Positions 1 to 64,000 of a stretch of 64,000 nucleotides of DNA are shown here, one piece after another. The position numbers and the translations under genes are program-made. Source of the stretch: Fimbriosthenelais zetlandica. Its lineage: Eukaryota. Location: assembly GCA_977030845.1 (NCBI GenBank), contig OZ365112.1, positions 18,414,001 to 18,478,000 of the forward strand. Direction: 5' to 3'. Each line of letters begins with the position of its first letter. Position 1 is the stretch's first letter. A model generated the notes under the pieces. That model was not told the origin of the DNA and ran no database searches. It saw nothing but the letters and a program-made list of their open reading frames with translations.

Positions 1-599
1 TGACTGATTTAAGTGGAACACCATGCACCTCCCAAACCAGAGCAAATTCTGGGCCACTCCATTAAGCGAGGAGACCTTTGCCAGCTTATAATGTTCCAAT
101 TTGATTTTAAAATCTCAAATATTCCCTTTGCTCCACTTTTTAGCCTAGAATAACAAGGCGGGCTATTTTGTCTGGGGTAAAACTTGGAACATGCCAGGCT
201 TGCTTGTAGAGTGCAGTGGAGAGAAGCGCAACATCTCATGCGGTGAAATGGGGGAATTTTTAAACAGCAAAATAAATAGTTGATTGCTTCCTGGAAAATA
301 GTCAGCAGAGGGAGGGGTGCATATGGAAGGTATGCCAAGTGGCTGTGTTCAAGAGAGGGTACCCTGTTGACCTTGTAATTGCTTTTATCCAGGAGGGATG
401 GAGGGGAAGGTATAGAGGGGGCTGATGTAGACGGTGGTAAATGTGTCTCCTGTTATCAGAGCGCTTGTCAGAGCTGCTCGCAAGTTGCTCTCTCGTATGT
501 TTCACCTCTGCGAAATGAGAGCTTGCCCTGTGCTTGTCTGTAGAGCGGGATGCAATTAGAGTTATCTCTTGTAGACTGGGAGACAAAGCTGGTGGGGTT

Positions 600-960
600 G
601 GTCGGGGTTTGGTGGTCGGCGGGTCGGCCGCGTCTTATCACCTGGCCCCGGAGGCGGCTCGGGCGGGGCGGGGCGCGGGGATCAGCCAGCTCATTAGGCG
701 CCGGAAATAGCGCCCGCGACGCTGCCGACGCGCGTCCTGACCCTGTCCCCGTCCCAGAATTAACACAGGGATGCAGGCAGGAACAAATCAACCCTCCCAG
801 ACCAAGCTCCAGCCACTCTTTTGATGGGCTTTGAATTTCCGCCCGCTTGCCCTCCGCCCTCCCACCCCGGAAGCGAGGAGGAGTCTTGGCAAGAGTTGAT
901 ATAGAAAGTAGAACTGGCGGACGCGGTGGGCGCGCCATGCTCCTACTATTAATGGGAGTA
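600..960. promoter_or_regulatory. CpG island-like element with GC boxes and a G-quadruplex-capable tract
   Basis: About 34 CpG in 360 nt by manual count. GGGCGGGGCGGGGCGCGGGG at 661-680, GATA motif CTTATCA about 634-640, TCF-type CTTTGAA at 829-835. Confidence 0.5.
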
Positions 961-3900
961 GAGACTTTGGGCACGACGTTGACAGTTTCACTGCCACAGG
1001 AACAGTGCTTCTATAGACAATACTGAGGACTCAGCTGGTTGTACTGGAGCATAACTACCCTCCCAACCTCAGAATGACATGAGTGTTGGGGGTTGACGCG
1101 CTAACCCTGTTGACGGGAAGCTTTAGTGAATTTCATACTGAATTTCAGACAGGGCAGAAATGAGGGGATACTTGTATAAGAACTGGGGTGAATGAAGGGC
1201 GAGTTGAGGGGGCGCAATTAAACTTATGACAGGCAGATTACACATCCAGATTAATTGTATTTTTGTGAAGGATGGTTAAGGCCAGCTCGGGGTTCCCATG
1301 GCCAGATCTGTGATGGATGAAGGTTAAATGCCTGTCTTTCACAGGCTTCATCCAAGTCAAGATCATTCCATGACCTCAGTCACAATCCTCAATGATTTCT
1401 TCAAAATATCAGAATAAAAAAAATATGCATTTGGCAATGACCTTAATATTTTAACCTCTGGATCAATCGCCATGTCTTAACCTGTATATTCCAATGGCAA
1501 TATTTGCTATACGATGCCTTTTCCATACGCGTTGCACCCCCAAGTACCACTGACACACACTGAGAAGGGCCCATACCTTTGGCCAATCCTTTCATGCCTC
1601 ACTGAGCTTGATTGATAAGAAAATTTCATCCAGTCACATCAGCCATTTCATTCGCATCTGGGCATCCTGTAATTTGGAGTGAATATCGGGGTGGGAGCCT
1701 AGGTCAGGCGGGGGGCTGGGCAGGGGAAGGGACATGCTGCATTCCCAGCCAGGTCGCCAGATCAAAGACAAGTCTGAATCAATACGCATTAGAGGCGTCC
1801 CTTCCCACCAGAGGCAGCACCAGTCATCCCCCTCCCCACTCGCTGCCAATATATGCAATACCAGATCAAGATCCAAATATTCCAACTCCCGCCAAGAAAT
1901 ATTTCCAAACTAGACGTAAATGATTCACTTATAAAACAGAACCATCTACATGTACATTAAGTACATATATTAAATGAATTTGGAAATTCAAAGAGGATTA
2001 TTAGATCTAAGAGGGTGGCATTGTTAGCGGGGACCGCGTCACCTGAGCTTTGGGAAGGCGTCAGTCAAGCCTTTCATTACGAGTTCATTTCATTTCACTG
2101 GCTCAAAACAAAACCCTAAGATCCAGGAGTACTTCAAAAAGAAAACCACATAAAATCTCCGCCTCCCCACCCCTCACCGTGAACCTTAAGGTTGGTTATC
2201 TCGTGCCTTTCCACTTGATGAACCAGCGCCCTTCCAACTTCAAACACGCGCCCAGAGCGACTAAATCTGATTTCCTGCTACATTGCATACGGACAGCTTG
2301 CCCCCAGTCGGCGTTAAAGTTCCTACCAAAATACTGGCAGAGAATTGTGGCCACTTTTTATACCATGGCTTCAGCCAAGTTCACCTTTCCAGGGACATGC
2401 TTGCTTTGTCAAAGCCCCGGGTCAACGCCAACTAAATGACATCTAAAGAGACACAAAGGTGCACAAACGGGGCCTCATTGGAGGCAATGTCTTAGCAGGG
2501 CGATGTCAATAGCCCCCATTTCCAGGCTGGTTATGTTGAGGTTGCAGATAGGCAGGAATGGAATTGACAAAGCCAGGGTGGGGAAGATTAGTCGAGCTTT
2601 CAAGGACAATAAGGGGTCATATAACTCTGGTGAGACAAGAGTATTAAGATCCAAACCCAGATCTATACTTTTTTTACAAATATTTTCGGACAACTTTTCG
2701 CCAACCGTTCATACATTATTCAGGACATAATTTAGGGCAGTAGAGACATCCAGTGAATATTTGAGTAATGCCCACGACAAATGGAATCAAATCTCATTGA
2801 CAATAGCACGGCTGACCGTAGTGCTCAAAATGCCCTCAGGCCCTCCTCTCAGGCCCGGCACCTGAGGGCCCTTCACCCACCACTTGATTGAGTACATTTC
2901 ATCATATTAACTCAGCCAGATTAAATAGCCTTTAATGTATTATGTAAGGGTCTGCCACACACTTCCCCTAAGGATCCAAACGTTAGAGATCAAAAGTTGG
3001 ATGTATTGTAGTAGAAATTGTGACGATGACACCTCGGGGGGGCAGAGGAGGATTCAATAGAGTGGTCAGTGAAGTGAAGCCAGCACACTACAAGCAATAC
3101 TAATACCTGTAGGTATAGTCTATCTGGGTTGAGTTCTATATTTACTTGATAATTATAGGGTCTTTATCCTAGGGCTTGACACAAATTGAAAATGCCCCGT
3201 GATTTAGGAATGTTGGGTACAAAATTGATGCGGCGATTGTGAAAAGATACATTAATAGATTCATGAAGAGAAACAAATTAAATCATTAAATACAATTATA
3301 TTAAAATGTACGTACCATTGCATTTGTGAAATATCGCTGTACAAATGGTGTGTGAATTGTCCTGGCGGAGGGGGGATGGCATACATGGGAGGTCGGGGGA
3401 GCCCTGGAAGAAAAATCAAAGAAATCAGTAAAATATCATTAGAATGATCAATCCATGCCTCAAAGGGGATGAGAATGGAGTTTCACAATTATGTCCAGAG
3501 TTAACATGAAAGTTACTTTTTAAAAGTGGATTTTATTTATTTATTTAAATTCCCTTTGAAGAATTACACATCTTAAATAAAGGAAACATATTATATAAAA
3601 ATATCAGTGGGGCTTAATACATTTCTAAAGCGGTACCGAGCTGTTCCATGCGTGAATCAAAAATAAAAGCACCCCATCTCATCACATGAGGATGCGTGCA
3701 GCAACCTAACATGACAAACACCCAACTATTTCAAAAAGAACTTTTTTCCTAATTTACTGAAGTTCCCTTTTAGGCATCTTTGTGTTTTTCCGGCTGTAAT
3801 TTTTCTAAGATGAGATGTGATTTTTCAGGTGTTACTCGGGAGTGCGGATGGGCGGATCCCGAGATCTAAAGGTGTACCCGATGTCACCATGGCAAAAAGC

Positions 3901-6900
3901 CACTGCTTGTTCATGTCTTGCTAAAGGTGGGGGCCAAACTTGACGCCCGGAGACGCGCGAGGTGCCAGATTGAAGGCTCGGTAATAGGGCTTATCAACGC
4001 GCGCCGGAGAAGTCGTCTTCTCCACGCGAGGAAACTTGTACATGTTGGCAAACAAGGCCACAGGAGGCTGGGGTGCTCTGCTTTTTGGTGACTCTTGCAT
4101 GAGGAGACACTTTCATAAGTTCTGGCTGGTGCATGATGATGAATGTTAAACCACTATCATGGCTAGAGGTAAAGTGCAACAAACATGAGCTGTAACTGAA
4201 GAAGCAATTTGTGCACACACCCATTTGTCATGCTATGTAGAGGCGGCTGGATGTCAGGCTCATCTTGTCAATGATACTTTATACCTGCTCTTCTTAGCAT
4301 CCTACCAGCTCCTACTGAGCTGCTCCTCACCCCCAACTTATTTCTCATAATAACCTTTCGCTTATATCCAAGAGCAAGGGTTTTATTTAGGTTTGGAAGA
4401 CCATGCCAACTATATGATACAGAAATACCTCCTGAATGAAAGATTACTTTTATCCCAATGTCCCATTATTGGGAAATCTAACTCTGTTATAAGAGAGTGT
4501 TCACGGGGCTTGAAATACGTCTCAGAAAACTGAGCAAATTTCACACCATGTCCTCGTAATAACAAAGTTTATACCCCATCTTTCCCAGCAGCCTTAAGTG
4601 AGGCACAAAATAATTCCCTAACGCCTAATTATGGGGATAATACTGCTGCTATGCGCCCGACTTAAATATGGCAAAATTGTTATTGTATCCTTTCTCCACT
4701 CTTGAATCATCGCTCAGTCTTTTTGATCTGCTCTCCTGAGTGCACATCCCTATAAACAATAGGTATTGTCTGTGTCACATCGCACCGCTATTAACGCATC
4801 ATTTCTCACTCTTTTCATCACTGAGCCTTCCCTGCCTAATGGTACCATTTTCCTTTCGTTCTCTCAAGGCAAATGCTATAATATGATTTGTTTTCACAGG
4901 AGAGAAACGACTGATGTGGTACGGCCGAGGTAAGGACTGCCTCGGGCATTTATAATGGGCCATAAAATGTCTTGGGTCTCGGCTGTCTGTGGTTATATCA
5001 TCCATGCATACAGACTGAATTATATCAAGTTTTTCCCAATCATATTGCTATTGGCGGTGTTGCATCTTCCTCATGTTATTTAGTTAAGTATGAAACAGTG
5101 GGAGATATAATATTAAGGAAAGTTTGACTCCCTTCATTCATGCTTCAGTTATCGATCATGCATGATTTGCTATCATGGCATGATGAGTGAGAAATCATGA
5201 CACTGAGAATGAGACCAACTGGTGGTCATCACAGAGGTCTTACTCCCACCATGATCATTATCACACACCGGTCATTAGGTTCACCAGCCAGTGTCCAGGC
5301 TTTGTTCATTAGAACATCATCATTATCAGCCCTTGAACCTTGTTACAATATCTAGACCCAATAGACAGGAGAAATGAGTGCATCTATAGTAATTCAATTG
5401 AAAGGAAATAATATCGTCATTTGAAAGAGGATCGATTGATTATTTACTTGAGAATCAAGCTCTTCAAGTCTAGATTAAAAGTCAATTACCACCTCACACA
5501 TTCTCCTCCCATCCCCATCACCTCCACATTAAATGTTTCCACGCCTCACTACCTTTGACTAACGGCTTCCTATTGTTTCCCAATTAGTCATTGTTATTAA
5601 ATTGTAGTTTTAATCTGCCCGCCTCGGGCGCACTTCACACAATATGCTCCTCTTCTCTTCCGACTAATACATGCATGCCTGGAAAAAGTGTATAAAAAAC
5701 AGCCATTTGTAAACGGCTCATATGTTATAACTGGGAGCATTGTTCAGCTGGGAGCAAAAAAACATGACCGTCATGTATTAATGGAATCCCAGTGATCGCG
5801 GCCTTTAATAGTGCCTAGTGTGATGATACTTTTCAACGGCAATGGGACATTAAATGTATGTAGCATGAGCAGGAAACCATGGGGCCAACTGAGGCCGTAT
5901 GTTACAGGTAATGTGGGATATTGGTGGGTCAGCACGCCCCGCTTGTCACCTTGATTAGTTAAGAGCGGGGTATGTTTTATGAGGTGTATCATGTAGCTAT
6001 TGTTCGAGGGGTGCTGGGGGTTTAGACCAGTGCCAATAGAGATAGTGGGAGAGAGTTCATGGCCTGGCCTCCCCTGGGTACTGCACTAGGATCACCCTGT
6101 CCTAGACAAAGGTGGCAAGTGCTCTGGTCATTAGGCGGAGTTGGTGACAAAGGCGACACAAGCAGGCAGAACCCGGTCTCTATTGAGCCCTCTTCTGGCT
6201 TGGCATCAAAAACCACTCTCCCTCTCCTCTATTTCTCCCTTCCCTTCTCCCTCTATACGTTTCTGCTTCACGCTAGACCAGCCATTGTCCGGGGGGACAG
6301 TTCTCTTTGCTAGCATGAGGTCACTTCCCCGTTCATCCAACCCCCAAAATATCAGAGCGTCACTTGGTAGCCTAGGGCGCAGAACGGCCATCGTTTCTAA
6401 ATCATTAAATTATTTACTGTTTGATCTCATTTTTCAAACAGTAAAGTTACTGCAAATTTTATAGCGTTTCGCTGCAGATTTTATCACAATTAGAATAAAA
6501 ATTTACGAATAGCTAACAACGTCCAAAATGATGTTGGAACAGGAAAATGAAATTTCGAGCCGTAATGTTTTTAAGAAAGAGGCATAAATCGTTTCATGAA
6601 ATGTTCATGAACAGAAAGATCAAAGGCTTATATCAAAGACAAATCAAGAGAATCAGTAGAATGACATAACGTCATTAATGATGAGAGGGGTTTTAAGTTC
6701 TCCCGTGGGAAGGAATTGGTCATCAGATACTCTAAGCTGATTTAGAGCGAGTATAACCAACCGACCTGAGGGCCAGGGGCTCTGAGAGCAAATAAAATAA
6801 ACTCACCCCTCCAACCACCCCCAAAATCAATGAACATTCTCTTTACAAAAGGTAGAAGAAACAGCAGGCCTCTTGCTGGAGGTATTCTATTTTCATGCGA

Positions 6901-8450
6901 CCAAATAATGAATTGAATTATTTTAGTAGGAGGATGAAGGGAGAGTAGCTCTCCAATGAGGGAGGCGGGATTAGTGAGCGGATAACGAGCGTCCCGCGGG
7001 AGCTGGCAGGCCCGCGCCGGATAACAATCAAACCTGCCTCTCTAGGGCTGCCCGAGGCCAGGAGAATAGACAGGAAGATGGGATAGAGGAGGAGACAGAT
7101 AGATTACACTCCTCCATGGGGTTCTACACCCGTCCATGCCTCATTTGGGAGGCAGTGAGTTGATTCATGGCGCCCCTGTCAACTGGTATCAGTCACAGAG
7201 GTGAGGGGGGCGTGGGATGCCAGTTGCAGTCAAGCTCAACAGTGGTGCAAGTTTTTTTTCCCCCAACAAATCTATTGCCCATTAATGATGTATTATAAAA
7301 GCCCCATCTCCTCCAGCTCCTCCTCCATGGCGGCTCCCATTGACATGTCAATCACGGCTTCCCCCAGCAGTGACGTGATTAGGCGCGCAATGATAACTAA
7401 TAGAAAACACAATGAGGCTTAAGAAGAAAAGTGCATCGGGAATGGCAAGGATGCGGCGGGGAGTTAAGTGCTTGTTGAATGAAGGGGGTCTGAAAGGCGA
7501 GATAATAAATGAAAGAAAACAATGTCAACCATGGAGTAATCAGAGAGGGCGGCCAGGCATGGATACCTGACTTTCCGTGATCAGCGGACAGTAAAGCCAC
7601 ACTCACAAATCACAGACATAATTAGAGGCTACCCGCCGACCTGTCTTAATTTGTGCTGTTAATTAAGAACCACATACCTGACGGGTCCTTCTCCTCCTCA
7701 TACATGCTGTTAGCCAAATTATTGGCATTCACAAAGTTTTGTGAATGCGTATCGAAGACGTCGTCGAACTCCAGCTTGACTGATTATGTAATCCGATGTA
7801 AGGTAAAAATGTCGTCTGCTAAGACGATGACGTAGCGCACCCAGGGGAGGAGGGAAGTGGAAGCAGATTGTGTCAACAATGTCTTGATGGAACTATTGAT
7901 GTTAATCGTGGTGGAGGAGTAGGGGAGAGTTGTTGAAGTGGATGTTGGAGATAATAAAGTAAGGTAGACGTTGGCGACTATGATGAGGCAGGAAGGTAGC
8001 AGTAGTCGTAGTAGTAAAGTCTCCTGTCAATGGATTGGGCCTCTATGTCAGTGTGTGCTCGCCACTCTCTTAGACTGTTATGTTGTTGAAGAGGCGGGCG
8101 CGTGTTATAGTAAACTTGTAAGGCGACGTGTCTGTGTGTTGTGTGTGTTATGTTCCGCCTGTGCTACCTCACAGAATTCTGGGCAGGCATGCATTGACGG
8201 GGGGCTCAATATAGGCCCGCTCCTTCCTACCTCCCTCCACCTCCACACGCCGAATCAGATGCTAGGCCCTGCTTCACATCTAACAAATAGCAACTTTGAA
8301 AGCGATACCACAATTAAGCTACCTGGAACGCCTAATAGCTTCTGATTGGCTGGCAACTGGCCCTTTGATGTTCGCTTCAAAAACACTGATTAGCCAAATT
8401 TGTGCAACAGGAATTACCGGCAGGTAGTAGGGAGTTGGGGAGAGGGGGAC

Positions 8451-8500
8451 GGAGCAGGAGGAGGAGGAGCAGGAGGAGGGAGAGGAAGAGAAGAAGGAGG
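8451..8500 (+). repeat. GGA/GAA purine-rich low-complexity tract
   Basis: ggagcaggaggaggaggagcaggaggagggagaggaagagaagaaggagg. Confidence 0.7.
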
Positions 8501-11500
8501 TGGCGTGTGCCAGGACCCGACACCCAGGCCAGCCCAGTCCAGCTTTAATACTCAGCAAAACTGGCAACCCAATCACACAGCCTTCGTCTCCGATGCTCAA
8601 AGCTCGACGCCTTTTTGATATGTCGCACTTGGTTTCCAATTACAATTTACCCAGTGCTGTGTGGCCCAAAATGATATTGGGTGGCACAAAGCGGCTTGGC
8701 TAAGGCCGTGGCGTCTGGAGAAAGGGGGGATGGAAAGAGGGAGGTTAGGAGGGGAAGAACTGGATGAGGAACAGAGTTAGCACACCAAGAAGGGTTCTAT
8801 CTTCTTTTTACTCTGTCCTTCTATTCAGCGGTAGTCTACCAACACCTGTTAGTGGAGGAGGGAGCTCCCTATATATAACTCCAGTTGTTCCTGGAGGATG
8901 TACGGTGTGCTAACTGGTATTGAAGGGTGCAGGTAGTACCCCTCCTCCAAGGAGAGAAGAACTCGGGAGCAGAGGGAGATATACCAACCATGGAGGCAGA
9001 GCTACAACACAAAGAGCAACAAAACGTTGGTTAATTCCGTCTTGTGTGTGATGTGTACTGGAGGCCTGTCAATGATGAATCACGACACGCACAAGCTGTA
9101 TCGACAGCCCCCATTGGTTGGCTTGCCCCATTTCATCCACCCCACCCTCTAGTCTTTTTTAACTACCCCCACCCCCACTCTACCAAACCCACCACACCCA
9201 TTCCTTTTTACACGCTTAACCCCGCGCTAATACACTGGGAGAGGCTCATAAATTTGGAGCTGGTCCAAAAAACCTCCATACGTGGATAATAAGTACCAAC
9301 CCGACCAACACCACCCCCGCCCTTTTTCTGGATCACACATGAATTAACCCCCCTCCCCCACTCTACCCCTCTCCACCAAATAATCTACCTTTTAGTAATG
9401 AGGTGATCCCTGACGCAGCTTTAAAGGGAGATATTAGGAGAGGGCGCGTGGGTTCATGGCAGAGAGAGGTGAGTGGGTGTCTTCAGCCCAGTTCTACCCC
9501 TCCACGGCATCAAAGACCAAAGTATTAATAATATTTAATTCCTTGATGACATCTAATCCTCAGTGATACAAAGCTGGGCTGGAAGCATCGATTACAACGG
9601 CTTCACAGAGCTCCCTCCGATTTGAGACTAGCTCAAGACAAATGAAGGCCCGACCAGTTCGCCTAACGATCCGGACTTGTATACTTGATCTTTGATACCC
9701 AATTTCCATAAGGGACTAAAGGGAATAATATATGACCCCCACTTGGAAATTTTCTTATATCAAAGTGCAGAGGTCTTTAATTCGAAATTAGATTTATAGG
9801 TCTGGGCTACTATCGACCAAGTTCAAATACGACGGCCTTTTATCTTTCTTACGCCACTTTGCAACCCCGTGTTGGTGTTTTTTAAATTTCAATTCAAGCC
9901 ATGGCACAGTCGTTGGCTGTATTCATAGACCACATTTTTGCAACAACTATCGCCCGTCCAAACACGACGATCGATTGATAATTGAGATGTAATTACATCC
10001 GTGTTTAAAAAAACAAAACTATACAAAAACTGAATCCAACAAATTACAAATCATTACAGTCCAAAAAGAAAGAGAGTTGATCTCTGAAACAGCCATGATT
10101 TCAACCCGGAAATCGATATAGGACTGAAAAACACTGCAACTTATTGAATGAGTGCCTCACCAGGCAGTCATGGGGATGGATGGGAAAGTAGATCATTCCT
10201 CCAGGTGTCAAGTATCCTCCAGGTGAAAATATACCAACTCAGGCTTTACCTGTATACAACTGATACCGCTAGTAGTAAGCAATATGCTCCTGTACACGAG
10301 CATTCGTCAACAGACACGCCCAAAATAAAATTCCGATGCAGCATCAAGATCAGCATCATGTGCAATTGTATTATATGTACATGAATGGTAAGGGTATATA
10401 GCAAGCAAATGATTGTTGGTTGTGAAGACTGGTCAGAGTGTATATGATCCACATTTGCTTTATACCGCAGAAGAATAGTGCCGCCATCTAAACCAATACA
10501 TAAGGAGAATTTTCAATTATATTTTCAAATAAATATTGACAGGAAATGGCGGCAACTTCACAAGAACAATTCCCTATATATGTATGTTTATGTGGATAAT
10601 AAACGATTTTCCCGTCTTTTATGTAGCGTCACCCTGCATCAGAGGCGTTTTATAAGGAAGAAAACTTTGAGACTGGTAGAAGAGAGACTGCCTGGTGAAG
10701 CGGCGGATTTCACACTGAAGACATGAAAACCACTGGGAAGGTGACAACTGGCATTTAACCTTTGTATGCCACCCATCAAACAAACTGACAGCCACCCCTC
10801 TCAAAGCCCACCCTTAATTCACTCCAACACAGACTTTCAAAACTCCTTTTTAACCTCTTTATTGGAATTGCTTCAAGAAATATCCGATAAAAGAGAAATG
10901 AGTAGAGTTTTCCATGGGAACAACAGGCTGCAAGCCTTTATTCTTCCTCTTGTTTTTCAAACAAGTTTATAAAAAATGTCATAAAGTATAGCTGTAAAGC
11001 TGCAGTTCCCATGGTTGACCGCACCCCATCAGCAATAGCTAATTAACAAACTGCTGTTGGAATTCCAACGAATGATTAAGCCTCTGACACATGACGGGGT
11101 TTGTGGTTGTTACATTATTTAAGGCCACTCAAAGCATTGCCTGTGGACATGCCACATTTTCCACTACTACTTACACCATTCCCGTCATTTGATGTCAGTG
11201 AATGGAATTCAGCTTCATGCCACAGGTGACGATAATGTAGCAGAACTCTTTATATGTTGCTACATTTATAGTAGAAGTTGGACGTATTGTATGCTAGATT
11301 AACACCTGATCGATTGATGGGAGGAAGGATGGACTGGGTATAGGCTGGATCCACGGCGGGACATCCCCGTGCGGCAGGACTGCATCTTATCAAGAGTTAA
11401 GTGGCACCCGCCACCCGCTCCCCATTATTGATGCCTCCCCAAGGATCCAGATCAAGAGAGGATCCGATGGCCGTGCCCCCAGACACTACTTTACCTAACC

Positions 11501-14500
11501 CTCCCTCCATCCTCCACCCCGTCCTCTTCAGCATGCCTGCTCCAGACCCTCAGCTCCCCACGGTGCCCCTACACCCCAATCTGACCACCATGTTTTATTA
11601 AATCAATGCAAAATGGACGCAAAGTCCGAGGTGACGAGAACCTTCCGCGGCCGTCACAGGCCCTGTGCGAATCGTCAATGGGTCCTGTGCGTTACGTCAA
11701 TGATTTATGTGCACGTTGGGCGTTCCAATGTCACAAGTTGGATTCACTTTATACTTCAAGGCCAGGGGCATTACCAGCTCCCGTGTATTGTGCCAAGACG
11801 AGTCAACAATTGCTCTTTGTATAGGCACACTACCACCCGATTAAAAAGCATTGAATTAATGATCAAAAACTCTCATTTACAATGAGCTCTGCTCAGATAA
11901 GGAAGGTGAACGCCACGGATGATTATAATTGACATAAAAAGCACAGCTTCTATAGAATAAAACCCTGCATGGGGCACTTCATAGGGCCATGAAAAAATAG
12001 CACAGAAGTCATGACTCTACCTAGGAGGGGGAAAAAGCTGATCTTTTTCATCCCGGGGTTAAGGAGATACAAAAGGGTAGTGATATCTAGACAAAGAATG
12101 AAAGAGAAGTGTGTTTTATGGTCGTGTTTGGTGATTAAAGGAAAGGGGGCATGCTTATAACTGACTTCCACTATTTCAGTCCGTCCCACATGAAAGCTAT
12201 GGGAGCAGGAGGAAACCTCTGGGACAAGAAAAGATGGCATGAATTCTGCTGGAGTTATTTACAGGCTGACGGGACGCAGGACAGACAGACGTCCTACCCT
12301 CACCATTCATCTGTGGTGGCGGCAGAAAGAGCTGGAGAATAAGAGGCTGTCACAGAGACAATGTCCTCACAAACGCTGGTCCTTTTTGTTTACTACAACA
12401 CCGCTTCCTGAGATATCAGTAATGAATTCCATCGATTCAACAAGGCCTATTAATTAGCTTGGCGGGGCTCGGGTTACGGCACTAGCTTTTCCAGCCGAAT
12501 TTCCTCTGCGGCTATCAAAGCATGTCTGACTGCTAGATGATAGCTTATGTTTCAACGTCGGATCATTCAATACTATTGCTTAATCAAGTGGTCCTTATAC
12601 AAGATGGCACAACACAGAGGCTGTTTTGTCGATACAGCGAAGCTCTGGCCCGCTTTGAACACAACACATTCATTCCGACCGGCCTCTCTGAACTTACTCC
12701 GGGCAAAAGACAAGCGCATCGGAGAAATATTTTCAATGACAGAGAAAGAGAAAGTAATTCCTCATAAATACCAAATCCCGTTTATCGTCACTTGTGACAT
12801 TATCATTGACTAACAGCACACAAAAACGATAATAACATCGCCAGACATCGCCTCGAACTAAAAGCTCATCCAAGTAATTGAAACTTGCGAATAGGGGAAG
12901 ATATCATTCCTCAGCTACTTTTCGATTATTTTATTTTTCGATCATTGAAGCAAGTCAGTCTGCAGTCACTTAGAAGGCAGGTGACATCTACACTTTGAGA
13001 ATCAAGAGCAACACAAAAGGTTGATGGGAGAGTAGTGGAAAATGGATCTGGAGGATGCCTTGCCAATGAGAACAGCGCCAATGCAATGACGGATCACCAA
13101 GAAGTCCTGGCTATATATGTAAAAGGGACGATTAACAGTGGCTGACCACTGACTGAAAGCAATTAAGAACTGACACCAAAGGGCCGTCATCGGGCCTGGT
13201 TGAATTAATGAGTGTGTGAATGAGAACATGCGTTGATCGCGAGCATGGTGGGTGAATGGTGGGGTGTAGCCTTTATGTTATCATTAGCAGGTGTTGATGG
13301 ATTGACATTGTCCGTGTTCAGGTGAGGCCAGGTGAGAAGATCAAAGAATCAAACAGACACGGTTCTGTCCCAACCACACGCAGTGCAGCCAGCAGCCCGG
13401 CTCTCAAAATTCACTCCATCACACAAAGCCAAACAGGTTAATCATAACGCGAATGTCACATCTTCCTGGTCGACCGTGCATTTACGTCGGAGACATTATT
13501 GGATCCAAATGGATCAGATCCTGATGGAAAACGATTTCGCAGGGATTTCCAGATCATGGCCAGCAAACCCGACAAAAAGAGACACCACGACCCCATGTGT
13601 AGTGGGACTGAATATTCCTTGACCATTGTTTGGGGTAATTTTGAATGGAAAACAAGTGGGGCATGAAATGTTCACATGGCACATGCACCCTCCGACTTCA
13701 AACACTGGCTCTGTCAGAAGTCTGAGTTTGTTTCTAGAAGGCCGAGCACACTTTCATGTGCTTGCTTGGACCTCGTTTCTCCCCTCAGAGCTTTTGTCCA
13801 GAAGACACATCTTACGTATCCCTACTGTTATCCGGTGATACTTGAACTATGGGAGGTTGAAATGTTATATGGGAAAAGGGGAAGATTTGGCATGGAAAGG
13901 GGCGCGAGTGGCATGGGAGTTTCAGAGAACATAAGGGAGAAAAAGAGGAAAAAGGAAGGTTCTGTGTGAAACATTAGTCAGGTTTCACTTCCTCTAACAT
14001 GGACAATGCGGGCAGTGGCATAGCATGGTATATCATGAGCTTCACGACAAAATGCATGTCGATTCTTTTGGATAAGGCTAAAGCAAAAACCACCAGCCAC
14101 GTCAGAATTTCATAAAAATCTAAACTTTCACGTAGTTAATGAGTGTAAAACGAAGGGCCAGTGAAGTGGAACAGGCAATTTGAATTGGAAATGGATCAAG
14201 TATCAGAGTTGGCACAAAAAAGGCAGCAGAACGATGTGCTAAGTTGACATTGGCGGGTTGAGAGTTGTCCAAGTAAACTCTGGCCACCACAGCGTGGATG
14301 TTAAAACAGCCCGAGCTAACAAAGACTGCCAGGTTTTTGTCTCCTTAGTTCCGTCCTGTCGGCAAGGCTGGCAGCGCGAATAAACAAACAGCCGCCCGTC
14401 ACCCATCCACTCTACACCCCGCCTTTACAAGCCTTTGTGCCGCAGGCAAAATTCAACTATGGTTCAACTCAGATCAGCTGATGTATGCATCTATAGAGAA

Positions 14501-15459
14501 GCTTTAATTTCAGAAAGAGACATAGCTAAAATACCCCCAATTATTACCGTTAACAGTACATCCTGCCTCTATGCTACATTACCACTCAACAACCTTCAGT
14601 GGAATGCGATCAACAATTGTACATAAAAGACAAGATGTTTCCATCCGCATAGGCTTTTTCCACTGAAATGATAAACTGTATGTACTTAACTAATGTCTAC
14701 GTTTAGTAATGTCTTCCGCTTAGCGTTTGAAAAGAGAAGCGAGCTTTTCAGTTTTGAAGGGCTTGTTGTATTGAGCATAGTGTCTACAGAGGGGGTTTGA
14801 ATTGAGGCGCTCTCGTTGAGGCATACTCAGCTTTCTCATTCTGATGGAAATCTCCACATATTGATTGATCCTCACGTTTGTACTGAAGTGTCAACTTGAA
14901 AACGTTGTGAACACATTAAGCTTTAAAAGATAACATACAAGTATGACATTCAGTAAGTGGAGAGTGAAGGTCTAAAAACTGAGCGTACTAATGAGCAAGC
15001 GGCAGCCAAATGTGTTTAATAATTGTCTTTTCTCTCTCACACACACTCAGCTTGCCCATTCTAAAGACCAGTTATGTACACGTCAGGATGCTTATATGTT
15101 TCGAGATGGTAAATACATTGCATTTCAATTATAGTGCTACTTTACCATCGACTGAAATTCATTCATCAAGCGAGTAATTCATGTTCAACAACTGGAAAAC
15201 TGTCTATCCATCTTATAGAATTATCTTCATATATGTGTGTGGCATTATATACTAGTAGTTAGAAAAAACTCTAGTAATTCTAACTGGCCTGACTGGTGCT
15301 AATGCTGCGCCATCCAGCTCAGGCTAGATTTGGGAGTGTTTAAAGGCCAGTTCTCCCTTTCTTGGCAGCATTAGTGATTGATGAATCGTTCTTTTCATTC
15401 TCTGCCATTATTCGCGCTTCCACCATTGTCCACGTCAATCATGCATCATCAATTCTGGA

Positions 15460-15570
15460 AGACACTTCCGGTGTGCGCACGCAAATACACATCCCATGAT
15501 GCCTAGGATCAAGTTCCGGTGTGGCTGGCGCATGCGCAGGTGGGCACTAAGGGCGACCTCTGGCGTGATT
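15460..15570. promoter_or_regulatory. ETS/NRF1 promoter-like cluster in the downstream intron
   Basis: CACTTCCGGTG 15463-15473, TGCGCACGCA about 15474-15483, AGTTCCGGTG about 15512-15521, GCGCATGCGCA 15528-15538, and a weak CTCF-like GCGACCTCTGGCG 15553-15565. Confidence 0.45.
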
Positions 15571-17306
15571 TCTGGTAACTTTGCTGCGTTAAGGGGCATG
15601 ATTCATGCCATAAGGCTCGAATGCACTAACATCCTCCGCTAAAGGACGAGTTTTTATTCTTTAAATTTGCACGAGTTTTTTCCCAGAACATCCCAAAGTC
15701 ACCGGGGGAACAAAAGCACATCTCATAGCCAATTAGCCCATGGGTGTGACTTTCTTCTATCTATGAACTGAAGATGTAAGAGTCTATCTGGAAGATAGTT
15801 GACTATACAAAGAGAATATAGCAACTCTTCCATTTCTCATCAAGACTTGGGTAGAGAAAGAGGGAGTAACTCGCAGGAAACAGACATGTCTACCTTATAC
15901 TCCACCTCCAGCCCTTCCACATACTAATGGTGTTTATCAGACTATATTAGCGAGTGGAGAACTTAATGTCCTACTCAGTCTGAAGGAGGACCTCTATTGG
16001 GGGTCTGCCGTGGTGAGAGGTGAGCATAAACATTCAGGTACAGGCATCCTTTTCCTGCCAGCTTTGCCCAAGTCTGCTTCCCTGTCGGCGCCCACAAGCT
16101 GGTGGCTCCCTGCGCGGCCGCCGCATAAACTAGACGCTGCTTACAAGGCAGGGATGAGAGATGGTTGAATGAGTTCCACCTCTCTCTCTGCTTCTATCAA
16201 TACATCAAATCATGATGAAACACATAGAGACAGGTCTAGAGGAAACATACTCCCCATGTGGAGGATGGAGGCTGGCGGTTTATGAGCTCTATCTATTGTT
16301 CTGGCACGGGTTTATCTGGGGTTGTGGCATGATTTGGTGTTGACACTAGAAGGGTTGGAGAAGTGGGTGATAGAGGGTTGAATGTTTACAGGGTGGCAAT
16401 GTGGAGGAGAGGAGGATGACAGGAAGAGAGGGAGACCATCACTGACCATGTAATCTGCCAGCAAATAAAGCTATAAAATAGCATCATTAAGAGATTCCAG
16501 GAAGTGATAATGCTGGAGTGAAATACATTCATACTTAACACGTCCGACAACCCACAGCTCAAACATTTACATCAAGCCTCTCACCGCACAGAAACATTTA
16601 TTTTCTGTCCAATTTTCACGCTTTTTTGAAGCAGATATTTCAGTTATAGATAAGAAGCCACTCACATGGCGCCCATATAGACAAAGCCCGCGCCGCGCGA
16701 CCACACGCCCCCCATGCCTAACTCAAGCCAGCCCCAGGAGTTGTTTGAAATTAAGTTGTCAGTACTCGAAGCTGTCTCCTTGAATTTCTTCTCATGCCAA
16801 TTAGCCATTTTCTCGCCCATCCAGCCTATATAGCAGGCCAAACACTTGAGCTGATCCTTCTTCGCCGGAGCTGGCCATGGCCACGCCTACCCCGGCGCCG
16901 CATGTCAGTCATACCCCTAAACCATGGACAGCGACCCGCCGTGATGATATATTTACTTGGCTTTTTTCTGGAGTTCGATGCAGACTTACCTTCATCATTT
17001 TACATAAGCTTATAAAAAGATCTCAGAGGGAGGGAATGGAGAACAACATTTGAGGCGTAGAGTATATTTATATAAGAGATATTGGGTACAGAGTAATATT
17101 ACTCTGCCGTGGAGCAGAAACCAACAAATCTTTCCCCTCCACAAACTTATAGTCACTCAATATTGTTTAGCACGATAACATGGAACAGCTCGACATCAAC
17201 TTAAATATTTCACTTAAATATTCTATAAAAATAGATCAAAACTCAAAAGTGTTTTCAGTGTTAGTATGAGCCATGATTCTATGAGATAGAGTAAGGATAG
17301 ACTTAC

Positions 17307-17439
17307 CAGTTTTGGGGTCTATATGTACAGGAGGGATACCCATGTGCGCGGGAGGGGGTTGTGCTAGCGATTCGCTACCTGGATAGATCATCAACGACGA
17401 TAGCGAACCCGGGTGCGGTGGCACCGGAACTTTGCTGCC
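17307..17439 (-). CDS. TCF: Internal coding exon of a TCF/LEF (pangolin / TCF7L2-like) HMG-box transcription factor, from the context-dependent/Groucho-binding region
   Basis: The minus strand reads ttttgcag|GGC AGC AAA GTT CCG ... GAC CCC AAA ACT G|gtaagt: 44 codons plus 1 nt, phase 0 in and phase 1 out. The peptide GSKVPV...QPPPAHMGIPPVHIDPKTG matches the vertebrate TCF7L2 exon SNKVPV...DVDPKTG and the invertebrate TCF/Pangolin PPPAHMGIPP motif (recognised from memory). Confidence 0.93.
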
Positions 17440-19389
17440 CTGCAAAACACAAAATGTAAATCATATTATTACATTATTCACCACAACTGAGAGTGAATCT
17501 AAAAATTATGCGGTCTCAATCATAAACATCCTACAATAGACAAGCTAGCTAATGACATTTCGAAAATTTAGGCAATTGACATACAATTAATGAGTGAACG
17601 TTAATGTTCCTGATACAATATCTAAGGTTGCGACTGTTGATTATATAGTACTTTGGGTTTGGTCACAGAAGCATAACCGTACAAGCCTTTGTTCAAGGAT
17701 AATTAGGGTAGAGCCCTAATTGCCACCCGGGTTAATTGACACCAGTAATGGTGTGGCCAAATGGGATCCAGAATGGCGCCATATATATTCTGTAATCACT
17801 AACAAATATCAATATACAGATGACAAATACATGCGTGTATACATATAATAAATCATCTAAATTTCATTTGGAGGAGTGAGATAAGATAAGGCGTGAAGTA
17901 GTGAGTGTGTGGTCTCAATTGTAAAACAAATGAATGTATGGAGGAATGCAGTGAACTGATTCAACGTGTATCAGACGATGTGGCAGCATGACGCGGGTTA
18001 ATATTGAATGAGGGCTGGGCTTTATCCTCCGTCTTTTACCGATCTGTCAGATCATTTTAACATGGTGTTCTGACCGGGATACGGTCATTTGGCATCGTGC
18101 ATGCTTTGGGAAGATCAAACTGTGTGAGGTACATCTACCGGAGACCACAACACCATTCACATACATACTCAGTGCAAATGTCTGTACTGGCATTTTATCT
18201 ACTACATTTTGCCCATTTTCCCGACATAGATCTATACATTTCCCGCGACAAGAAACTCCAGTAGTTCATTACAGCAAATGTGAATCAACGTGTGCATCAA
18301 TCATCTTGGAGTCATTAAACAAAATGATTAATTTCTTAATTTTTCATTCTCAAAATCAGTCAATTATCCAGAGGGGTCCGTTGTATCACTTTACAGAGTT
18401 TCATTATCGTGTAATAAGCTAAGATGATCAAGTATTTTTCCTGAGGAGACTAGATGTGATTTGGTGTAGATAAAATACAGCATGTCAGCTAACCTAGAAA
18501 TCAGGGTTAGACCAGAGGCGGGGAGAGCTGGGACAGACTGTATTGGAGGGGCGTGGTGGGCTCATCCCCCTTTGTATGGATCAAAGACTTGGAGTGGCCA
18601 CAGGAGGACGGTCTGGAGGAGGGCCCCATCCACCACCGTCCTCTTGTGTGCATAAATACCAGTCAGACCAGGCCTAATGGACCTCCAGGGTCAATTAATA
18701 AGCCGTCAAGTCCTGCCTAATAACGGGCCCGGGTCCCGCAAGGCTAGCCCTTAGCTTTATTACTGAATCCAAATCAGCTAGAAATTAACCAAATTAACGG
18801 CACGTCCAGCCCTCCAGGCGCGCGCGACGTGCACCGCGATCCCGAGCAGCGTGACGGAACGCACTGACGTCATGACCAGAGAGGCGGTGATAACAGCCGG
18901 CAAACACAGGAGGTTAATTGGCTACAGGTCATAGGTGTAGTATGGATTATCAACCCTCTGGCCTTCATAAAACCCTGTCCCTGTGTAACGACCCTGACCC
19001 TAGCAATAACTCAACTATAGGTCTTCTTTCACCGCCAATATTTCATAGATCGACCTTAACAGGAAAGTGATGTTGGCGTCGGCCAGTCTCTACTTAGCCT
19101 GCTTTGTGTTTTTGATCATGATGGCAATAACTGACCCCCACACAGCCATGTGACAAGGTCTGACCACGCCATGAGGGCACACAACCAAGCCTAGAGAGCA
19201 AGCAGTGACCAGCAGTAGTATAGACAGAGTGACCAGTGGGCATGGCTGGACATCCGAGTAGTATAAGAAGAGACCTTTTCAGCTGGTCATTTTGGGGCAT
19301 TTTTTAAATCCTTTTAGAGAAGTGGCTTCATTAGATATGGGAGGAGGAGGATTGGGGGAATGACATACTAGTTGACCTGTATATTGAGA

Positions 19390-19417
19390 TGACCTGTCCG
19401 TCACCTCACGCTAACCT
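19390..19417 (-). promoter_or_regulatory. Tandem DR5-type nuclear-receptor element
   Basis: The plus strand reads TGACCT-N5-TCACCT-N5-TAACCT: three half-sites at an 11-bp period. Extra half-sites at 19373 and 19438. Confidence 0.4.
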
Positions 19418-22400
19418 GGATCACCAGGATCACAGAGAGGTCAACATGGTCGCCAGATCCTTATCACTGACTCCCTCCACTGCCGCCAATGACAAGCGCC
19501 ACTGATAAGCCACTAACCCATCAGTACTGGGTGTCATGGGCCTGAGCTTCTCATCCAGAGTCTGACCCAACTAACCCCCACTAAAAGACCCTCCCCCTCC
19601 CACCCCCACCCCCAAAGTCCAATGTTTGCGCTCAATTGCTGTCCAGCTAGTCGGTAATTCGGAGGAGGGGTCCAGGGGGCAGGAGCCCCTTTCAGGGCGG
19701 TCGTGATGAAAGCTAGGCCTTAAATCTCGAGGAAATAGGTGTATTATTCCCAAATTTAGCCGGGCTGGAGAGCAATCATGGAGGCGGGCAGGCGGGTGAC
19801 CCGCGGGGATATAGGGGCTTGTTGACCGATGGCCTGAGGGCAGGATGACTAGTGAGTGACCAGCGAATGAGCACTGAGAGGTGGTCTCAAGTGTCCATCA
19901 CTGTATCTGATCGTCCCTCCACTGGCGGATCACAGGAGGAACTGAGATTACCCCACAAGAGTAGAAATTAGAAACTCTATAGGTCCATGACACTAATTAC
20001 TTGTAGGGTAGATACATATAGCCTATATGACCTACATTGGGCAGACTGGAATAACAATCTAAATGCACAATGTTAAAATAAAATCTGAGACACTCAGTAA
20101 AATATTTTTGTAAATTAATCCATGACTATTTCCTAGTACATTCATAAAACGTTAGACCATTGCCAAACTCGTGGATAATATAGCATTATATTGGATACAT
20201 TTTGTTTGCAGACACAATGTGACGAGTTATGGAAGCTTTTATTGATGTTTTTGCTCCTTAACTTTAGCCCAAGAGAGCAAGCCTGTGAGGGGTAGCCACG
20301 CCATCACTATGGAGACGGAGCGGCAGCGCACCAGGTAGTTCATCATTAAGACGCCAGGTGATGTTAGTGTCCGTGGCTGACACCTTGCAGCGCTTTAAAT
20401 CTACTTTGTCAGGAGAAAGGCGCGGCTCTCTAAACTCATGCAACTCCCAATGTCCCCCAAGATGTACCATAGAAAATACCACATCTCAAAATCCAATTAT
20501 CAATGAAGGCAAAGATCTTGGAATAGGCGAAGTGTAAAGAAACCCTTGAGGTCACAACATAGGCTTAATTGGACACAAGAAAATCTGATTCATCAAATTA
20601 TTCCCATGCGAAGTAATTAAGTTAAAATGTGATATCCCCTCGTTTTCCGGCCTGTTCCCAGTGGAGGTATATTAAAAGGTCATTGATGCTAGAACAGCAC
20701 AATGCTAGAGGCCGGCTATAAAGCGCGAAGAGACATGGCCGGGGGCATTGTCACCAGGAGAGCTCTGGCTGTCTCCATGATCACCCCACCCCGCCTTACC
20801 TACTTAGTCTAATTAAACTAGCAGCCCCAGGCCTGCAGCAGGTAGATAATGGTGACTAGGGCTACCTGTAAGTGCAACGCTCAGCTGAGGTGTGGAGAGG
20901 GGAGGAGCTAGAGGTCAGTGATAAGATATAGGGCCACAAGGGGGGCTGGCTTAAATAATATGTAACATTATCTTGGTCATTACCTGTCATCAGGTTACCA
21001 GTAATTACCCCGGGTCGACGGTGAACCTTCACGACTAGTGGTATTTGTTCGTTACAAACGTAGTGTCAATTCTCAAAACTTTTCAGATACATTTAACATG
21101 TATGTTTAAAAATTACTCATGTAACTCACTTTCCAGAAGAGTGGGAAGTTATGGGAAAAACACTATAATTTGAGAATAAAAATCCAATTAAACTTTGGTA
21201 TATCTATTGTGCTATAATGGGATGAGATTTCAAGCGTCTCCGCCATTCAATCCTTCAAAGTAGCCCAGAAATAAATTTGGATTTAGTCAGAATGTGGGTA
21301 TTATTTGAGCCCACTGAAGCAGAGCGCGTTTTGACAGCGTTAATTGAAAGTGTCCATTTATAGTATAGAGAGACGTTAGAGACTAGGCGGGAAGAGAGGG
21401 GGAGGAGGTGTTGAAGAAGTCAGGGATGACCAGGGATGGCCGGAGAATGCCTGGTCAGTGGGGAGAGTTGTAAAGAGAGATCAGTACTATTGTATGCGGG
21501 CAGTGATTTGGGACGGGAGAGAGTAGGCGCTGAGAGCTCTTCACAATACAAGGCCGGACAATTGTACACCAAGCTAAGGTAACAAGCATTATGCAATAGT
21601 CGACTTCACCTACCAACTGCCGCCAAGATTCAAATTTTGAAAGGTGAACAATCAGTGACCATCAGGTATGACAATATGAAAACCAGCAGCAGAACGAGAA
21701 GCGCCCAGTGACAATATGATGACCGGTCTGACTGGAGGCTCAGCCCGCAGGGCTTGTTTTAAAAATAAAGCTCCCAGAGTTGGTTAAAAATATGCACTCT
21801 TAATTATAATTAAAACATCATAACGAGGAGAGTCAAATGTGTTAGAATATATCAGAACATATCCTTTACCTCTACCACTAATGTGATACGCTTGCATAAC
21901 ACATTCAATTATCAGCCGTAAATATGTAAATAGATTTCTGGCCAAAAGTGTGGCAGTGTCGCACTTGTTCTACCCTTCTTTGATGTAGGATATTGCCTGG
22001 AGACACATTCCCTAGTTGGCATGCCATGGGCTGTATCCCATACACTTCCTATAACCGCCACCAACTCTTCCAACTCCTCCATTCCCTCACTCACACACTT
22101 AAGGAGTGTGAGTCAAATGAAATGGCGACAGTTTTTCCCCTCGTTTACGGACTACTAATGGCGCTTCAAATATTCAAATAATAAAAAGTCCACTGCTAGC
22201 GGATAATATAGTTAAGGTTTTAATTTGCCTTTTGAAGTCAACATTGTCATCTGAGAAGGTTATTTGTGGGACTATTACATGCCATAATGGCGCGTTTCTA
22301 TGTCTGTTGACTACAAAGATGTCGCGTACTTTGGTAAGAAATGGCCAACAAGTTGCTTAATGCTTTGTCTTGAAGAGTTGAGAGTAGAAAGGGCTGTGTA

Positions 22401-25400
22401 CCAGCCAAGAGCGAGTGGAATTCAGCGAACTGCGGCCATATAGTAATTCATTGCTACACCCACAACATACCTCACACCCTCAAGCATAGTATGAAACGCA
22501 TGCTGATGGCCCGGGAATTATTAGTTCCTTTAATACCAAGCCAGTGACTATTCAGAATGCAATAAATGCACATAGAGAATACTGCATATCAAGCTTTTGG
22601 TGGTCGTACAGCAAGGAGGCAAAAGATACCACATCTTTGTATACAGTGATCACTGAAGTCTCGCCTATCGTGAGAATGGAGAGAGAAATAAGAGAAGTTG
22701 GGGAAATGGAAAGAGAGGATGAAAATGAAGTTGAGTTTGGGGGCGTCACAGGCCAGTCATCATGTTTGGCTTGGCAGCTGGGCCGTGTGTAATTGGTCTC
22801 ATTGTCCAGGCTGGATGTCTAACGGTCGCTTGGATCCCCCTTTAAGAGGGGAGGATTGACAGATTCGGTCAGGCTCCCCCGGGTTTGGGAAATAGGCCGC
22901 CTGAATGGCATATTTTCAAGGCAAACAAGAGTGGCTTGGTTCCTGTGGCGTCCGACACTGGTATGTTTAGAGTAGAGTCGGCAGTGATAGCGTCCGGGGC
23001 GGGGGAGGATGGGCGGACTGTGGATATCGGGTGAGTATCACTCACGCCAGCCTAACTAGAGATCCAGATATTCTACACCCCCTGGTAGTCACAGCGATGG
23101 TATCGGATAAGAGGTGTGTTGGCGAGTACAAGGCCAAACTAACAGCCAAGTTATGACTGGCACTGGACACTAGTGGACAGGGAACTCTTGACCTGTACAT
23201 ATTTGGACAACACTGTCTCTGGTAGAAGAATGCCAACTGACCACTGCCTTACAAGTGTACACATTAAACAAGATGACTTATCAAAATGTACATTCTTCTG
23301 GGGTTACACATCAAGAAGTATCCTTAAAAACCCTCCAAATCAATTTAATAAAATGATATATCATGAAATGTATCAAAACAGTTGGTCAGTGAAAAAAGCA
23401 TGTTGTAAATTTACTATAGAAGTTGACATAGTCTTCCATAGAATTTGTAGAGGGAGATGGGTGAGAGCCCTTGGGCATCAAGCCCTCCAGGCTAGAGGGC
23501 CTTACCTCCCCCGAGGGCCCTTGCCTTTCATGGTGGAAGGGCCTGTGAGGGCCCTAGAGCTCAGTGTGAGGACCCTCCTCCTGCCGTGCAAGGTTCTCAC
23601 GCGACCACACAACAGACAACCGCCGACTCCCACCGATTCTTACCATCCACCCCGATAAAGCGAAGACAATATCATCAAGTGACAAAACCATAGAAAAGGG
23701 CGAGAGATGGGGGAAGCTAGGGACACGGTTTTTTTCTTTAAAAATTGTCAAGTCCATTACCCAGCTCTGATAATGTCACCTGACCCATGTCTAAGGTCAC
23801 CCAGTACAATTTTCACTGCATGACCTCCACATTTAAATACCCAGGCACTTATTAGTGTCTTTCAATTACTAACTATTACTTGTTAAATGGACTCATTCCT
23901 TGGTATATAAAGCAAACAGTTCCAACGGTCAAAATATTCAGAGTCACTTGGGCGCTTGCTAGTGAATTGAATCCTATTTGACCAAAGGGTGTAATTGGGA
24001 GGTGCAGGTCGATTTGGGTAAAATAAGGGTAATAAGAGGCCTGCTAATGGCTTTAGAATGGGTGAACATTATGTAAATGATCGGAAGGGCTTTGATCGGG
24101 CGTTGACGGCCCACAGAGAGGTGTGGGACCTATGTACATAAGTGACCCTGGGCACTAACTTCAAAAGAGACCTGGTCAGTGGAAACGTGTGGGGGAACGA
24201 GGTGGGTCATCACATAGGTCAGAGATAGGATCAGAAAGTATGGGTTCTCTCCCATTTAAACGTGTCTTAATGTAAGGACGGGCGACACACAGTCACCTTT
24301 GGGACGAAAAAGGTCTATACCCATAACAGTATAGAACGTAGTCAACAAATGCATAGGCTTAGGATTTCAGGAAGAAAAATTCAGAAACTAGATGCATATT
24401 GCTCTCAATATAAGATAATATTGTAACTTTTCATGCAAGATATTTTAAATAATATAGATTGCTCATGGAAAGTGTATCAAATTTTAAAATAATATTCTGT
24501 CGGAATCTTGTCAATTCTTCTAACCCTTGGTTCCAGTACTTTGAGTTAAAAGGAGCCACTACACACAAATGTACACAGAGATAGCATGTCTCTGCTCGCA
24601 GCATCTGTAGTCGCCCCAGGGCTTGTAATAGTTATACATATGTAGCATGAGGATGTGATGGAAATATGAGGGTAATATTGGTATAATGTACACATGCCCC
24701 TCGTGCCTATAGAGGGGAGGGTACACAGCCTGAGGGTAGAGAATCTACCCCAGTGGTGAGGGATGGGAAGAAGCTATGACCTGCACTTCACCAGTGACCG
24801 TGGAGGCTGTGACACCCCAGCCAGCTATCTACTGCCTGGCGGCTGACGGGAGGAAGGCCTGGAGGAGGGGGTAACCTTTATCTAACCTGAGTGGGCCACG
24901 CTGTCTCCAGTAGAGCGAGGAGTAGGGCGAGTGGAGAAGGCGGGGAAGGAGGGTAAAGGCAGTCCACTCGTTTAGCTGCCAGACGTTCACCATATGGTAG
25001 ATATGATGTATTAATACATGAAAAACTGGCGAGCAGCTCCCCCTCACCAACATAGGAGGCCACAGGCGAGCAGAATATTCTCATCTCTTCCTTGTTTCAT
25101 CCAATTTTAACCCCACGAAGGGGAACAGTACATAACCTTTTGAATTGGCTATAAATTTATACAAGAAGAAATCAAGAAAACACAAGAGTTTTACTACAGG
25201 AACTCCTGACCTTAAAGTTATTGAATCCCAACTAACAGACCATCATTCAGGTTTAGAAGAGACAGGATGGGAGGATTTGACATCCCAACCCCTAGTCATT
25301 TTTAATCTAGAGGCCATGCTTAGTTCAGTGTCAATCCCATAGTTCTCCTGCTACCCTCACCCTCCCCCAAGACTGAGGAGCCACAAATCATTAGTGGCCG

Positions 25401-28039
25401 TCGTCACACAGGAGGAAGCATGTGCTGGTCTGTGGTAGGGGGTGACTGGGGTGGTTACATCAGCTGGGGTGGAACGTTACACCTGTAACCCCCCACATCC
25501 AACCCCTGCCCCCGCCACAAGCCAACCGCTCTTTCATCTCCACTACTTTCATGATACAGACAGTTACACCAGCGAAAATGACAACACCCTTCAGTGATCA
25601 AACGGCGGGAGGATCAAAGACGGGTATAAAATATCTATTAGTGCAGTGGACATAACAAAGGCTGGGGGTAAACACTGGGCAGGCATGTTTGCTTCGAGCT
25701 CATCTGGCCAACGAGTTGGGCGGGCCAGTGAGAAATTAATCTACCCACCCCCTCTACCCGGACCATTCCTTACTCTCTACAGTTCAATACTCATAAACTA
25801 AATACTCAATGTCAAGATATTTCAGCTTAAGATACGTTGCAAGGGTCCTAAGCAAATAAGAAAATACCCCCGAGAAGCTTGTACCTTATTGGAAATTATC
25901 CAAAGCTTTGTAATATAAATAACTAAAGAGTCATAATTCTATCACATCAAAAGGAGATGTGTATCGGACTGTGCAGTGGGAGAAAAAAACATTGAACTTT
26001 TCTAGTTGATGATAGACTCCCTCAAAGTTGGCTACCTCAAGTCCTGGTCAATCTCAACCTCTCTCCTCAACCTACAACACAATCTCCAAGGTATGCAGCA
26101 GTGACATCTACGATTACAATAAAACTAAAGTTGTGTTGGAAGAGGAGCGCCGACATAACTCACAAGCACTTGAGCGGTGGCAGGAATTATGTTGATTTTC
26201 ACCACTATGAGGCGGGAGTGTAGCGGAGGGAGACTGGGAGCCTCATGAGCTGTCATCACCCCACCTCGCGGGCTTTGCTCTCTTTACTTGTTGCTGCTGC
26301 AAAGTGAATCCCTCACTCAGCATCCAGCGACAGACCCACAACTTTACTTATAGATTATACAACCTCCCTCCCTCTCCATCCTCCTTAACTTCCACCTCCT
26401 CTAGTAGCGACACCAAGTGGAAAACGGCCAATTTACGTCTGGAATTATTTTTTCCATGATTCGGGTGGTGTATGCTAGGGATGTATGTTAGTTTGGAGAC
26501 CCAGAATGTCACTGATAGTTGGCTTTAGTCAATACTTTTCATTCTTAAACCTGAATATATTATTTCTTTGGGGAAGTTGCTGTTGATTGGATGTATTGGA
26601 AAAATGATTCGAGAGAAAAAGTCTCACGAGAGATGCACCGAGAGATGAAGAGGAGAGGTGCACTACACCCTGAATGAGGAGAGATGAGTAAGACATTCTT
26701 CCCGTAGGTATCTGAGAAAAGTTGGCTGGAGCATGGCAAAATCTACTCGATATGAATTGGCAGGAATTCCCCACCGATTTCTGACACTAGCAGAGAATTC
26801 ACCATCGAAGACAAAAGTGCGATCCGACCGAGTTTGTGGGTCGGGTGAGTAGCTCCGACCATTGTTCCTTTGCGTCACAAGTGACGATCCAATAAAGCCA
26901 AGAATCCGGCTCATTCCTCCAGCCTTCCCAACGCGCATGTGCCTTCCGCCTCCATGGTATTGCTATGACAACCATGGCATGCCTTGAGCGTTCCTTCTCG
27001 CCCGGGATCTCATGTTCAGAAATCACTAAATCCTCTCCACCCACTCTCCCGGTTCTTCTGGGAAGTATGGGGGCACGGGGAAATGACTTTTACATTAAGG
27101 AAAGGGTTGAGAGGGAAGGGGGAGTACATTGGGGTTGATTATAACGTGGGACGCTGATGGGGAGAAAGGCAATGGCCACTTTCTTGCTGCTCTAACAGAA
27201 ACCTCTCATTTTCTGGGGGCAAATAAAAGGGCAAGCAGGGAACAGGGGTTGTCCTTCCTCCGAGCACCAACTCCTCCCAGTAAGCATTACGAATGGTCGA
27301 TGGCCAAGTCTAGAACAAAAGTCTGGCTAGCTAATCTGTACAAAAGCTGGTTTAAACCAGCAGCCGTTAAAGCTGTATATAGGGGCTAACAGAGGTGATC
27401 CCGGTCACTCAGTCAGCCAATCGATGACCACCACAATTGGTATAAATGGAGGCAGGAAAGGTGTGAGGTGGAGGGCCAACCCTGGCCGATTATCCCACTC
27501 TCCAACCATAGCTTAATGCTAATACCCTAGCAGACACACACCACCTGCCCTACACTCCATGATCTCACCACTGACCGGTTGACCACCATATAGTATAATG
27601 GACATTGACCAATGTATACCTTCACCCATAGAAGCATAAAACGGATGGGAACAAAACCAGCTATTACAGTTTATAGGTGAATGATCCGCGGGGATTGGCA
27701 ATGCTTTATCCTCGCTTAGAAGCAGTTCACATTAGGTATTGTGGACATCCGGGGAATGGTGGACATTTAAAAGTAACCATGGAGATGGAACAATGGTCAT
27801 GTGGACGGCTATTAGATCTCACGCCACACCAGGTCCAATCAGCGCGTTAAAGCTGCTGCAAAGGATTGAACAAATGGTATCATTGTATTCCTTTTATGTT
27901 TGCCTTCATATAATCATTCATTTATATAACACATTGTTTTATAAGTTTAATAAAGGGATAAGAAACTCTAGGTATAAAGTTATTTTTTATATATAATAAA
28001 GTTAAATATGTCATTTGTCCCTGAATAAGAAATACATGA

Positions 28040-28205
28040 AGGCCGCCATGTTTTTCCAAGATGTTGGACTAGTCAATCATAATGAAGGATATAGTTCCGG
28101 TCCTTTCCACTAGAGGGCCACCTTTGCAGATTTAGCAAGCAGAAATTAGTGACCTCTGATTGGTCAGAGTTGATCAGTAACACAGAAAACGTCACTTCCT
28201 GGTGC
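28040..28205 (-). promoter_or_regulatory. Housekeeping-type promoter motif cluster inside the upstream intron
   Basis: GCCGCCATGTT (YY1, 28042-28052), TTCCGG (ETS, about 28095), CCACTAGAGGGCCA (CTCF-like, 28107-28120), CTGATTGGTCAG (NF-Y, 28156-28167) and ACGTCACTTCCTGG (ETS-CRE composite, 28189-28202), all within 165 bp. Confidence 0.55.
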
Positions 28206-30270
28206 GATATAGCATAGATGGGCATAAAATTCTAAGAGAGTAGCCTACAGTTCAAATGCTTATGTTCAAGTTCTTATGTAACGGTTTCATCGCTTTAAGT
28301 ATTTTTACTGTGACTAAGAATGATAGTGTTTCAGGGAGTATATAGCCGGAGTAAAGTTATCTAGCAGAGCCATGTTTGATGTGAGGCATACCGTCCCAAG
28401 ATCCCAAAGCCTGACCTCGGACCTCCTCCCACATCTGAAATCAATGATCTGGGAATTTTCACAAATTTGAGATTGATCCCGAGCACATTTGCACCCGGAG
28501 GAGGAAGGAGCAAATCGGGGCGTGGGGGGTACGTAGGTAGAGAGGTATGGAGTGAGCGAGGCAGGAAAATCTGCAGTCGATAATTTCAGCACAAGGGGGA
28601 GGAGAAAGAAAGAAAGAAAGCCAGACCACCTCAATAGTGAGAGCCACTAATGTAGAACTCGAGTGCTGAGAGTGAAAGATTATGAAACATACAGTTAGTG
28701 CAGGTATGACGAGTCCAGTGCTTCTAAACACCCTCCCACCTCTTAATGTTAATACACATATAAGAGATGGGCAAAAACACGTTAGAGATTTCATCATCCC
28801 ATTTGGTGAAACTTATAAGATACTTGATCCGGCCAGCAGGCAGGCTGTTTACATTGGGTTGGAAGTCTTTGTTTTTGCTGGTTGGGAACAAAGAGGTTAA
28901 GTCTCCTGTGAACATTACGCAGGCTGGGTAATGTGACAAGCGGGGAGAGGTTGGTTGAAGGTCTGAGATATGGAGAGAGGTGAGGGTAACTAGTATATCA
29001 AATATCATCTCCTATATGGCGGGGTAAAGGATGCCAATCACCCATACTTCAGGTAGCCCTCTTATAGCCCACTCAAAAGCTTCCAAGGCTGGCGGTGTTA
29101 GGTTACTTTCAGATGTGGTAATAAAAGTCAAAAAACTCCACGCTACATGTCTCCTAGTAATAAGTGTAAGTATGATGCAATGGAGTTCAGCCTTAGGACT
29201 AAACCTTAATGACATTGAGAGAGAAGAGGAGAGGTGAGTGAGAGAAACAGAATAATGAAAATTAATGCCCTAGGCCACTATCTTATAAGTGTCATTTATC
29301 TGAAAGGCTGCAAGTTTCATTGAACCGAAGTAATTTCAAAAGGGTATGATATATTTTTTTCTCAGGAAAAAATGGCATATCAGCTTGGTTTTGCTATAAA
29401 ATGATGTAAACATCAAATTCAATACGGCATAACGTCGCATAGCATTGGTATTTTCCATACTTCAAAGCATTTTCTACACCAATGCTAGCTGTGAATATAT
29501 TTTAACCATCAGAGGTAATACATGATTGCACATGGTCTTCTCTAATTCATGGATGCTCGCCTGTATAACATGTAGAGGGGAAGGGGTGGATGGGGCTGCA
29601 TGGAGGAGGGGATGAGTCACCAAGGCAACGAGAATCACTATGGCAACCTTGCTAGTGAGGAGCCAGCTGAGTGATTTCAACACGGCCCTACGTTCAACCT
29701 GTCCTGGCAACTGTTTAATCTTTGGTGTTAAGCATTAGATAAGCTTAAATGGAGTCAGAATGTCGAGACGGACATTATTCTTCCACTCTCAGCCTCTCCC
29801 AGAAGGCAAGAAATAAATACAAACGGTCATAAAAAGCCCACCAACAGGCATTTTCATTATCTTTCGGAAAATGCACAGAAAAAAACTATTCCTAGACCTC
29901 ATGGATGTCGGCTCAGTGAATCTAGTTCATACCTAATGTGTATTTCTATGTCTTATCCTTAAATAGGATTACGGTTTCTGTCTAATCAACAAGTATTGAT
30001 AAATAGACAACGCTTAGGGGATTGGAGGCGGACTGTAGGCTATATCAGTGCACTGGCAATGTCCCCTGTGGAATATGACTGATAATAAAATATGTGCCGA
30101 GAATATTTTTTAAAGACATCATCTCAATCTAGGCCATCGTTTAGAGAGTAAGACACTCGTCTTCCACCTCGAGCAGCACTTAATATTTTTCCTCTCCAAC
30201 TCGATGACTCACAACAATCATGGCGGAGGGGATTCAGTAGCAGGAGACCTGAAAACGTCACTCGCTCATT

Positions 30271-30360
30271 CCCTTTGATGTTAGTGTGGCTCTTGGCCGG
30301 TGGCGGCAGCACCTGTAGTGGCGGCCCCTGTTGACAGCTGTCTAAAGCTGCGTTTGATCC
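30271..30360. promoter_or_regulatory. Candidate bipartite Wnt response element (HMG site plus two helper sites)
   Basis: CCCTTTGATGTT 30271-30282, TGGCGGC (reverse GCCGCCA) at 30301-30307 and 30319-30325, and a weaker GTTTGATC at about 30352. Confidence 0.5.
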
Positions 30361-33300
30361 GCGGATCCAAAGACATCCGTACAATCAGCTGAGGGATCTA
30401 AACATGTCGGCAGAGCACGCCACCGTCGGCAAAACCTGAAACTACTCATCCCTAATCTTTCAGTGGAGAATTAATATGTATATTTTTCCATCTGTTAATG
30501 AAACGTAGACTGACATGACTTGCAAAGGGCTTGAGGGTATAACATTATTAAGGGTTTAGTTTAATTCTTCAATATCATATGGTATCAGGTGGTATTCCAG
30601 TGATATCTGGCGACACCCACACCCCTGTTAATTCATAGGAGGATTCACTGGTCAATGCTGATCAAGCACAGATAATCACTCTAGTCACCAGAGAGGGGCA
30701 GTATTAGGCAGATTAGTGAAGAGTCAATCTTTGTTTACACTAGAAACTATGTGGAAATAGTGAGTCAACCTGAATGCCACCCACTTGTAAATATTCCAGG
30801 TCTGAAGCAAGATCAAAACAGGATGGATACATACATTATGTATGTTATGATTGGACCAAAATACAACCACAGTGACAAAAGTTACCACTTTCCCCATTTC
30901 ACGGTGAATAATAGGGCAACAGGATTTGATAAAAGGAAATTGTTGGACATAAATATTATACTTTCTTTTGTAGTAAAGGCCGCATCATTAATCTAGATCT
31001 GTTTAACTATTTGGGAGCGTGATAACATGATGGGGATAAATATGAGGCAGGTAGAAGCTACATGAATCCAGGTAGATGGAGGTGGGGAGAGCCAAGATAG
31101 AGTGCTTCCATATAAATAGTGAACAACAGTGGTAGGGTACATTCCAGCATATCACACACAATGACCAGGAGTCGTGTTGTTAGCCCTAGAATTCCTGATA
31201 TCACTCAGCCCCTGCACCCAACCCCATCAGCCGTATGCAACAGCACAATGTAATGGGTCCTTTATGAAGTGGCCACTATGGACAGATGAAAGGGCGCTGA
31301 CAATGGTCAGCTGGGCTGCTTCCACCTCGCTTGACCGCTGCCTGATGTGGTCAATGGAGGAGTGGTCACTCGGTGCAATATGGAAGCTGGCCAAGAGAGG
31401 TGACTGAGTGTGTGAGCGAGTGAGTGAATGAGTGAGGCTGGTGGGACGTGAATGTTACTGGTAGTGGAGGGTGGGTCGGGGGTAGATACACCTCAATCAC
31501 CATGAAAGCCACTCACATATTTCACCTCTACCAATAATGAGGTGAAATATCAAAAGCACTCATTTTAATTGAGCTTTTTAACCACAAAGTGACTATATGG
31601 ACATGACTTATATTTATTAAATTCCATTTCTTTTCCTTCATGAGTAAAAACCAGTGTGATATAATCTCATGGATTTTTCGTCAGACTCTCTGTTCGGAGT
31701 GTGCTGCGGGATGGTTGTGGAAAAGCTTTTTGGTCCAGGTGGGGAAGAGTTTTTTTTCTGTGAAATTCTAGGAACTATATTCCTCCCCATTAATCCATGA
31801 AGCAGTGACACTCTAATGTCAAGTTTGTGAAATAAAATGAATGAAATATCAGATATCAGAGCAAATGGAGGTGAAATTCATTGGTTTAATTTATGAAGTC
31901 GCCATAATAACCATTCAAAAGGTCATGTCAGCTGAACAGGAACAAAGAGAGGCCACGGGCCAAACTGACGTCGGCGACCGTTAAGACCTCCTCAGGCAGT
32001 CTCTCAACACATTTCATTGGACACATAATGAATTGGCCATTTTGAATTGTCACAACACTGGAGGCTAGTACCTTATGATGACTAAATTCCCTTTCATAAG
32101 CAGACTCGCCGAGTCATTTGGTCAGGCGCAAGAGGCTGATTTAAGGCGCGTGAACTTTTGGCATAATATTGACTCGAAATGTGGATAAGATACTAAATCT
32201 TTCGGCAAATATCGCCACACAATGCGATTCACACTTTTCCCTATTGTGAGGCGACAGATGGGGGTGAAAACCCAACAGCTCTTCCCAGGGAAAGGAAATT
32301 ATCAGCCCTCTTTTTATTCATGGAATATCTTAGAGTGTTTGTTCAAGTAATTGCATGCGTTTTTCTTCTTTGTATTATTCTAGAGGCTTCACTGTCAACT
32401 CCTCAGCGATGGGCTCGCGACGCAGACGGAGAGAAAATACAAGGAGTTATTTTTCACCTCTTTACTTTTTTCTGGCCATCGCTCAAAGTGGGGGACGTCT
32501 TATGTATGAATTAATGGTACATATACTCAGACGGGCCACGTCCTTCGCCCCCGATACACCCACTTGGGTGTTTTTTTTCTGACACTTACTCCGTATCTCA
32601 TTCCATATATGATCATATCTCACTCTATCTGTAACGCTGCACGCCTCTTCTATATCGCATCCCATCTTACATGACAGTTACCTTTTCTTCCCTCAAAGGA
32701 AAACATCAATTTCCCGGCCATGTTTCTTGTACAAGTAGACACATAATGCTTGGACGGCCTCTCTCTCAGGCCCACTTAGGGGTATTGACATAAGTTGGAG
32801 ACATATCCAAACTGTCAATCTTGATCATGAACGACACCCGTTTCTCGACATGGATCTAAAATCCAGGCTTGGAGTGAGATATGGGTAGAGTCCCATATCC
32901 TATATTCTGTAGCTACTACTATACGATGCCAGACGCACGACTCCTATTGCCTTTACACTATAGCGATCTGGCGCGAACAGTCACAGCCCAGACCCACTGA
33001 GTGTTTGGAAACAATAAACAGTTGCCAGCAAGTCACTCCTCCCATGTCATTTGGAAATCTAAACATTTCCTCGACTGGTGGCGATCATATTTTGTCGGCG
33101 GCGACCTATGAAAAGCATGGAGGTGAGAGACCAAGGAGGGTGAGTGTGTAGAGGGGAGGCTGGAGGGGGGTAGGAGGGGACGGATAAAGAAGTTATGTAA
33201 AAGACTGGGCTGGGGAGCAGAGAAAGTTTTTAAAAAGCTTTGTTCCATTGGAGAATGGTTGAAGAAATGAAGTGTGTTGTTACACCAGTAACATGGAGGG

Positions 33301-33684
33301 AGGTGACAGCTTTAAGTGTTTACCCCGCACAAAAAGGTCGAGGTATTACAAGGTCGGGGGCAAGTCATCTAGAATCCTGCTTTTTAACATTAAAAGCTAA
33401 AACAGGATATTAACTGTTGGTTAAAAGGTAACCTTTGTCAATAATAGTGCTTTCTTGGCACCTAGATGTGATCCCTCTGAGGCACATAACAAGTAGGAGC
33501 GTCACGCCTCCATTCCTTCTACACAACCTATCAAATTCACATGGATGTGTTCGCGAAGAGAATTTTCAGCAAGAAAATAGTAAATGTTGGTGGAAAAGGG
33601 TATTTGAATGTGGCCATGGAATGGGTGAGTGGCTAGCCACGTGGGTGGACTGCTAACCAGGTGCTACGACTAGCAACTGTGCCG

Positions 33685-33705
33685 ACATCAAAGGGAGGAG
33701 GCGGC
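33685..33705. promoter_or_regulatory. Candidate bipartite Wnt response element
   Basis: ACATCAAAGG 33685-33694, followed 4 bp later by AGGCGGC 33699-33705. Confidence 0.45.
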
Positions 33706-33796
33706 TCTACTGGGAGTCGCGGATCCAACATTAGATCCCAACGCCAGGCACAAGTCAAACGTGAATGATTAGCCTTCCTACCACTAACTAGGAGAA

Positions 33797-33870
33797 AAGA
33801 GATGGATGGATGGGTCTGAGCGATAGAGAGATGATGAATGGTGGGATGTATGGATGTTGGATGTATACAG
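33797..33870 (+). repeat. Degenerate (GATG)n-like low-complexity tract
   Basis: gagatggatggatggg...gatgatgaatggtgggatgtatggatgttggatg. Confidence 0.5.
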
Positions 33871-34573
33871 AGATGCGAGATAAAGGATGCTGAGGAATTC
33901 AAGATGTAAAAGTGAATGGTCAACACAGAAGGTGCGATTGATGGTTGGATGAATTCCTCATAAATGTCGAAGCATATTAATTCATCCTTCTGTTGCTTAC
34001 TTTTCAAGATATTCTACGTTAAGGCTGTAATAATATTTATAAAAGTACAGTTGATGGATATTAAAACATCATTCCAAAGAGGACCACTATAAAGACAGCA
34101 GTCAATAATACCATGTCAATGAACAACTAATAACATGCCAGCCTCACGTAATCAGATCAACCAGGGTGCAATCCCTCATCACTCTATTTTCTCCTCATTG
34201 GAAAAGTAACAAAAATGATGGCAGTAAAACAATATTGGCCATCCTAGCGTGTGAAACCTACATATTACCCAGTTCACATAAACCACATGTATAATGTGGG
34301 CCACAAAAAGTGTGCTCTACTGACCCAGAAAGTCCCTGGCAACCGGATTTTTACAAGAAGATACAGTGATTTGCTCGTATCAATTATCACTGGGTCTTTA
34401 TCATGGCAGCCTGCCTGCACCACCCTGCACCTATTCTAGATCTCCCCTCTTCTTTCTCTCTGATAATCTCACGAGACAGATAATGCAACCTTATTAGAGA
34501 AGGGTCTTAATTATACCCCCTCTTTTTTTATCTAAATGATACTAATGCACCTCTGTTCCCGGAGCGTTCTGAG

Positions 34574-34590
34574 AAACAAACAAACAAACA
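34574..34590 (+). repeat. (AAAC)4 microsatellite
   Basis: aaacaaacaaacaaaca. Confidence 0.7.
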
Positions 34591-36399
34591 GGCTCGGCAT
34601 CTGATAACCTCCACTTTTTGGAGCGCTTAAAAGCCTATTTAGGAGCGCAGGCGAGCAGTAGTATCGGGTCTAGGATTACACAAGTGTTCAGTCCAATTAG
34701 GTCGTTCAATTAGGGATTGGGGACATTGCTGAGCGGGCGTGTGTAGCACAAGGGGATGAAGAGAGCATGGTCGAACGGGCAAGCATCGTATAATTTCCCA
34801 TCTTGAGCTGGTGTGAAGGTGGAGAGCTCCATTTTCAAGCCTGCAGCTCATTCTATCCCCCTCCCTCAGGGCTCGGATCCTTCGTACCAGGGGTGGTGAT
34901 CATGCCAACCCCCCACCCTGTTCCTCAATAGATCCTTAGTGGAAAGAATGGAGGAGGAGGGGGTGAAAATGGGGCCGCGCCAGGCGGGGGTTAAGGGGGT
35001 GACAGTTCTCACCCTCCTGTCTTTTGTTTCGGGGTCTGACTTTCTTGTCAGCACTTAGAACTTGGCATGTTGGCAGCACTATATTTTACACCCTACTTTT
35101 TGCCCGATATAGGCTACACAATCCCAAAAATCTGTAGTATTTATAAATCAAAATACCCATAATACCAAATGAGACATCATTGTGGAAGGCAGTCAAGTGC
35201 TGATCTACCAAAACAGGATTTACATTGATATCCATAAAGAGAAATTAATAGTTGTATAGAACTTAAAGAGCATGACCTTATTTAACGGGATCAGGCATGA
35301 CTCGGCCTGCAGGACCTGAGCCCAGGATTTCTATGACCCTCTCCGCCCGTCTGGCCCGCGTCCAGGATCAGGCGTCAATAAAAACACACTGCTAAAATGA
35401 TGCCAGGAATTCCAACTATCCTTATGACACAGACGTGGCGTCATGTCATGTTATGGTAGGGGCATCCACCAGATACAATACGAGCGTGACTCAAAAAAAG
35501 CTCTGGTCTGTTCAAGGCATAAAGGCTGCTCCATATCTGAGTTAATTCTGTGGTAGGTTTCTACATTCTGGCGGTGCTAGTTTGACAGTGCACAGAGGGC
35601 AATGATCATTAGCATGCTCTACATGCTAAAAGGAAAAGGTCATGTCCGAGAACGCTTCAACACTTGCATTAATTCAACCACCCTCACCCTATCGTCTTAA
35701 TGTGTTCACCAACGTCACTCTAGGGACCAGCGACACTGGCTACGTCATGACGTCCAAGATTGAATGTCTGGTCATCACGGGGTCAGAATACTAGGGTAAT
35801 TTTCACCATGGAGCGTTCTAGAGTTTATATAGATTTATTTAGTATAAAATGATATATGGGACTTGAAACAGTGGATGAATGTTGTACAGAGGTGGTTGGG
35901 TGTCCTAAGAATGTGTTGTATTGAGTGAATGGTAGATTCATCAGGCAACACAAAGAGCTATTCGGGTGTCCATTTCAACGGTGACTTTTTAAAAACAGCT
36001 TCTATGTTTACGACCGGAGTGTTTTAAGAGGGCAGCTACTTTCTGTTCCTCTTAGCAGTCCAGGTCAGTAATCCGACAGCGTCAGTAATGTTATACTATT
36101 CATAACATATTCTGAAAGAGAGCTGGGTTTTAAGGTTCTAAGGGGCTGAGAGATTATTAAAAGGGGGTGATAATTAGCTTGCCATACGGGCTCATCCGTG
36201 TCCACAACGAAGGACCTGTTGGTAACTGTATGCATAAAGGGCATTAGCCCTGAGGGCCTTAAAGGGCTTTAGCAGATTCATGTTTGGAGGGGAACAATAA
36301 CCCATAGGCCAGGAACATTCCAAGACCAGGGTCCCAAATGACAGAGAGCAGACACAAAAGGCGCTGTCCCCACTATTGCATTGATGTGGACCAGTTGCC

Positions 36400-36960
36400 C
36401 ATGGACGTGTTGATTAAGACCACTCATAGGGGGCGCTAGCCAAATATGTATGGCGAGAAACAGCGGCGTGAGAGTGGTAAAGCCAATGTACAGAAGAAAT
36501 GGGCGAAAACTCAACTTCACGCCAACAATGGGGACATTAGATCGATAGGAGCTGCTCGAAAGGCGAGCAGATTGTGATAAAAGCCAGACTGCTTTCTTGT
36601 CCGCCTGTCCGTGAAGGAACTGATGCATTGGGAAATAATTGTAGGGACTGATGTGTAGGCTAGAATCGAGGGCTGATAACCAGCCGTGTCTTGAAAATGG
36701 CGCGATAGGTTTACATTAGATACGGGCGAGCCATGCATGCTTACTGAGACTAATGACTTAAATCAAACACAAACACGGCTCAGGCCGCCTTGTGGCCCCG
36801 GCAAAAGTCGATGCTTGTCTGAAAATTCCAACAAGGACATGTCAAACTCGAGACAAACGCGGGAATTAGCTCAATAGTGGAGCGCGTCAGTTTTTGAAAC
36901 AAATGCTTCCCGCCCCCGCCCCTCAGGCTGCGGGCGGGATGCACAAATCCGGGCCGTGCA
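36400..36960. promoter_or_regulatory. CpG-rich island with YY1 and GC-box motifs
   Basis: Locally high CpG density, AAAATGGCG at 36694-36702, and tandem CCCGCCCCCGCCCC at about 36909-36922. Confidence 0.35.
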
Positions 36961-39900
36961 TGCCAATTTATCCATCATCTGGGGACAATCTCATTCTGTT
37001 TTAAAGATAAGCACCAGCAGGCCCCAGAAATAATCAGAAATTAAAATCAGCACCGCTAGGAAAGATGCAAGTCCCTAGGGACATGTTGGCCAACGAACAG
37101 AAAGGCCATTTAAATGAGAGAGAAAGGATAGAGAATGAGGGGTGGGGGGGTTCTGTGTCTCTGTTTCACCTTTAATAGATGTATTAAAGCTCCGCTCTAT
37201 GGCACTGGAGATGAACAAGACATAGGAGACACATTCATATCGATAACCTTATGCTTCCCTTCCTCATACCAGCCCAGTAGAGACGTCGGGGTAACATTAA
37301 AGACTATCTTTTTCCTCTCCGTCCTCCTCCACTTTACCTCATCCAGGTCATCTCCTCCCACCCTCTTCATCTATACCCGAGTTGCTCAGAGCCGGTAAAT
37401 CACGAGAGAGCACCTCACCTCCTGCTTTAATCCCTATAAAGATTTCTACTCTCAGGGGAGCAAACCCCACCCCCAACCCACTCCAAACATCAGGATATGG
37501 ATTGTAAGCTACTTACCCGAACAAGGAATTACGGGGGTGCCATCGACTGGAGTAGAAACAACCGCTCAGCAGAGCCATTAAAATAGCTAAATTTAATTCC
37601 TTAGTCAATGACTGGAGTCGATATGGAGACGGGGATGAGGGTAGGGAGGGGTATGTATTTGGGCTGGGTACTAGAGGCTTTCCCACATTGCTTGCTTGTA
37701 GACATGCATGCACGGGGCTGAGGGAGAGAGAAGATTAGGGAGCTGCTCCTCCAGCTCACCAACTGGAGGAGGTGAAGGGCTATTGTAATCAGGCTGAATA
37801 GGTGTATTGATTACCATTTCCGACAGAGAGTCGGCCAGTCGTTCCTGGAGGGCCTTAAGCTGTGGAGGAGGACATATATACAGGAACAAGTGCCCTCAGA
37901 TTCACTCCCGTACATGAATTCTACAGCCTTATACAGTGTCAGAGAAAGACGTCATAAGTATTACATTTGAACACATGTACATCTGCTAATCGGTATGAAT
38001 CAAATTAAGATAATTTGCCTATTTGAAACATACATGTTTAGAAGCAATTATTTCAAGTTAATATTAAAGGATCAGCAAATCATAATGACGGAACATCCAC
38101 ACCAATCGCTTCTACTCAAATGAATGCAGCGATCTTCTGACATTTTCCTGTGGGGGACATGGATACGACTGAACACCGAAGGTGAGATACGAGCTACAAC
38201 ACCCAATCTACACTCCAAGATCCATTTTACTTGGGATTACCAAGTGATTTCCTTATTAAACGTCCCATTCCCCACCCCGATCTTTTGATTCATCTCATAT
38301 TTACAAGAATCCTAAGTCAAGCAAGATTCACAGTCCACAAATATTGTCCTTGTTTTTATTTCATCGATATTTTTCTTCAGAATAGCAGAAGCGCAAACAG
38401 CCGGGCTGCTTGAGGATCTAGAGGGACTTGTTATTGCACAATGGAATGATAGCCAGTTCTGCTTTTAGCCAAACGGGCATAAGGCCCCTTCTACATAGAT
38501 CCCTGCCTTAGCCGAGCATATCATGGTGGATTAGGCGTGAGATTAGGAAGCCTTGCACCTGGGATTAAGTTGACATCATCCAAAGTACAGTGGATGATAG
38601 AGAGCTTAGGCCCGAGTCCGAGCTTCACCTGTAGATCAGAATCACGGCCCACAAAAGGGATAAGTTGGGCTGTATGAGGGGCTTATAGCACCCACGACTG
38701 GTAGGCTGGCATTGTGCACACCTGTTGGTTATATACCTGTAAACCTTCCCCAACTATATACACATCCATCCACTCTATGTCTCATAGGCCGGCTTTAAAC
38801 CAGGGTTGCGTTGCTAATTTCTGTACCTCCTTTTCTAAAGAACAAACCATATCAAAATTCCCTCATGGAATCAACCATATATCACGCAAATAATAATCGC
38901 CTTGAGGCTTGCCAACTGATTGAAAGGCCTTCTTACAGCGGCGATGTCCAATAAAGTTACTCGCAATGCAAGTTATTAATTTACCACAGAACAAGGCTTT
39001 CACTTCACTGCAATCAAATTTTGTTTCATATAGCCGATGATCCTTTATTGTCTTCAAAATAAAAACATAATGGCAAGGTAAGATTTTTACCTGTACCTTA
39101 CCTGGTGGGATATAAGGTCACACCATAATAGGCTTCGGCTATTATTTACAATGGCGTACATTTTCTTCAAAGTGATGAAATGAACAATGGTTACCTGATA
39201 CTAGAAGAATAAACCACTGATCACACTTGTCCGCCTCTCTCATCTATTCTTCTAATAGACTAACTTCTTTAGTGGACTAAAGCCACTTTTTAAACTCATA
39301 ATGAATAGATAAACGAGATCATGAAAATTGAATATCAGTCTCTTTCTTTCAAGTCAATTACCTGTTTATGACCCGAGCCTGGGCCTCCTTATCATGGTGA
39401 CTATTTTAGATGTAGAAAGATATTTCATTACAGGATAATATTGTTACCTTTCACATGTAAAGCTTTCTTCTTTTATGTGTGAAGTCAATGACAAACTCTT
39501 TGTAACTTCGCCCACAGACACAATGCCCTCCAAATGGTAATATTGATATATACACAAGGCCTGGCGAAGAGCAACTCATGGTTGAGTTGAATGAGAGAAA
39601 AGGCAGAGTTCATAAACACTACAGAAATCTACATTCATCCAAGCATGAATTTAAACGTGCGGGAATATATATCACTATAGTCTAGCTATAGCATATAGTA
39701 AACCCCGTCACATCATATTGTTATATCACAGATCAAAGAGTTAGCATTGTCCTTGTGTTGAGACAGGCAACACACCAGCCTCAGCCTTGGAGGGGTAGGT
39801 TCTGTTAGTACAGCTACACTGTCACACATATGATATTGGTAAGGGGAAGATGGTTACACCTGGAATGACCCTGGAGAGGCTTGACCTCCAATTGGGGGAT

Positions 39901-40948
39901 GACAATAGCATCACCATGGTGATACCTGGATGAATGCAGGAACAGGTGTGCACAAGGTATATTGGGCCACCTTTTAAAGAAGAAACGGGGACGATTAAAG
40001 CCGTCTCAGCAGCTGTGTATTAATAACATTGAGGTTTGAAAGAAGAACTTGTCATCATGTTGAGTCATCAAGTCTCCACTCAATTGCAGTAAAGTTAGTT
40101 GGGCAAGGCGGCCCCGCGGGTAAATCCGTGGAGACGGCAGTGACGTCCGACAGATTTAGCAACAATTAAGTGGACTCGGAGATTAGCATCTCCTCTTGAT
40201 CTCCACTACAAAAATAGCCAAACTGAAACTGATCACAGTCATGCCTGTGAGAATACTGCATGCCAAGGTCAACATTAACTTCCAATAAGTCAGCATGTCT
40301 TACAATATCTTACGCAAACTTGACTTATGACTGTTCATTTCCTAAATTCATAGGACTGAATGTGATGAATTGAACCATGAATGGGGAGATGTGAGTAGTA
40401 TATAGGAAGGGGCCGGGAAGTCGGGGATGGAATGCTGGTCGTCAGCATGGCGGTCATCCAATACTACGCAGCAAAGTAGAGTAAGATATTACGGTGATGA
40501 GGTGGCTCTATTCCGGCCAGCTCTTGTTGTGTTCATGACGAGGGAAATGTCAATGGCATGAGAGTGAGTAAGCCGCTTAAATCTAGTGTCTTCCCCATCT
40601 GCTTCATCTCTAATCGTTACCCGGGAGGATGGCCCTGCCCCCATCAGGGGAGGGGAAGAAGGTCGAGAGAAGTGGAAGGAAGGATGTGAGAGAGCTGCTA
40701 GGAATGGATGAGATGAACAGGTGCACGCTTTAGGTATACCTGTGGTGGCCCGCTTTGTTCAACATGCTCACAAAAACTGGACTTTAGTTTTGTGAAGAGA
40801 ACTGAAGTGAAACAGGAGTGGAGTAATTTAATTTGATGTCATGTATCCAGCGGCGTGAAGTCAATGTTGACTGATGTGGGACTGGGAACCCTATAAAACA
40901 CTTAGAGTGATAGGCCTATACAGAGAAACTCTCACTAATACATCTCTG

Positions 40949-40970
40949 ACAGATTAGAACAGATTAGAAC
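40949..40970 (+). repeat. 10-bp tandem duplication
   Basis: acagattaga acagattaga ac. Confidence 0.7.
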
Positions 40971-41623
40971 GTATGTGAGGAAGAATCAGAGACGAATTAA
41001 GGAATGCCATTTATGAAAAGAAATAATGACTTATTTCAAATGTCAGTTACTGTATTCCAAGGTCTTTATTCCTAGAAAGGATTAAACATAGGCTGCTCAC
41101 GTTATTTGGTATGGGTAAACACATACACATATTCAGAACAATTTTACTTTTTCAGTTGTGGATGTTACAGGACTGTATGGAAATATGAAACTGAAAATAT
41201 CCAGAGCGCATGACCTTTACAACCATAATACAAAATCTAACAAGCCGCATTACTGGAAGTGCCGAGGAAAAAGTTGAACAAAAGCGATTGATATCAATCA
41301 GAAAGATTAAGAGACGCACCATTACTTCGCCACATTAGCAAGAAGGGACGCAGACAGGGGAAAAAGATGGAAACATGAAGAAAAGTTGAGACTTGGCCAT
41401 TGAAGAACGAAATAAGGAGAGTAATTTATGCAACACGGTATACAACAGGCTAATAAAACAGATTTTTCCAGAAACAGGCACCTGATGTCTGTGGCATTCA
41501 TCAGGGTTGTGAGAGGGGGGTAAGACAGGCCTGTCACCCTGTACACAGCTATTAACCTGAGCTGCTCACCCTGCCTTTGTGTCCTGCTCACCTCCTGTCG
41601 TTCTCCATATTGCAGCGCATGTC

Positions 41624-41637
41624 GTGCCCTCTGGCGA
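41624..41637 (-). promoter_or_regulatory. CTCF-like motif
   Basis: The minus strand reads TCGCCAGAGGGCAC, a close match to the core CCASYAGRKGGCR. Confidence 0.35.
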
Positions 41638-41721
41638 CGTCATGGCAAAGTCTCACACAGCCGGATGTCACGGCAAACCCCACCCCGACTTCCACGGACG
41701 ATTAACATGTCATCAACTTAA

Positions 41722-41747
41722 AACTTATATGGCAACTTATATGGCAA
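41722..41747 (+). repeat. 12-bp tandem duplication
   Basis: aacttatatggc aacttatatggc aa. Confidence 0.7.
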
Positions 41748-44700
41748 TTTCCTTCTTACATATGACTATGGAGAGGGTTGGCTAAAGCCAAATGTTGGAC
41801 GTAGGAAGGGACATGGACAATGGTATCAGTCAGAGCTTTTTAATGCAGGCCCACAAAGTAATTGAGTGAGTTGGGAGGTGGTCGGGAGCAGCTCTATGGA
41901 GCAGATGAGTCGTTGAATAATCAAGGATCAGTCATCTGACCTTCCCTTGTCTCTAATTAGAAGAAGGGGTCGGGGTGTCTCTCTACCGTGTCTCAGCCAG
42001 CCCGCATGTAAATGCCACTTTTCACGCACTACTTAGAAGCATTAGCAATGAACACTGGGTTCTCATCTTAATCATTGTCATTAAGAATAATAATGTCTCC
42101 CTCAATCAGCTCTCCAATGACACAATATCTATATGCCTCCTCTGTTATGACCATTAGGAAATATACATCTAAAAGTCTTTGTGAAATGCATTCGAACTGC
42201 CTCAAGTTGATAAGCATTGTCACTTCCCGAATGTATTGTCTCCAGGACTCTAACTATGGCGAGCATTGAAGCATGGTGAGATACCGCCCTAATAAACCAT
42301 AGCCGACGTCCTCAACCTTCCATTGCCATAGCAACCGGTCATCAATGCCAACTGTAAATCAGAGACAAGTCTTCAAGTCGTGTGATAGGGTGAAATGTAG
42401 AGCCACCGACTTCAACTGTGGAGGTGGTGTTTTTTTAAATCTTTAACAGAAGGACAAGTTCCCACACTATAGAGTGAGGGCCTCATACTTTCGATAAAAC
42501 AACATCAAACTTAGAGCTTGAAAGGTGTGCTAGAAAAGGTGAACGCCCCGTCGTCTTCACTCAGCTCTATATAAGTACTCTTCTTCACTGTATTTAATGT
42601 CAAGCAGCCATTATGACTGCCTCACTTTATGGCGAATCAGCTGGTCAATTCCAACTCCAATGTTACTCAAACATATATGAGTCTCAGTTTTGGGTAATAT
42701 GTGGAATGAGAACAAGATTAATCAAAAAGCATAAATAGGAAGGGCCACACAGCAGGCAGAAGTTGTGTACGTACGCATGTGGGAGAATGCAACAAATAGG
42801 TAAAAACAATGAACGACTAAAACGTCTCGCCATGCAACATGGATCGCTCTCATTTTATCCAGCTATTGATTTGAATCAAAAGCCATATTTTTGAAGTTTC
42901 TGGCGCCCAGGATCCTTAAAAAAAGCAGCCAGTTCGATCCTGGAGACATGACGGACAAGAGAGGAAAACTAATCTGTTTAAGGCAATATCACAGAAAACA
43001 TCTTGTGAAAACATGGGCCTGTTGTCATTTTTCCCTTGATCTGAACTCTGCACCTTTTAATGATAAAACGCCTCGCCTTGGAAATGATCTTTATCCAGCG
43101 AATTTCGCTGAGTCGGGAGGCTGGTTTTTTAATGAAGTGAGAGGAGCGGGAAGTGGGGGGAGGTCGGGCTAGGTAATGAGTACACAAGGAAGCTGAAACA
43201 CGCTCGAGTATGCTCCAATCAAGGCAGTGAGCGGTGATAACAGACAGCATGAAGAAAATGCACTACTAAACACCCTGCATTCTTTTTTCACCTCCAGATC
43301 CTTGCATTAGGCGAGGAAGTGCTGAGTTCACACATCTAAATATCAAAATATCTGCATACCCAAAAGCATAAATGTCAGCCCTAAAGTAAATATAGGAAGA
43401 AGTCATTAAATATAAAACATTGGGTTGACATGTTGACAAGCGAGGTCAACAATAGAGATTTAAGTGGAGAGATGTCTGAGGGGGACTGTGAAATGTGCGG
43501 GTGGTATTTTAACCCTGCTGGCGGCACGGGCTCCTGCTATCTGCTCTAATTATACACATTAAATTATTCACGTGCGTGGTGCCTGCTCAAGGTGGGCGCG
43601 CTCTCTTTGATCTTGATCCTTAGTGGCCCAGGAGACAGCGGCCCCTACCACTGCCAAGCTACACCAAGCACACCCCAGCGCCAACATGGTTAATTCTGAG
43701 ACAATATGGTGGCAGTGTGTTGGCTTCCATGAGGTTTATATAACTCTAAGTGAACGTGATGTATGGGATGCACATCTTCACAAGTTTAAAAGCTAATAGG
43801 GCATTATGAGGCATCTGCCCTTACTGGTGCCAAAAATATCAATACTGTTATCAACTCCACATTTAGCAGTCGACATCATTTAGGACCAGTCATCAATAAG
43901 GAATACATCCCCCACGTACACTGACATAAGGGATCTATAATCTCAATGATTGAACATGTCCATGTGATAGCTTCATAGCGCCTCATCGTCCCCGCTATTA
44001 TGATTAGATTTACCTCGAGACATCTTATGTAGTACTGATCATCCGATTCATTTCACGTACCTGGGATGTTCAGGAAGAGAAAGGCCAAGGGAATATATAG
44101 ACACACTCTTGCTGTATTCAGCTTGGCAATGCGACCTGTTATTTGAACTTTTTAACGAGTCCCTCTCTCACACACCATTAGCTTTGTCCCTTCGCGAGGG
44201 GAAAAAACTCAGCGTCCCCAAAAAAGAAGACTCCTGAAGATCCTCAGCTGCTATGGCGGGGAGACGGGCGTCAGTCTGGGGAAGAAAATGTCAGACTTTT
44301 CCTCCGTTTTAGACGAGAGGTTCTGGCCGAGGTAATACAAAACTTTTTTTAACTCCATCCTCTCAAAACTTGGTAAAATGCACCTCACACATGAAGATCA
44401 CGAGAAACGGGACCCTTGGCTTCAGAAGAGGCATGTGAGGGAAAGGTAAAGTATTACCTATTCGTCACAATGCTGTTTCCTTTATTCAGCATAGATGTGG
44501 AAGGGTTGAGGCCTCGGCATCTGTGCTTGATACTCACTATGGGGAGGGGGAGGTTGGCCTGGGTGGGCTGTATGGGGGTGGAGTTTCTCTGGCCCCTCAC
44601 TGCCCCCTTGATGTCCCCTTCCCGTGCCCCCATTCCCAGGGCCAGTTCCACCCTTGCCCTTGGTGCCCCTCATTACCTCAAAGACAGGCAATTTACCAGC

Positions 44701-45106
44701 ATTTGCACAAGTTCAAAGGAGGCCGCCGATCGCCCACTGTATGTTTGCTATTGATTGGCAAAGCTCACTGAGACTGGGGCCACTCGCTCTATTGAAGAAG
44801 TGATTTAAGAATTTCCCTTCCGCGCGCCCATCTCTCGCTCGCCCCATCTGTCCCCGACCATTGCCTCTGAAAGGTATTGGTGAATGATAATGAAAAGGCA
44901 AGGCCTCGGCAAGATGCAATAAATACAACTTTACGTCAGAACGTATTAGAGCCAAACCATACTTCACCAGGCAAGCAGGATCGAGGGTATAGTTGAATCA
45001 ATAGCCAAAGAGAAGAAATCTGATTTTTGAATTCCCTATAAGAGATATCATGTTTGTTGATAGCACAAAGGAATTGAGCAGCGACAGATGTGTTTCATTG
45101 CTATCT

Positions 45107-45193
45107 TTAACCCTTTAATAAAGTATACATTGCAATAATTTAGATATGCTTAAGTTAAACTTGTACAATTCATCAACTGTATGAAAGGGTTAA
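45107..45193. mobile_element. Miniature piggyBac-type (TTAA-target) MITE relic, 79 bp
   Basis: TTAA|CCCTTTAATAAAGT ... ACTGTATGAAAGGG|TTAA: a 14-bp terminal inverted repeat (12/14 match) beginning CCC, with TTAA on both sides. Confidence 0.55.
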
Positions 45194-46299
45194 TGTGAGG
45201 TAAATATACAAACAGTTGGCATGTAATGTGGGAGGCATGCTGTGAGGAAAATAGGGCCTGAGACAGATGGATGATAGAGGAGGGATGTACTGATATATGG
45301 GTAGGGTACTGGGCGAGAGTAGCCCGCCTTTTATCCCCTCATAAACTACCTCAATAGATTCATTGGTTCAAAATGTGAGATTCTTTAATGCGCCCATGAG
45401 GCTCTTAAACATCACATATGGTATGATACATCCAGACCGACTGATGATACATTGAGTATCATAGTAGGATGTCCCTCTTTAATATTAATCCCTTTTTAGG
45501 ACGGACTGCATGCCGGATGACTCACACCTGTTCCTTCCATGGTGTATTTCAGTGTTAAACGAGTATGGAGAGGGTTTATAATCAGGAGGAGACGGATGGT
45601 GGTGTTAAGAAGCGCGCGTGTATGGGCAGAATTAAAAAGCCTGCAGGTCATTACCTGCCTCCACGGTGGCGCTATTGATAAGACCAGCCTCCATTGTCTC
45701 ACCTGTATCGGGCGCTTAAATCGATGGCTGGAGGAGGCAGGAGTGGGTGGGGAGACGGAGGGGGAGTGGGAGGGGAGGGGAGTGGGAACCAGCACGGCTC
45801 AGCTAGCCACACAGCCACTACAAGGACAGAGTTATTGAATTCTCACTCAACTGTTTGAACCTTTTTTTAGTCACCGTGTTGCATGGTTTGGCTAGATCTA
45901 TCTATATAAATATCTACACCTGTTCGAGTGTTGTTATATTGCAACAATGCAACAATGTCTCTTACATCATTACAGGTTTGGGTTTAAATTAAATACTGTC
46001 AGAGTGAAGAGACACAGATGACCTGTCACTGAGTGTGGCTATGACAGTGAGTAGTAGGTAGAGAGTGGTCACAAACTCTGGGTGCTCAGTCACGTCCAGC
46101 ATGCACCATCCTCACCCTCCAGACCTGGTCACCCCCAGCTCCCCATACCCATCCACCTCATTATGACGGGCTTCAAAATACTCCCTCCATAAATATGGGC
46201 GAGCACAGACACAGGGGTTAAATAATAACAGTCTATTGCCCTACCCAGCGCCCGCTACGGTGGCCCAAAACCACCCAGTCCTTCACAATTACCACCATT

Positions 46300-46440
46300 A
46301 GAATGAATTGCGCACGCGCCTTTGAACCGTAGCAGGGCGGGCTCATAGTAAGCGAGGTGGCCGCAATCAGATTGGTGGAAACAATAGGGAAATCTGGCCG
46401 GTGACCCCACCTGGGAAAAGGCGGCCATTTGTACGTGACA
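46300..46440. promoter_or_regulatory. CpG-rich promoter/enhancer-like cluster
   Basis: NRF1-like TGCGCACGCG 46309-46318, TCF site CCTTTGAA 46319-46326, GC box 46335-46341, CCAAT (CAGATTGG) 46368-46375, YY1-like GCGGCCATTT 46421-46430. Confidence 0.35.
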
Positions 46441-47821
46441 TTAGCGGCCCGTCTCTAAGTAGGCCGCTCGCATAGAGCAACTCGCGGACATGGCCACAAA
46501 TAAATTATAAGCAAGCAGTCCAAATAGCAGACATTATGTTGCTTGCCTATTACCCGTGTAATGCTATCGAGTACAAACAAATTAGGCAGATTCAGGGGCG
46601 AGGCAGTGTGGGGCTGGGTCTGCCCTCTCCTCCCAGCAGCAGCAGCTGGTAGTCAGGTCAGTCATAAAATGTCTCTAATCTCTACAATGACTCTAATCCT
46701 CACTGCCATTTCTCTATGGGATAGATCTTAGCAGTAGGAGGTCCATATCAGAGGAGAAAGGTCAGAGTAGAGAACTGGGAGACTAGAGACCAGGCAGAGC
46801 AGAGACCAGAGAGCATGCACTGTAGAAAACAGGCATTGTAGAGCCCACATGAAACATAAGGTCCTAGTCTTAACCCACTCTACAAACACTAAATGCCTGT
46901 AGAGATGGTAACCTATTCACAGCTGATAGGGCACTAAATTCCTACAGGCTTTATAATGCAATGTGTCGATCATTTCCGATCATCTCACTCGATATCGTGA
47001 TCAAGAAGAGGGTCAGTAGAAGCCATATTAACAAGAGACTAAAGATGTAGAAACTTTGTCTTGGTTATGGGTGGAATAAGTTGAAGCATATGGCTGCCAA
47101 TCTAACAAGCACTCTGACACATTAAGGAATGGATTACTAATCCCCATGTGACACCTCCGTCATTTATATGCCCTGGAGTAATAGTAATTTAATCATACTG
47201 CCAGCGATCTTCCTTTATCCATTTACAAGATCAGGCCAAACCCTGATTTCCATTAATGGAATATTGAAACGTGCAGCATATTTTCTGACTAATTTCTTGT
47301 CTTGCATCATGGATATTTCGGCCATATAATCGGTCATCACTTTGGCAAATCAATAGTTATGTAGATACAAATGTTCAGATTGCACTGCCAGATGGTACAA
47401 TTTCAACTGGCTGAATCCCTCAGGGATAATTAATCGTCTGGATGGGTGGTTATAGCGCCACTGGGGCTGTGTATAAGTTTATTTAGCACAACTTTAACTA
47501 GGAAAGCGACTTGCATCAAAAAGAGGAAGATTTTGCCTAAAATCATGAAAGTCATAGATAATAGGGTCACATAGGACCGAATAGATAAAGTCGAATCAGG
47601 CAGATAAAATCCTGCTTCCGTTCGAAAGTCACAAAGCTAACATTGCCTGCCATCAATGTGGCTGCCCCGGGCCACCGTCACGCCCCTAGCGGAGTGTTAC
47701 TGAGTGACTCCTGTCCTTGCAGAATCAACCTTGTGTCCACGGCTGATGCATATTTAATAGAGCGGCCGCTGGGTGGACTTTGGCTCGGGTCAGGCAGGCC
47801 AGCGACTGACACACAAAATCT

Positions 47822-47850
47822 CCTTTGATCTTGGTGGTCTAATGCCGCCA
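47822..47850. promoter_or_regulatory. Candidate bipartite Wnt response element
   Basis: CCTTTGATCT 47822-47831 and an exact helper GCCGCCA 47844-47850. Confidence 0.45.
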
Positions 47851-50800
47851 GAGAGAGCAGCTCTCCTCGCATTCTGAGCTCTTCAGCCAACAGCTCTGCT
47901 GAATTTCCCAATTCGCATGCAAAAAGAGGTTATGAACTGTTTTTAAAGTCAGCTGAAAAGTCCCATCCCCCAAGCTGCTGTCCCCACAAGACATCCTGGC
48001 ATTATTTTTTTTCATTATTTACACAGGGATGGAGAAATGTTGCTTTTTTGCCCTGCCGGCAGGCCAGGATGAGGCATAGGGGTGTGTTAGGGTATCTGGG
48101 TCAGATGTGCAGGTACCTCATAATGGGGGTGGCATGTGAAGTGTGTGTCAGGTATGCTGTTTTAATGAGGTGCACTAATTAGTTAAACCACTGACCCATT
48201 TCAGGGGTGTGATCTGACGTCAGGCACATTAACCTGTCGCTAATGACCCTTGTACCTGTCGCCATGACAACATCAAAGTTATGGGCTGTTTAAGATGACA
48301 TTCATACTTCACGGCAGACATCTTGGATTGGGAGGGCTGGCACTAAGGAGATGATCTCTTTGGGTTCTTCAGACTTATATATTTTGGGGTGAAAAATATC
48401 AATGCTGGAAACGTTGGCAAGCACTGCGCAAAGCATGGACGTCTTTTAGTGTTGGGTTAAGCGATTTGGATGGCATAAAGTAACGAGGAGGGAGAAGGAC
48501 AGTGATTCAGGATGAACCTATTGATCTAAGCACTGGCAGTAAAAGTCAGGAGGAGACCGTAAGGAGAGGACACGGTCTGTTTACCTCTGCCAGCTCTCGC
48601 TCATCGATCAATACCCCCGCCTCCCACCTCACCCACTACCCACATCATATATTTATAACATTCAACAAACAACAATGCTCTTATTAGCAAGTTACCCAAT
48701 CAAATTTGTCTGAAATATTAATCAGATCTGTCGACTTCAAAGGAGTAACTTCAATGGATTGGCATCTCTCCTGTGACCAGGCGTAACCCTTCTTTTCTAT
48801 CCCATTTTTGTAACAAAAAAATACTGATGAATTTTAATGCATTTTAACCCTGACTATGGGGAAAAGCAACAGGGAAGTTTTTCAAATAGATCATATCGGG
48901 TTCTATCCGATATCCAAAAGCAGGTATGGCCTACTTTGTGCGAAGTTCTAGCAGCAAAACTGGCATTTACGCAGGCCTATTGCACACGTAACAATCATTT
49001 ATCATTTAATATGGTCATGAATGACACACATACTTCAGACATGTGTTATATATGTCGCACATATATACTGAGATATGGGTGGAGATCGCTTTGCCTAGGA
49101 ATGTCAAAGAGCTATGAATTCAGCCAGTTTTTCACAGCGTGCAGAGCTTGTTGGTTAGCAAGTCATTTGTCCTTGTTTTGAAAGAACAATTGGCAGAAGG
49201 CAATCCTGGGCACTGAGAACACAAGATCCTGATGCTCACATGTTCTGGAGTCTTTGAGTATTTAGTTATGAGCCGGAGGAAGAAGAACACCTGAGGGATG
49301 TTCTGTTGGGGGTTAGGCAGGTGCCAAGCATCACGGGGCCCACCTACAGTCTCAGTAAACAGTTGATCATCCACTGAATGCCAGGAAGCATTGTTATTCC
49401 TGCCTGCCGTCACTTAACAGCATACACTGTCTTTTCTCAGGCTCGCTGGGTGGCATCCTAGCCTGCCTTGATTCTCTGTGCATGTTACTTGTTTATAAAC
49501 ATAACTTAGCCTTTTGCCTGCATTACATGGTGGAGGCCTGGGCTGGCCAATGAAGCCAGAACAAGAGGCAGTAATAACCCTCACATCATCACATTCAATG
49601 CCAAATCCCCCAACCCTCTATCTCACCCGGCCCACAATGCTGTCATCTGAGCCCACCAGTCAGCTAGATTTACATCCAGCTAAACACAATAAAGCTGTTG
49701 TCTCTTTTTTCTCCCTCCACTTTTCTTTTTGCGGGGCATTCTCCCAAATCCACGGGTGGGTTTTTATCTCGCTCCTGGCAAGCCTGAGATGCATCCATTA
49801 GGAGTCGGGAAGAAGCCAAGAGCCCGTGTGTCCCTAGTGAATGAAGAAGCCAGACCATCCTCCACAACTCCAGAAAAAAACCTTCTCTTCCGAAATTGAT
49901 TTCCATAATATTCCCTTAAAATCAATAAACATGTCAAATATTTCTACTAACCCCAATAAAAAGATGTGCCACAATAAAGAAACGACACTTGGGGGTAGTT
50001 TGTTTATAGCGGGAATTATGAAGAACGCATGGAGTAAAAACTCCTGGAAAAGCCAGCTAATGACACTCAAAGCGAGCGAGTGCCAAGTGAAGAAAGCTCA
50101 GGAGGCAGACCCAGGAGCATGTGTTCTCGTATACCTTTAATTTGGCACCTCCTTCCCCATGGAGGAAGTGGCTAAGTGTACCTATTTAACCCATCCCGTG
50201 CTGATGCCTTGCCAACGTTAAACAATAAGAGAAATGCAGGCACCATTACCAACAGCTATATCAAACAGCTGGGCTACCAATTTACTACACTCTGGCAAAC
50301 TTTGTAAATGTTGTAAATGCGAAAAGGCATTTCAGAGAGAGTGGTCAAGAATGATAGGCAGGGGTCACTGCTATATTGGGGTATCTGTACAGGAAGATAT
50401 CTACAAACCACAGGTTATGGCAATCTGTATGCTTCCTAACAGGTATATAGCATAGTGAATAGACATCAAAGAAAAAGGCTTCTATTCTTACAGGAGTGCA
50501 CCTGGTAGTACACGCTAGTTCATACCCCTTAACTGGGGGAATCGTAATAAAGATGAATACTCCATGTTGGGTGCGTGATTTATGGTTGATTAGCATGCCA
50601 CAAAACGAAGGAGACATGGCGTTTGTGCAAGACTGAGTCACCAGTCCCTAATGACCTTATTAACATGAAGCCCTTCCCACAGTATTAGTCAACCTCTAGT
50701 TAACATTATCCATCAGACAGGTCAGTCCGTCATTATAATTCAATCACTGAGTGCATATGAGAAGGTAGCACGGTGAACATTAATACAGGGCATGTATTTA

Positions 50801-51389
50801 ACAACACACATATAAATGTACCTGGCTCACACCCTAACAGGTCATGCTTGGGCTGCTTGGCAGGGTTTAGATTCACCTGTTTCCCCATTCCTGGCATCCT
50901 GACAGATAGACCTGTTAGTGTATAAATTTGGTGTTGGGATTGAATGGGGGACAGCTCTCAGTCTGTTAGCCACTGTCACCCAGTTGGAGGTTTGCCATTG
51001 TCCCCGGTCAAACACCAGCTATGACCCCAGCGTGGATGTTCATGACACATACTGCAGGGATCCATAACGATCCTAAAGCTCCTCGTTGTCCACACCAAAT
51101 AATTGCTGGTGTGAATAGTCGGAGCCCACTCCCAACACTTCAACATGTATCCACCATTCAGTAAGTAATGAAATTCCAGTAGGGGTTAATCCCGAGGCAT
51201 ATACCAGTCGAATACCAGCTTAGAGCCTCAGTAAACTACATAGGCCTATACCCTTTTATAGACAAAAATACCCAGCTGAAATTAATATATATGTGCAGGA
51301 TATCTGAAACGTAATTTGTAATATCAAGATAACATTTCGCATACCTTATCCTTCGCTTCCAAGTAATGGTATTCCAAATCAAACCAGGT

Positions 51390-51412
51390 ACTTACCTGAA
51401 AAGAAAAAGTTT
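51390..51412 (-). other. Candidate recursive splice site (ratchet point / zero-length exon)
   Basis: The minus strand reads aaactttttcttttCAG|GTAAGTac: a pyrimidine tract and 3' splice site directly abutting a consensus 5' splice site, in TCF sense orientation. Junction at 51396/51395. Confidence 0.6.
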
Positions 51413-54400
51413 AATTGTGAGATTTAATGTTTTAGAGGTAATTTAAAGCATACTAATATGTGAAATAAGTTCAGTATGAGGTGATGTGGGTGAGGTAGAG
51501 AGAACAATGAGGATAAGGACCCCTGACCCTCTATACAAAAGTCCCTCTAAGCCGGGCCCTGACAGTATGTGGTAGATAGATCATAGATGCTCGGTAAGGA
51601 AGAAGACAATTGAACAATAGAAAGCAAAAAAAAAAAGTAATGTGTTCACAAAGCACTGGTGAATGATGGCGACCAGTGGTGCTCCAAACCCATCACCTCA
51701 TCCCAAACACTGATATGTAATTCTATCCTAAACATATTTTCAAAATCAAATATAATCAAAATCCAATAACCATTTACAAATTATATAGTGTATTCATACA
51801 TTGAATTATTCTACATTCTACATTTATAATACAAAGTACATAGGAATATGGTAAACAAGTGTTTTTTCTGAAGTACCTTATCGTATGTTATCGGGATAAG
51901 TAGGAAGCGTGGAAAACAGATGTTTCAGGAGGAATCGTTTTAGTATTGCCAAAGAAATATGAATAAAAAGTAAAGCTGAAGGTATCCATTCACAGAATAA
52001 AGTCTTCTTAATTCTTTCATAGCGTCTTTTTTCTTTATAAACCAAACTCCTCTTTCTTTCCTTTCAAGTAAACCATCTTTCAGTGGTTTTGGATTTAAAA
52101 AGAAAGAGAACAACAGTAAGAGGATGCCCCTGGAAAAATACTTAGAGGGATATAAGAAGTGACTAAGAGATTGGAAATAAGAGAATTAAACAGTATATCC
52201 CCTCGGGATGTAAAACAATTGAAGAGTCTTTTGAGACCAATATGATACCTTGAACTTCATACGTCTCTACCTTAAAATCGAGCAACGACAACGACTCACA
52301 TGTTCAACTATTTTTTCGCCTAATTCAGAGATACACTTGATGTTCACGATCATATTAAAACACAGTATTTTTGCGACACTAAAAGCAATGGACAACTTGG
52401 TTCAAAAGAAAACATGGTGTTTCCTGGGGAGAGAGGGGATAAATTAATAGCTATCTGGTCCACTCATTGTGAAGGTTCTGTCGTCAGTTTTTTCATCTAT
52501 AGCCGTATATATATGAGTGATTCAGTATTATGATTGGCCGGAGGGCTAGCATGCATAACCTTCATGCTACAAGGTGTGGCGTTGTACATATCAATGGCCA
52601 CTTTGTCAGCGTTTTGTTAACACGAAAGCAGAAATGTGTTGGGTGGACAAGGCCCTTCACCCCCTCATCTTGTCCACTACCTCCTCACTGTATACATACA
52701 CTGACCATCGTGTCACGCGGACAATGGGCGAGGTCGGGTCGGACCTGCAGAGTCCAGAGATCACTCATGTCCAATAGAGATCGTTACTCCAGCCCACACA
52801 TCATCTTATGTCACTATTGTAAGCTTCGTCAGAACTCCATTTTATATAACAAGCCCTGGGGCCGTCAATTCCAGGTGAAAAGCTCAATTGAAAGGGGACT
52901 TTAATAAGTTTGTATTGTGTTATAACTAGTTGCATGTCATGTACCAATTATGAGTTATTTTTATCATTTGATTGTGATGTGAAATGGATTATTAATTTCT
53001 AGAATAATGGAGAAGTATACAAAGTAGAGAAAGCATCACAGTTTTAATGGAACCCTATAACCTAGAAACCTCTAAGTACTTATAACCATACATATATATA
53101 AAAGGATGTAGGTAGAGGAGCTCAGCACGGCTGATCGTAAAGCCTTGTTTTGGCTCGGGTGGCGTTTTAATGGCCTCGGCTGACAATCACTTAGACCTAG
53201 TTAGGGACATAGGATCGCGCTCGACAGCCCCAAGATTGGCCAACAGCTGTTCAAGACTGACCTGCAGCCAACATCCAGATGAGGCGAGGACATTATCGGG
53301 AAAGAAATGACCAGGAGCTGGAGGAGGGGGCGTCAGGAGCAAATCTGCTACTTCTATTTTAGTCTATCACAGGTCCATTAACAATTGAAGCCATGGTCAC
53401 TTGTATGGATGGCATTAGATAAGCCATTGAATGCCTTAACCCAGGGCAATAACAGTAACCACAATCCGAAGATCAATTAAAATTGGAATGGTGAGTGATA
53501 TTAGAGGAGATTTGAGTTATTGGGAGGGTGGAGTGAGGAGGCTTATTGGCAGGGTGTTGGTGGTGGTCTCTGGTGGAGCGAGGGCTATGAATTATTAGTT
53601 TCCTCTCGCTGGGTGTGAGCGGACATCTAGGGGTGTGGATGGAGGTGCCTTTTGATGTCACTGACCACCAGATCCCGTCACTTGGGTCTGTGACTGGTCA
53701 GTGACAATGCTGTTCTGTGGCTCATTACCAGTCAAGCTTCATATAATAAACATGGCTTAGTAAGTAGGGGTCAGGTTAGAGCAATGTGCGCTGGTCATAC
53801 ATCAACATTAGGCCTTCCTTCTCCCTCCATAGACCCACTCACATACAAGAGTCAACAAAACTCAAACAAGAACCATGACCTTGCTCCATCAGATTTAATA
53901 GCAATCGTCTTTGATTGATTCTTTACTCATTTTTCTCCCACCCAGTCTTGGTTGCCAAGCGATGATACATTGCCCTTACTCAACACTAATGCTCTGGATT
54001 TTGTTTGTTATGAAGCCCTGATTATGATCTATAAAGGCCACTTCATCATCAGCAGATAGAAGTGAATGTTTCTGACAGAGAATGTGAAGGAAAGGTGTAA
54101 ATATTGCGAAGGGATGTCTCTCATGGCTCACATAGGCCAGACTTAGACACTAGTCTCATAGATTAGCAGGCAGGCCGAATAGTGAAGACCATAGAGCGTC
54201 TGCAATCTAACCCTCACAGCGCCAGGAGAAGCAGCACTAAAACATACCACACTGTAAACTCTTAACCTCCAATTAATCAACTAAAACAGCCACATTCAAT
54301 ACAATTACATCATCCCCGCAGCAAGAAAAGCTAATATAGTTAAGATAGCTGTAAAGATTTTACCGCATTGCTGGCCGTGATAATTGTGAATATTTGCTAC

Positions 54401-57400
54401 ACTATAAGGCGACAGGAGGTGTTTGCAGTAGAGGGTTTACAGCAGCGGATCCTTGGATCCAAGCGCGGCATACTTGCCTTTGATCTTGGCGCGCCATGGC
54501 CGCGGGTGACGCTACAATCGGCTCTGCATAAAGCCAGCAATGAGGCTCATTCCAACTGCTGCCTCCCTCGATTCTCCCTCCTGCTAGACTGGCTAAGGTC
54601 CCGCACTTAAATATATTCTCGATCTATACATTCAATTTCTTTTTCTGGTCCACTTTACTTCTCATGCAGTAAAGAAAGAAATCTATGTCTTTGGCATTTG
54701 GCACAAGTGAGAAATTCGATTTATATTTGAATCCAACTGCTGAAGGAACTTGCAAGGGACAAAAACTCAATTACATAGACAAGGCTGCTTTATCTGAATT
54801 GTATGAATATCTAATTTATATTTGACATATTCAGAGCAGGAATACAGCCATAGACATTTTTTCCTATTTGATGGGACAGGACCACATGAAAATGTGTGTC
54901 ATTCGCTTCACACACAAACTTAACCCAAAGGTCGTTCGTGGAGATTCTGACATTAGAAATCTACCGTCTTGGCATTTCATCTCCTCGCGAAATGACAACC
55001 CCTGCCTGGAGCCATGTACCAAGTCTAAGGGAGAGTAGGAAATGGGGGCCTTCTATTTCCTCCTCCGCCCTCTGCTATATGCAGTCAGTATATCCCTCAT
55101 CCCAATCTCCACATCAATAGCTTTGATTTCTCTTCGTCGCCCTTTTTTATGGGACCAATCAGCTGGGTGTATAAGTGTATCTCCTCCTTATCCGGCTGAG
55201 ATTTTCTCCAGTGGTTTCAGCAGGACCATGAGATGTATTGATTTCGCTGTCAGACCACTGAAGAAAGAGGAGTGATCAGACGGATGATTTCCCAATTAGT
55301 TGGCTAGTTGTGGCGGGCGGCCAGCGCCAAACACGGCGAGCCGGGTGTACATAAGACCAATATTTGGAAGGAGTTGATGGCCGCAGACCAGATGCCATGT
55401 TGATGACTGATACCAACATCCCCGCTACATAAAATAATCTACCCAGGTACTGTTAACAGCTGCTTCCACAACCAAGACAGTCCGACGTGAATAGACTCAC
55501 ATGAAATAAGCCATCATGAGATTCTAGACACAGTACTTTAATAGAAACCACGAGGTTGATCCCAAGTACTGGGTGGAGTGTGGGGTAAGGATGGGTGGTA
55601 ATAGAGGCTGGATGGATTATGGGGATGAAGACAGGGGAATATGGCTCCATCTTCTACTAGAGCCAGCCAGTGTATCTCTCATTTACCCGGCCACTCAAGC
55701 CATCTCATTTGTTGTAAGAGAAGAGGACAATTAGAGGCTGGCTGGCGGTGATGATAGCACTAAGTGAGATATGACTGGAGCAGCTCTTTTCACCAGCTCT
55801 ACCTCGCAATCCAGCTCACCAAGTGTTGGCATATTAACTGATCTGTTGTGATCAGGCATTGGGAGGCCAGCAGTGGGTCCATATTATAGCTGTCAATGCT
55901 TGCTATGAGCCAATTAATCCCAACAAACACAGACTACAGTCTAGGCCCTGATAATTCTCACCATGGGAGCAGCTCGCATTCTGCCTGAGTAAGCTCACCA
56001 GCTGATCAGACTTGGTTACAAAAATGCACACTATAATGAATGCCTCGGCGAATAAGACGAGCTGCTCTTCTACCCTCTACCTGAAGGTGTGAGATACAGT
56101 CAGCCCCAGGGTCTAGCACAAAGGTCGTTTGTGCTGGATTTAACAGTAGAGCGAGCCCTCTAAATAGGTCTTACAACCAGTGCAGATGGCTTCTTTTTGT
56201 TGCTGTGTCTTGTCGCATGCTTCCTTCCTTCCAGCTAGATGAGGGGATAGGCGGAGATGGGGAGTGAGCCAGGGTTATTGAAGCAGTTCTCCCTGCATGT
56301 AATCTTGTACTTTTAATGGGTCACATAAATCATAATACGACTATGATACAGAAGTGGGGCCCAAGGGACGCACTGGTGACCTGGGTGTATTTAGAGTTGG
56401 ATTGTACTTGCATTATGGCCTGCCTGAAACACAAGCCCTGGCGTCTCGATAGGGCCTTTACAGCCTCTTCTCACACAATCCCCTGGTCCTCTGAGAGCTG
56501 GAATGGGCCAGCCTCTCAATTGTCTGTATTTGGGGGTAGGGGGTTGTGCTGAGACACACAGAGGTGGCAATACTGGTAGAGGCTGAGAAGCCATCTTCTC
56601 AGCTCCTCCTAGCGTCATTGCCTTACCCCTAAAGCCTCCTGCATTGCTCCTGAAGCCATGGGGACAATTATGATCCCCTTGTATCGATCGTCAGCGAGTC
56701 GGGCGGGGGAGATGCCGCAGACATATCATTTGCACTGTCATTGATTATCGGCTGACGGACTAATAGTTCTGTCAATACAAGCGAAATAATGCCATCCGCT
56801 CGCTTATTTCCCCACGCGTCAAAAAACCACCGTTAAAATGTAACATTTGCAGGTGGTATGAACAGACCAAGTGATGCGCCAAATTGAAGTGCACCCACAG
56901 CCAGGAACAAGCAGGAATTACATCGCCCCGGAGCAGATAACGCACATTTCATATGGCCAAATTTCACTCAGATGGATAGAGATGGCAGGGGTACTGCAGG
57001 GGCAAAATCTAGGTCTGTGAGATGGTTGGAGGGCTAGTAGTGCTACTCTATGTGAAAGGGTGGTGGGGGGAGGGTAGCATAGTGGGAGTGTCTTAGGGCG
57101 TCCTTTCCTAGTCTTTTATGTGTATAATGTGCCTAACAAGGCTGTGGAGAGGGACACTTTCAATAGGCGATCTCAGCGTGGCCAGCAAGCTGGGAAGCCA
57201 CTGGTAATTGGACACGCGATCATGTGGCTTCCTTCTGGCTTCGTATGTGGCTTCTGACATCAAACGCTAGTGTATCACTGTAAAGCTTGGCGCCAATAAA
57301 CAAGATGGTAAGCAGAGCTGGACAATGGCCACGGCCCTGCCTATAAGCCTGCTGATGGATGTATTAAGACGGATGACCTGGCTACCGTGTTATTGCATTG

Positions 57401-59108
57401 GAGCACTCCATGCTCTCTGTACTGTGTCAGCTAAATCTACCCTTGCCATTTTGTCTCTACCCTTCCGGCCTTGATAACAATAAACAAAACAGCAAATCGC
57501 CCGAACATGGCTATTGATAGAGAAAGCAGGGCTCAGAGCAAGAGAACAAAATGGGCAAGCATCAATGAGGTTCCTCTCTTGATTTCACTCTCCTCAAGAC
57601 ATTTTTGGAGCTGGCGTCTCACGATTGTTGTTGGTTGGAGTGGAAACATCTCAAGTGATGGATTAGGTGCCTTAACAAGGCAGTATTCTGGAGAGACTGG
57701 GTCTCTGTCTTCACATCTTCAATTGTGGCCTTAGTAAACCCCCAGCAGGGCCCGCCTTGGCCTGCTCCCGGTTAAGATGGGTTCCGGCGCTGAACAAGGT
57801 GTAAGTAATTGCCATTGTGTGAACAGCTGGCATGAGACAGCCACCAGGGATTCAAACCTTGGATCCCTACCCCCTAACATTACCAGGGCAGACGGGAAGA
57901 AAACTGAGTGGGTGGCTGACAGTCGGAATAAGGATCCAAACTTGTCCTGCCTTCTATTGCACCCCTTTTACGGAACAAGATTGTCGTCCAAACCTGAATT
58001 ATATCCATGTAAATCACACCCCCCTCGCCATGCCCAACACTGCCTACAAATGGCACCATTCACTGCTTCCGACAAAAGAAATCCAGGCTGAAGAAATTTA
58101 CAGCCCCAGGAAGTCCTCCCCGGAGCTCTAGCCATGAAATTATCAATAGGAGTTCTCATGTGTGCATGGCCTTCAGGGAGACACAGATTGAGAACAGGCA
58201 AACTAGTGTCTCCTTATACCAGGTTTCATATTCATATATGGAAACCAAGCCATCTAAAAAGTAGAAAGTGCACAAAAAGCTCAGATCTATTCCAGCACAA
58301 TATTCATTGCCATACATGAGTGTGGGCAGTGCAGCAAGCCTCCACTGATATCAGGAGAGATTGTGACATTTTCTCGTCATTTTGTCTATTCGGTGTTTTA
58401 AAGTTAGCGTGAGGGAGTAGCCAGGAGGGTGGGGGTGCTGCAGTAGAGAAGCCTTTTACTGGCTAATCCGGCCAGCCGCAGCTTGGGCCTGCTGGATCCC
58501 AGGGGTCTCCCCCCTCCACGCCACTACAACTCACATCAAAGGACTGATATCATATTGTAAATCGTGTGCGCCTATCAGGTGGAATTCCCAGTCCAGGCAT
58601 AAACCGTGCTTTCAGAACTCAGGCAGGCTCATCAGACCCAGTCTTGCTTAGACAAAGCCTTGGCTGCAGGGGGGCTGCTGGCTGATTCAGGCCTGTATCG
58701 CAGAAAATATCACCAACCCCCTCTTTTTTCATCAGCCTCACTGCTGGCCCTGTGTGTAAGGCACCCCAATGATCCTACCCTTTCTCATTCAGCTCTAGTA
58801 ACATGCCATGTACTGAAAGCCTCAGTGCGGTCCGTTATGGTGATGGTCAAAATGAGAGCTGAGGAATGTATAGTTAGGGTCCGCTCTCCTCTACAGGTAT
58901 AGGCCTATAGACAAGATGAAAAGCTCTTTGAAGAATGATTTAAGACAGTGCGCTTGGCATCTAACTAAGGCCAATGCATACGGGGGAGGAGGGGGCGGGG
59001 GCAAAAGAGTTGAATGTTGAACGAGTGCATGCCAGACCACGACCATGTCCTGCTCTTCTTGAATGGAAGCAATGGTTTCTTTTACATAGGGAAATTGTTC
59101 AATTTGTG

Positions 59109-59167
59109 GCCGCTTGGGGAATTGAACCAAGGACCTCCCGCATCCATACCGTCTAAGCTACCACGGC
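59109..59167 (-). pseudogene. Degenerate tRNA-derived sequence (SINE head or tRNA pseudogene) with an internal deletion
   Basis: The minus strand reads GCCGTGG-TAGCTTAGACGG (A box)-TATGGATGCGGGAGGTC-CTTGGTTCAATTCCCCAAG (B box GGTTCAATTCC; CTTGG/CCAAG stem)-CGGC. The GCCG/CGGC acceptor-stem remnant is kept, and the A-B spacing is about 12 nt too short for an intact tRNA. Confidence 0.6.
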
Positions 59168-62100
59168 TCCACCCCTCCAGGGGAAAGTTAAATATTTGTA
59201 TACATCACAGAGGCCTTTAAATGTTTTCAACACTTGTACCAGACTTGGTTTATGATAATTATCCTGACATAATTACAAGACCTGTGATGATTTATAGGTA
59301 GCTATGTAATGTTCTGGCATTATAAATGGGACTTGGAGCTTTGAAGTGATATCTATTTTGCACACAGTTTGGGCTAACACTTCAGCCATGATTTAAACAG
59401 ATTGTTTGGGGACGTTGACCTATTAGCTGAGAGAAGATAAAATCAGGACAGGAGGCTGTAATAAGTCAGGGTAATTGTGCAGGCACAGAGTGACAGGGTT
59501 AATCCCAATATTGTAGTCACCAGACACAATGGTACCGCGCAGTGTGAGGGGATACATGGCAATCTGGTGCCTCTATACTACATACATATTCAGACACGTC
59601 CCTTAACATTTTATGATAACAGAATCATACACACATCATGAAATATACATGGTGTATTCTCTTCAGCTATGTACATTAAAGCCTGAATGTATGCAGTATA
59701 GACGCATGCAGCATAGATGCATTAGCATGTTTTCGATGGGATAATATATGCAGCTTGTTTACACTTTTATCCATGAATATATATGCAGGATATACTATCC
59801 CAGTTCCACAGTCCTATCCCGGATTGGAAAATGAAAATTTAACTTTTCAGTAGAGATTTAGCAGTCAGTAGAACTAAAGTCGACTGATGAGGACGGAGAC
59901 TGGAGAGTAGTCCCCCTCCAATCATGTTCGGACTGGCCCCATTCTCCCTCAATCACATCTCGCTTCATCATGTCATTCCCACTCAAGCCTACCAGACTAT
60001 CAGCTGGAGATACAGGCCTCCCAACCACCACTCTACCAACTTGGATCCGGTTAAAAACTTTTGGGAAAGCAATGTAACAGTATGTACCGATACAACGTTA
60101 TATTCCCACCCATTTGTTGCCATCTCTCGCCTTCTCGTAACCTTTCTTACATTTAGTACAATAGTCTGCTACAATTTTCTCCATTAACACGTCTGTGAAA
60201 CTTAATATCTATCACCCCTTTCATTAGTGAAATGACATAAAAGTATATACATGTATGTATTGCTAAAACACGTCCCCATTTTTCTTTTCCTGACCTAGTC
60301 TAAGCCAGTGGGACAGATGAGTCAAACATCCTCGAGGAAGGGAATGTTGGCATGTATAGTCCTCACTCATTCTGATACAAACGTGTATCAAACACAAACT
60401 CATTCTACCACAACATGCACAAACAATGATAAACAATGTATGCATCTTGGTTGAACACGTTTTCTGTTCAGCATGGGGTTTTACCAATATGAGTTCGAAC
60501 AAAATTTGGAATAACTTGGGAGGGGTTCAAAGGACATAGGATCAACTGCATAGAAGTTGTGAGTTCGGATTCTTCTGATCCGCAGATAGTAGTAAGAGGT
60601 CTGAGTGTGCCTGCCCCAAGCTGCCAATCTTATCTTCTCCTCACACACTCGGATGAAGAGGGTAGGAGCATGCTTGCCCCCTATTCTGCTCCCCCTGGTG
60701 CCAACCAAGAGTAGCTGTCCCTCATATACAGCCAGCAGCCATCGAGCATCTGCCCCGATGCACTTATAGCCCGGCCGTCTTGTCCAAATCGAGCCCAATT
60801 AGGTTACAGTCGAGCACGGCCCATTCATGCCCACCCTATTCGGCTTCTTGTAGCAAATTGAGTTTGTCCCAAACTAGCACAAACTTGCCAATTTGGTTAA
60901 CGCCTCCCAACATTGCTTTCCCGCAATTTGGTGTCCAATCACATTGCCCGAGTGCAAGTAAAGCCCGCTCCCAAAAGGGCCATATGCAATTTTAACTATT
61001 GTCGTCCGTTTTAAGTGCTGCCCTATTTGCTCTGAAGTCAGCAAGGCTGTGAAAATGCGAACCTTTTTGGAGGGTAACCTTTGAAGGTCATTACGGACGA
61101 CAATGGTCCTTGAGGAGGCCCCTACATCTATCTTCAGTGCGCAGGCGCGACCAACAGGGTCGCGATTTCGTCGCCAATTACCCATCAAAGATGTCATCGA
61201 GACTCATCCAGCTTTCAATGGTTCAAACTCAGGCGAGGCTCTCTTCTTAAAGCTAGAGGATGAGCCAATGTAAGAGTACCTCGAGAGAGCATAATTTCAA
61301 GATGAAATCCCGTTTGCCAACACAAGCTGTGAGATAAATGTATCCTGATTTTTGTACCTGAAGATTAGGTAATGGAGGCAGGTGGTGACCTCTCCAAGTG
61401 TAAGAAGGTTGTAAGTAAGCAGGTAGAGGAGTAGTAAGAACTTTAACCATTCCCTCCCTCCCTCCCTCAGCCAGCTTAACGCACTCATTGAGGACCAATT
61501 ACAGGTAACCCGTCCCATCCTAACGTCCCCATAAGAGGATCAATACACAGCTGACAATGTGAAGATGATGACTAACTCATCATACCTCACACTACCTGCC
61601 ACTCCCCGTCCTTATCACCTCTCCTCACTCTCATAACACCCGCCTTTAACCAACTCATAAAGTCAATCGCCTATCAATTGGCCAGTCTCCAATCGTGCTA
61701 GATTTACTGCAACTTGATTTAATACGAAATAGCTATAGCCTATATCTACTAACGTTTAAACAATATAATTTTTGTATTGGGATTTAGCTGCGTTTAATAG
61801 GCCTGCGGATAATCTCCACAGAAGGTCTAGACAATGTATATATTCAGGGAATGAATTCTAAAGTCATATGGACAAACGTATAAAATAAGAAGTCAGGCAG
61901 CTAATAATTTATTACAAACAATAAATAGCTGGCCTGCCTATCATATCGCGACCTTGTGTGTGCAATATGTACTTCTAGACAGTGTATCTGGACTGCCATG
62001 GCACCACGCCATCAAATCCGCATGCCAGCTTGATATAGCAGTGCCAAGAAAGCTTTTTTTCCTAACATACTAGTTAGACCAGCCCATGACGGTAATTAAT

Positions 62101-63326
62101 TGGACCATGCTGGTCACAAATTACATGTAGGATCCAAGCAATGATTGTTTCCTTTCTAAAACACATATTATCCTCCCATAGTGATTTTAGTAGTGCAGAT
62201 AATATTTTCACAGCTCGTCAGTGACTTATTCACCATGCCCCCATTCTATCATAGATCAATCAAGCCTATGTGGTGGAACTGCAGGTAGTCATGTTATTTC
62301 TCAGGGATTCCTGACAACACCTGAGGCAGTTTAGAGGACTTAATTCACGTGTTTCTTATACACGAGGCAATCTCCGCCACTCGTAAACAAGAGTCAAATG
62401 AATCCAAATGAGGAATGAAAGGCGGGCAGCAGGTCTGACATTTGGACGGCGATCAGTAATGGCTAATCACGGGGATCATCCCTTAACACCGCACATTGGG
62501 TGTCGGTAATCTGCTCCAGGGTTTACCAACCACACCACCAGATATTACCCCACAGGTCGATCCACCAAACACACGCCAGCAATTTCATATTTTCATCACG
62601 ATATATTTGGGTAGGCCCTATCGACATATATTGCTTAGGCGAATAAACCTCTTTTGGCTTTAAGTTATGCCTCACTTGAACAATTGTTGGGATGATACCC
62701 CAGATAGTCTTCATTCCATACATTTAGGAAGTACAAAGGGAATGAATATCAGGGTCAACAATCATAAGCAATTCTTCTATCCTATTCTTGAACACTTTTG
62801 TTGGGGCAATAAACTTCTATCCTCTGACTCAAGTTGAGCTATCACTTTCATTTGTCTGCAGTTCTATGTCGATGGAGCCATCACCTCCAGAAACATACCA
62901 GATTAAATGAGAGGGGAAGTTCATAAGAGGCTTCAGGATACAGGCAGCACATATGTCCTTATTTCCTCTGGAATTAGTATGTTTAGAGACAGCAAACTGA
63001 GAATGCTGGAGGAATTTCCCGGCGGCAGTGGTAGTTACCAGTCGTGTAGCGATGATTCCATATCATATCAGCTTTAATTACCTGGCCGGCCAAGTCTACC
63101 TGTAATTATGACTACTATTGATGGCTAATGAAAAGGCTGGGTGTAGGTGGCTATAAATCATCTACCGTCCTGCTAATGTTCATCCTTAATGAGGCCCACA
63201 CTAGTTCATTATGTGATCCAACGGTGAATTTACCAGCTTCCACACCCCTCCCCCTTCTCCCTACACCTATACTAACAATACCCTAACCAGGGGCCCGGGC
63301 TTTATCCCGCCTCTAAACTATACTAT

Positions 63327-63357
63327 CTTATAAAAGTACTTATAAAAGTACCTATAA
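63327..63357 (+). repeat. 12-bp tandem repeat, about 2.5 copies
   Basis: cttataaaagta cttataaaagta cctataa. Confidence 0.7.
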
Positions 63358-64000
63358 TCTATACCGGGTAACCCCCATCCGAAACACCCATTTCATCCCA
63401 AATCTAGTATATGCCAAGTTACATCCATAGACATATTATTTTTCATAAATGCATGTCTGAGGCATGTTTAGAGGCATTTCATGGCCATCTTTTAATTGAT
63501 TAGGCTACAAATTGCTTAAAGAACTTTGACAGATGAAGATCATGTCTTGGGTGTATGTGGCATGGCTTGAAGGCTTTGGGTACAGATGGAGTTTGTGTAG
63601 GGGAGTATGAATATTTCGTCATAACTCGTGAAGATAAGGTTTGATACACAGCTCTCCTCTAACCCTTCCTTGCTTCGGTCAAACAATACTGTCATAATAA
63701 TAGAGCGCCCGTCACTATCAGACTAAGATGCGCCACACGGTTTTGGATGTGATCGGTCATGGGTCGCTTCATGCCATAAATCTGTAGACTGAGATTAATT
63801 ACATCCCTGACAGGTTGATCTAAACAGAGCAGGATCCACGCTGAGATGGCCGTCTCTCTACACACACCATTGTTTACCACGACCTGACAGACACAGCTGT
63901 GTTTGTATATGTTATGTATTATAAAATAGGAGGCCTATTTATGAAAGCCCCATGAGATGAAATATATAAAGTGTTCAGTCTTGAAGGAGTACATGCTTAG

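Follow-up and report, generated by a model that had tools for sequence, protein, structure and literature searches.

The window, i.e., the whole stretch of 64,000 nucleotides of Fimbriosthenelais zetlandica DNA analyzed here, lies inside a TCF gene, as the earlier note had proposed. Two coding exons on the minus strand were delimited by tblastn hits and splice sites:

3316..3403, minus strand: TCF coding exon B, 88 nt, GLPRPPMYAIPPPPGQF...SQMQW
17307..17439, minus strand: TCF coding exon A, 133 nt, ...PPPAHMGIPPVHIDPKT, final codon split

In the tblastn searches, exon A was matched by 148 TCF proteins, the best of which was Platynereis TCF (residues 101–145, 76% identity, E 6e-14). Its boundaries, read from the sequence, are the acceptor ag and the donor gtaagt. 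Exon B corresponds to residues 145–175 of Platynereis TCF (81% identity) and has clean splice sites; the two exons are contiguous in the protein, and the split codon joins as Gly. The short peptides encoded by exons A and B gave no match in Pfam. Altogether, the similarity to known proteins confirmed the predicted product of the gene as a TCF/LEF factor. The window comprises exons A and B together with their introns, without the promoter, and all the TCF sites listed below are intronic within this gene.

The HMG-site consensus has been given as SCTTTGWSWW, and where the TCF has a C-clamp, the Helper motif (GCCGCCR) is expected about 0–12 bp from the HMG site (PMC4154663). The Lef1 motif had already been labeled CCTTTGATST in the literature (PMC11240583), and the pattern was therefore not fitted to the window. 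The earlier identification of the motif as the optimal TCF/LEF site holds. Fourteen copies of CTTTGATST (six on the plus and eight on the minus strand), seven of them full CCTTTGATST ten-mers, were found at exactly the coordinates given before, and they match the HMG-site consensus. With five cores without the trailing T, the window holds 19 CTTTGATS cores:

1759..1767, minus strand: TCF site tCTTTGATCTg, intronic, 3' of exon B
6617..6626, minus strand: TCF site CCTTTGATCTt, full ten-mer; a second CTTTGAT at 6632-6638, 6 bases off
8362..8371, plus strand: TCF site CCTTTGATGTt, full ten-mer, in the intron between exons A and B
9508..9515, minus strand: core CTTTGATGc, without the trailing T
13338..13346, minus strand: TCF site tCTTTGATCTt, in the intron between exons A and B; palindrome TTGGATCCAA 160 bp off
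18579..18586, minus strand: core CTTTGATCc, 1.1 kb 5' of exon A
21978..21986, plus strand: TCF site tCTTTGATGTa, in the intron 5' of exon A
24090..24097, plus strand: core CTTTGATCg
25612..25619, minus strand: core CTTTGATCc
30272..30281, plus strand: TCF site CCTTTGATGTt, ten-mer; GGCGGC 20 nt 3' (30302) and GGATCCAA 90 nt 3'
33685..33694, minus strand: TCF site CCTTTGATGT, ten-mer; Helper GCCGCC 5 nt 5' on the same strand (33700-33705), and TTGGATCC 27 nt further 5' beyond the Helper
39730..39738, minus strand: TCF site tCTTTGATCTg
43605..43613, plus strand: TCF site tCTTTGATCTt; 5' flank GC-rich (GGGCGCGC)
47822..47831, plus strand: TCF site CCTTTGATCTt, ten-mer; 12 nt 3' of it a Helper in perfect form, GCCGCCA (47844-47850), and beyond that GAGCAGCTC at 47855
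48270..48278, minus strand: TCF site aCTTTGATGTt, alone among the 14 in lacking a pyrimidine at -1
50463..50471, minus strand: TCF site tCTTTGATGTc
54477..54486, plus strand: TCF site CCTTTGATCTt, ten-mer, flanked by palindrome TTGGATCCAA (54453-54462) and by GGCGCGCC / GGCCGCGG
58533..58542, minus strand: TCF site CCTTTGATGTg, ten-mer
61183..61190, minus strand: core CTTTGATGg

The number of sites greatly exceeded that in dinucleotide-shuffled sequence. The 14 copies of CTTTGATST compare with a shuffle mean of 1.67 (sd 1.27, maximum 6) and the seven copies of CCTTTGATST with 0.50 (maximum 3); the rough expectations of 1.4 and 0.3 put forward previously were near these values (window GC 0.445). 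The roughly tenfold enrichment claimed is real, and neither repeats nor base composition produce the excess. It held in Markov simulations of order 1, 3, and 5 (z = 9.1, 9.0, and 4.9, respectively), and CTTTGATST ranked first among 3,024 composition-matched permutations (permutation mean 1.29). When every 9-mer pattern carrying a single two-fold degenerate position was scanned, it had P = 1.3e-8, and among the non-repetitive patterns only the unrelated GAGCWGCTC ranked above it. Base-composition or low-order k-mer bias was excluded by the Markov models of order 1–5, the permutations, and the pattern-class scan. When consensus motifs of about 30 developmental factors were tested, the TCF motif alone was enriched (11.6-fold), which excluded a generic effect of regulatory DNA. 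Origin from a repeat family was rejected, as the flanks of the sites are unshared, self-BLAST gave no match, and the repeat finder returned one trivial 31-nt pair. An RNA-level intronic signal was likewise dismissed, strand bias being absent and Rfam giving no match; the split of eight minus- and six plus-strand copies indicates that the element works at the DNA level.

The bases around the cores are not random. A pyrimidine occupies -1 in 17/19 cores and T occupies +9 in 14/19, T also being found at +10 in 8/14. These preferences correspond to the classic optimum CCTTTGATCTT, and the window sites conform to the extended optimum YCTTTGATSTT. The related CTTTGAA, CTTTGATW, and Sox-type CTTTGTT remained at the background level in the window. 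GC content within 50 bp of the sites was 0.50 vs 0.445 overall (P 0.002). GCCGCC was present within 30 bp of 3/14 sites (null 0.34, P 0.005; within 25 bp, P 0.02), and these three candidate Helpers sit 5–20 bp from their sites. Tested from the Helper side, GCCGCC in the window showed no association with TCF half-sites.

The sites had been described as spread rather than clustered, and their spacing proved to be even beyond random. For the 19 cores, the coefficient of variation (CV) of the gaps was 0.45 (P about 0.0003, in a test picked post hoc; CV range 0.45–0.51), and the largest site-free stretch was 6 kb, the null median being 11 kb. The only close pairs in the window are 47823/48270 (447 bp apart) and 6617/6632. 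No excess of weaker TCF sites was seen within 100–500 bp, so that the sites are solitary, and the clustering of several HMG sites within a few hundred bp, as in Wnt-responsive elements, is absent in the window. An ancient tandem or segmental duplication behind the even spacing was rejected, there being no shared flanks and no internal repeats.

The same excess recurs at TCF loci of other phyla. In the Patella locus, 65.5 kb hold 15 sites (rank 1 of 3,024), a density equal to that of the window, and the Lottia locus has five sites in 20.7 kb (rank 5). A smaller excess was observed in the TCF loci of Lingula, Lamellibrachia, Physella, Helobdella, and Nematostella, the two other annelids being weak (Lamellibrachia rank 49, Helobdella rank 73). 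Pooled over upstream region and gene, the loci of six other species contained 43 sites vs a background of about 7.5, and their downstream flanks contained none in 58 kb (P 0.0003). The excess stops at the TCF 3' end, beyond which a pyrophosphatase gene comes next. Exon A alone aligned between the window and the Lamellibrachia TCF gene, and no more closely related annelid with a genomic TCF locus was found on searching.

Within about 1 kb of the TCF 5' end, optimal sites occur in Patella, Lingula, Physella, and Nematostella. The TCF 5' regions of Lingula and Patella carry textbook HMG and Helper pairs with 1-bp spacing, and the pair CTTTGATCT-N-GCCGCC near the TCF 5' end is common to Patella, Physella, and Lingula, i.e., to two gastropods and a brachiopod. 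Between the limpets, 2/5 Lottia intron sites are kept in position in Patella, one of them with a C/G swap at the degenerate base. One conserved limpet site adjoins a Sox-like ACAACAAT. Altogether, the comparison of loci suggests that TCF has long bound its own gene and does so widely among molluscs, brachiopods, and annelids, with an origin that may be earlier still.

The best reading of the sites is probably that the TCF protein controls its own gene. The 14 sites (19 with all CTTTGATS cores) would be selectively maintained high-affinity sites for the TCF HMG box, dispersed as candidate elements over at least 60 kb in two introns of the very gene that encodes TCF in this animal. With Wnt off, TCF would be found on them with Groucho-type co-repressors, and with Wnt on, with beta-catenin; transcription of the TCF gene would then track Wnt activity in a feedback loop like those of vertebrate LEF1, TCF7, and Tcf7l2. 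Occupancy of the sites by TCF and the role of Tcf as the regulated gene are what we infer from the DNA, as is the sign of the feedback. Autoregulation gains support from the other spiralian TCF loci, in which the same excess ends at the gene 3' end, from the limpet-conserved sites together with the conserved 5' pair of site and Helper, and from published hints that tcf mRNA is Wnt/TCF-dependent in Platynereis and Hydra. Platynereis Tcf mRNA shifts under both activation and inhibition of Wnt, in a single unquantified observation which was the only spiralian report found on Wnt control of the Tcf level; the data suggest that the feedback is positive in the gut and negative elsewhere (PMC5996498). 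In Hydra, up-regulation of tcf requires TCF activity (PMC8049744). Against it stand the layout, as solitary sites are unlike the classic Wnt enhancer, the lack of association seen from the Helper side, and the weak excess in the two other annelids.

Intronic enhancers often act on neighboring genes. The elements might therefore be truly bound by TCF and yet serve a neighbor or a shared Wnt-responsive domain instead of Tcf, as nothing in the sequence ties an intronic site to a promoter. We consider this unlikely: the optimal sites in Patella, Lingula, Physella, and Nematostella lie within about 1 kb of the TCF 5' end, the excess ends at the TCF 3' end before the pyrophosphatase gene, and Tcf mRNA itself responds to Wnt in Platynereis (PMC5996498) and Hydra (PMC8049744). 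The solitary, regularly spaced sites (gap CV 0.45, P about 0.0003) also raised the idea of a mainly non-enhancer array, either a sink buffering free TCF or a scaffold shaping the locus via HMG-induced bends. The spacing test was picked post hoc, however, 19 sites are far below the number needed to titrate a transcription factor, and one strong TCF site in each of many separate enhancers would likewise yield dispersion. We know of no precedent for such an array of TCF sites and regard it as improbable. A related proposal starts from the sites in Patella and Physella, which are clustered (gap CV 1.66 and 1.85), so that the even layout is particular to the lineage of the window. Gastropod-like clusters, located close to the 5' end and to one exon, might in this lineage have given way to a regularly spaced set of lone optimal Tcf sites, one per 3–4 kb over at least 60 kb of intron, acting not as ordinary enhancers but as a locus-wide device (a graded Wnt rheostat or an HMG-bend scaffold); this seems unlikely.

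The window also contains unrelated motifs that are equally over-represented, i.e., GAGCWGCTC (11 vs 0.6 expected) and TTGGATCC (12 vs 1.8), hence not every enriched k-mer here calls for a TCF-type explanation. Both are unexplained and would fit a lineage-specific or genome-wide k-mer oddity devoid of regulatory meaning at the locus. Nevertheless, neither occurs in the TCF loci of the other species, where the TCF motif does recur, ending at the gene 3' end; moreover, the enriched form equals the biochemical optimum base for base and the window is without repeats, which makes an oddity of this kind very unlikely. Co-location with the TCF sites was not significant for GAGCWGCTC, ATAGGCCTAT, and CACTGACCA, and marginal for TTGGATCC (P 0.016, in a test picked post hoc). 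Another HMG-box factor, Sox or similar, could in principle be the main binder instead of TCF. The loose Sox/HMG consensus WWCAAWG accommodates ATCAAAG, and one conserved limpet site stands beside the Sox-like ACAACAAT. The Sox-preferred CWTTGTT and CCWTTGTY were, however, at background (ratios 1.05 and 1.47), so Sox sites were rejected as the source of the excess. The flanks (Y at -1, S-T-T after GAT) follow TCF/LEF preferences (PMC11240583; PMC4154663) and the candidate C-clamp Helpers beside some sites are TCF-specific, leaving a Sox-type main binder highly improbable.

TCF is the sole DNA-binding effector of canonical Wnt signaling in most invertebrates, and for this reason Wnt control of the TCF level would shape the behavior of the pathway, making it self-reinforcing or self-limiting. 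Autoregulation of Tcf would add a further case to a known type of feedback loop, and no new kind of mechanism is implied; the window supplies concrete candidate elements, namely 14 optimal sites, three of them with candidate Helpers. The locus resembles those of Axin2, Sp5, Notum, and Nkd in that a pathway component has a TCF-site-dense locus, but these genes encode negative-feedback regulators, whereas TCF is the effector itself. Axin is the universal Wnt feedback gene. Among vertebrates, LEF1, TCF7, XTcf-4/Tcf7l2, and zebrafish Tcf3 are named as autoregulated TCF/LEF genes in the summary given in PMC5996498, and the gene analyzed here is like them a member of the TCF family with TCF/LEF sites within its own putative regulatory sequence. 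The vertebrate loops depend on a single promoter-proximal site or on a few such sites, and a different paralogue is often involved. Unlike them, the window presents a single-copy TCF gene with 14 or more optimal sites dispersed across 60 kb or more of intronic DNA. In the Drosophila nkd and Notum modules, several HMG and Helper sites are clustered within a few hundred bp (PMC4154663), in contrast to the solitary, evenly spread window sites, which are mostly without a canonical Helper. The same HMG consensus is nonetheless shared with these modules, and a candidate Helper (GCCGCCR) lies 5–20 bp from three of the window sites.

The earlier note placed the window inside a TCF gene, and this was confirmed when TCF proteins were searched against it by tblastn, revealing two minus-strand TCF exons with clean splice sites:

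17439-17307, minus strand, TCF exon A (matched by 148 TCF proteins; best match Platynereis residues 101-145, 76% identity, E = 6e-14)
3403-3316, minus strand, TCF exon B (Platynereis residues 145-175, 81% identity)

Both acceptor and donor sites are clean, and the codon split between the exons reads through correctly. The TCF proteins were collected stepwise: a short HMG-box bait led to database fragments, a Lottia fragment to full-length TCFs, and a Haliotis protein to the named spiralian TCFs; all queries after the bait were database entries. The short exon A and B peptides went undetected in a Pfam search. The animal is near the annelids, with no match among the species whose TCFs were collected.

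The pattern search for the optimal TCF/LEF site CTTTGATST gave exactly the 14 copies reported in the earlier note (1759, 6617, 8363, 13338, 21978, 30273, 33685, 39730, 43605, 47823, 48270, 50463, 54478 and 58533; 6 on the plus and 8 on the minus strand). Seven of them extend to the ten-mer CCTTTGATST (6617, 8362, 30272, 33685, 47822, 54477 and 58533), again as previously described. Exons A and B are separated by a 13.9-kb intron that holds three sites; a single one is located 3' of exon B, and the other ten occupy the intron on the 5' side of exon A, of which the window includes over 46 kb. The density of the core CTTTGATS (19 copies) is similar in both introns (2.9 and 3.0 per 10 kb).

The excess of TCF sites in the window is real and statistically solid. 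Dinucleotide shuffles, the check proposed originally, yielded a mean of 1.67 nine-mers (largest 6) and of 0.50 ten-mers, and the nine-mer excess persisted in simulations with Markov models of order 1, 3 and 5 (z = 9.1, 9.0 and 4.9, respectively); the GC content of the window is 0.445 throughout. As a real-sequence null, the letters of the pattern were permuted in all 3,024 distinct ways, and each version was counted in the same window. CTTTGATST ranked first, with 14 copies versus an average of 1.29; most of the patterns next in rank were its own shifted versions. When every 9-mer pattern with one two-fold degenerate position was ranked as a look-elsewhere control, ASATCAAAG (P = 1.3e-8) came second among the non-repetitive patterns, behind only the unrelated palindrome GAGCWGCTC family. 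The TCF pattern was not tuned to the window, because CCTTTGATST had already been published as the label of the Lef1 motif (PMC11240583).

The enrichment tracks the biochemical TCF optimum position for position. Position -1 is C or T in 17 of the 19 cores, and position +9 is T in 14, of which 8 also carry T at +10; the resulting extended form YCTTTGATSTT is the classic CCTTTGATCTT. The variants CTTTGAA, CTTTGATW and CTTTGATSV and the Sox-type CTTTGTT stayed at background level in the window. About 30 consensus motifs recognised by other developmental regulators (Sox, Fox, GATA, Ets, E-boxes, homeodomain, Cdx, Su(H), Gli, Smad, T-box, TEAD, nuclear receptor, AP-1 and others), were all near background there, YCTTTGATST being enriched 11.6-fold in the same test.

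The 14 sites have no flanking sequence in common, sensitive self-BLAST of the window returned the self-hit alone and a repeat finder one trivial 31-nt pair; therefore, the sites are independent occurrences. Their origin by segmental duplication was excluded by the lack of self-BLAST matches and repeats. The absence of strand bias (8 minus, 6 plus) argues for a DNA-level rather than an RNA-level element, and an Rfam search of the window found no match. Internal repeats are essentially absent across 1-64000, with only eight tiny tandem arrays; so few repeats are unusual for intronic DNA and compatible with a constrained regulatory landscape.

The same permutation test was applied to seven TCF loci of other species, those of Lottia and Helobdella being partial.

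CTTTGATST in other TCF loci (species; sites; length; rank among 3,024 permutations)
Patella; 15; 65.5 kb; 1
Lottia; 5; 20.7 kb; 5
Lingula; 5; 44.7 kb; 29
Lamellibrachia; 8; 96.5 kb; 49
Helobdella; 3; 32.5 kb; 73
Physella; 8; 107.5 kb; 94
Nematostella; 2; 27.5 kb; 160

Site density in Patella was 2.29 versus 2.19 per 10 kb in the window, and 12 of the 15 Patella sites have the Y...T form seen in the window. For six species with a known TCF 3' gene end, the pooled upstream and gene sequences (304 kb) held 43 sites versus 7.5 for composition-matched background; the 58 kb downstream of the 3' ends held none, with 8.3 expected at the gene's rate (P 0.0003). The excess in those genomes is therefore specific to the TCF locus and not genome-wide. 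Against Lamellibrachia, the sole whole annelid locus compared, exon A alone aligned with the window, and a search for closer relatives gave none. In three of the loci, TCF is closely followed downstream by an inorganic pyrophosphatase gene in tail-to-tail orientation, a gene-order linkage kept across three phyla:

L003:91397-96486, Lamellibrachia
L004:39733-44704, Lingula
L007:100373-107534, Physella

The candidate sites are probably selected and functional, feeding the TCF gene from its own protein, i.e., from Wnt activity. TCF protein would act on the TCF gene through the predicted intronic sites, and the gene would thereby receive Wnt activity as an input. In support of the earlier note, we infer autoregulation of this locus. 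The site-rich TCF gene would belong with the known autoregulated TCF/LEF genes and Wnt feedback loci. A study of Platynereis, which cites direct autoregulation of LEF1, XTcf-4 and zebrafish Tcf3, describes Tcf transcript levels that seem to increase in the gut when Wnt is activated and to decrease when it is inhibited, the reverse applying elsewhere; its authors call this a single unquantified observation (PMC5996498). In Hydra, axin and tcf itself fail to be up-regulated when TCF is inhibited (PMC8049744).

The main alternatives to autoregulation concern either the target of the sites or their nature. The sites might act on a different gene or on a shared Wnt-responsive domain, or be bound by another HMG-box factor. 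An architectural or buffering role of the array is suggested by its regular, solitary layout. The 19 cores (1759-61190) are spaced more evenly than random (gap CV 0.45, P ~0.0003, in a test picked after the data were seen), the largest empty stretch being 6 kb versus a null median of 11 kb; for the 14 nine-mers, CV was 0.51 (P 0.011). Weaker TCF-like sites showed no excess within 100-500 bp of strong ones. In both respects the window differs from classic Wnt enhancers, its strong sites being solitary and evenly spaced. Unlike those of the window, the Patella and Physella sites are clustered (CV 1.66 and 1.85). The excess could also be a meaningless lineage-specific one of k-mers; however, none of the TCF loci of the seven other species contains GAGCWGCTC or TTGGATCC, two other over-represented motifs of the window, whereas the TCF motif recurs there and is therefore distinct from such oddities.

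GC content within 50 bp of the TCF sites is raised (0.50 vs 0.445, P 0.002); CpG content around them is not. The Helper, the C-clamp element near HMG sites, is defined as GCCGCCR, and functional HMG-Helper pairs lie mostly within 0-12 bp (PMC4154663). Canonical Helpers accompany three sites, and several others have GC-rich flanks:

33685, Helper 5 nt 5'
47822, Helper GCCGCCA 12 nt 3'
30272, Helper 20 nt 3'

Counted from the TCF sites, Helpers were nearby more often than expected, both within 30 bp (P 0.005) and within 25 bp (P 0.02); counted from the 26 GCCGCC elements of the window, there was no such surplus, and bipartite pairs are therefore a minority. At 44712-44730, a weaker CTTTGAA has GGCGGC 3 nt 5'; the layout is that of GGCGGC-tcc-CTTTGATCT from the 5' region of the Lingula gene, and this may be another bipartite site, beyond those of the earlier note.

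When Lottia and Patella introns were aligned, two of Lottia's five sites fell at positions orthologous to Patella sites, one identical and the other altered at the degenerate S base alone. Both are located a short distance 5' of the exon A homologue. In one conserved limpet element (L001:7290-7390 in Lottia, L005:49203-49303 in Patella), ~0.6-0.7 kb 5' of that exon, the TCF site is 2 bases from a Sox-like ACAACAATAAC. Near the TCF gene 5' end, Patella and Physella have in common ~35 near-identical bases, including TGAATTGGATGTTTTCA, ahead of GTCTTTGATCT and a GC-rich Helper; the same pair, CTTTGATCT-N-GCCGCC, is present in Lingula. This deeply conserved site-plus-Helper block, which precedes the start of the TCF coding sequence by 0.6-1.1 kb, may be located in the 5' UTR or promoter:

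L005:9300-9440, Patella
L007:9210-9350, Physella
L004:8880-9020, Lingula

The palindromic GAGCWGCTC, the top non-repetitive over-represented pattern of the window (11 copies vs ~0.6 expected), always reads GAGCAGCTC on one strand, and its copies have no common flanks. TTGGATCC occurs in 12 copies over both strands (10 places), where 1.8 would be expected, and two of the places form the palindrome TTGGATCCAA; three copies are within 100 bp of the strong TCF sites 30273, 33685 and 54478, but the association is marginal (P 0.016, test picked post hoc).

GAGCWGCTC: 471, 4317, 25031, 36549, 37740, 41559, 41886, 47855, 55778, 55967, 56059
TTGGATCC: 2972, 13499, 22830, 30363, 33721, 54453, 57859, 57932, 60041, 62130

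The 10-bp palindrome ATAGGCCTAT was found at 40910, 51240 and 58899 (3 copies vs 0.07 expected), with A as the next base in every copy.

What the first reader, a model, noticed from the sequence alone, without database searches (positions are those of the whole stretch)
51385..51430. Candidate recursive splice site (ratchet point) in the giant TCF intron
Seen: the sense strand reads tctcacaattaaactttttcttttCAG|GTAAGTACCTG. This is a branch-like CTCAC, a pyrimidine tract, and CAG followed directly by a perfect GTAAGT, about 34 kb upstream of the next acceptor. I found no equally good site elsewhere on either strand. CAGGT-aagt-ACCTG also forms a 5-bp hairpin over the junction that could mask it. 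Established: AG|GT ratchet points remove very long introns stepwise in Drosophila developmental genes and some long vertebrate genes. Inference: this TCF intron is spliced recursively, which I do not know to have been described for this gene in such an animal.
Basis: partly seen in the sequence, partly recalled or inferred. Interest (0 to 1): 0.75.

Follow-up and report, generated by a model that had tools for sequence, protein, structure and literature searches.

The report
Predicted recursive splice site, TCF intron
Deep inside a giant intron of an invertebrate TCF (Wnt-pathway) gene, an intron end is fused directly to a perfect intron start and followed by a 51-base hidden exon, the signal flies use to cut long introns out in steps, but no RNA data could be examined, so its use is still only predicted.

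Summary
The minus strand reads ...CTCAC-aattaaa-CTTTTTCTTTTC-AG|GTAAGTACCTG, with AG ending at 51396 and GT starting at 51395. A TCF exon is confirmed on that strand at 17439..17307, 33,956 nt downstream. No TCF exon lies between it and the window end, so the site is deep in an intron.

Every sequence-level feature of a fly-type ratchet point is present:
- a 12-nt unbroken pyrimidine tract with TT at -5/-6;
- a branch-like A at -23;
- a perfect donor;
- one weaker donor (AAG|GTATGC) 51 nt downstream, defining a short RS-exon.

It is the best AG|GT site on either strand. Chance expectation per sense strand of the window is about 0.004-0.06.

No functional evidence could be obtained. The sequencing-run tool was busy twice and then closed, so no junction reads, saw-tooth or lariats were seen. 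No close relative's intron was available. The 42-kb orthologous intron of the annelid Lamellibrachia has no equal site. The proposed hairpin is weak.

The scan has already noted similar ratchet points in other giant introns of this genome (liprin-alpha, Kv2, TPST, cadherin, EXT1, PRDM3/16), all without RNA proof.

Verdict: a plausible recursive site (about 0.5), a new member of a known kind.

The parts
51417..51421 (-). Branch-point-like CTCAC, with the candidate branch A at 51418 (-23 from the 3' splice site)
   Evidence: Sequence. Fly ratchet-point branch points lie at -36 to -21 (10.1101/006163). The nearest upstream AG is 51464-51463, about 65 nt before the 3' splice site (read).
51396..51409 (-). 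3' splice site: 12-nt unbroken pyrimidine tract CTTTTTCTTTTC (51409-51398) plus AG (51397-51396), with TT at -5/-6
   Evidence: Only 8 of 3756 AGs on this strand follow a 12-Y run.
51390..51395 (-). Ratchet-point donor GTAAGT, directly abutting the AG
   Evidence: The intronic part scores 9.1 bits against 4.6 for the downstream donor.
51345..51395 (-). Candidate 51-nt RS-exon, open in the intron's phase 0 (VSTWFDLEYHYLEAKDK)
   Evidence: It has no similarity to any of 165 TCF proteins.
51339..51344 (-). RS-exon donor AAG|GTATGC, the only donor-like site scoring at least 4 bits in the next 299 nt (the next one lies at +300)
   Evidence: 7.9 bits with its exonic AAG.
51385..51398 (-). Palindrome CAGGT-AAGT-ACCTG, a weak 5-bp hairpin over the junction
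   Evidence: -4.4 kcal/mol, about 25% pair probability, region z-score -0.10.
17307..17439 (-). Next TCF coding exon (133 nt), acceptor ttttgcag|GGC, donor CTG|GTAAGT
3315..3404 (-). Following TCF exon, matching Platynereis TCF residues 145-175; boundaries are approximate
   Evidence: tblastn (81% over 31 aa).

Best explanation
The site is an intronic recursive splice site (ratchet point) of the fly type, and I infer the following sequence of events. While the very long TCF intron is transcribed, the spliceosome recognises a short cryptic exon. Its acceptor is the strong pyrimidine tract plus AG at 51396, and its donor is AAG|GTATGC at 51345/51344. The upstream TCF exon is joined to position 51395, removing the first part of the intron. 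That join rebuilds a donor, with the exon end followed by GTAAGT, which is stronger than the cryptic exon's own donor. The rebuilt donor is then used with the acceptor at 17440. This removes the 51-nt cryptic exon together with the remaining 33,956 nt and leaves no trace in the mRNA. Shown here: the motif, its rarity, its strand and position, and the RS-exon architecture. Inferred: that the site is actually used, and that it is kept by selection.
For: A perfect juxtaposed 3'ss|5'ss lies on the sense strand. TT at -5/-6 is present, as in 99.5% of fly ratchet points, and the branch-like A at -23 falls in the fly range of -36 to -21 (10.1101/006163). It is the top-scoring AG|GT site of 482 on both strands. 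The chance expectation is 0.0064 per strand under the Markov model and 0.004-0.06 empirically. The site is in an intron with at least 46.6 kb inside the window and no TCF exon between 17440 and 64000. Recursive sites are common in fly introns over 40 kb and in developmental genes (PMC6110457). A single weaker donor 51 nt downstream matches the ~50-nt cryptic RS-exon and the rule that the ratchet-point donor is the stronger one (PMC8605326). The plus strand is A-rich across most of the window, so the minus strand is T-rich, as expected for an intron sense strand. As leads only, other agents report fly-type ratchet points in other giant introns of this genome, some kept in a related species.
Against: No conservation was shown. 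In the nearest accessible relative (L001) only the exon aligns and only 9.5 kb upstream is available. The 42-kb orthologous intron of Lamellibrachia satsuma has no comparable site; its best is tatttcag|GTAAAT. The thresholds for the chance estimates were set after the fact, and the scan looks at very many windows. The candidate RS-exon is in frame and open, whereas fly cryptic RS-exons are generally out of frame (PMC8605326). Only one strong site was found for about 46 kb of intron in the window. The other sense-strand AG|GT sites (39101, 44060) lack TT at -5/-6, and the 44060 donor (GTACGT) is weaker.
Confidence: 0.5

Rival explanations
1. The motif is a chance juxtaposition in a long, T-rich intron. 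It is not used, or is used only as rare splicing noise, and the intron is removed in one step.
For: The core YAGGTAAGT is expected about once per window. The estimates for the full motif use post-hoc thresholds, and one empirical estimate is as high as 0.06 per strand. Conservation could not be shown and there are no RNA data. The local fold is unremarkable.
Against: Five independent fly-type features coincide at one position on the sense strand: a 12-Y tract, TT at -5/-6, a branch A at -23, a perfect donor, and a weaker donor at +51. Stricter estimates give 0.004-0.006 per strand. Nothing comparable is found on the antisense strand.
Confidence: 0.32
2. The 51 nt at 51395..51345 form an expressed, frame-preserving alternative micro-exon of the Ubx mI/mII type. 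It adds 17 residues (VSTWFDLEYHYLEAKDK) to the TCF linker in some mRNAs. Inclusion or skipping is decided by competition between the rebuilt GTAAGT donor and the exon's own donor.
For: The length is 51 nt (17 codons) with no stop in the phase set by the next exon, which starts in phase 0. Ubx mI and mII are also 51-nt RS-exons (PMC8605326). From my own knowledge, not tested here: vertebrate TCF7L2 has an alternative exon just upstream of the homologous exon.
Against: The peptide has no similarity to any of 165 TCF proteins retrieved, and no spiralian TCF isoform shows a similar insertion before the GSK/GK exon. An open frame with a length divisible by three is expected in roughly 15% of cases by chance. 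The ratchet-point donor is much stronger than the exon donor, which predicts skipping.
Confidence: 0.12
3. The CAG|GTAAGT is the ordinary donor of an unannotated exon. That exon could be, for example, a non-coding first exon of an internal promoter making a TCF without the beta-catenin-binding domain, or an exon of another transcript.
For: Internal promoters are known in vertebrate TCF/LEF genes (my own knowledge).
Against: The sequence before the AG is a pure pyrimidine tract with a branch-like motif, which is acceptor-like rather than exon-like. No ORF of 20 aa or more on the minus strand runs across the junction, and no TCF homology is found here. I did not scan for a promoter or CpG island; the 2-kb bin holding the site is 40.5% G+C.
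Confidence: 0.05

Closest known systems
Drosophila zero-nucleotide ratchet points with cryptic RS-exons (Ubx, kuz, Bx, luna; Duff et al. 10.1101/006163; Joseph & Lai PMC8605326; Pai et al. PMC6110457)
   Same: It has (Y)n-TT-N-CAG|GTAAGT and a branch about 23 nt upstream. It lies in a developmental-regulator intron far longer than 40 kb. The 34-kb downstream segment is within the fly range of 2.6-63.6 kb. A weaker donor about 50 nt downstream defines a short cryptic exon.
   Different: The host is not an arthropod; its TCF exon is closest to annelid TCF. There are no junction reads, saw-tooth, lariats or conservation. The candidate RS-exon is in frame and open, unlike most fly cryptic RS-exons.
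Ubx microexons mI and mII (expressed 51-nt RS-exons)
   Same: It is a 51-nt, 17-codon frame-preserving unit that begins with a donor consensus, inside a giant intron of a developmental transcription factor.
   Different: There is no evidence that the 51 nt are ever in mRNA, and no peptide homology. Conservation of the exon could not be tested.
Vertebrate recursive splicing through RS-exons (Sibley et al. 2015 and Blazquez et al. 2018, as cited in PMC8605326 and PMC6224609)
   Same: The same logic applies: exon definition comes first, followed by competition between the rebuilt donor and the RS-exon donor.
   Different: In vertebrates only a few RS sites are fully suppressed, and their RS-exons typically carry stops or shift the frame. 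Here the motif is of the fly type (long T-rich tract) and the exon is open.

Membership tests
Intronic recursive splice site (fly-type ratchet point) | [quoted passage not shown] | tested here: met
   ctttttcttttcAG|GTAAGT at 51396/51395 (-).
Intronic recursive splice site (fly-type ratchet point) | Prominent pyrimidine tract with TT at -5/-6 (99.5% of fly ratchet points) | tested here: met
   A 12-Y run at 51409-51398, with T at 51400 and 51401 (criterion).
Intronic recursive splice site (fly-type ratchet point) | Lies inside a very long intron, with no annotated exon at the site | tested here: met
There is no TCF-like exon between 17440 and 64000 and no ORF across the junction. The intron has at least 46.6 kb inside the window.
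Intronic recursive splice site (fly-type ratchet point) | Short cryptic RS-exon (~50 nt) ended by a donor weaker than the ratchet-point donor | tested here: met
   51 nt to AAG|GTATGC; intronic donor bits 9.1 against 4.6; no other donor of at least 4 bits within the next 299 nt (the next is at +300).
Intronic recursive splice site (fly-type ratchet point) | Splice-junction reads from the upstream exon donor to the ratchet point | not testable with these tools
The upstream exon is also outside the window.
Intronic recursive splice site (fly-type ratchet point) | Saw-tooth of nascent or total RNA coverage, and lariats to and from the site | not testable with these tools
   The same reason applies.
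Intronic recursive splice site (fly-type ratchet point) | Evolutionary conservation of the AG|GT island | tested here: inconclusive
   The nearest relatives' exon is only 76-85% identical in protein. In L001 only the exon aligns and only 9.5 kb upstream is held. The contig of P0156 had no DNA. The 42-kb orthologous intron of Lamellibrachia has no equal site. An exact 24-mer scan of metagenome contigs gave 0 hits.
Expressed RS-exon (Ubx mI/mII type) | Frame-preserving, open exon that starts with a donor consensus | tested here: met
   51 nt with no stop in phase 0.
Expressed RS-exon (Ubx mI/mII type) | Present in some mRNAs or protein isoforms | tested here: inconclusive
   No TCF protein of 165 retrieved has a similar insert. 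However, this species' own TCF is absent from the protein collections.

The most novel reading that the evidence does not exclude
The 51 nt after the ratchet point are a regulated, translated RS micro-exon, working like Ubx mI/mII. A spiralian TCF would then gain or lose a 17-residue insert in the linker between the beta-catenin-binding and HMG domains, through competition between the rebuilt donor and the exon's own donor. That would link recursive splicing to Wnt-effector isoform choice outside insects and vertebrates.
Probability: 0.1. Interest if true: 0.6.

Novelty: new member of a known kind. Interest (0 to 1): 0.35.

Why it matters
Recursive splicing is documented in flies and vertebrates. 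My literature searches listed no paper combining it with annelid or mollusc terms, or with any TCF gene. If the site is confirmed, it would add evidence that the fly-type ratchet point, with its T-rich tract, TT at -5/-6 and ~50-nt cryptic exon, is used in a third major animal branch, and in the single Wnt-effector gene of the animal. That bears on how very long developmental-gene introns are spliced accurately. On its own it remains a prediction, and the scan already holds several similar predictions for this genome.

Tried and rejected

2. Rfam. No hits in the window, so this is not a U1-like or other RNA gene.

3. Repeat or transposon origin. The 2 kb around the site have no other copy in the window.

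4. Hairpin masking. The stem is weak and the region folds no better than shuffles.

5. Finding this species' TCF or a close relative.
- The exon peptide against 1.84 billion representatives, Platynereis TCF against the 5.8-billion collection, and the 69-aa genomic ORF gave nothing above 85% identity.
- The contig of P0156 had no DNA.
- L001 aligns only at the exon.
- Owenia, Lineus, Tubulanus and Liolophura isoforms were not on record.

6. Exact 24-mer scan of metagenome contigs: 0 hits.

7. Coding-exon reading. No ORF runs across the site, and the 17-mer has no homology.

8. Other sense-strand AG|GT sites (39101, 44060, 46410, 39194). All are weaker and lack TT at -5/-6. Their number is not above chance: 3 observed against 1.0 expected at the loose threshold.

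9. My first Markov simulation timed out and was redone.

Full report
**The observation**

The minus strand at 51385-51426 reads tctcacaattaaactttttcttttCAG|GTAAGTACCTG, exactly as reported.
- AG is 51397-51396 and GT is 51395-51394.
- The unbroken pyrimidine tract CTTTTTCTTTTC is 51409-51398, with T at -5 and -6.
- CTCAC is 51421-51417, which puts a candidate branch A at -23.
- The nearest upstream AG lies about 65 nt before the site, so no AG intervenes between the branch and the acceptor.

**Gene context**

No long ORFs or Rfam families are in the window. A TCF exon is nevertheless clear on the minus strand at 17439..17307.
- Its flanks are ttttgcag|GGC...ACTG|gtaagt.
- It encodes GSKVPVPPHPGSLSSLMIYPGSESLAQPPPAHMGIPPVHIDPKT(G).
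- It is 76% identical to residues 101-145 of Platynereis dumerilii TCF/LEF, and it matches the same segment of many spiralian and arthropod TCFs.
- The next exon is near 3404..3315.
- tblastn with eleven TCF proteins found no further exon between 17440 and 64000.

The site is therefore 33,956 nt upstream of the next acceptor, deep inside an intron. At least 46.6 kb of that intron lie in the window.

Earlier notes of this scan place the upstream exons tens of kb beyond the window end, which would give roughly 90 kb in all. I could not check that. The plus strand is A-rich through most of the window, so the minus strand is T-rich, as intron sense strands usually are.

**Is it more than chance?**

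The bare core YAGGTAAGT is expected about once per window on both strands (observed 1, expected 0.99). With six pyrimidines and one mismatch allowed the expectation is 0.70. The core alone is therefore not remarkable. The full composite is:
- In a scan of all 482 AGGT sites with a generic donor matrix and a pyrimidine count, 51395 is the best site on either strand.
- In 30 Mb of 3rd-order Markov sequence modelled on the sense strand, sites at least this good occur 0.0064 times per 64 kb. None occurred when TT at -5/-6 was also required.
- An empirical estimate from the real sequence starts from the 2 AGGTAAGT on the sense strand. It multiplies them by the share of AGs preceded by such a tract: 3.0%, or 0.37% with TT, or 0.2% with a 12-Y run. 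That gives 0.06 down to 0.004.

These thresholds were chosen after seeing the site, and the scan inspects very many windows. They show that the motif is unusual, not that it is used.

The only donor-like site in the next 299 nt is AAG|GTATGC at 51345/51344; the next, much weaker one lies at +300. It defines a 51-nt unit, 51395..51345.

Its donor is weaker than the ratchet-point donor (4.6 against 9.1 bits for the intronic parts). This is the architecture now held to underlie fly ratchet points: a ~50-nt cryptic RS-exon is recognised first, and then the stronger regenerated donor is used, so the exon is skipped (PMC8605326).

Fly ratchet points also carry TT at -5/-6 in 99.5% of cases. Their branch points lie at -36 to -21, and the segments they remove measure 2.6-63.6 kb (10.1101/006163). 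Recursive sites are common in fly introns over 40 kb and in developmental genes (PMC6110457). The present site meets each of these sequence-level criteria.

One feature is unusual. The 51 nt are a multiple of three and open in the phase set by the next exon (VSTWFDLEYHYLEAKDK). Fly cryptic RS-exons are generally out of frame, while the expressed Ubx microexons mI and mII are, like this one, 51 nt long. However, the peptide resembles nothing in 165 TCF proteins. No spiralian isoform shows a similar insert before the GSK/GK exon. An open, in-frame 51-mer is expected by chance in roughly one case in seven.

**The hairpin**

CAGGT/ACCTG can pair, at -4.4 kcal/mol alone and -6.0 with an added U-G pair. 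Its pair probability is about 25% in 201 nt of context. The 101-nt region folds no better than shuffles (z = -0.10). Masking by this hairpin is not supported as a real feature.

**Evidence I could not get**

- Close relatives. This species' own TCF is not in the protein collections, and the nearest exon relatives are 76-85% identical.
- One relative's contig (L001) aligns with the window only at the exon (77% nt). It holds just 9.5 kb upstream, with no ratchet-like site. Another relative's contig had no DNA.
- In Lamellibrachia satsuma (L002) the orthologous intron is also the largest mapped in the gene, about 42 kb. Its best AG|GT site is only tatttcag|GTAAAT.
- Four other look-ups returned nothing. 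An exact 24-mer scan of metagenome contigs found nothing.
- Conservation is therefore untested at the relevant distance, and it is absent at long range.

**Other notes of the scan**

Many first-stage notes and several follow-ups on this same genome describe fly-type ratchet points in other giant introns: liprin-alpha, Kv2, TPST, cadherin, EXT1 and PRDM3/16. A related species reportedly keeps some of them, but all lack RNA proof. I treat these as leads only. If they hold, they raise the prior that this genome uses recursive splicing widely.

**Reading**

The most likely explanation (about 0.5) is a genuine intronic recursive site. It would split the TCF intron so that its last 34 kb are removed in a second step, with the 51-nt RS-exon skipped.

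The rivals are:
- a chance motif that is unused or used only as noise (about 0.32);
- an expressed 51-nt RS micro-exon (about 0.12);
- the donor of an unannotated ordinary exon (about 0.05). This is disfavoured because the upstream sequence is acceptor-like and no ORF crosses the junction.

**Literature**

In the searches combining recursive splicing with TCF7L2/pangolin, or with annelid, mollusc or spiralian terms, none of the listed papers held 'recursive splic'. The mechanism itself is well known, so this is a new member of a known kind. It is of moderate interest until RNA data exist.

Noticed in passing
window 16981-16991 (-): This is the only other AGGTAAGT on the sense strand: aaaatgatgaAG|GTAAGTctg, about 315 nt downstream of the TCF exon donor. 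It has no pyrimidine tract, so it is donor-like only. The ATGATGAAG before it would be out of phase with the next TCF exon.
   Followed up: partly
window 39101 and 44060 (-): These are weaker sense-strand AG|GT sites (ccaccag|GTAAGG and catcccag|GTACGT). Both lack TT at -5/-6. Their number is not above chance.
   Followed up: partly
L002 7321-49390 (+), Lamellibrachia satsuma TCF gene: The intron before the homologous GSK... exon is also the largest mapped in this annelid's TCF gene, at about 42 kb. A very long intron at this position may therefore be an old feature. From my own knowledge, vertebrate TCF7L2 also has its largest introns and an alternative exon here.
   Followed up: partly
window 17440-17435 (-): The real acceptor reads tgcagGGCAGcaaag. 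A second AG lies 5 nt into the exon, and using it would shift the frame.
   Followed up: no
window 51385-51398 (+): On the plus strand the site reads CAG|GTACTTACCTG. It contains ACTTACCTG, the letters of the U1 snRNA 5' end. This is simply the complement of a perfect donor, and there is no Rfam U1 hit.
   Followed up: yes
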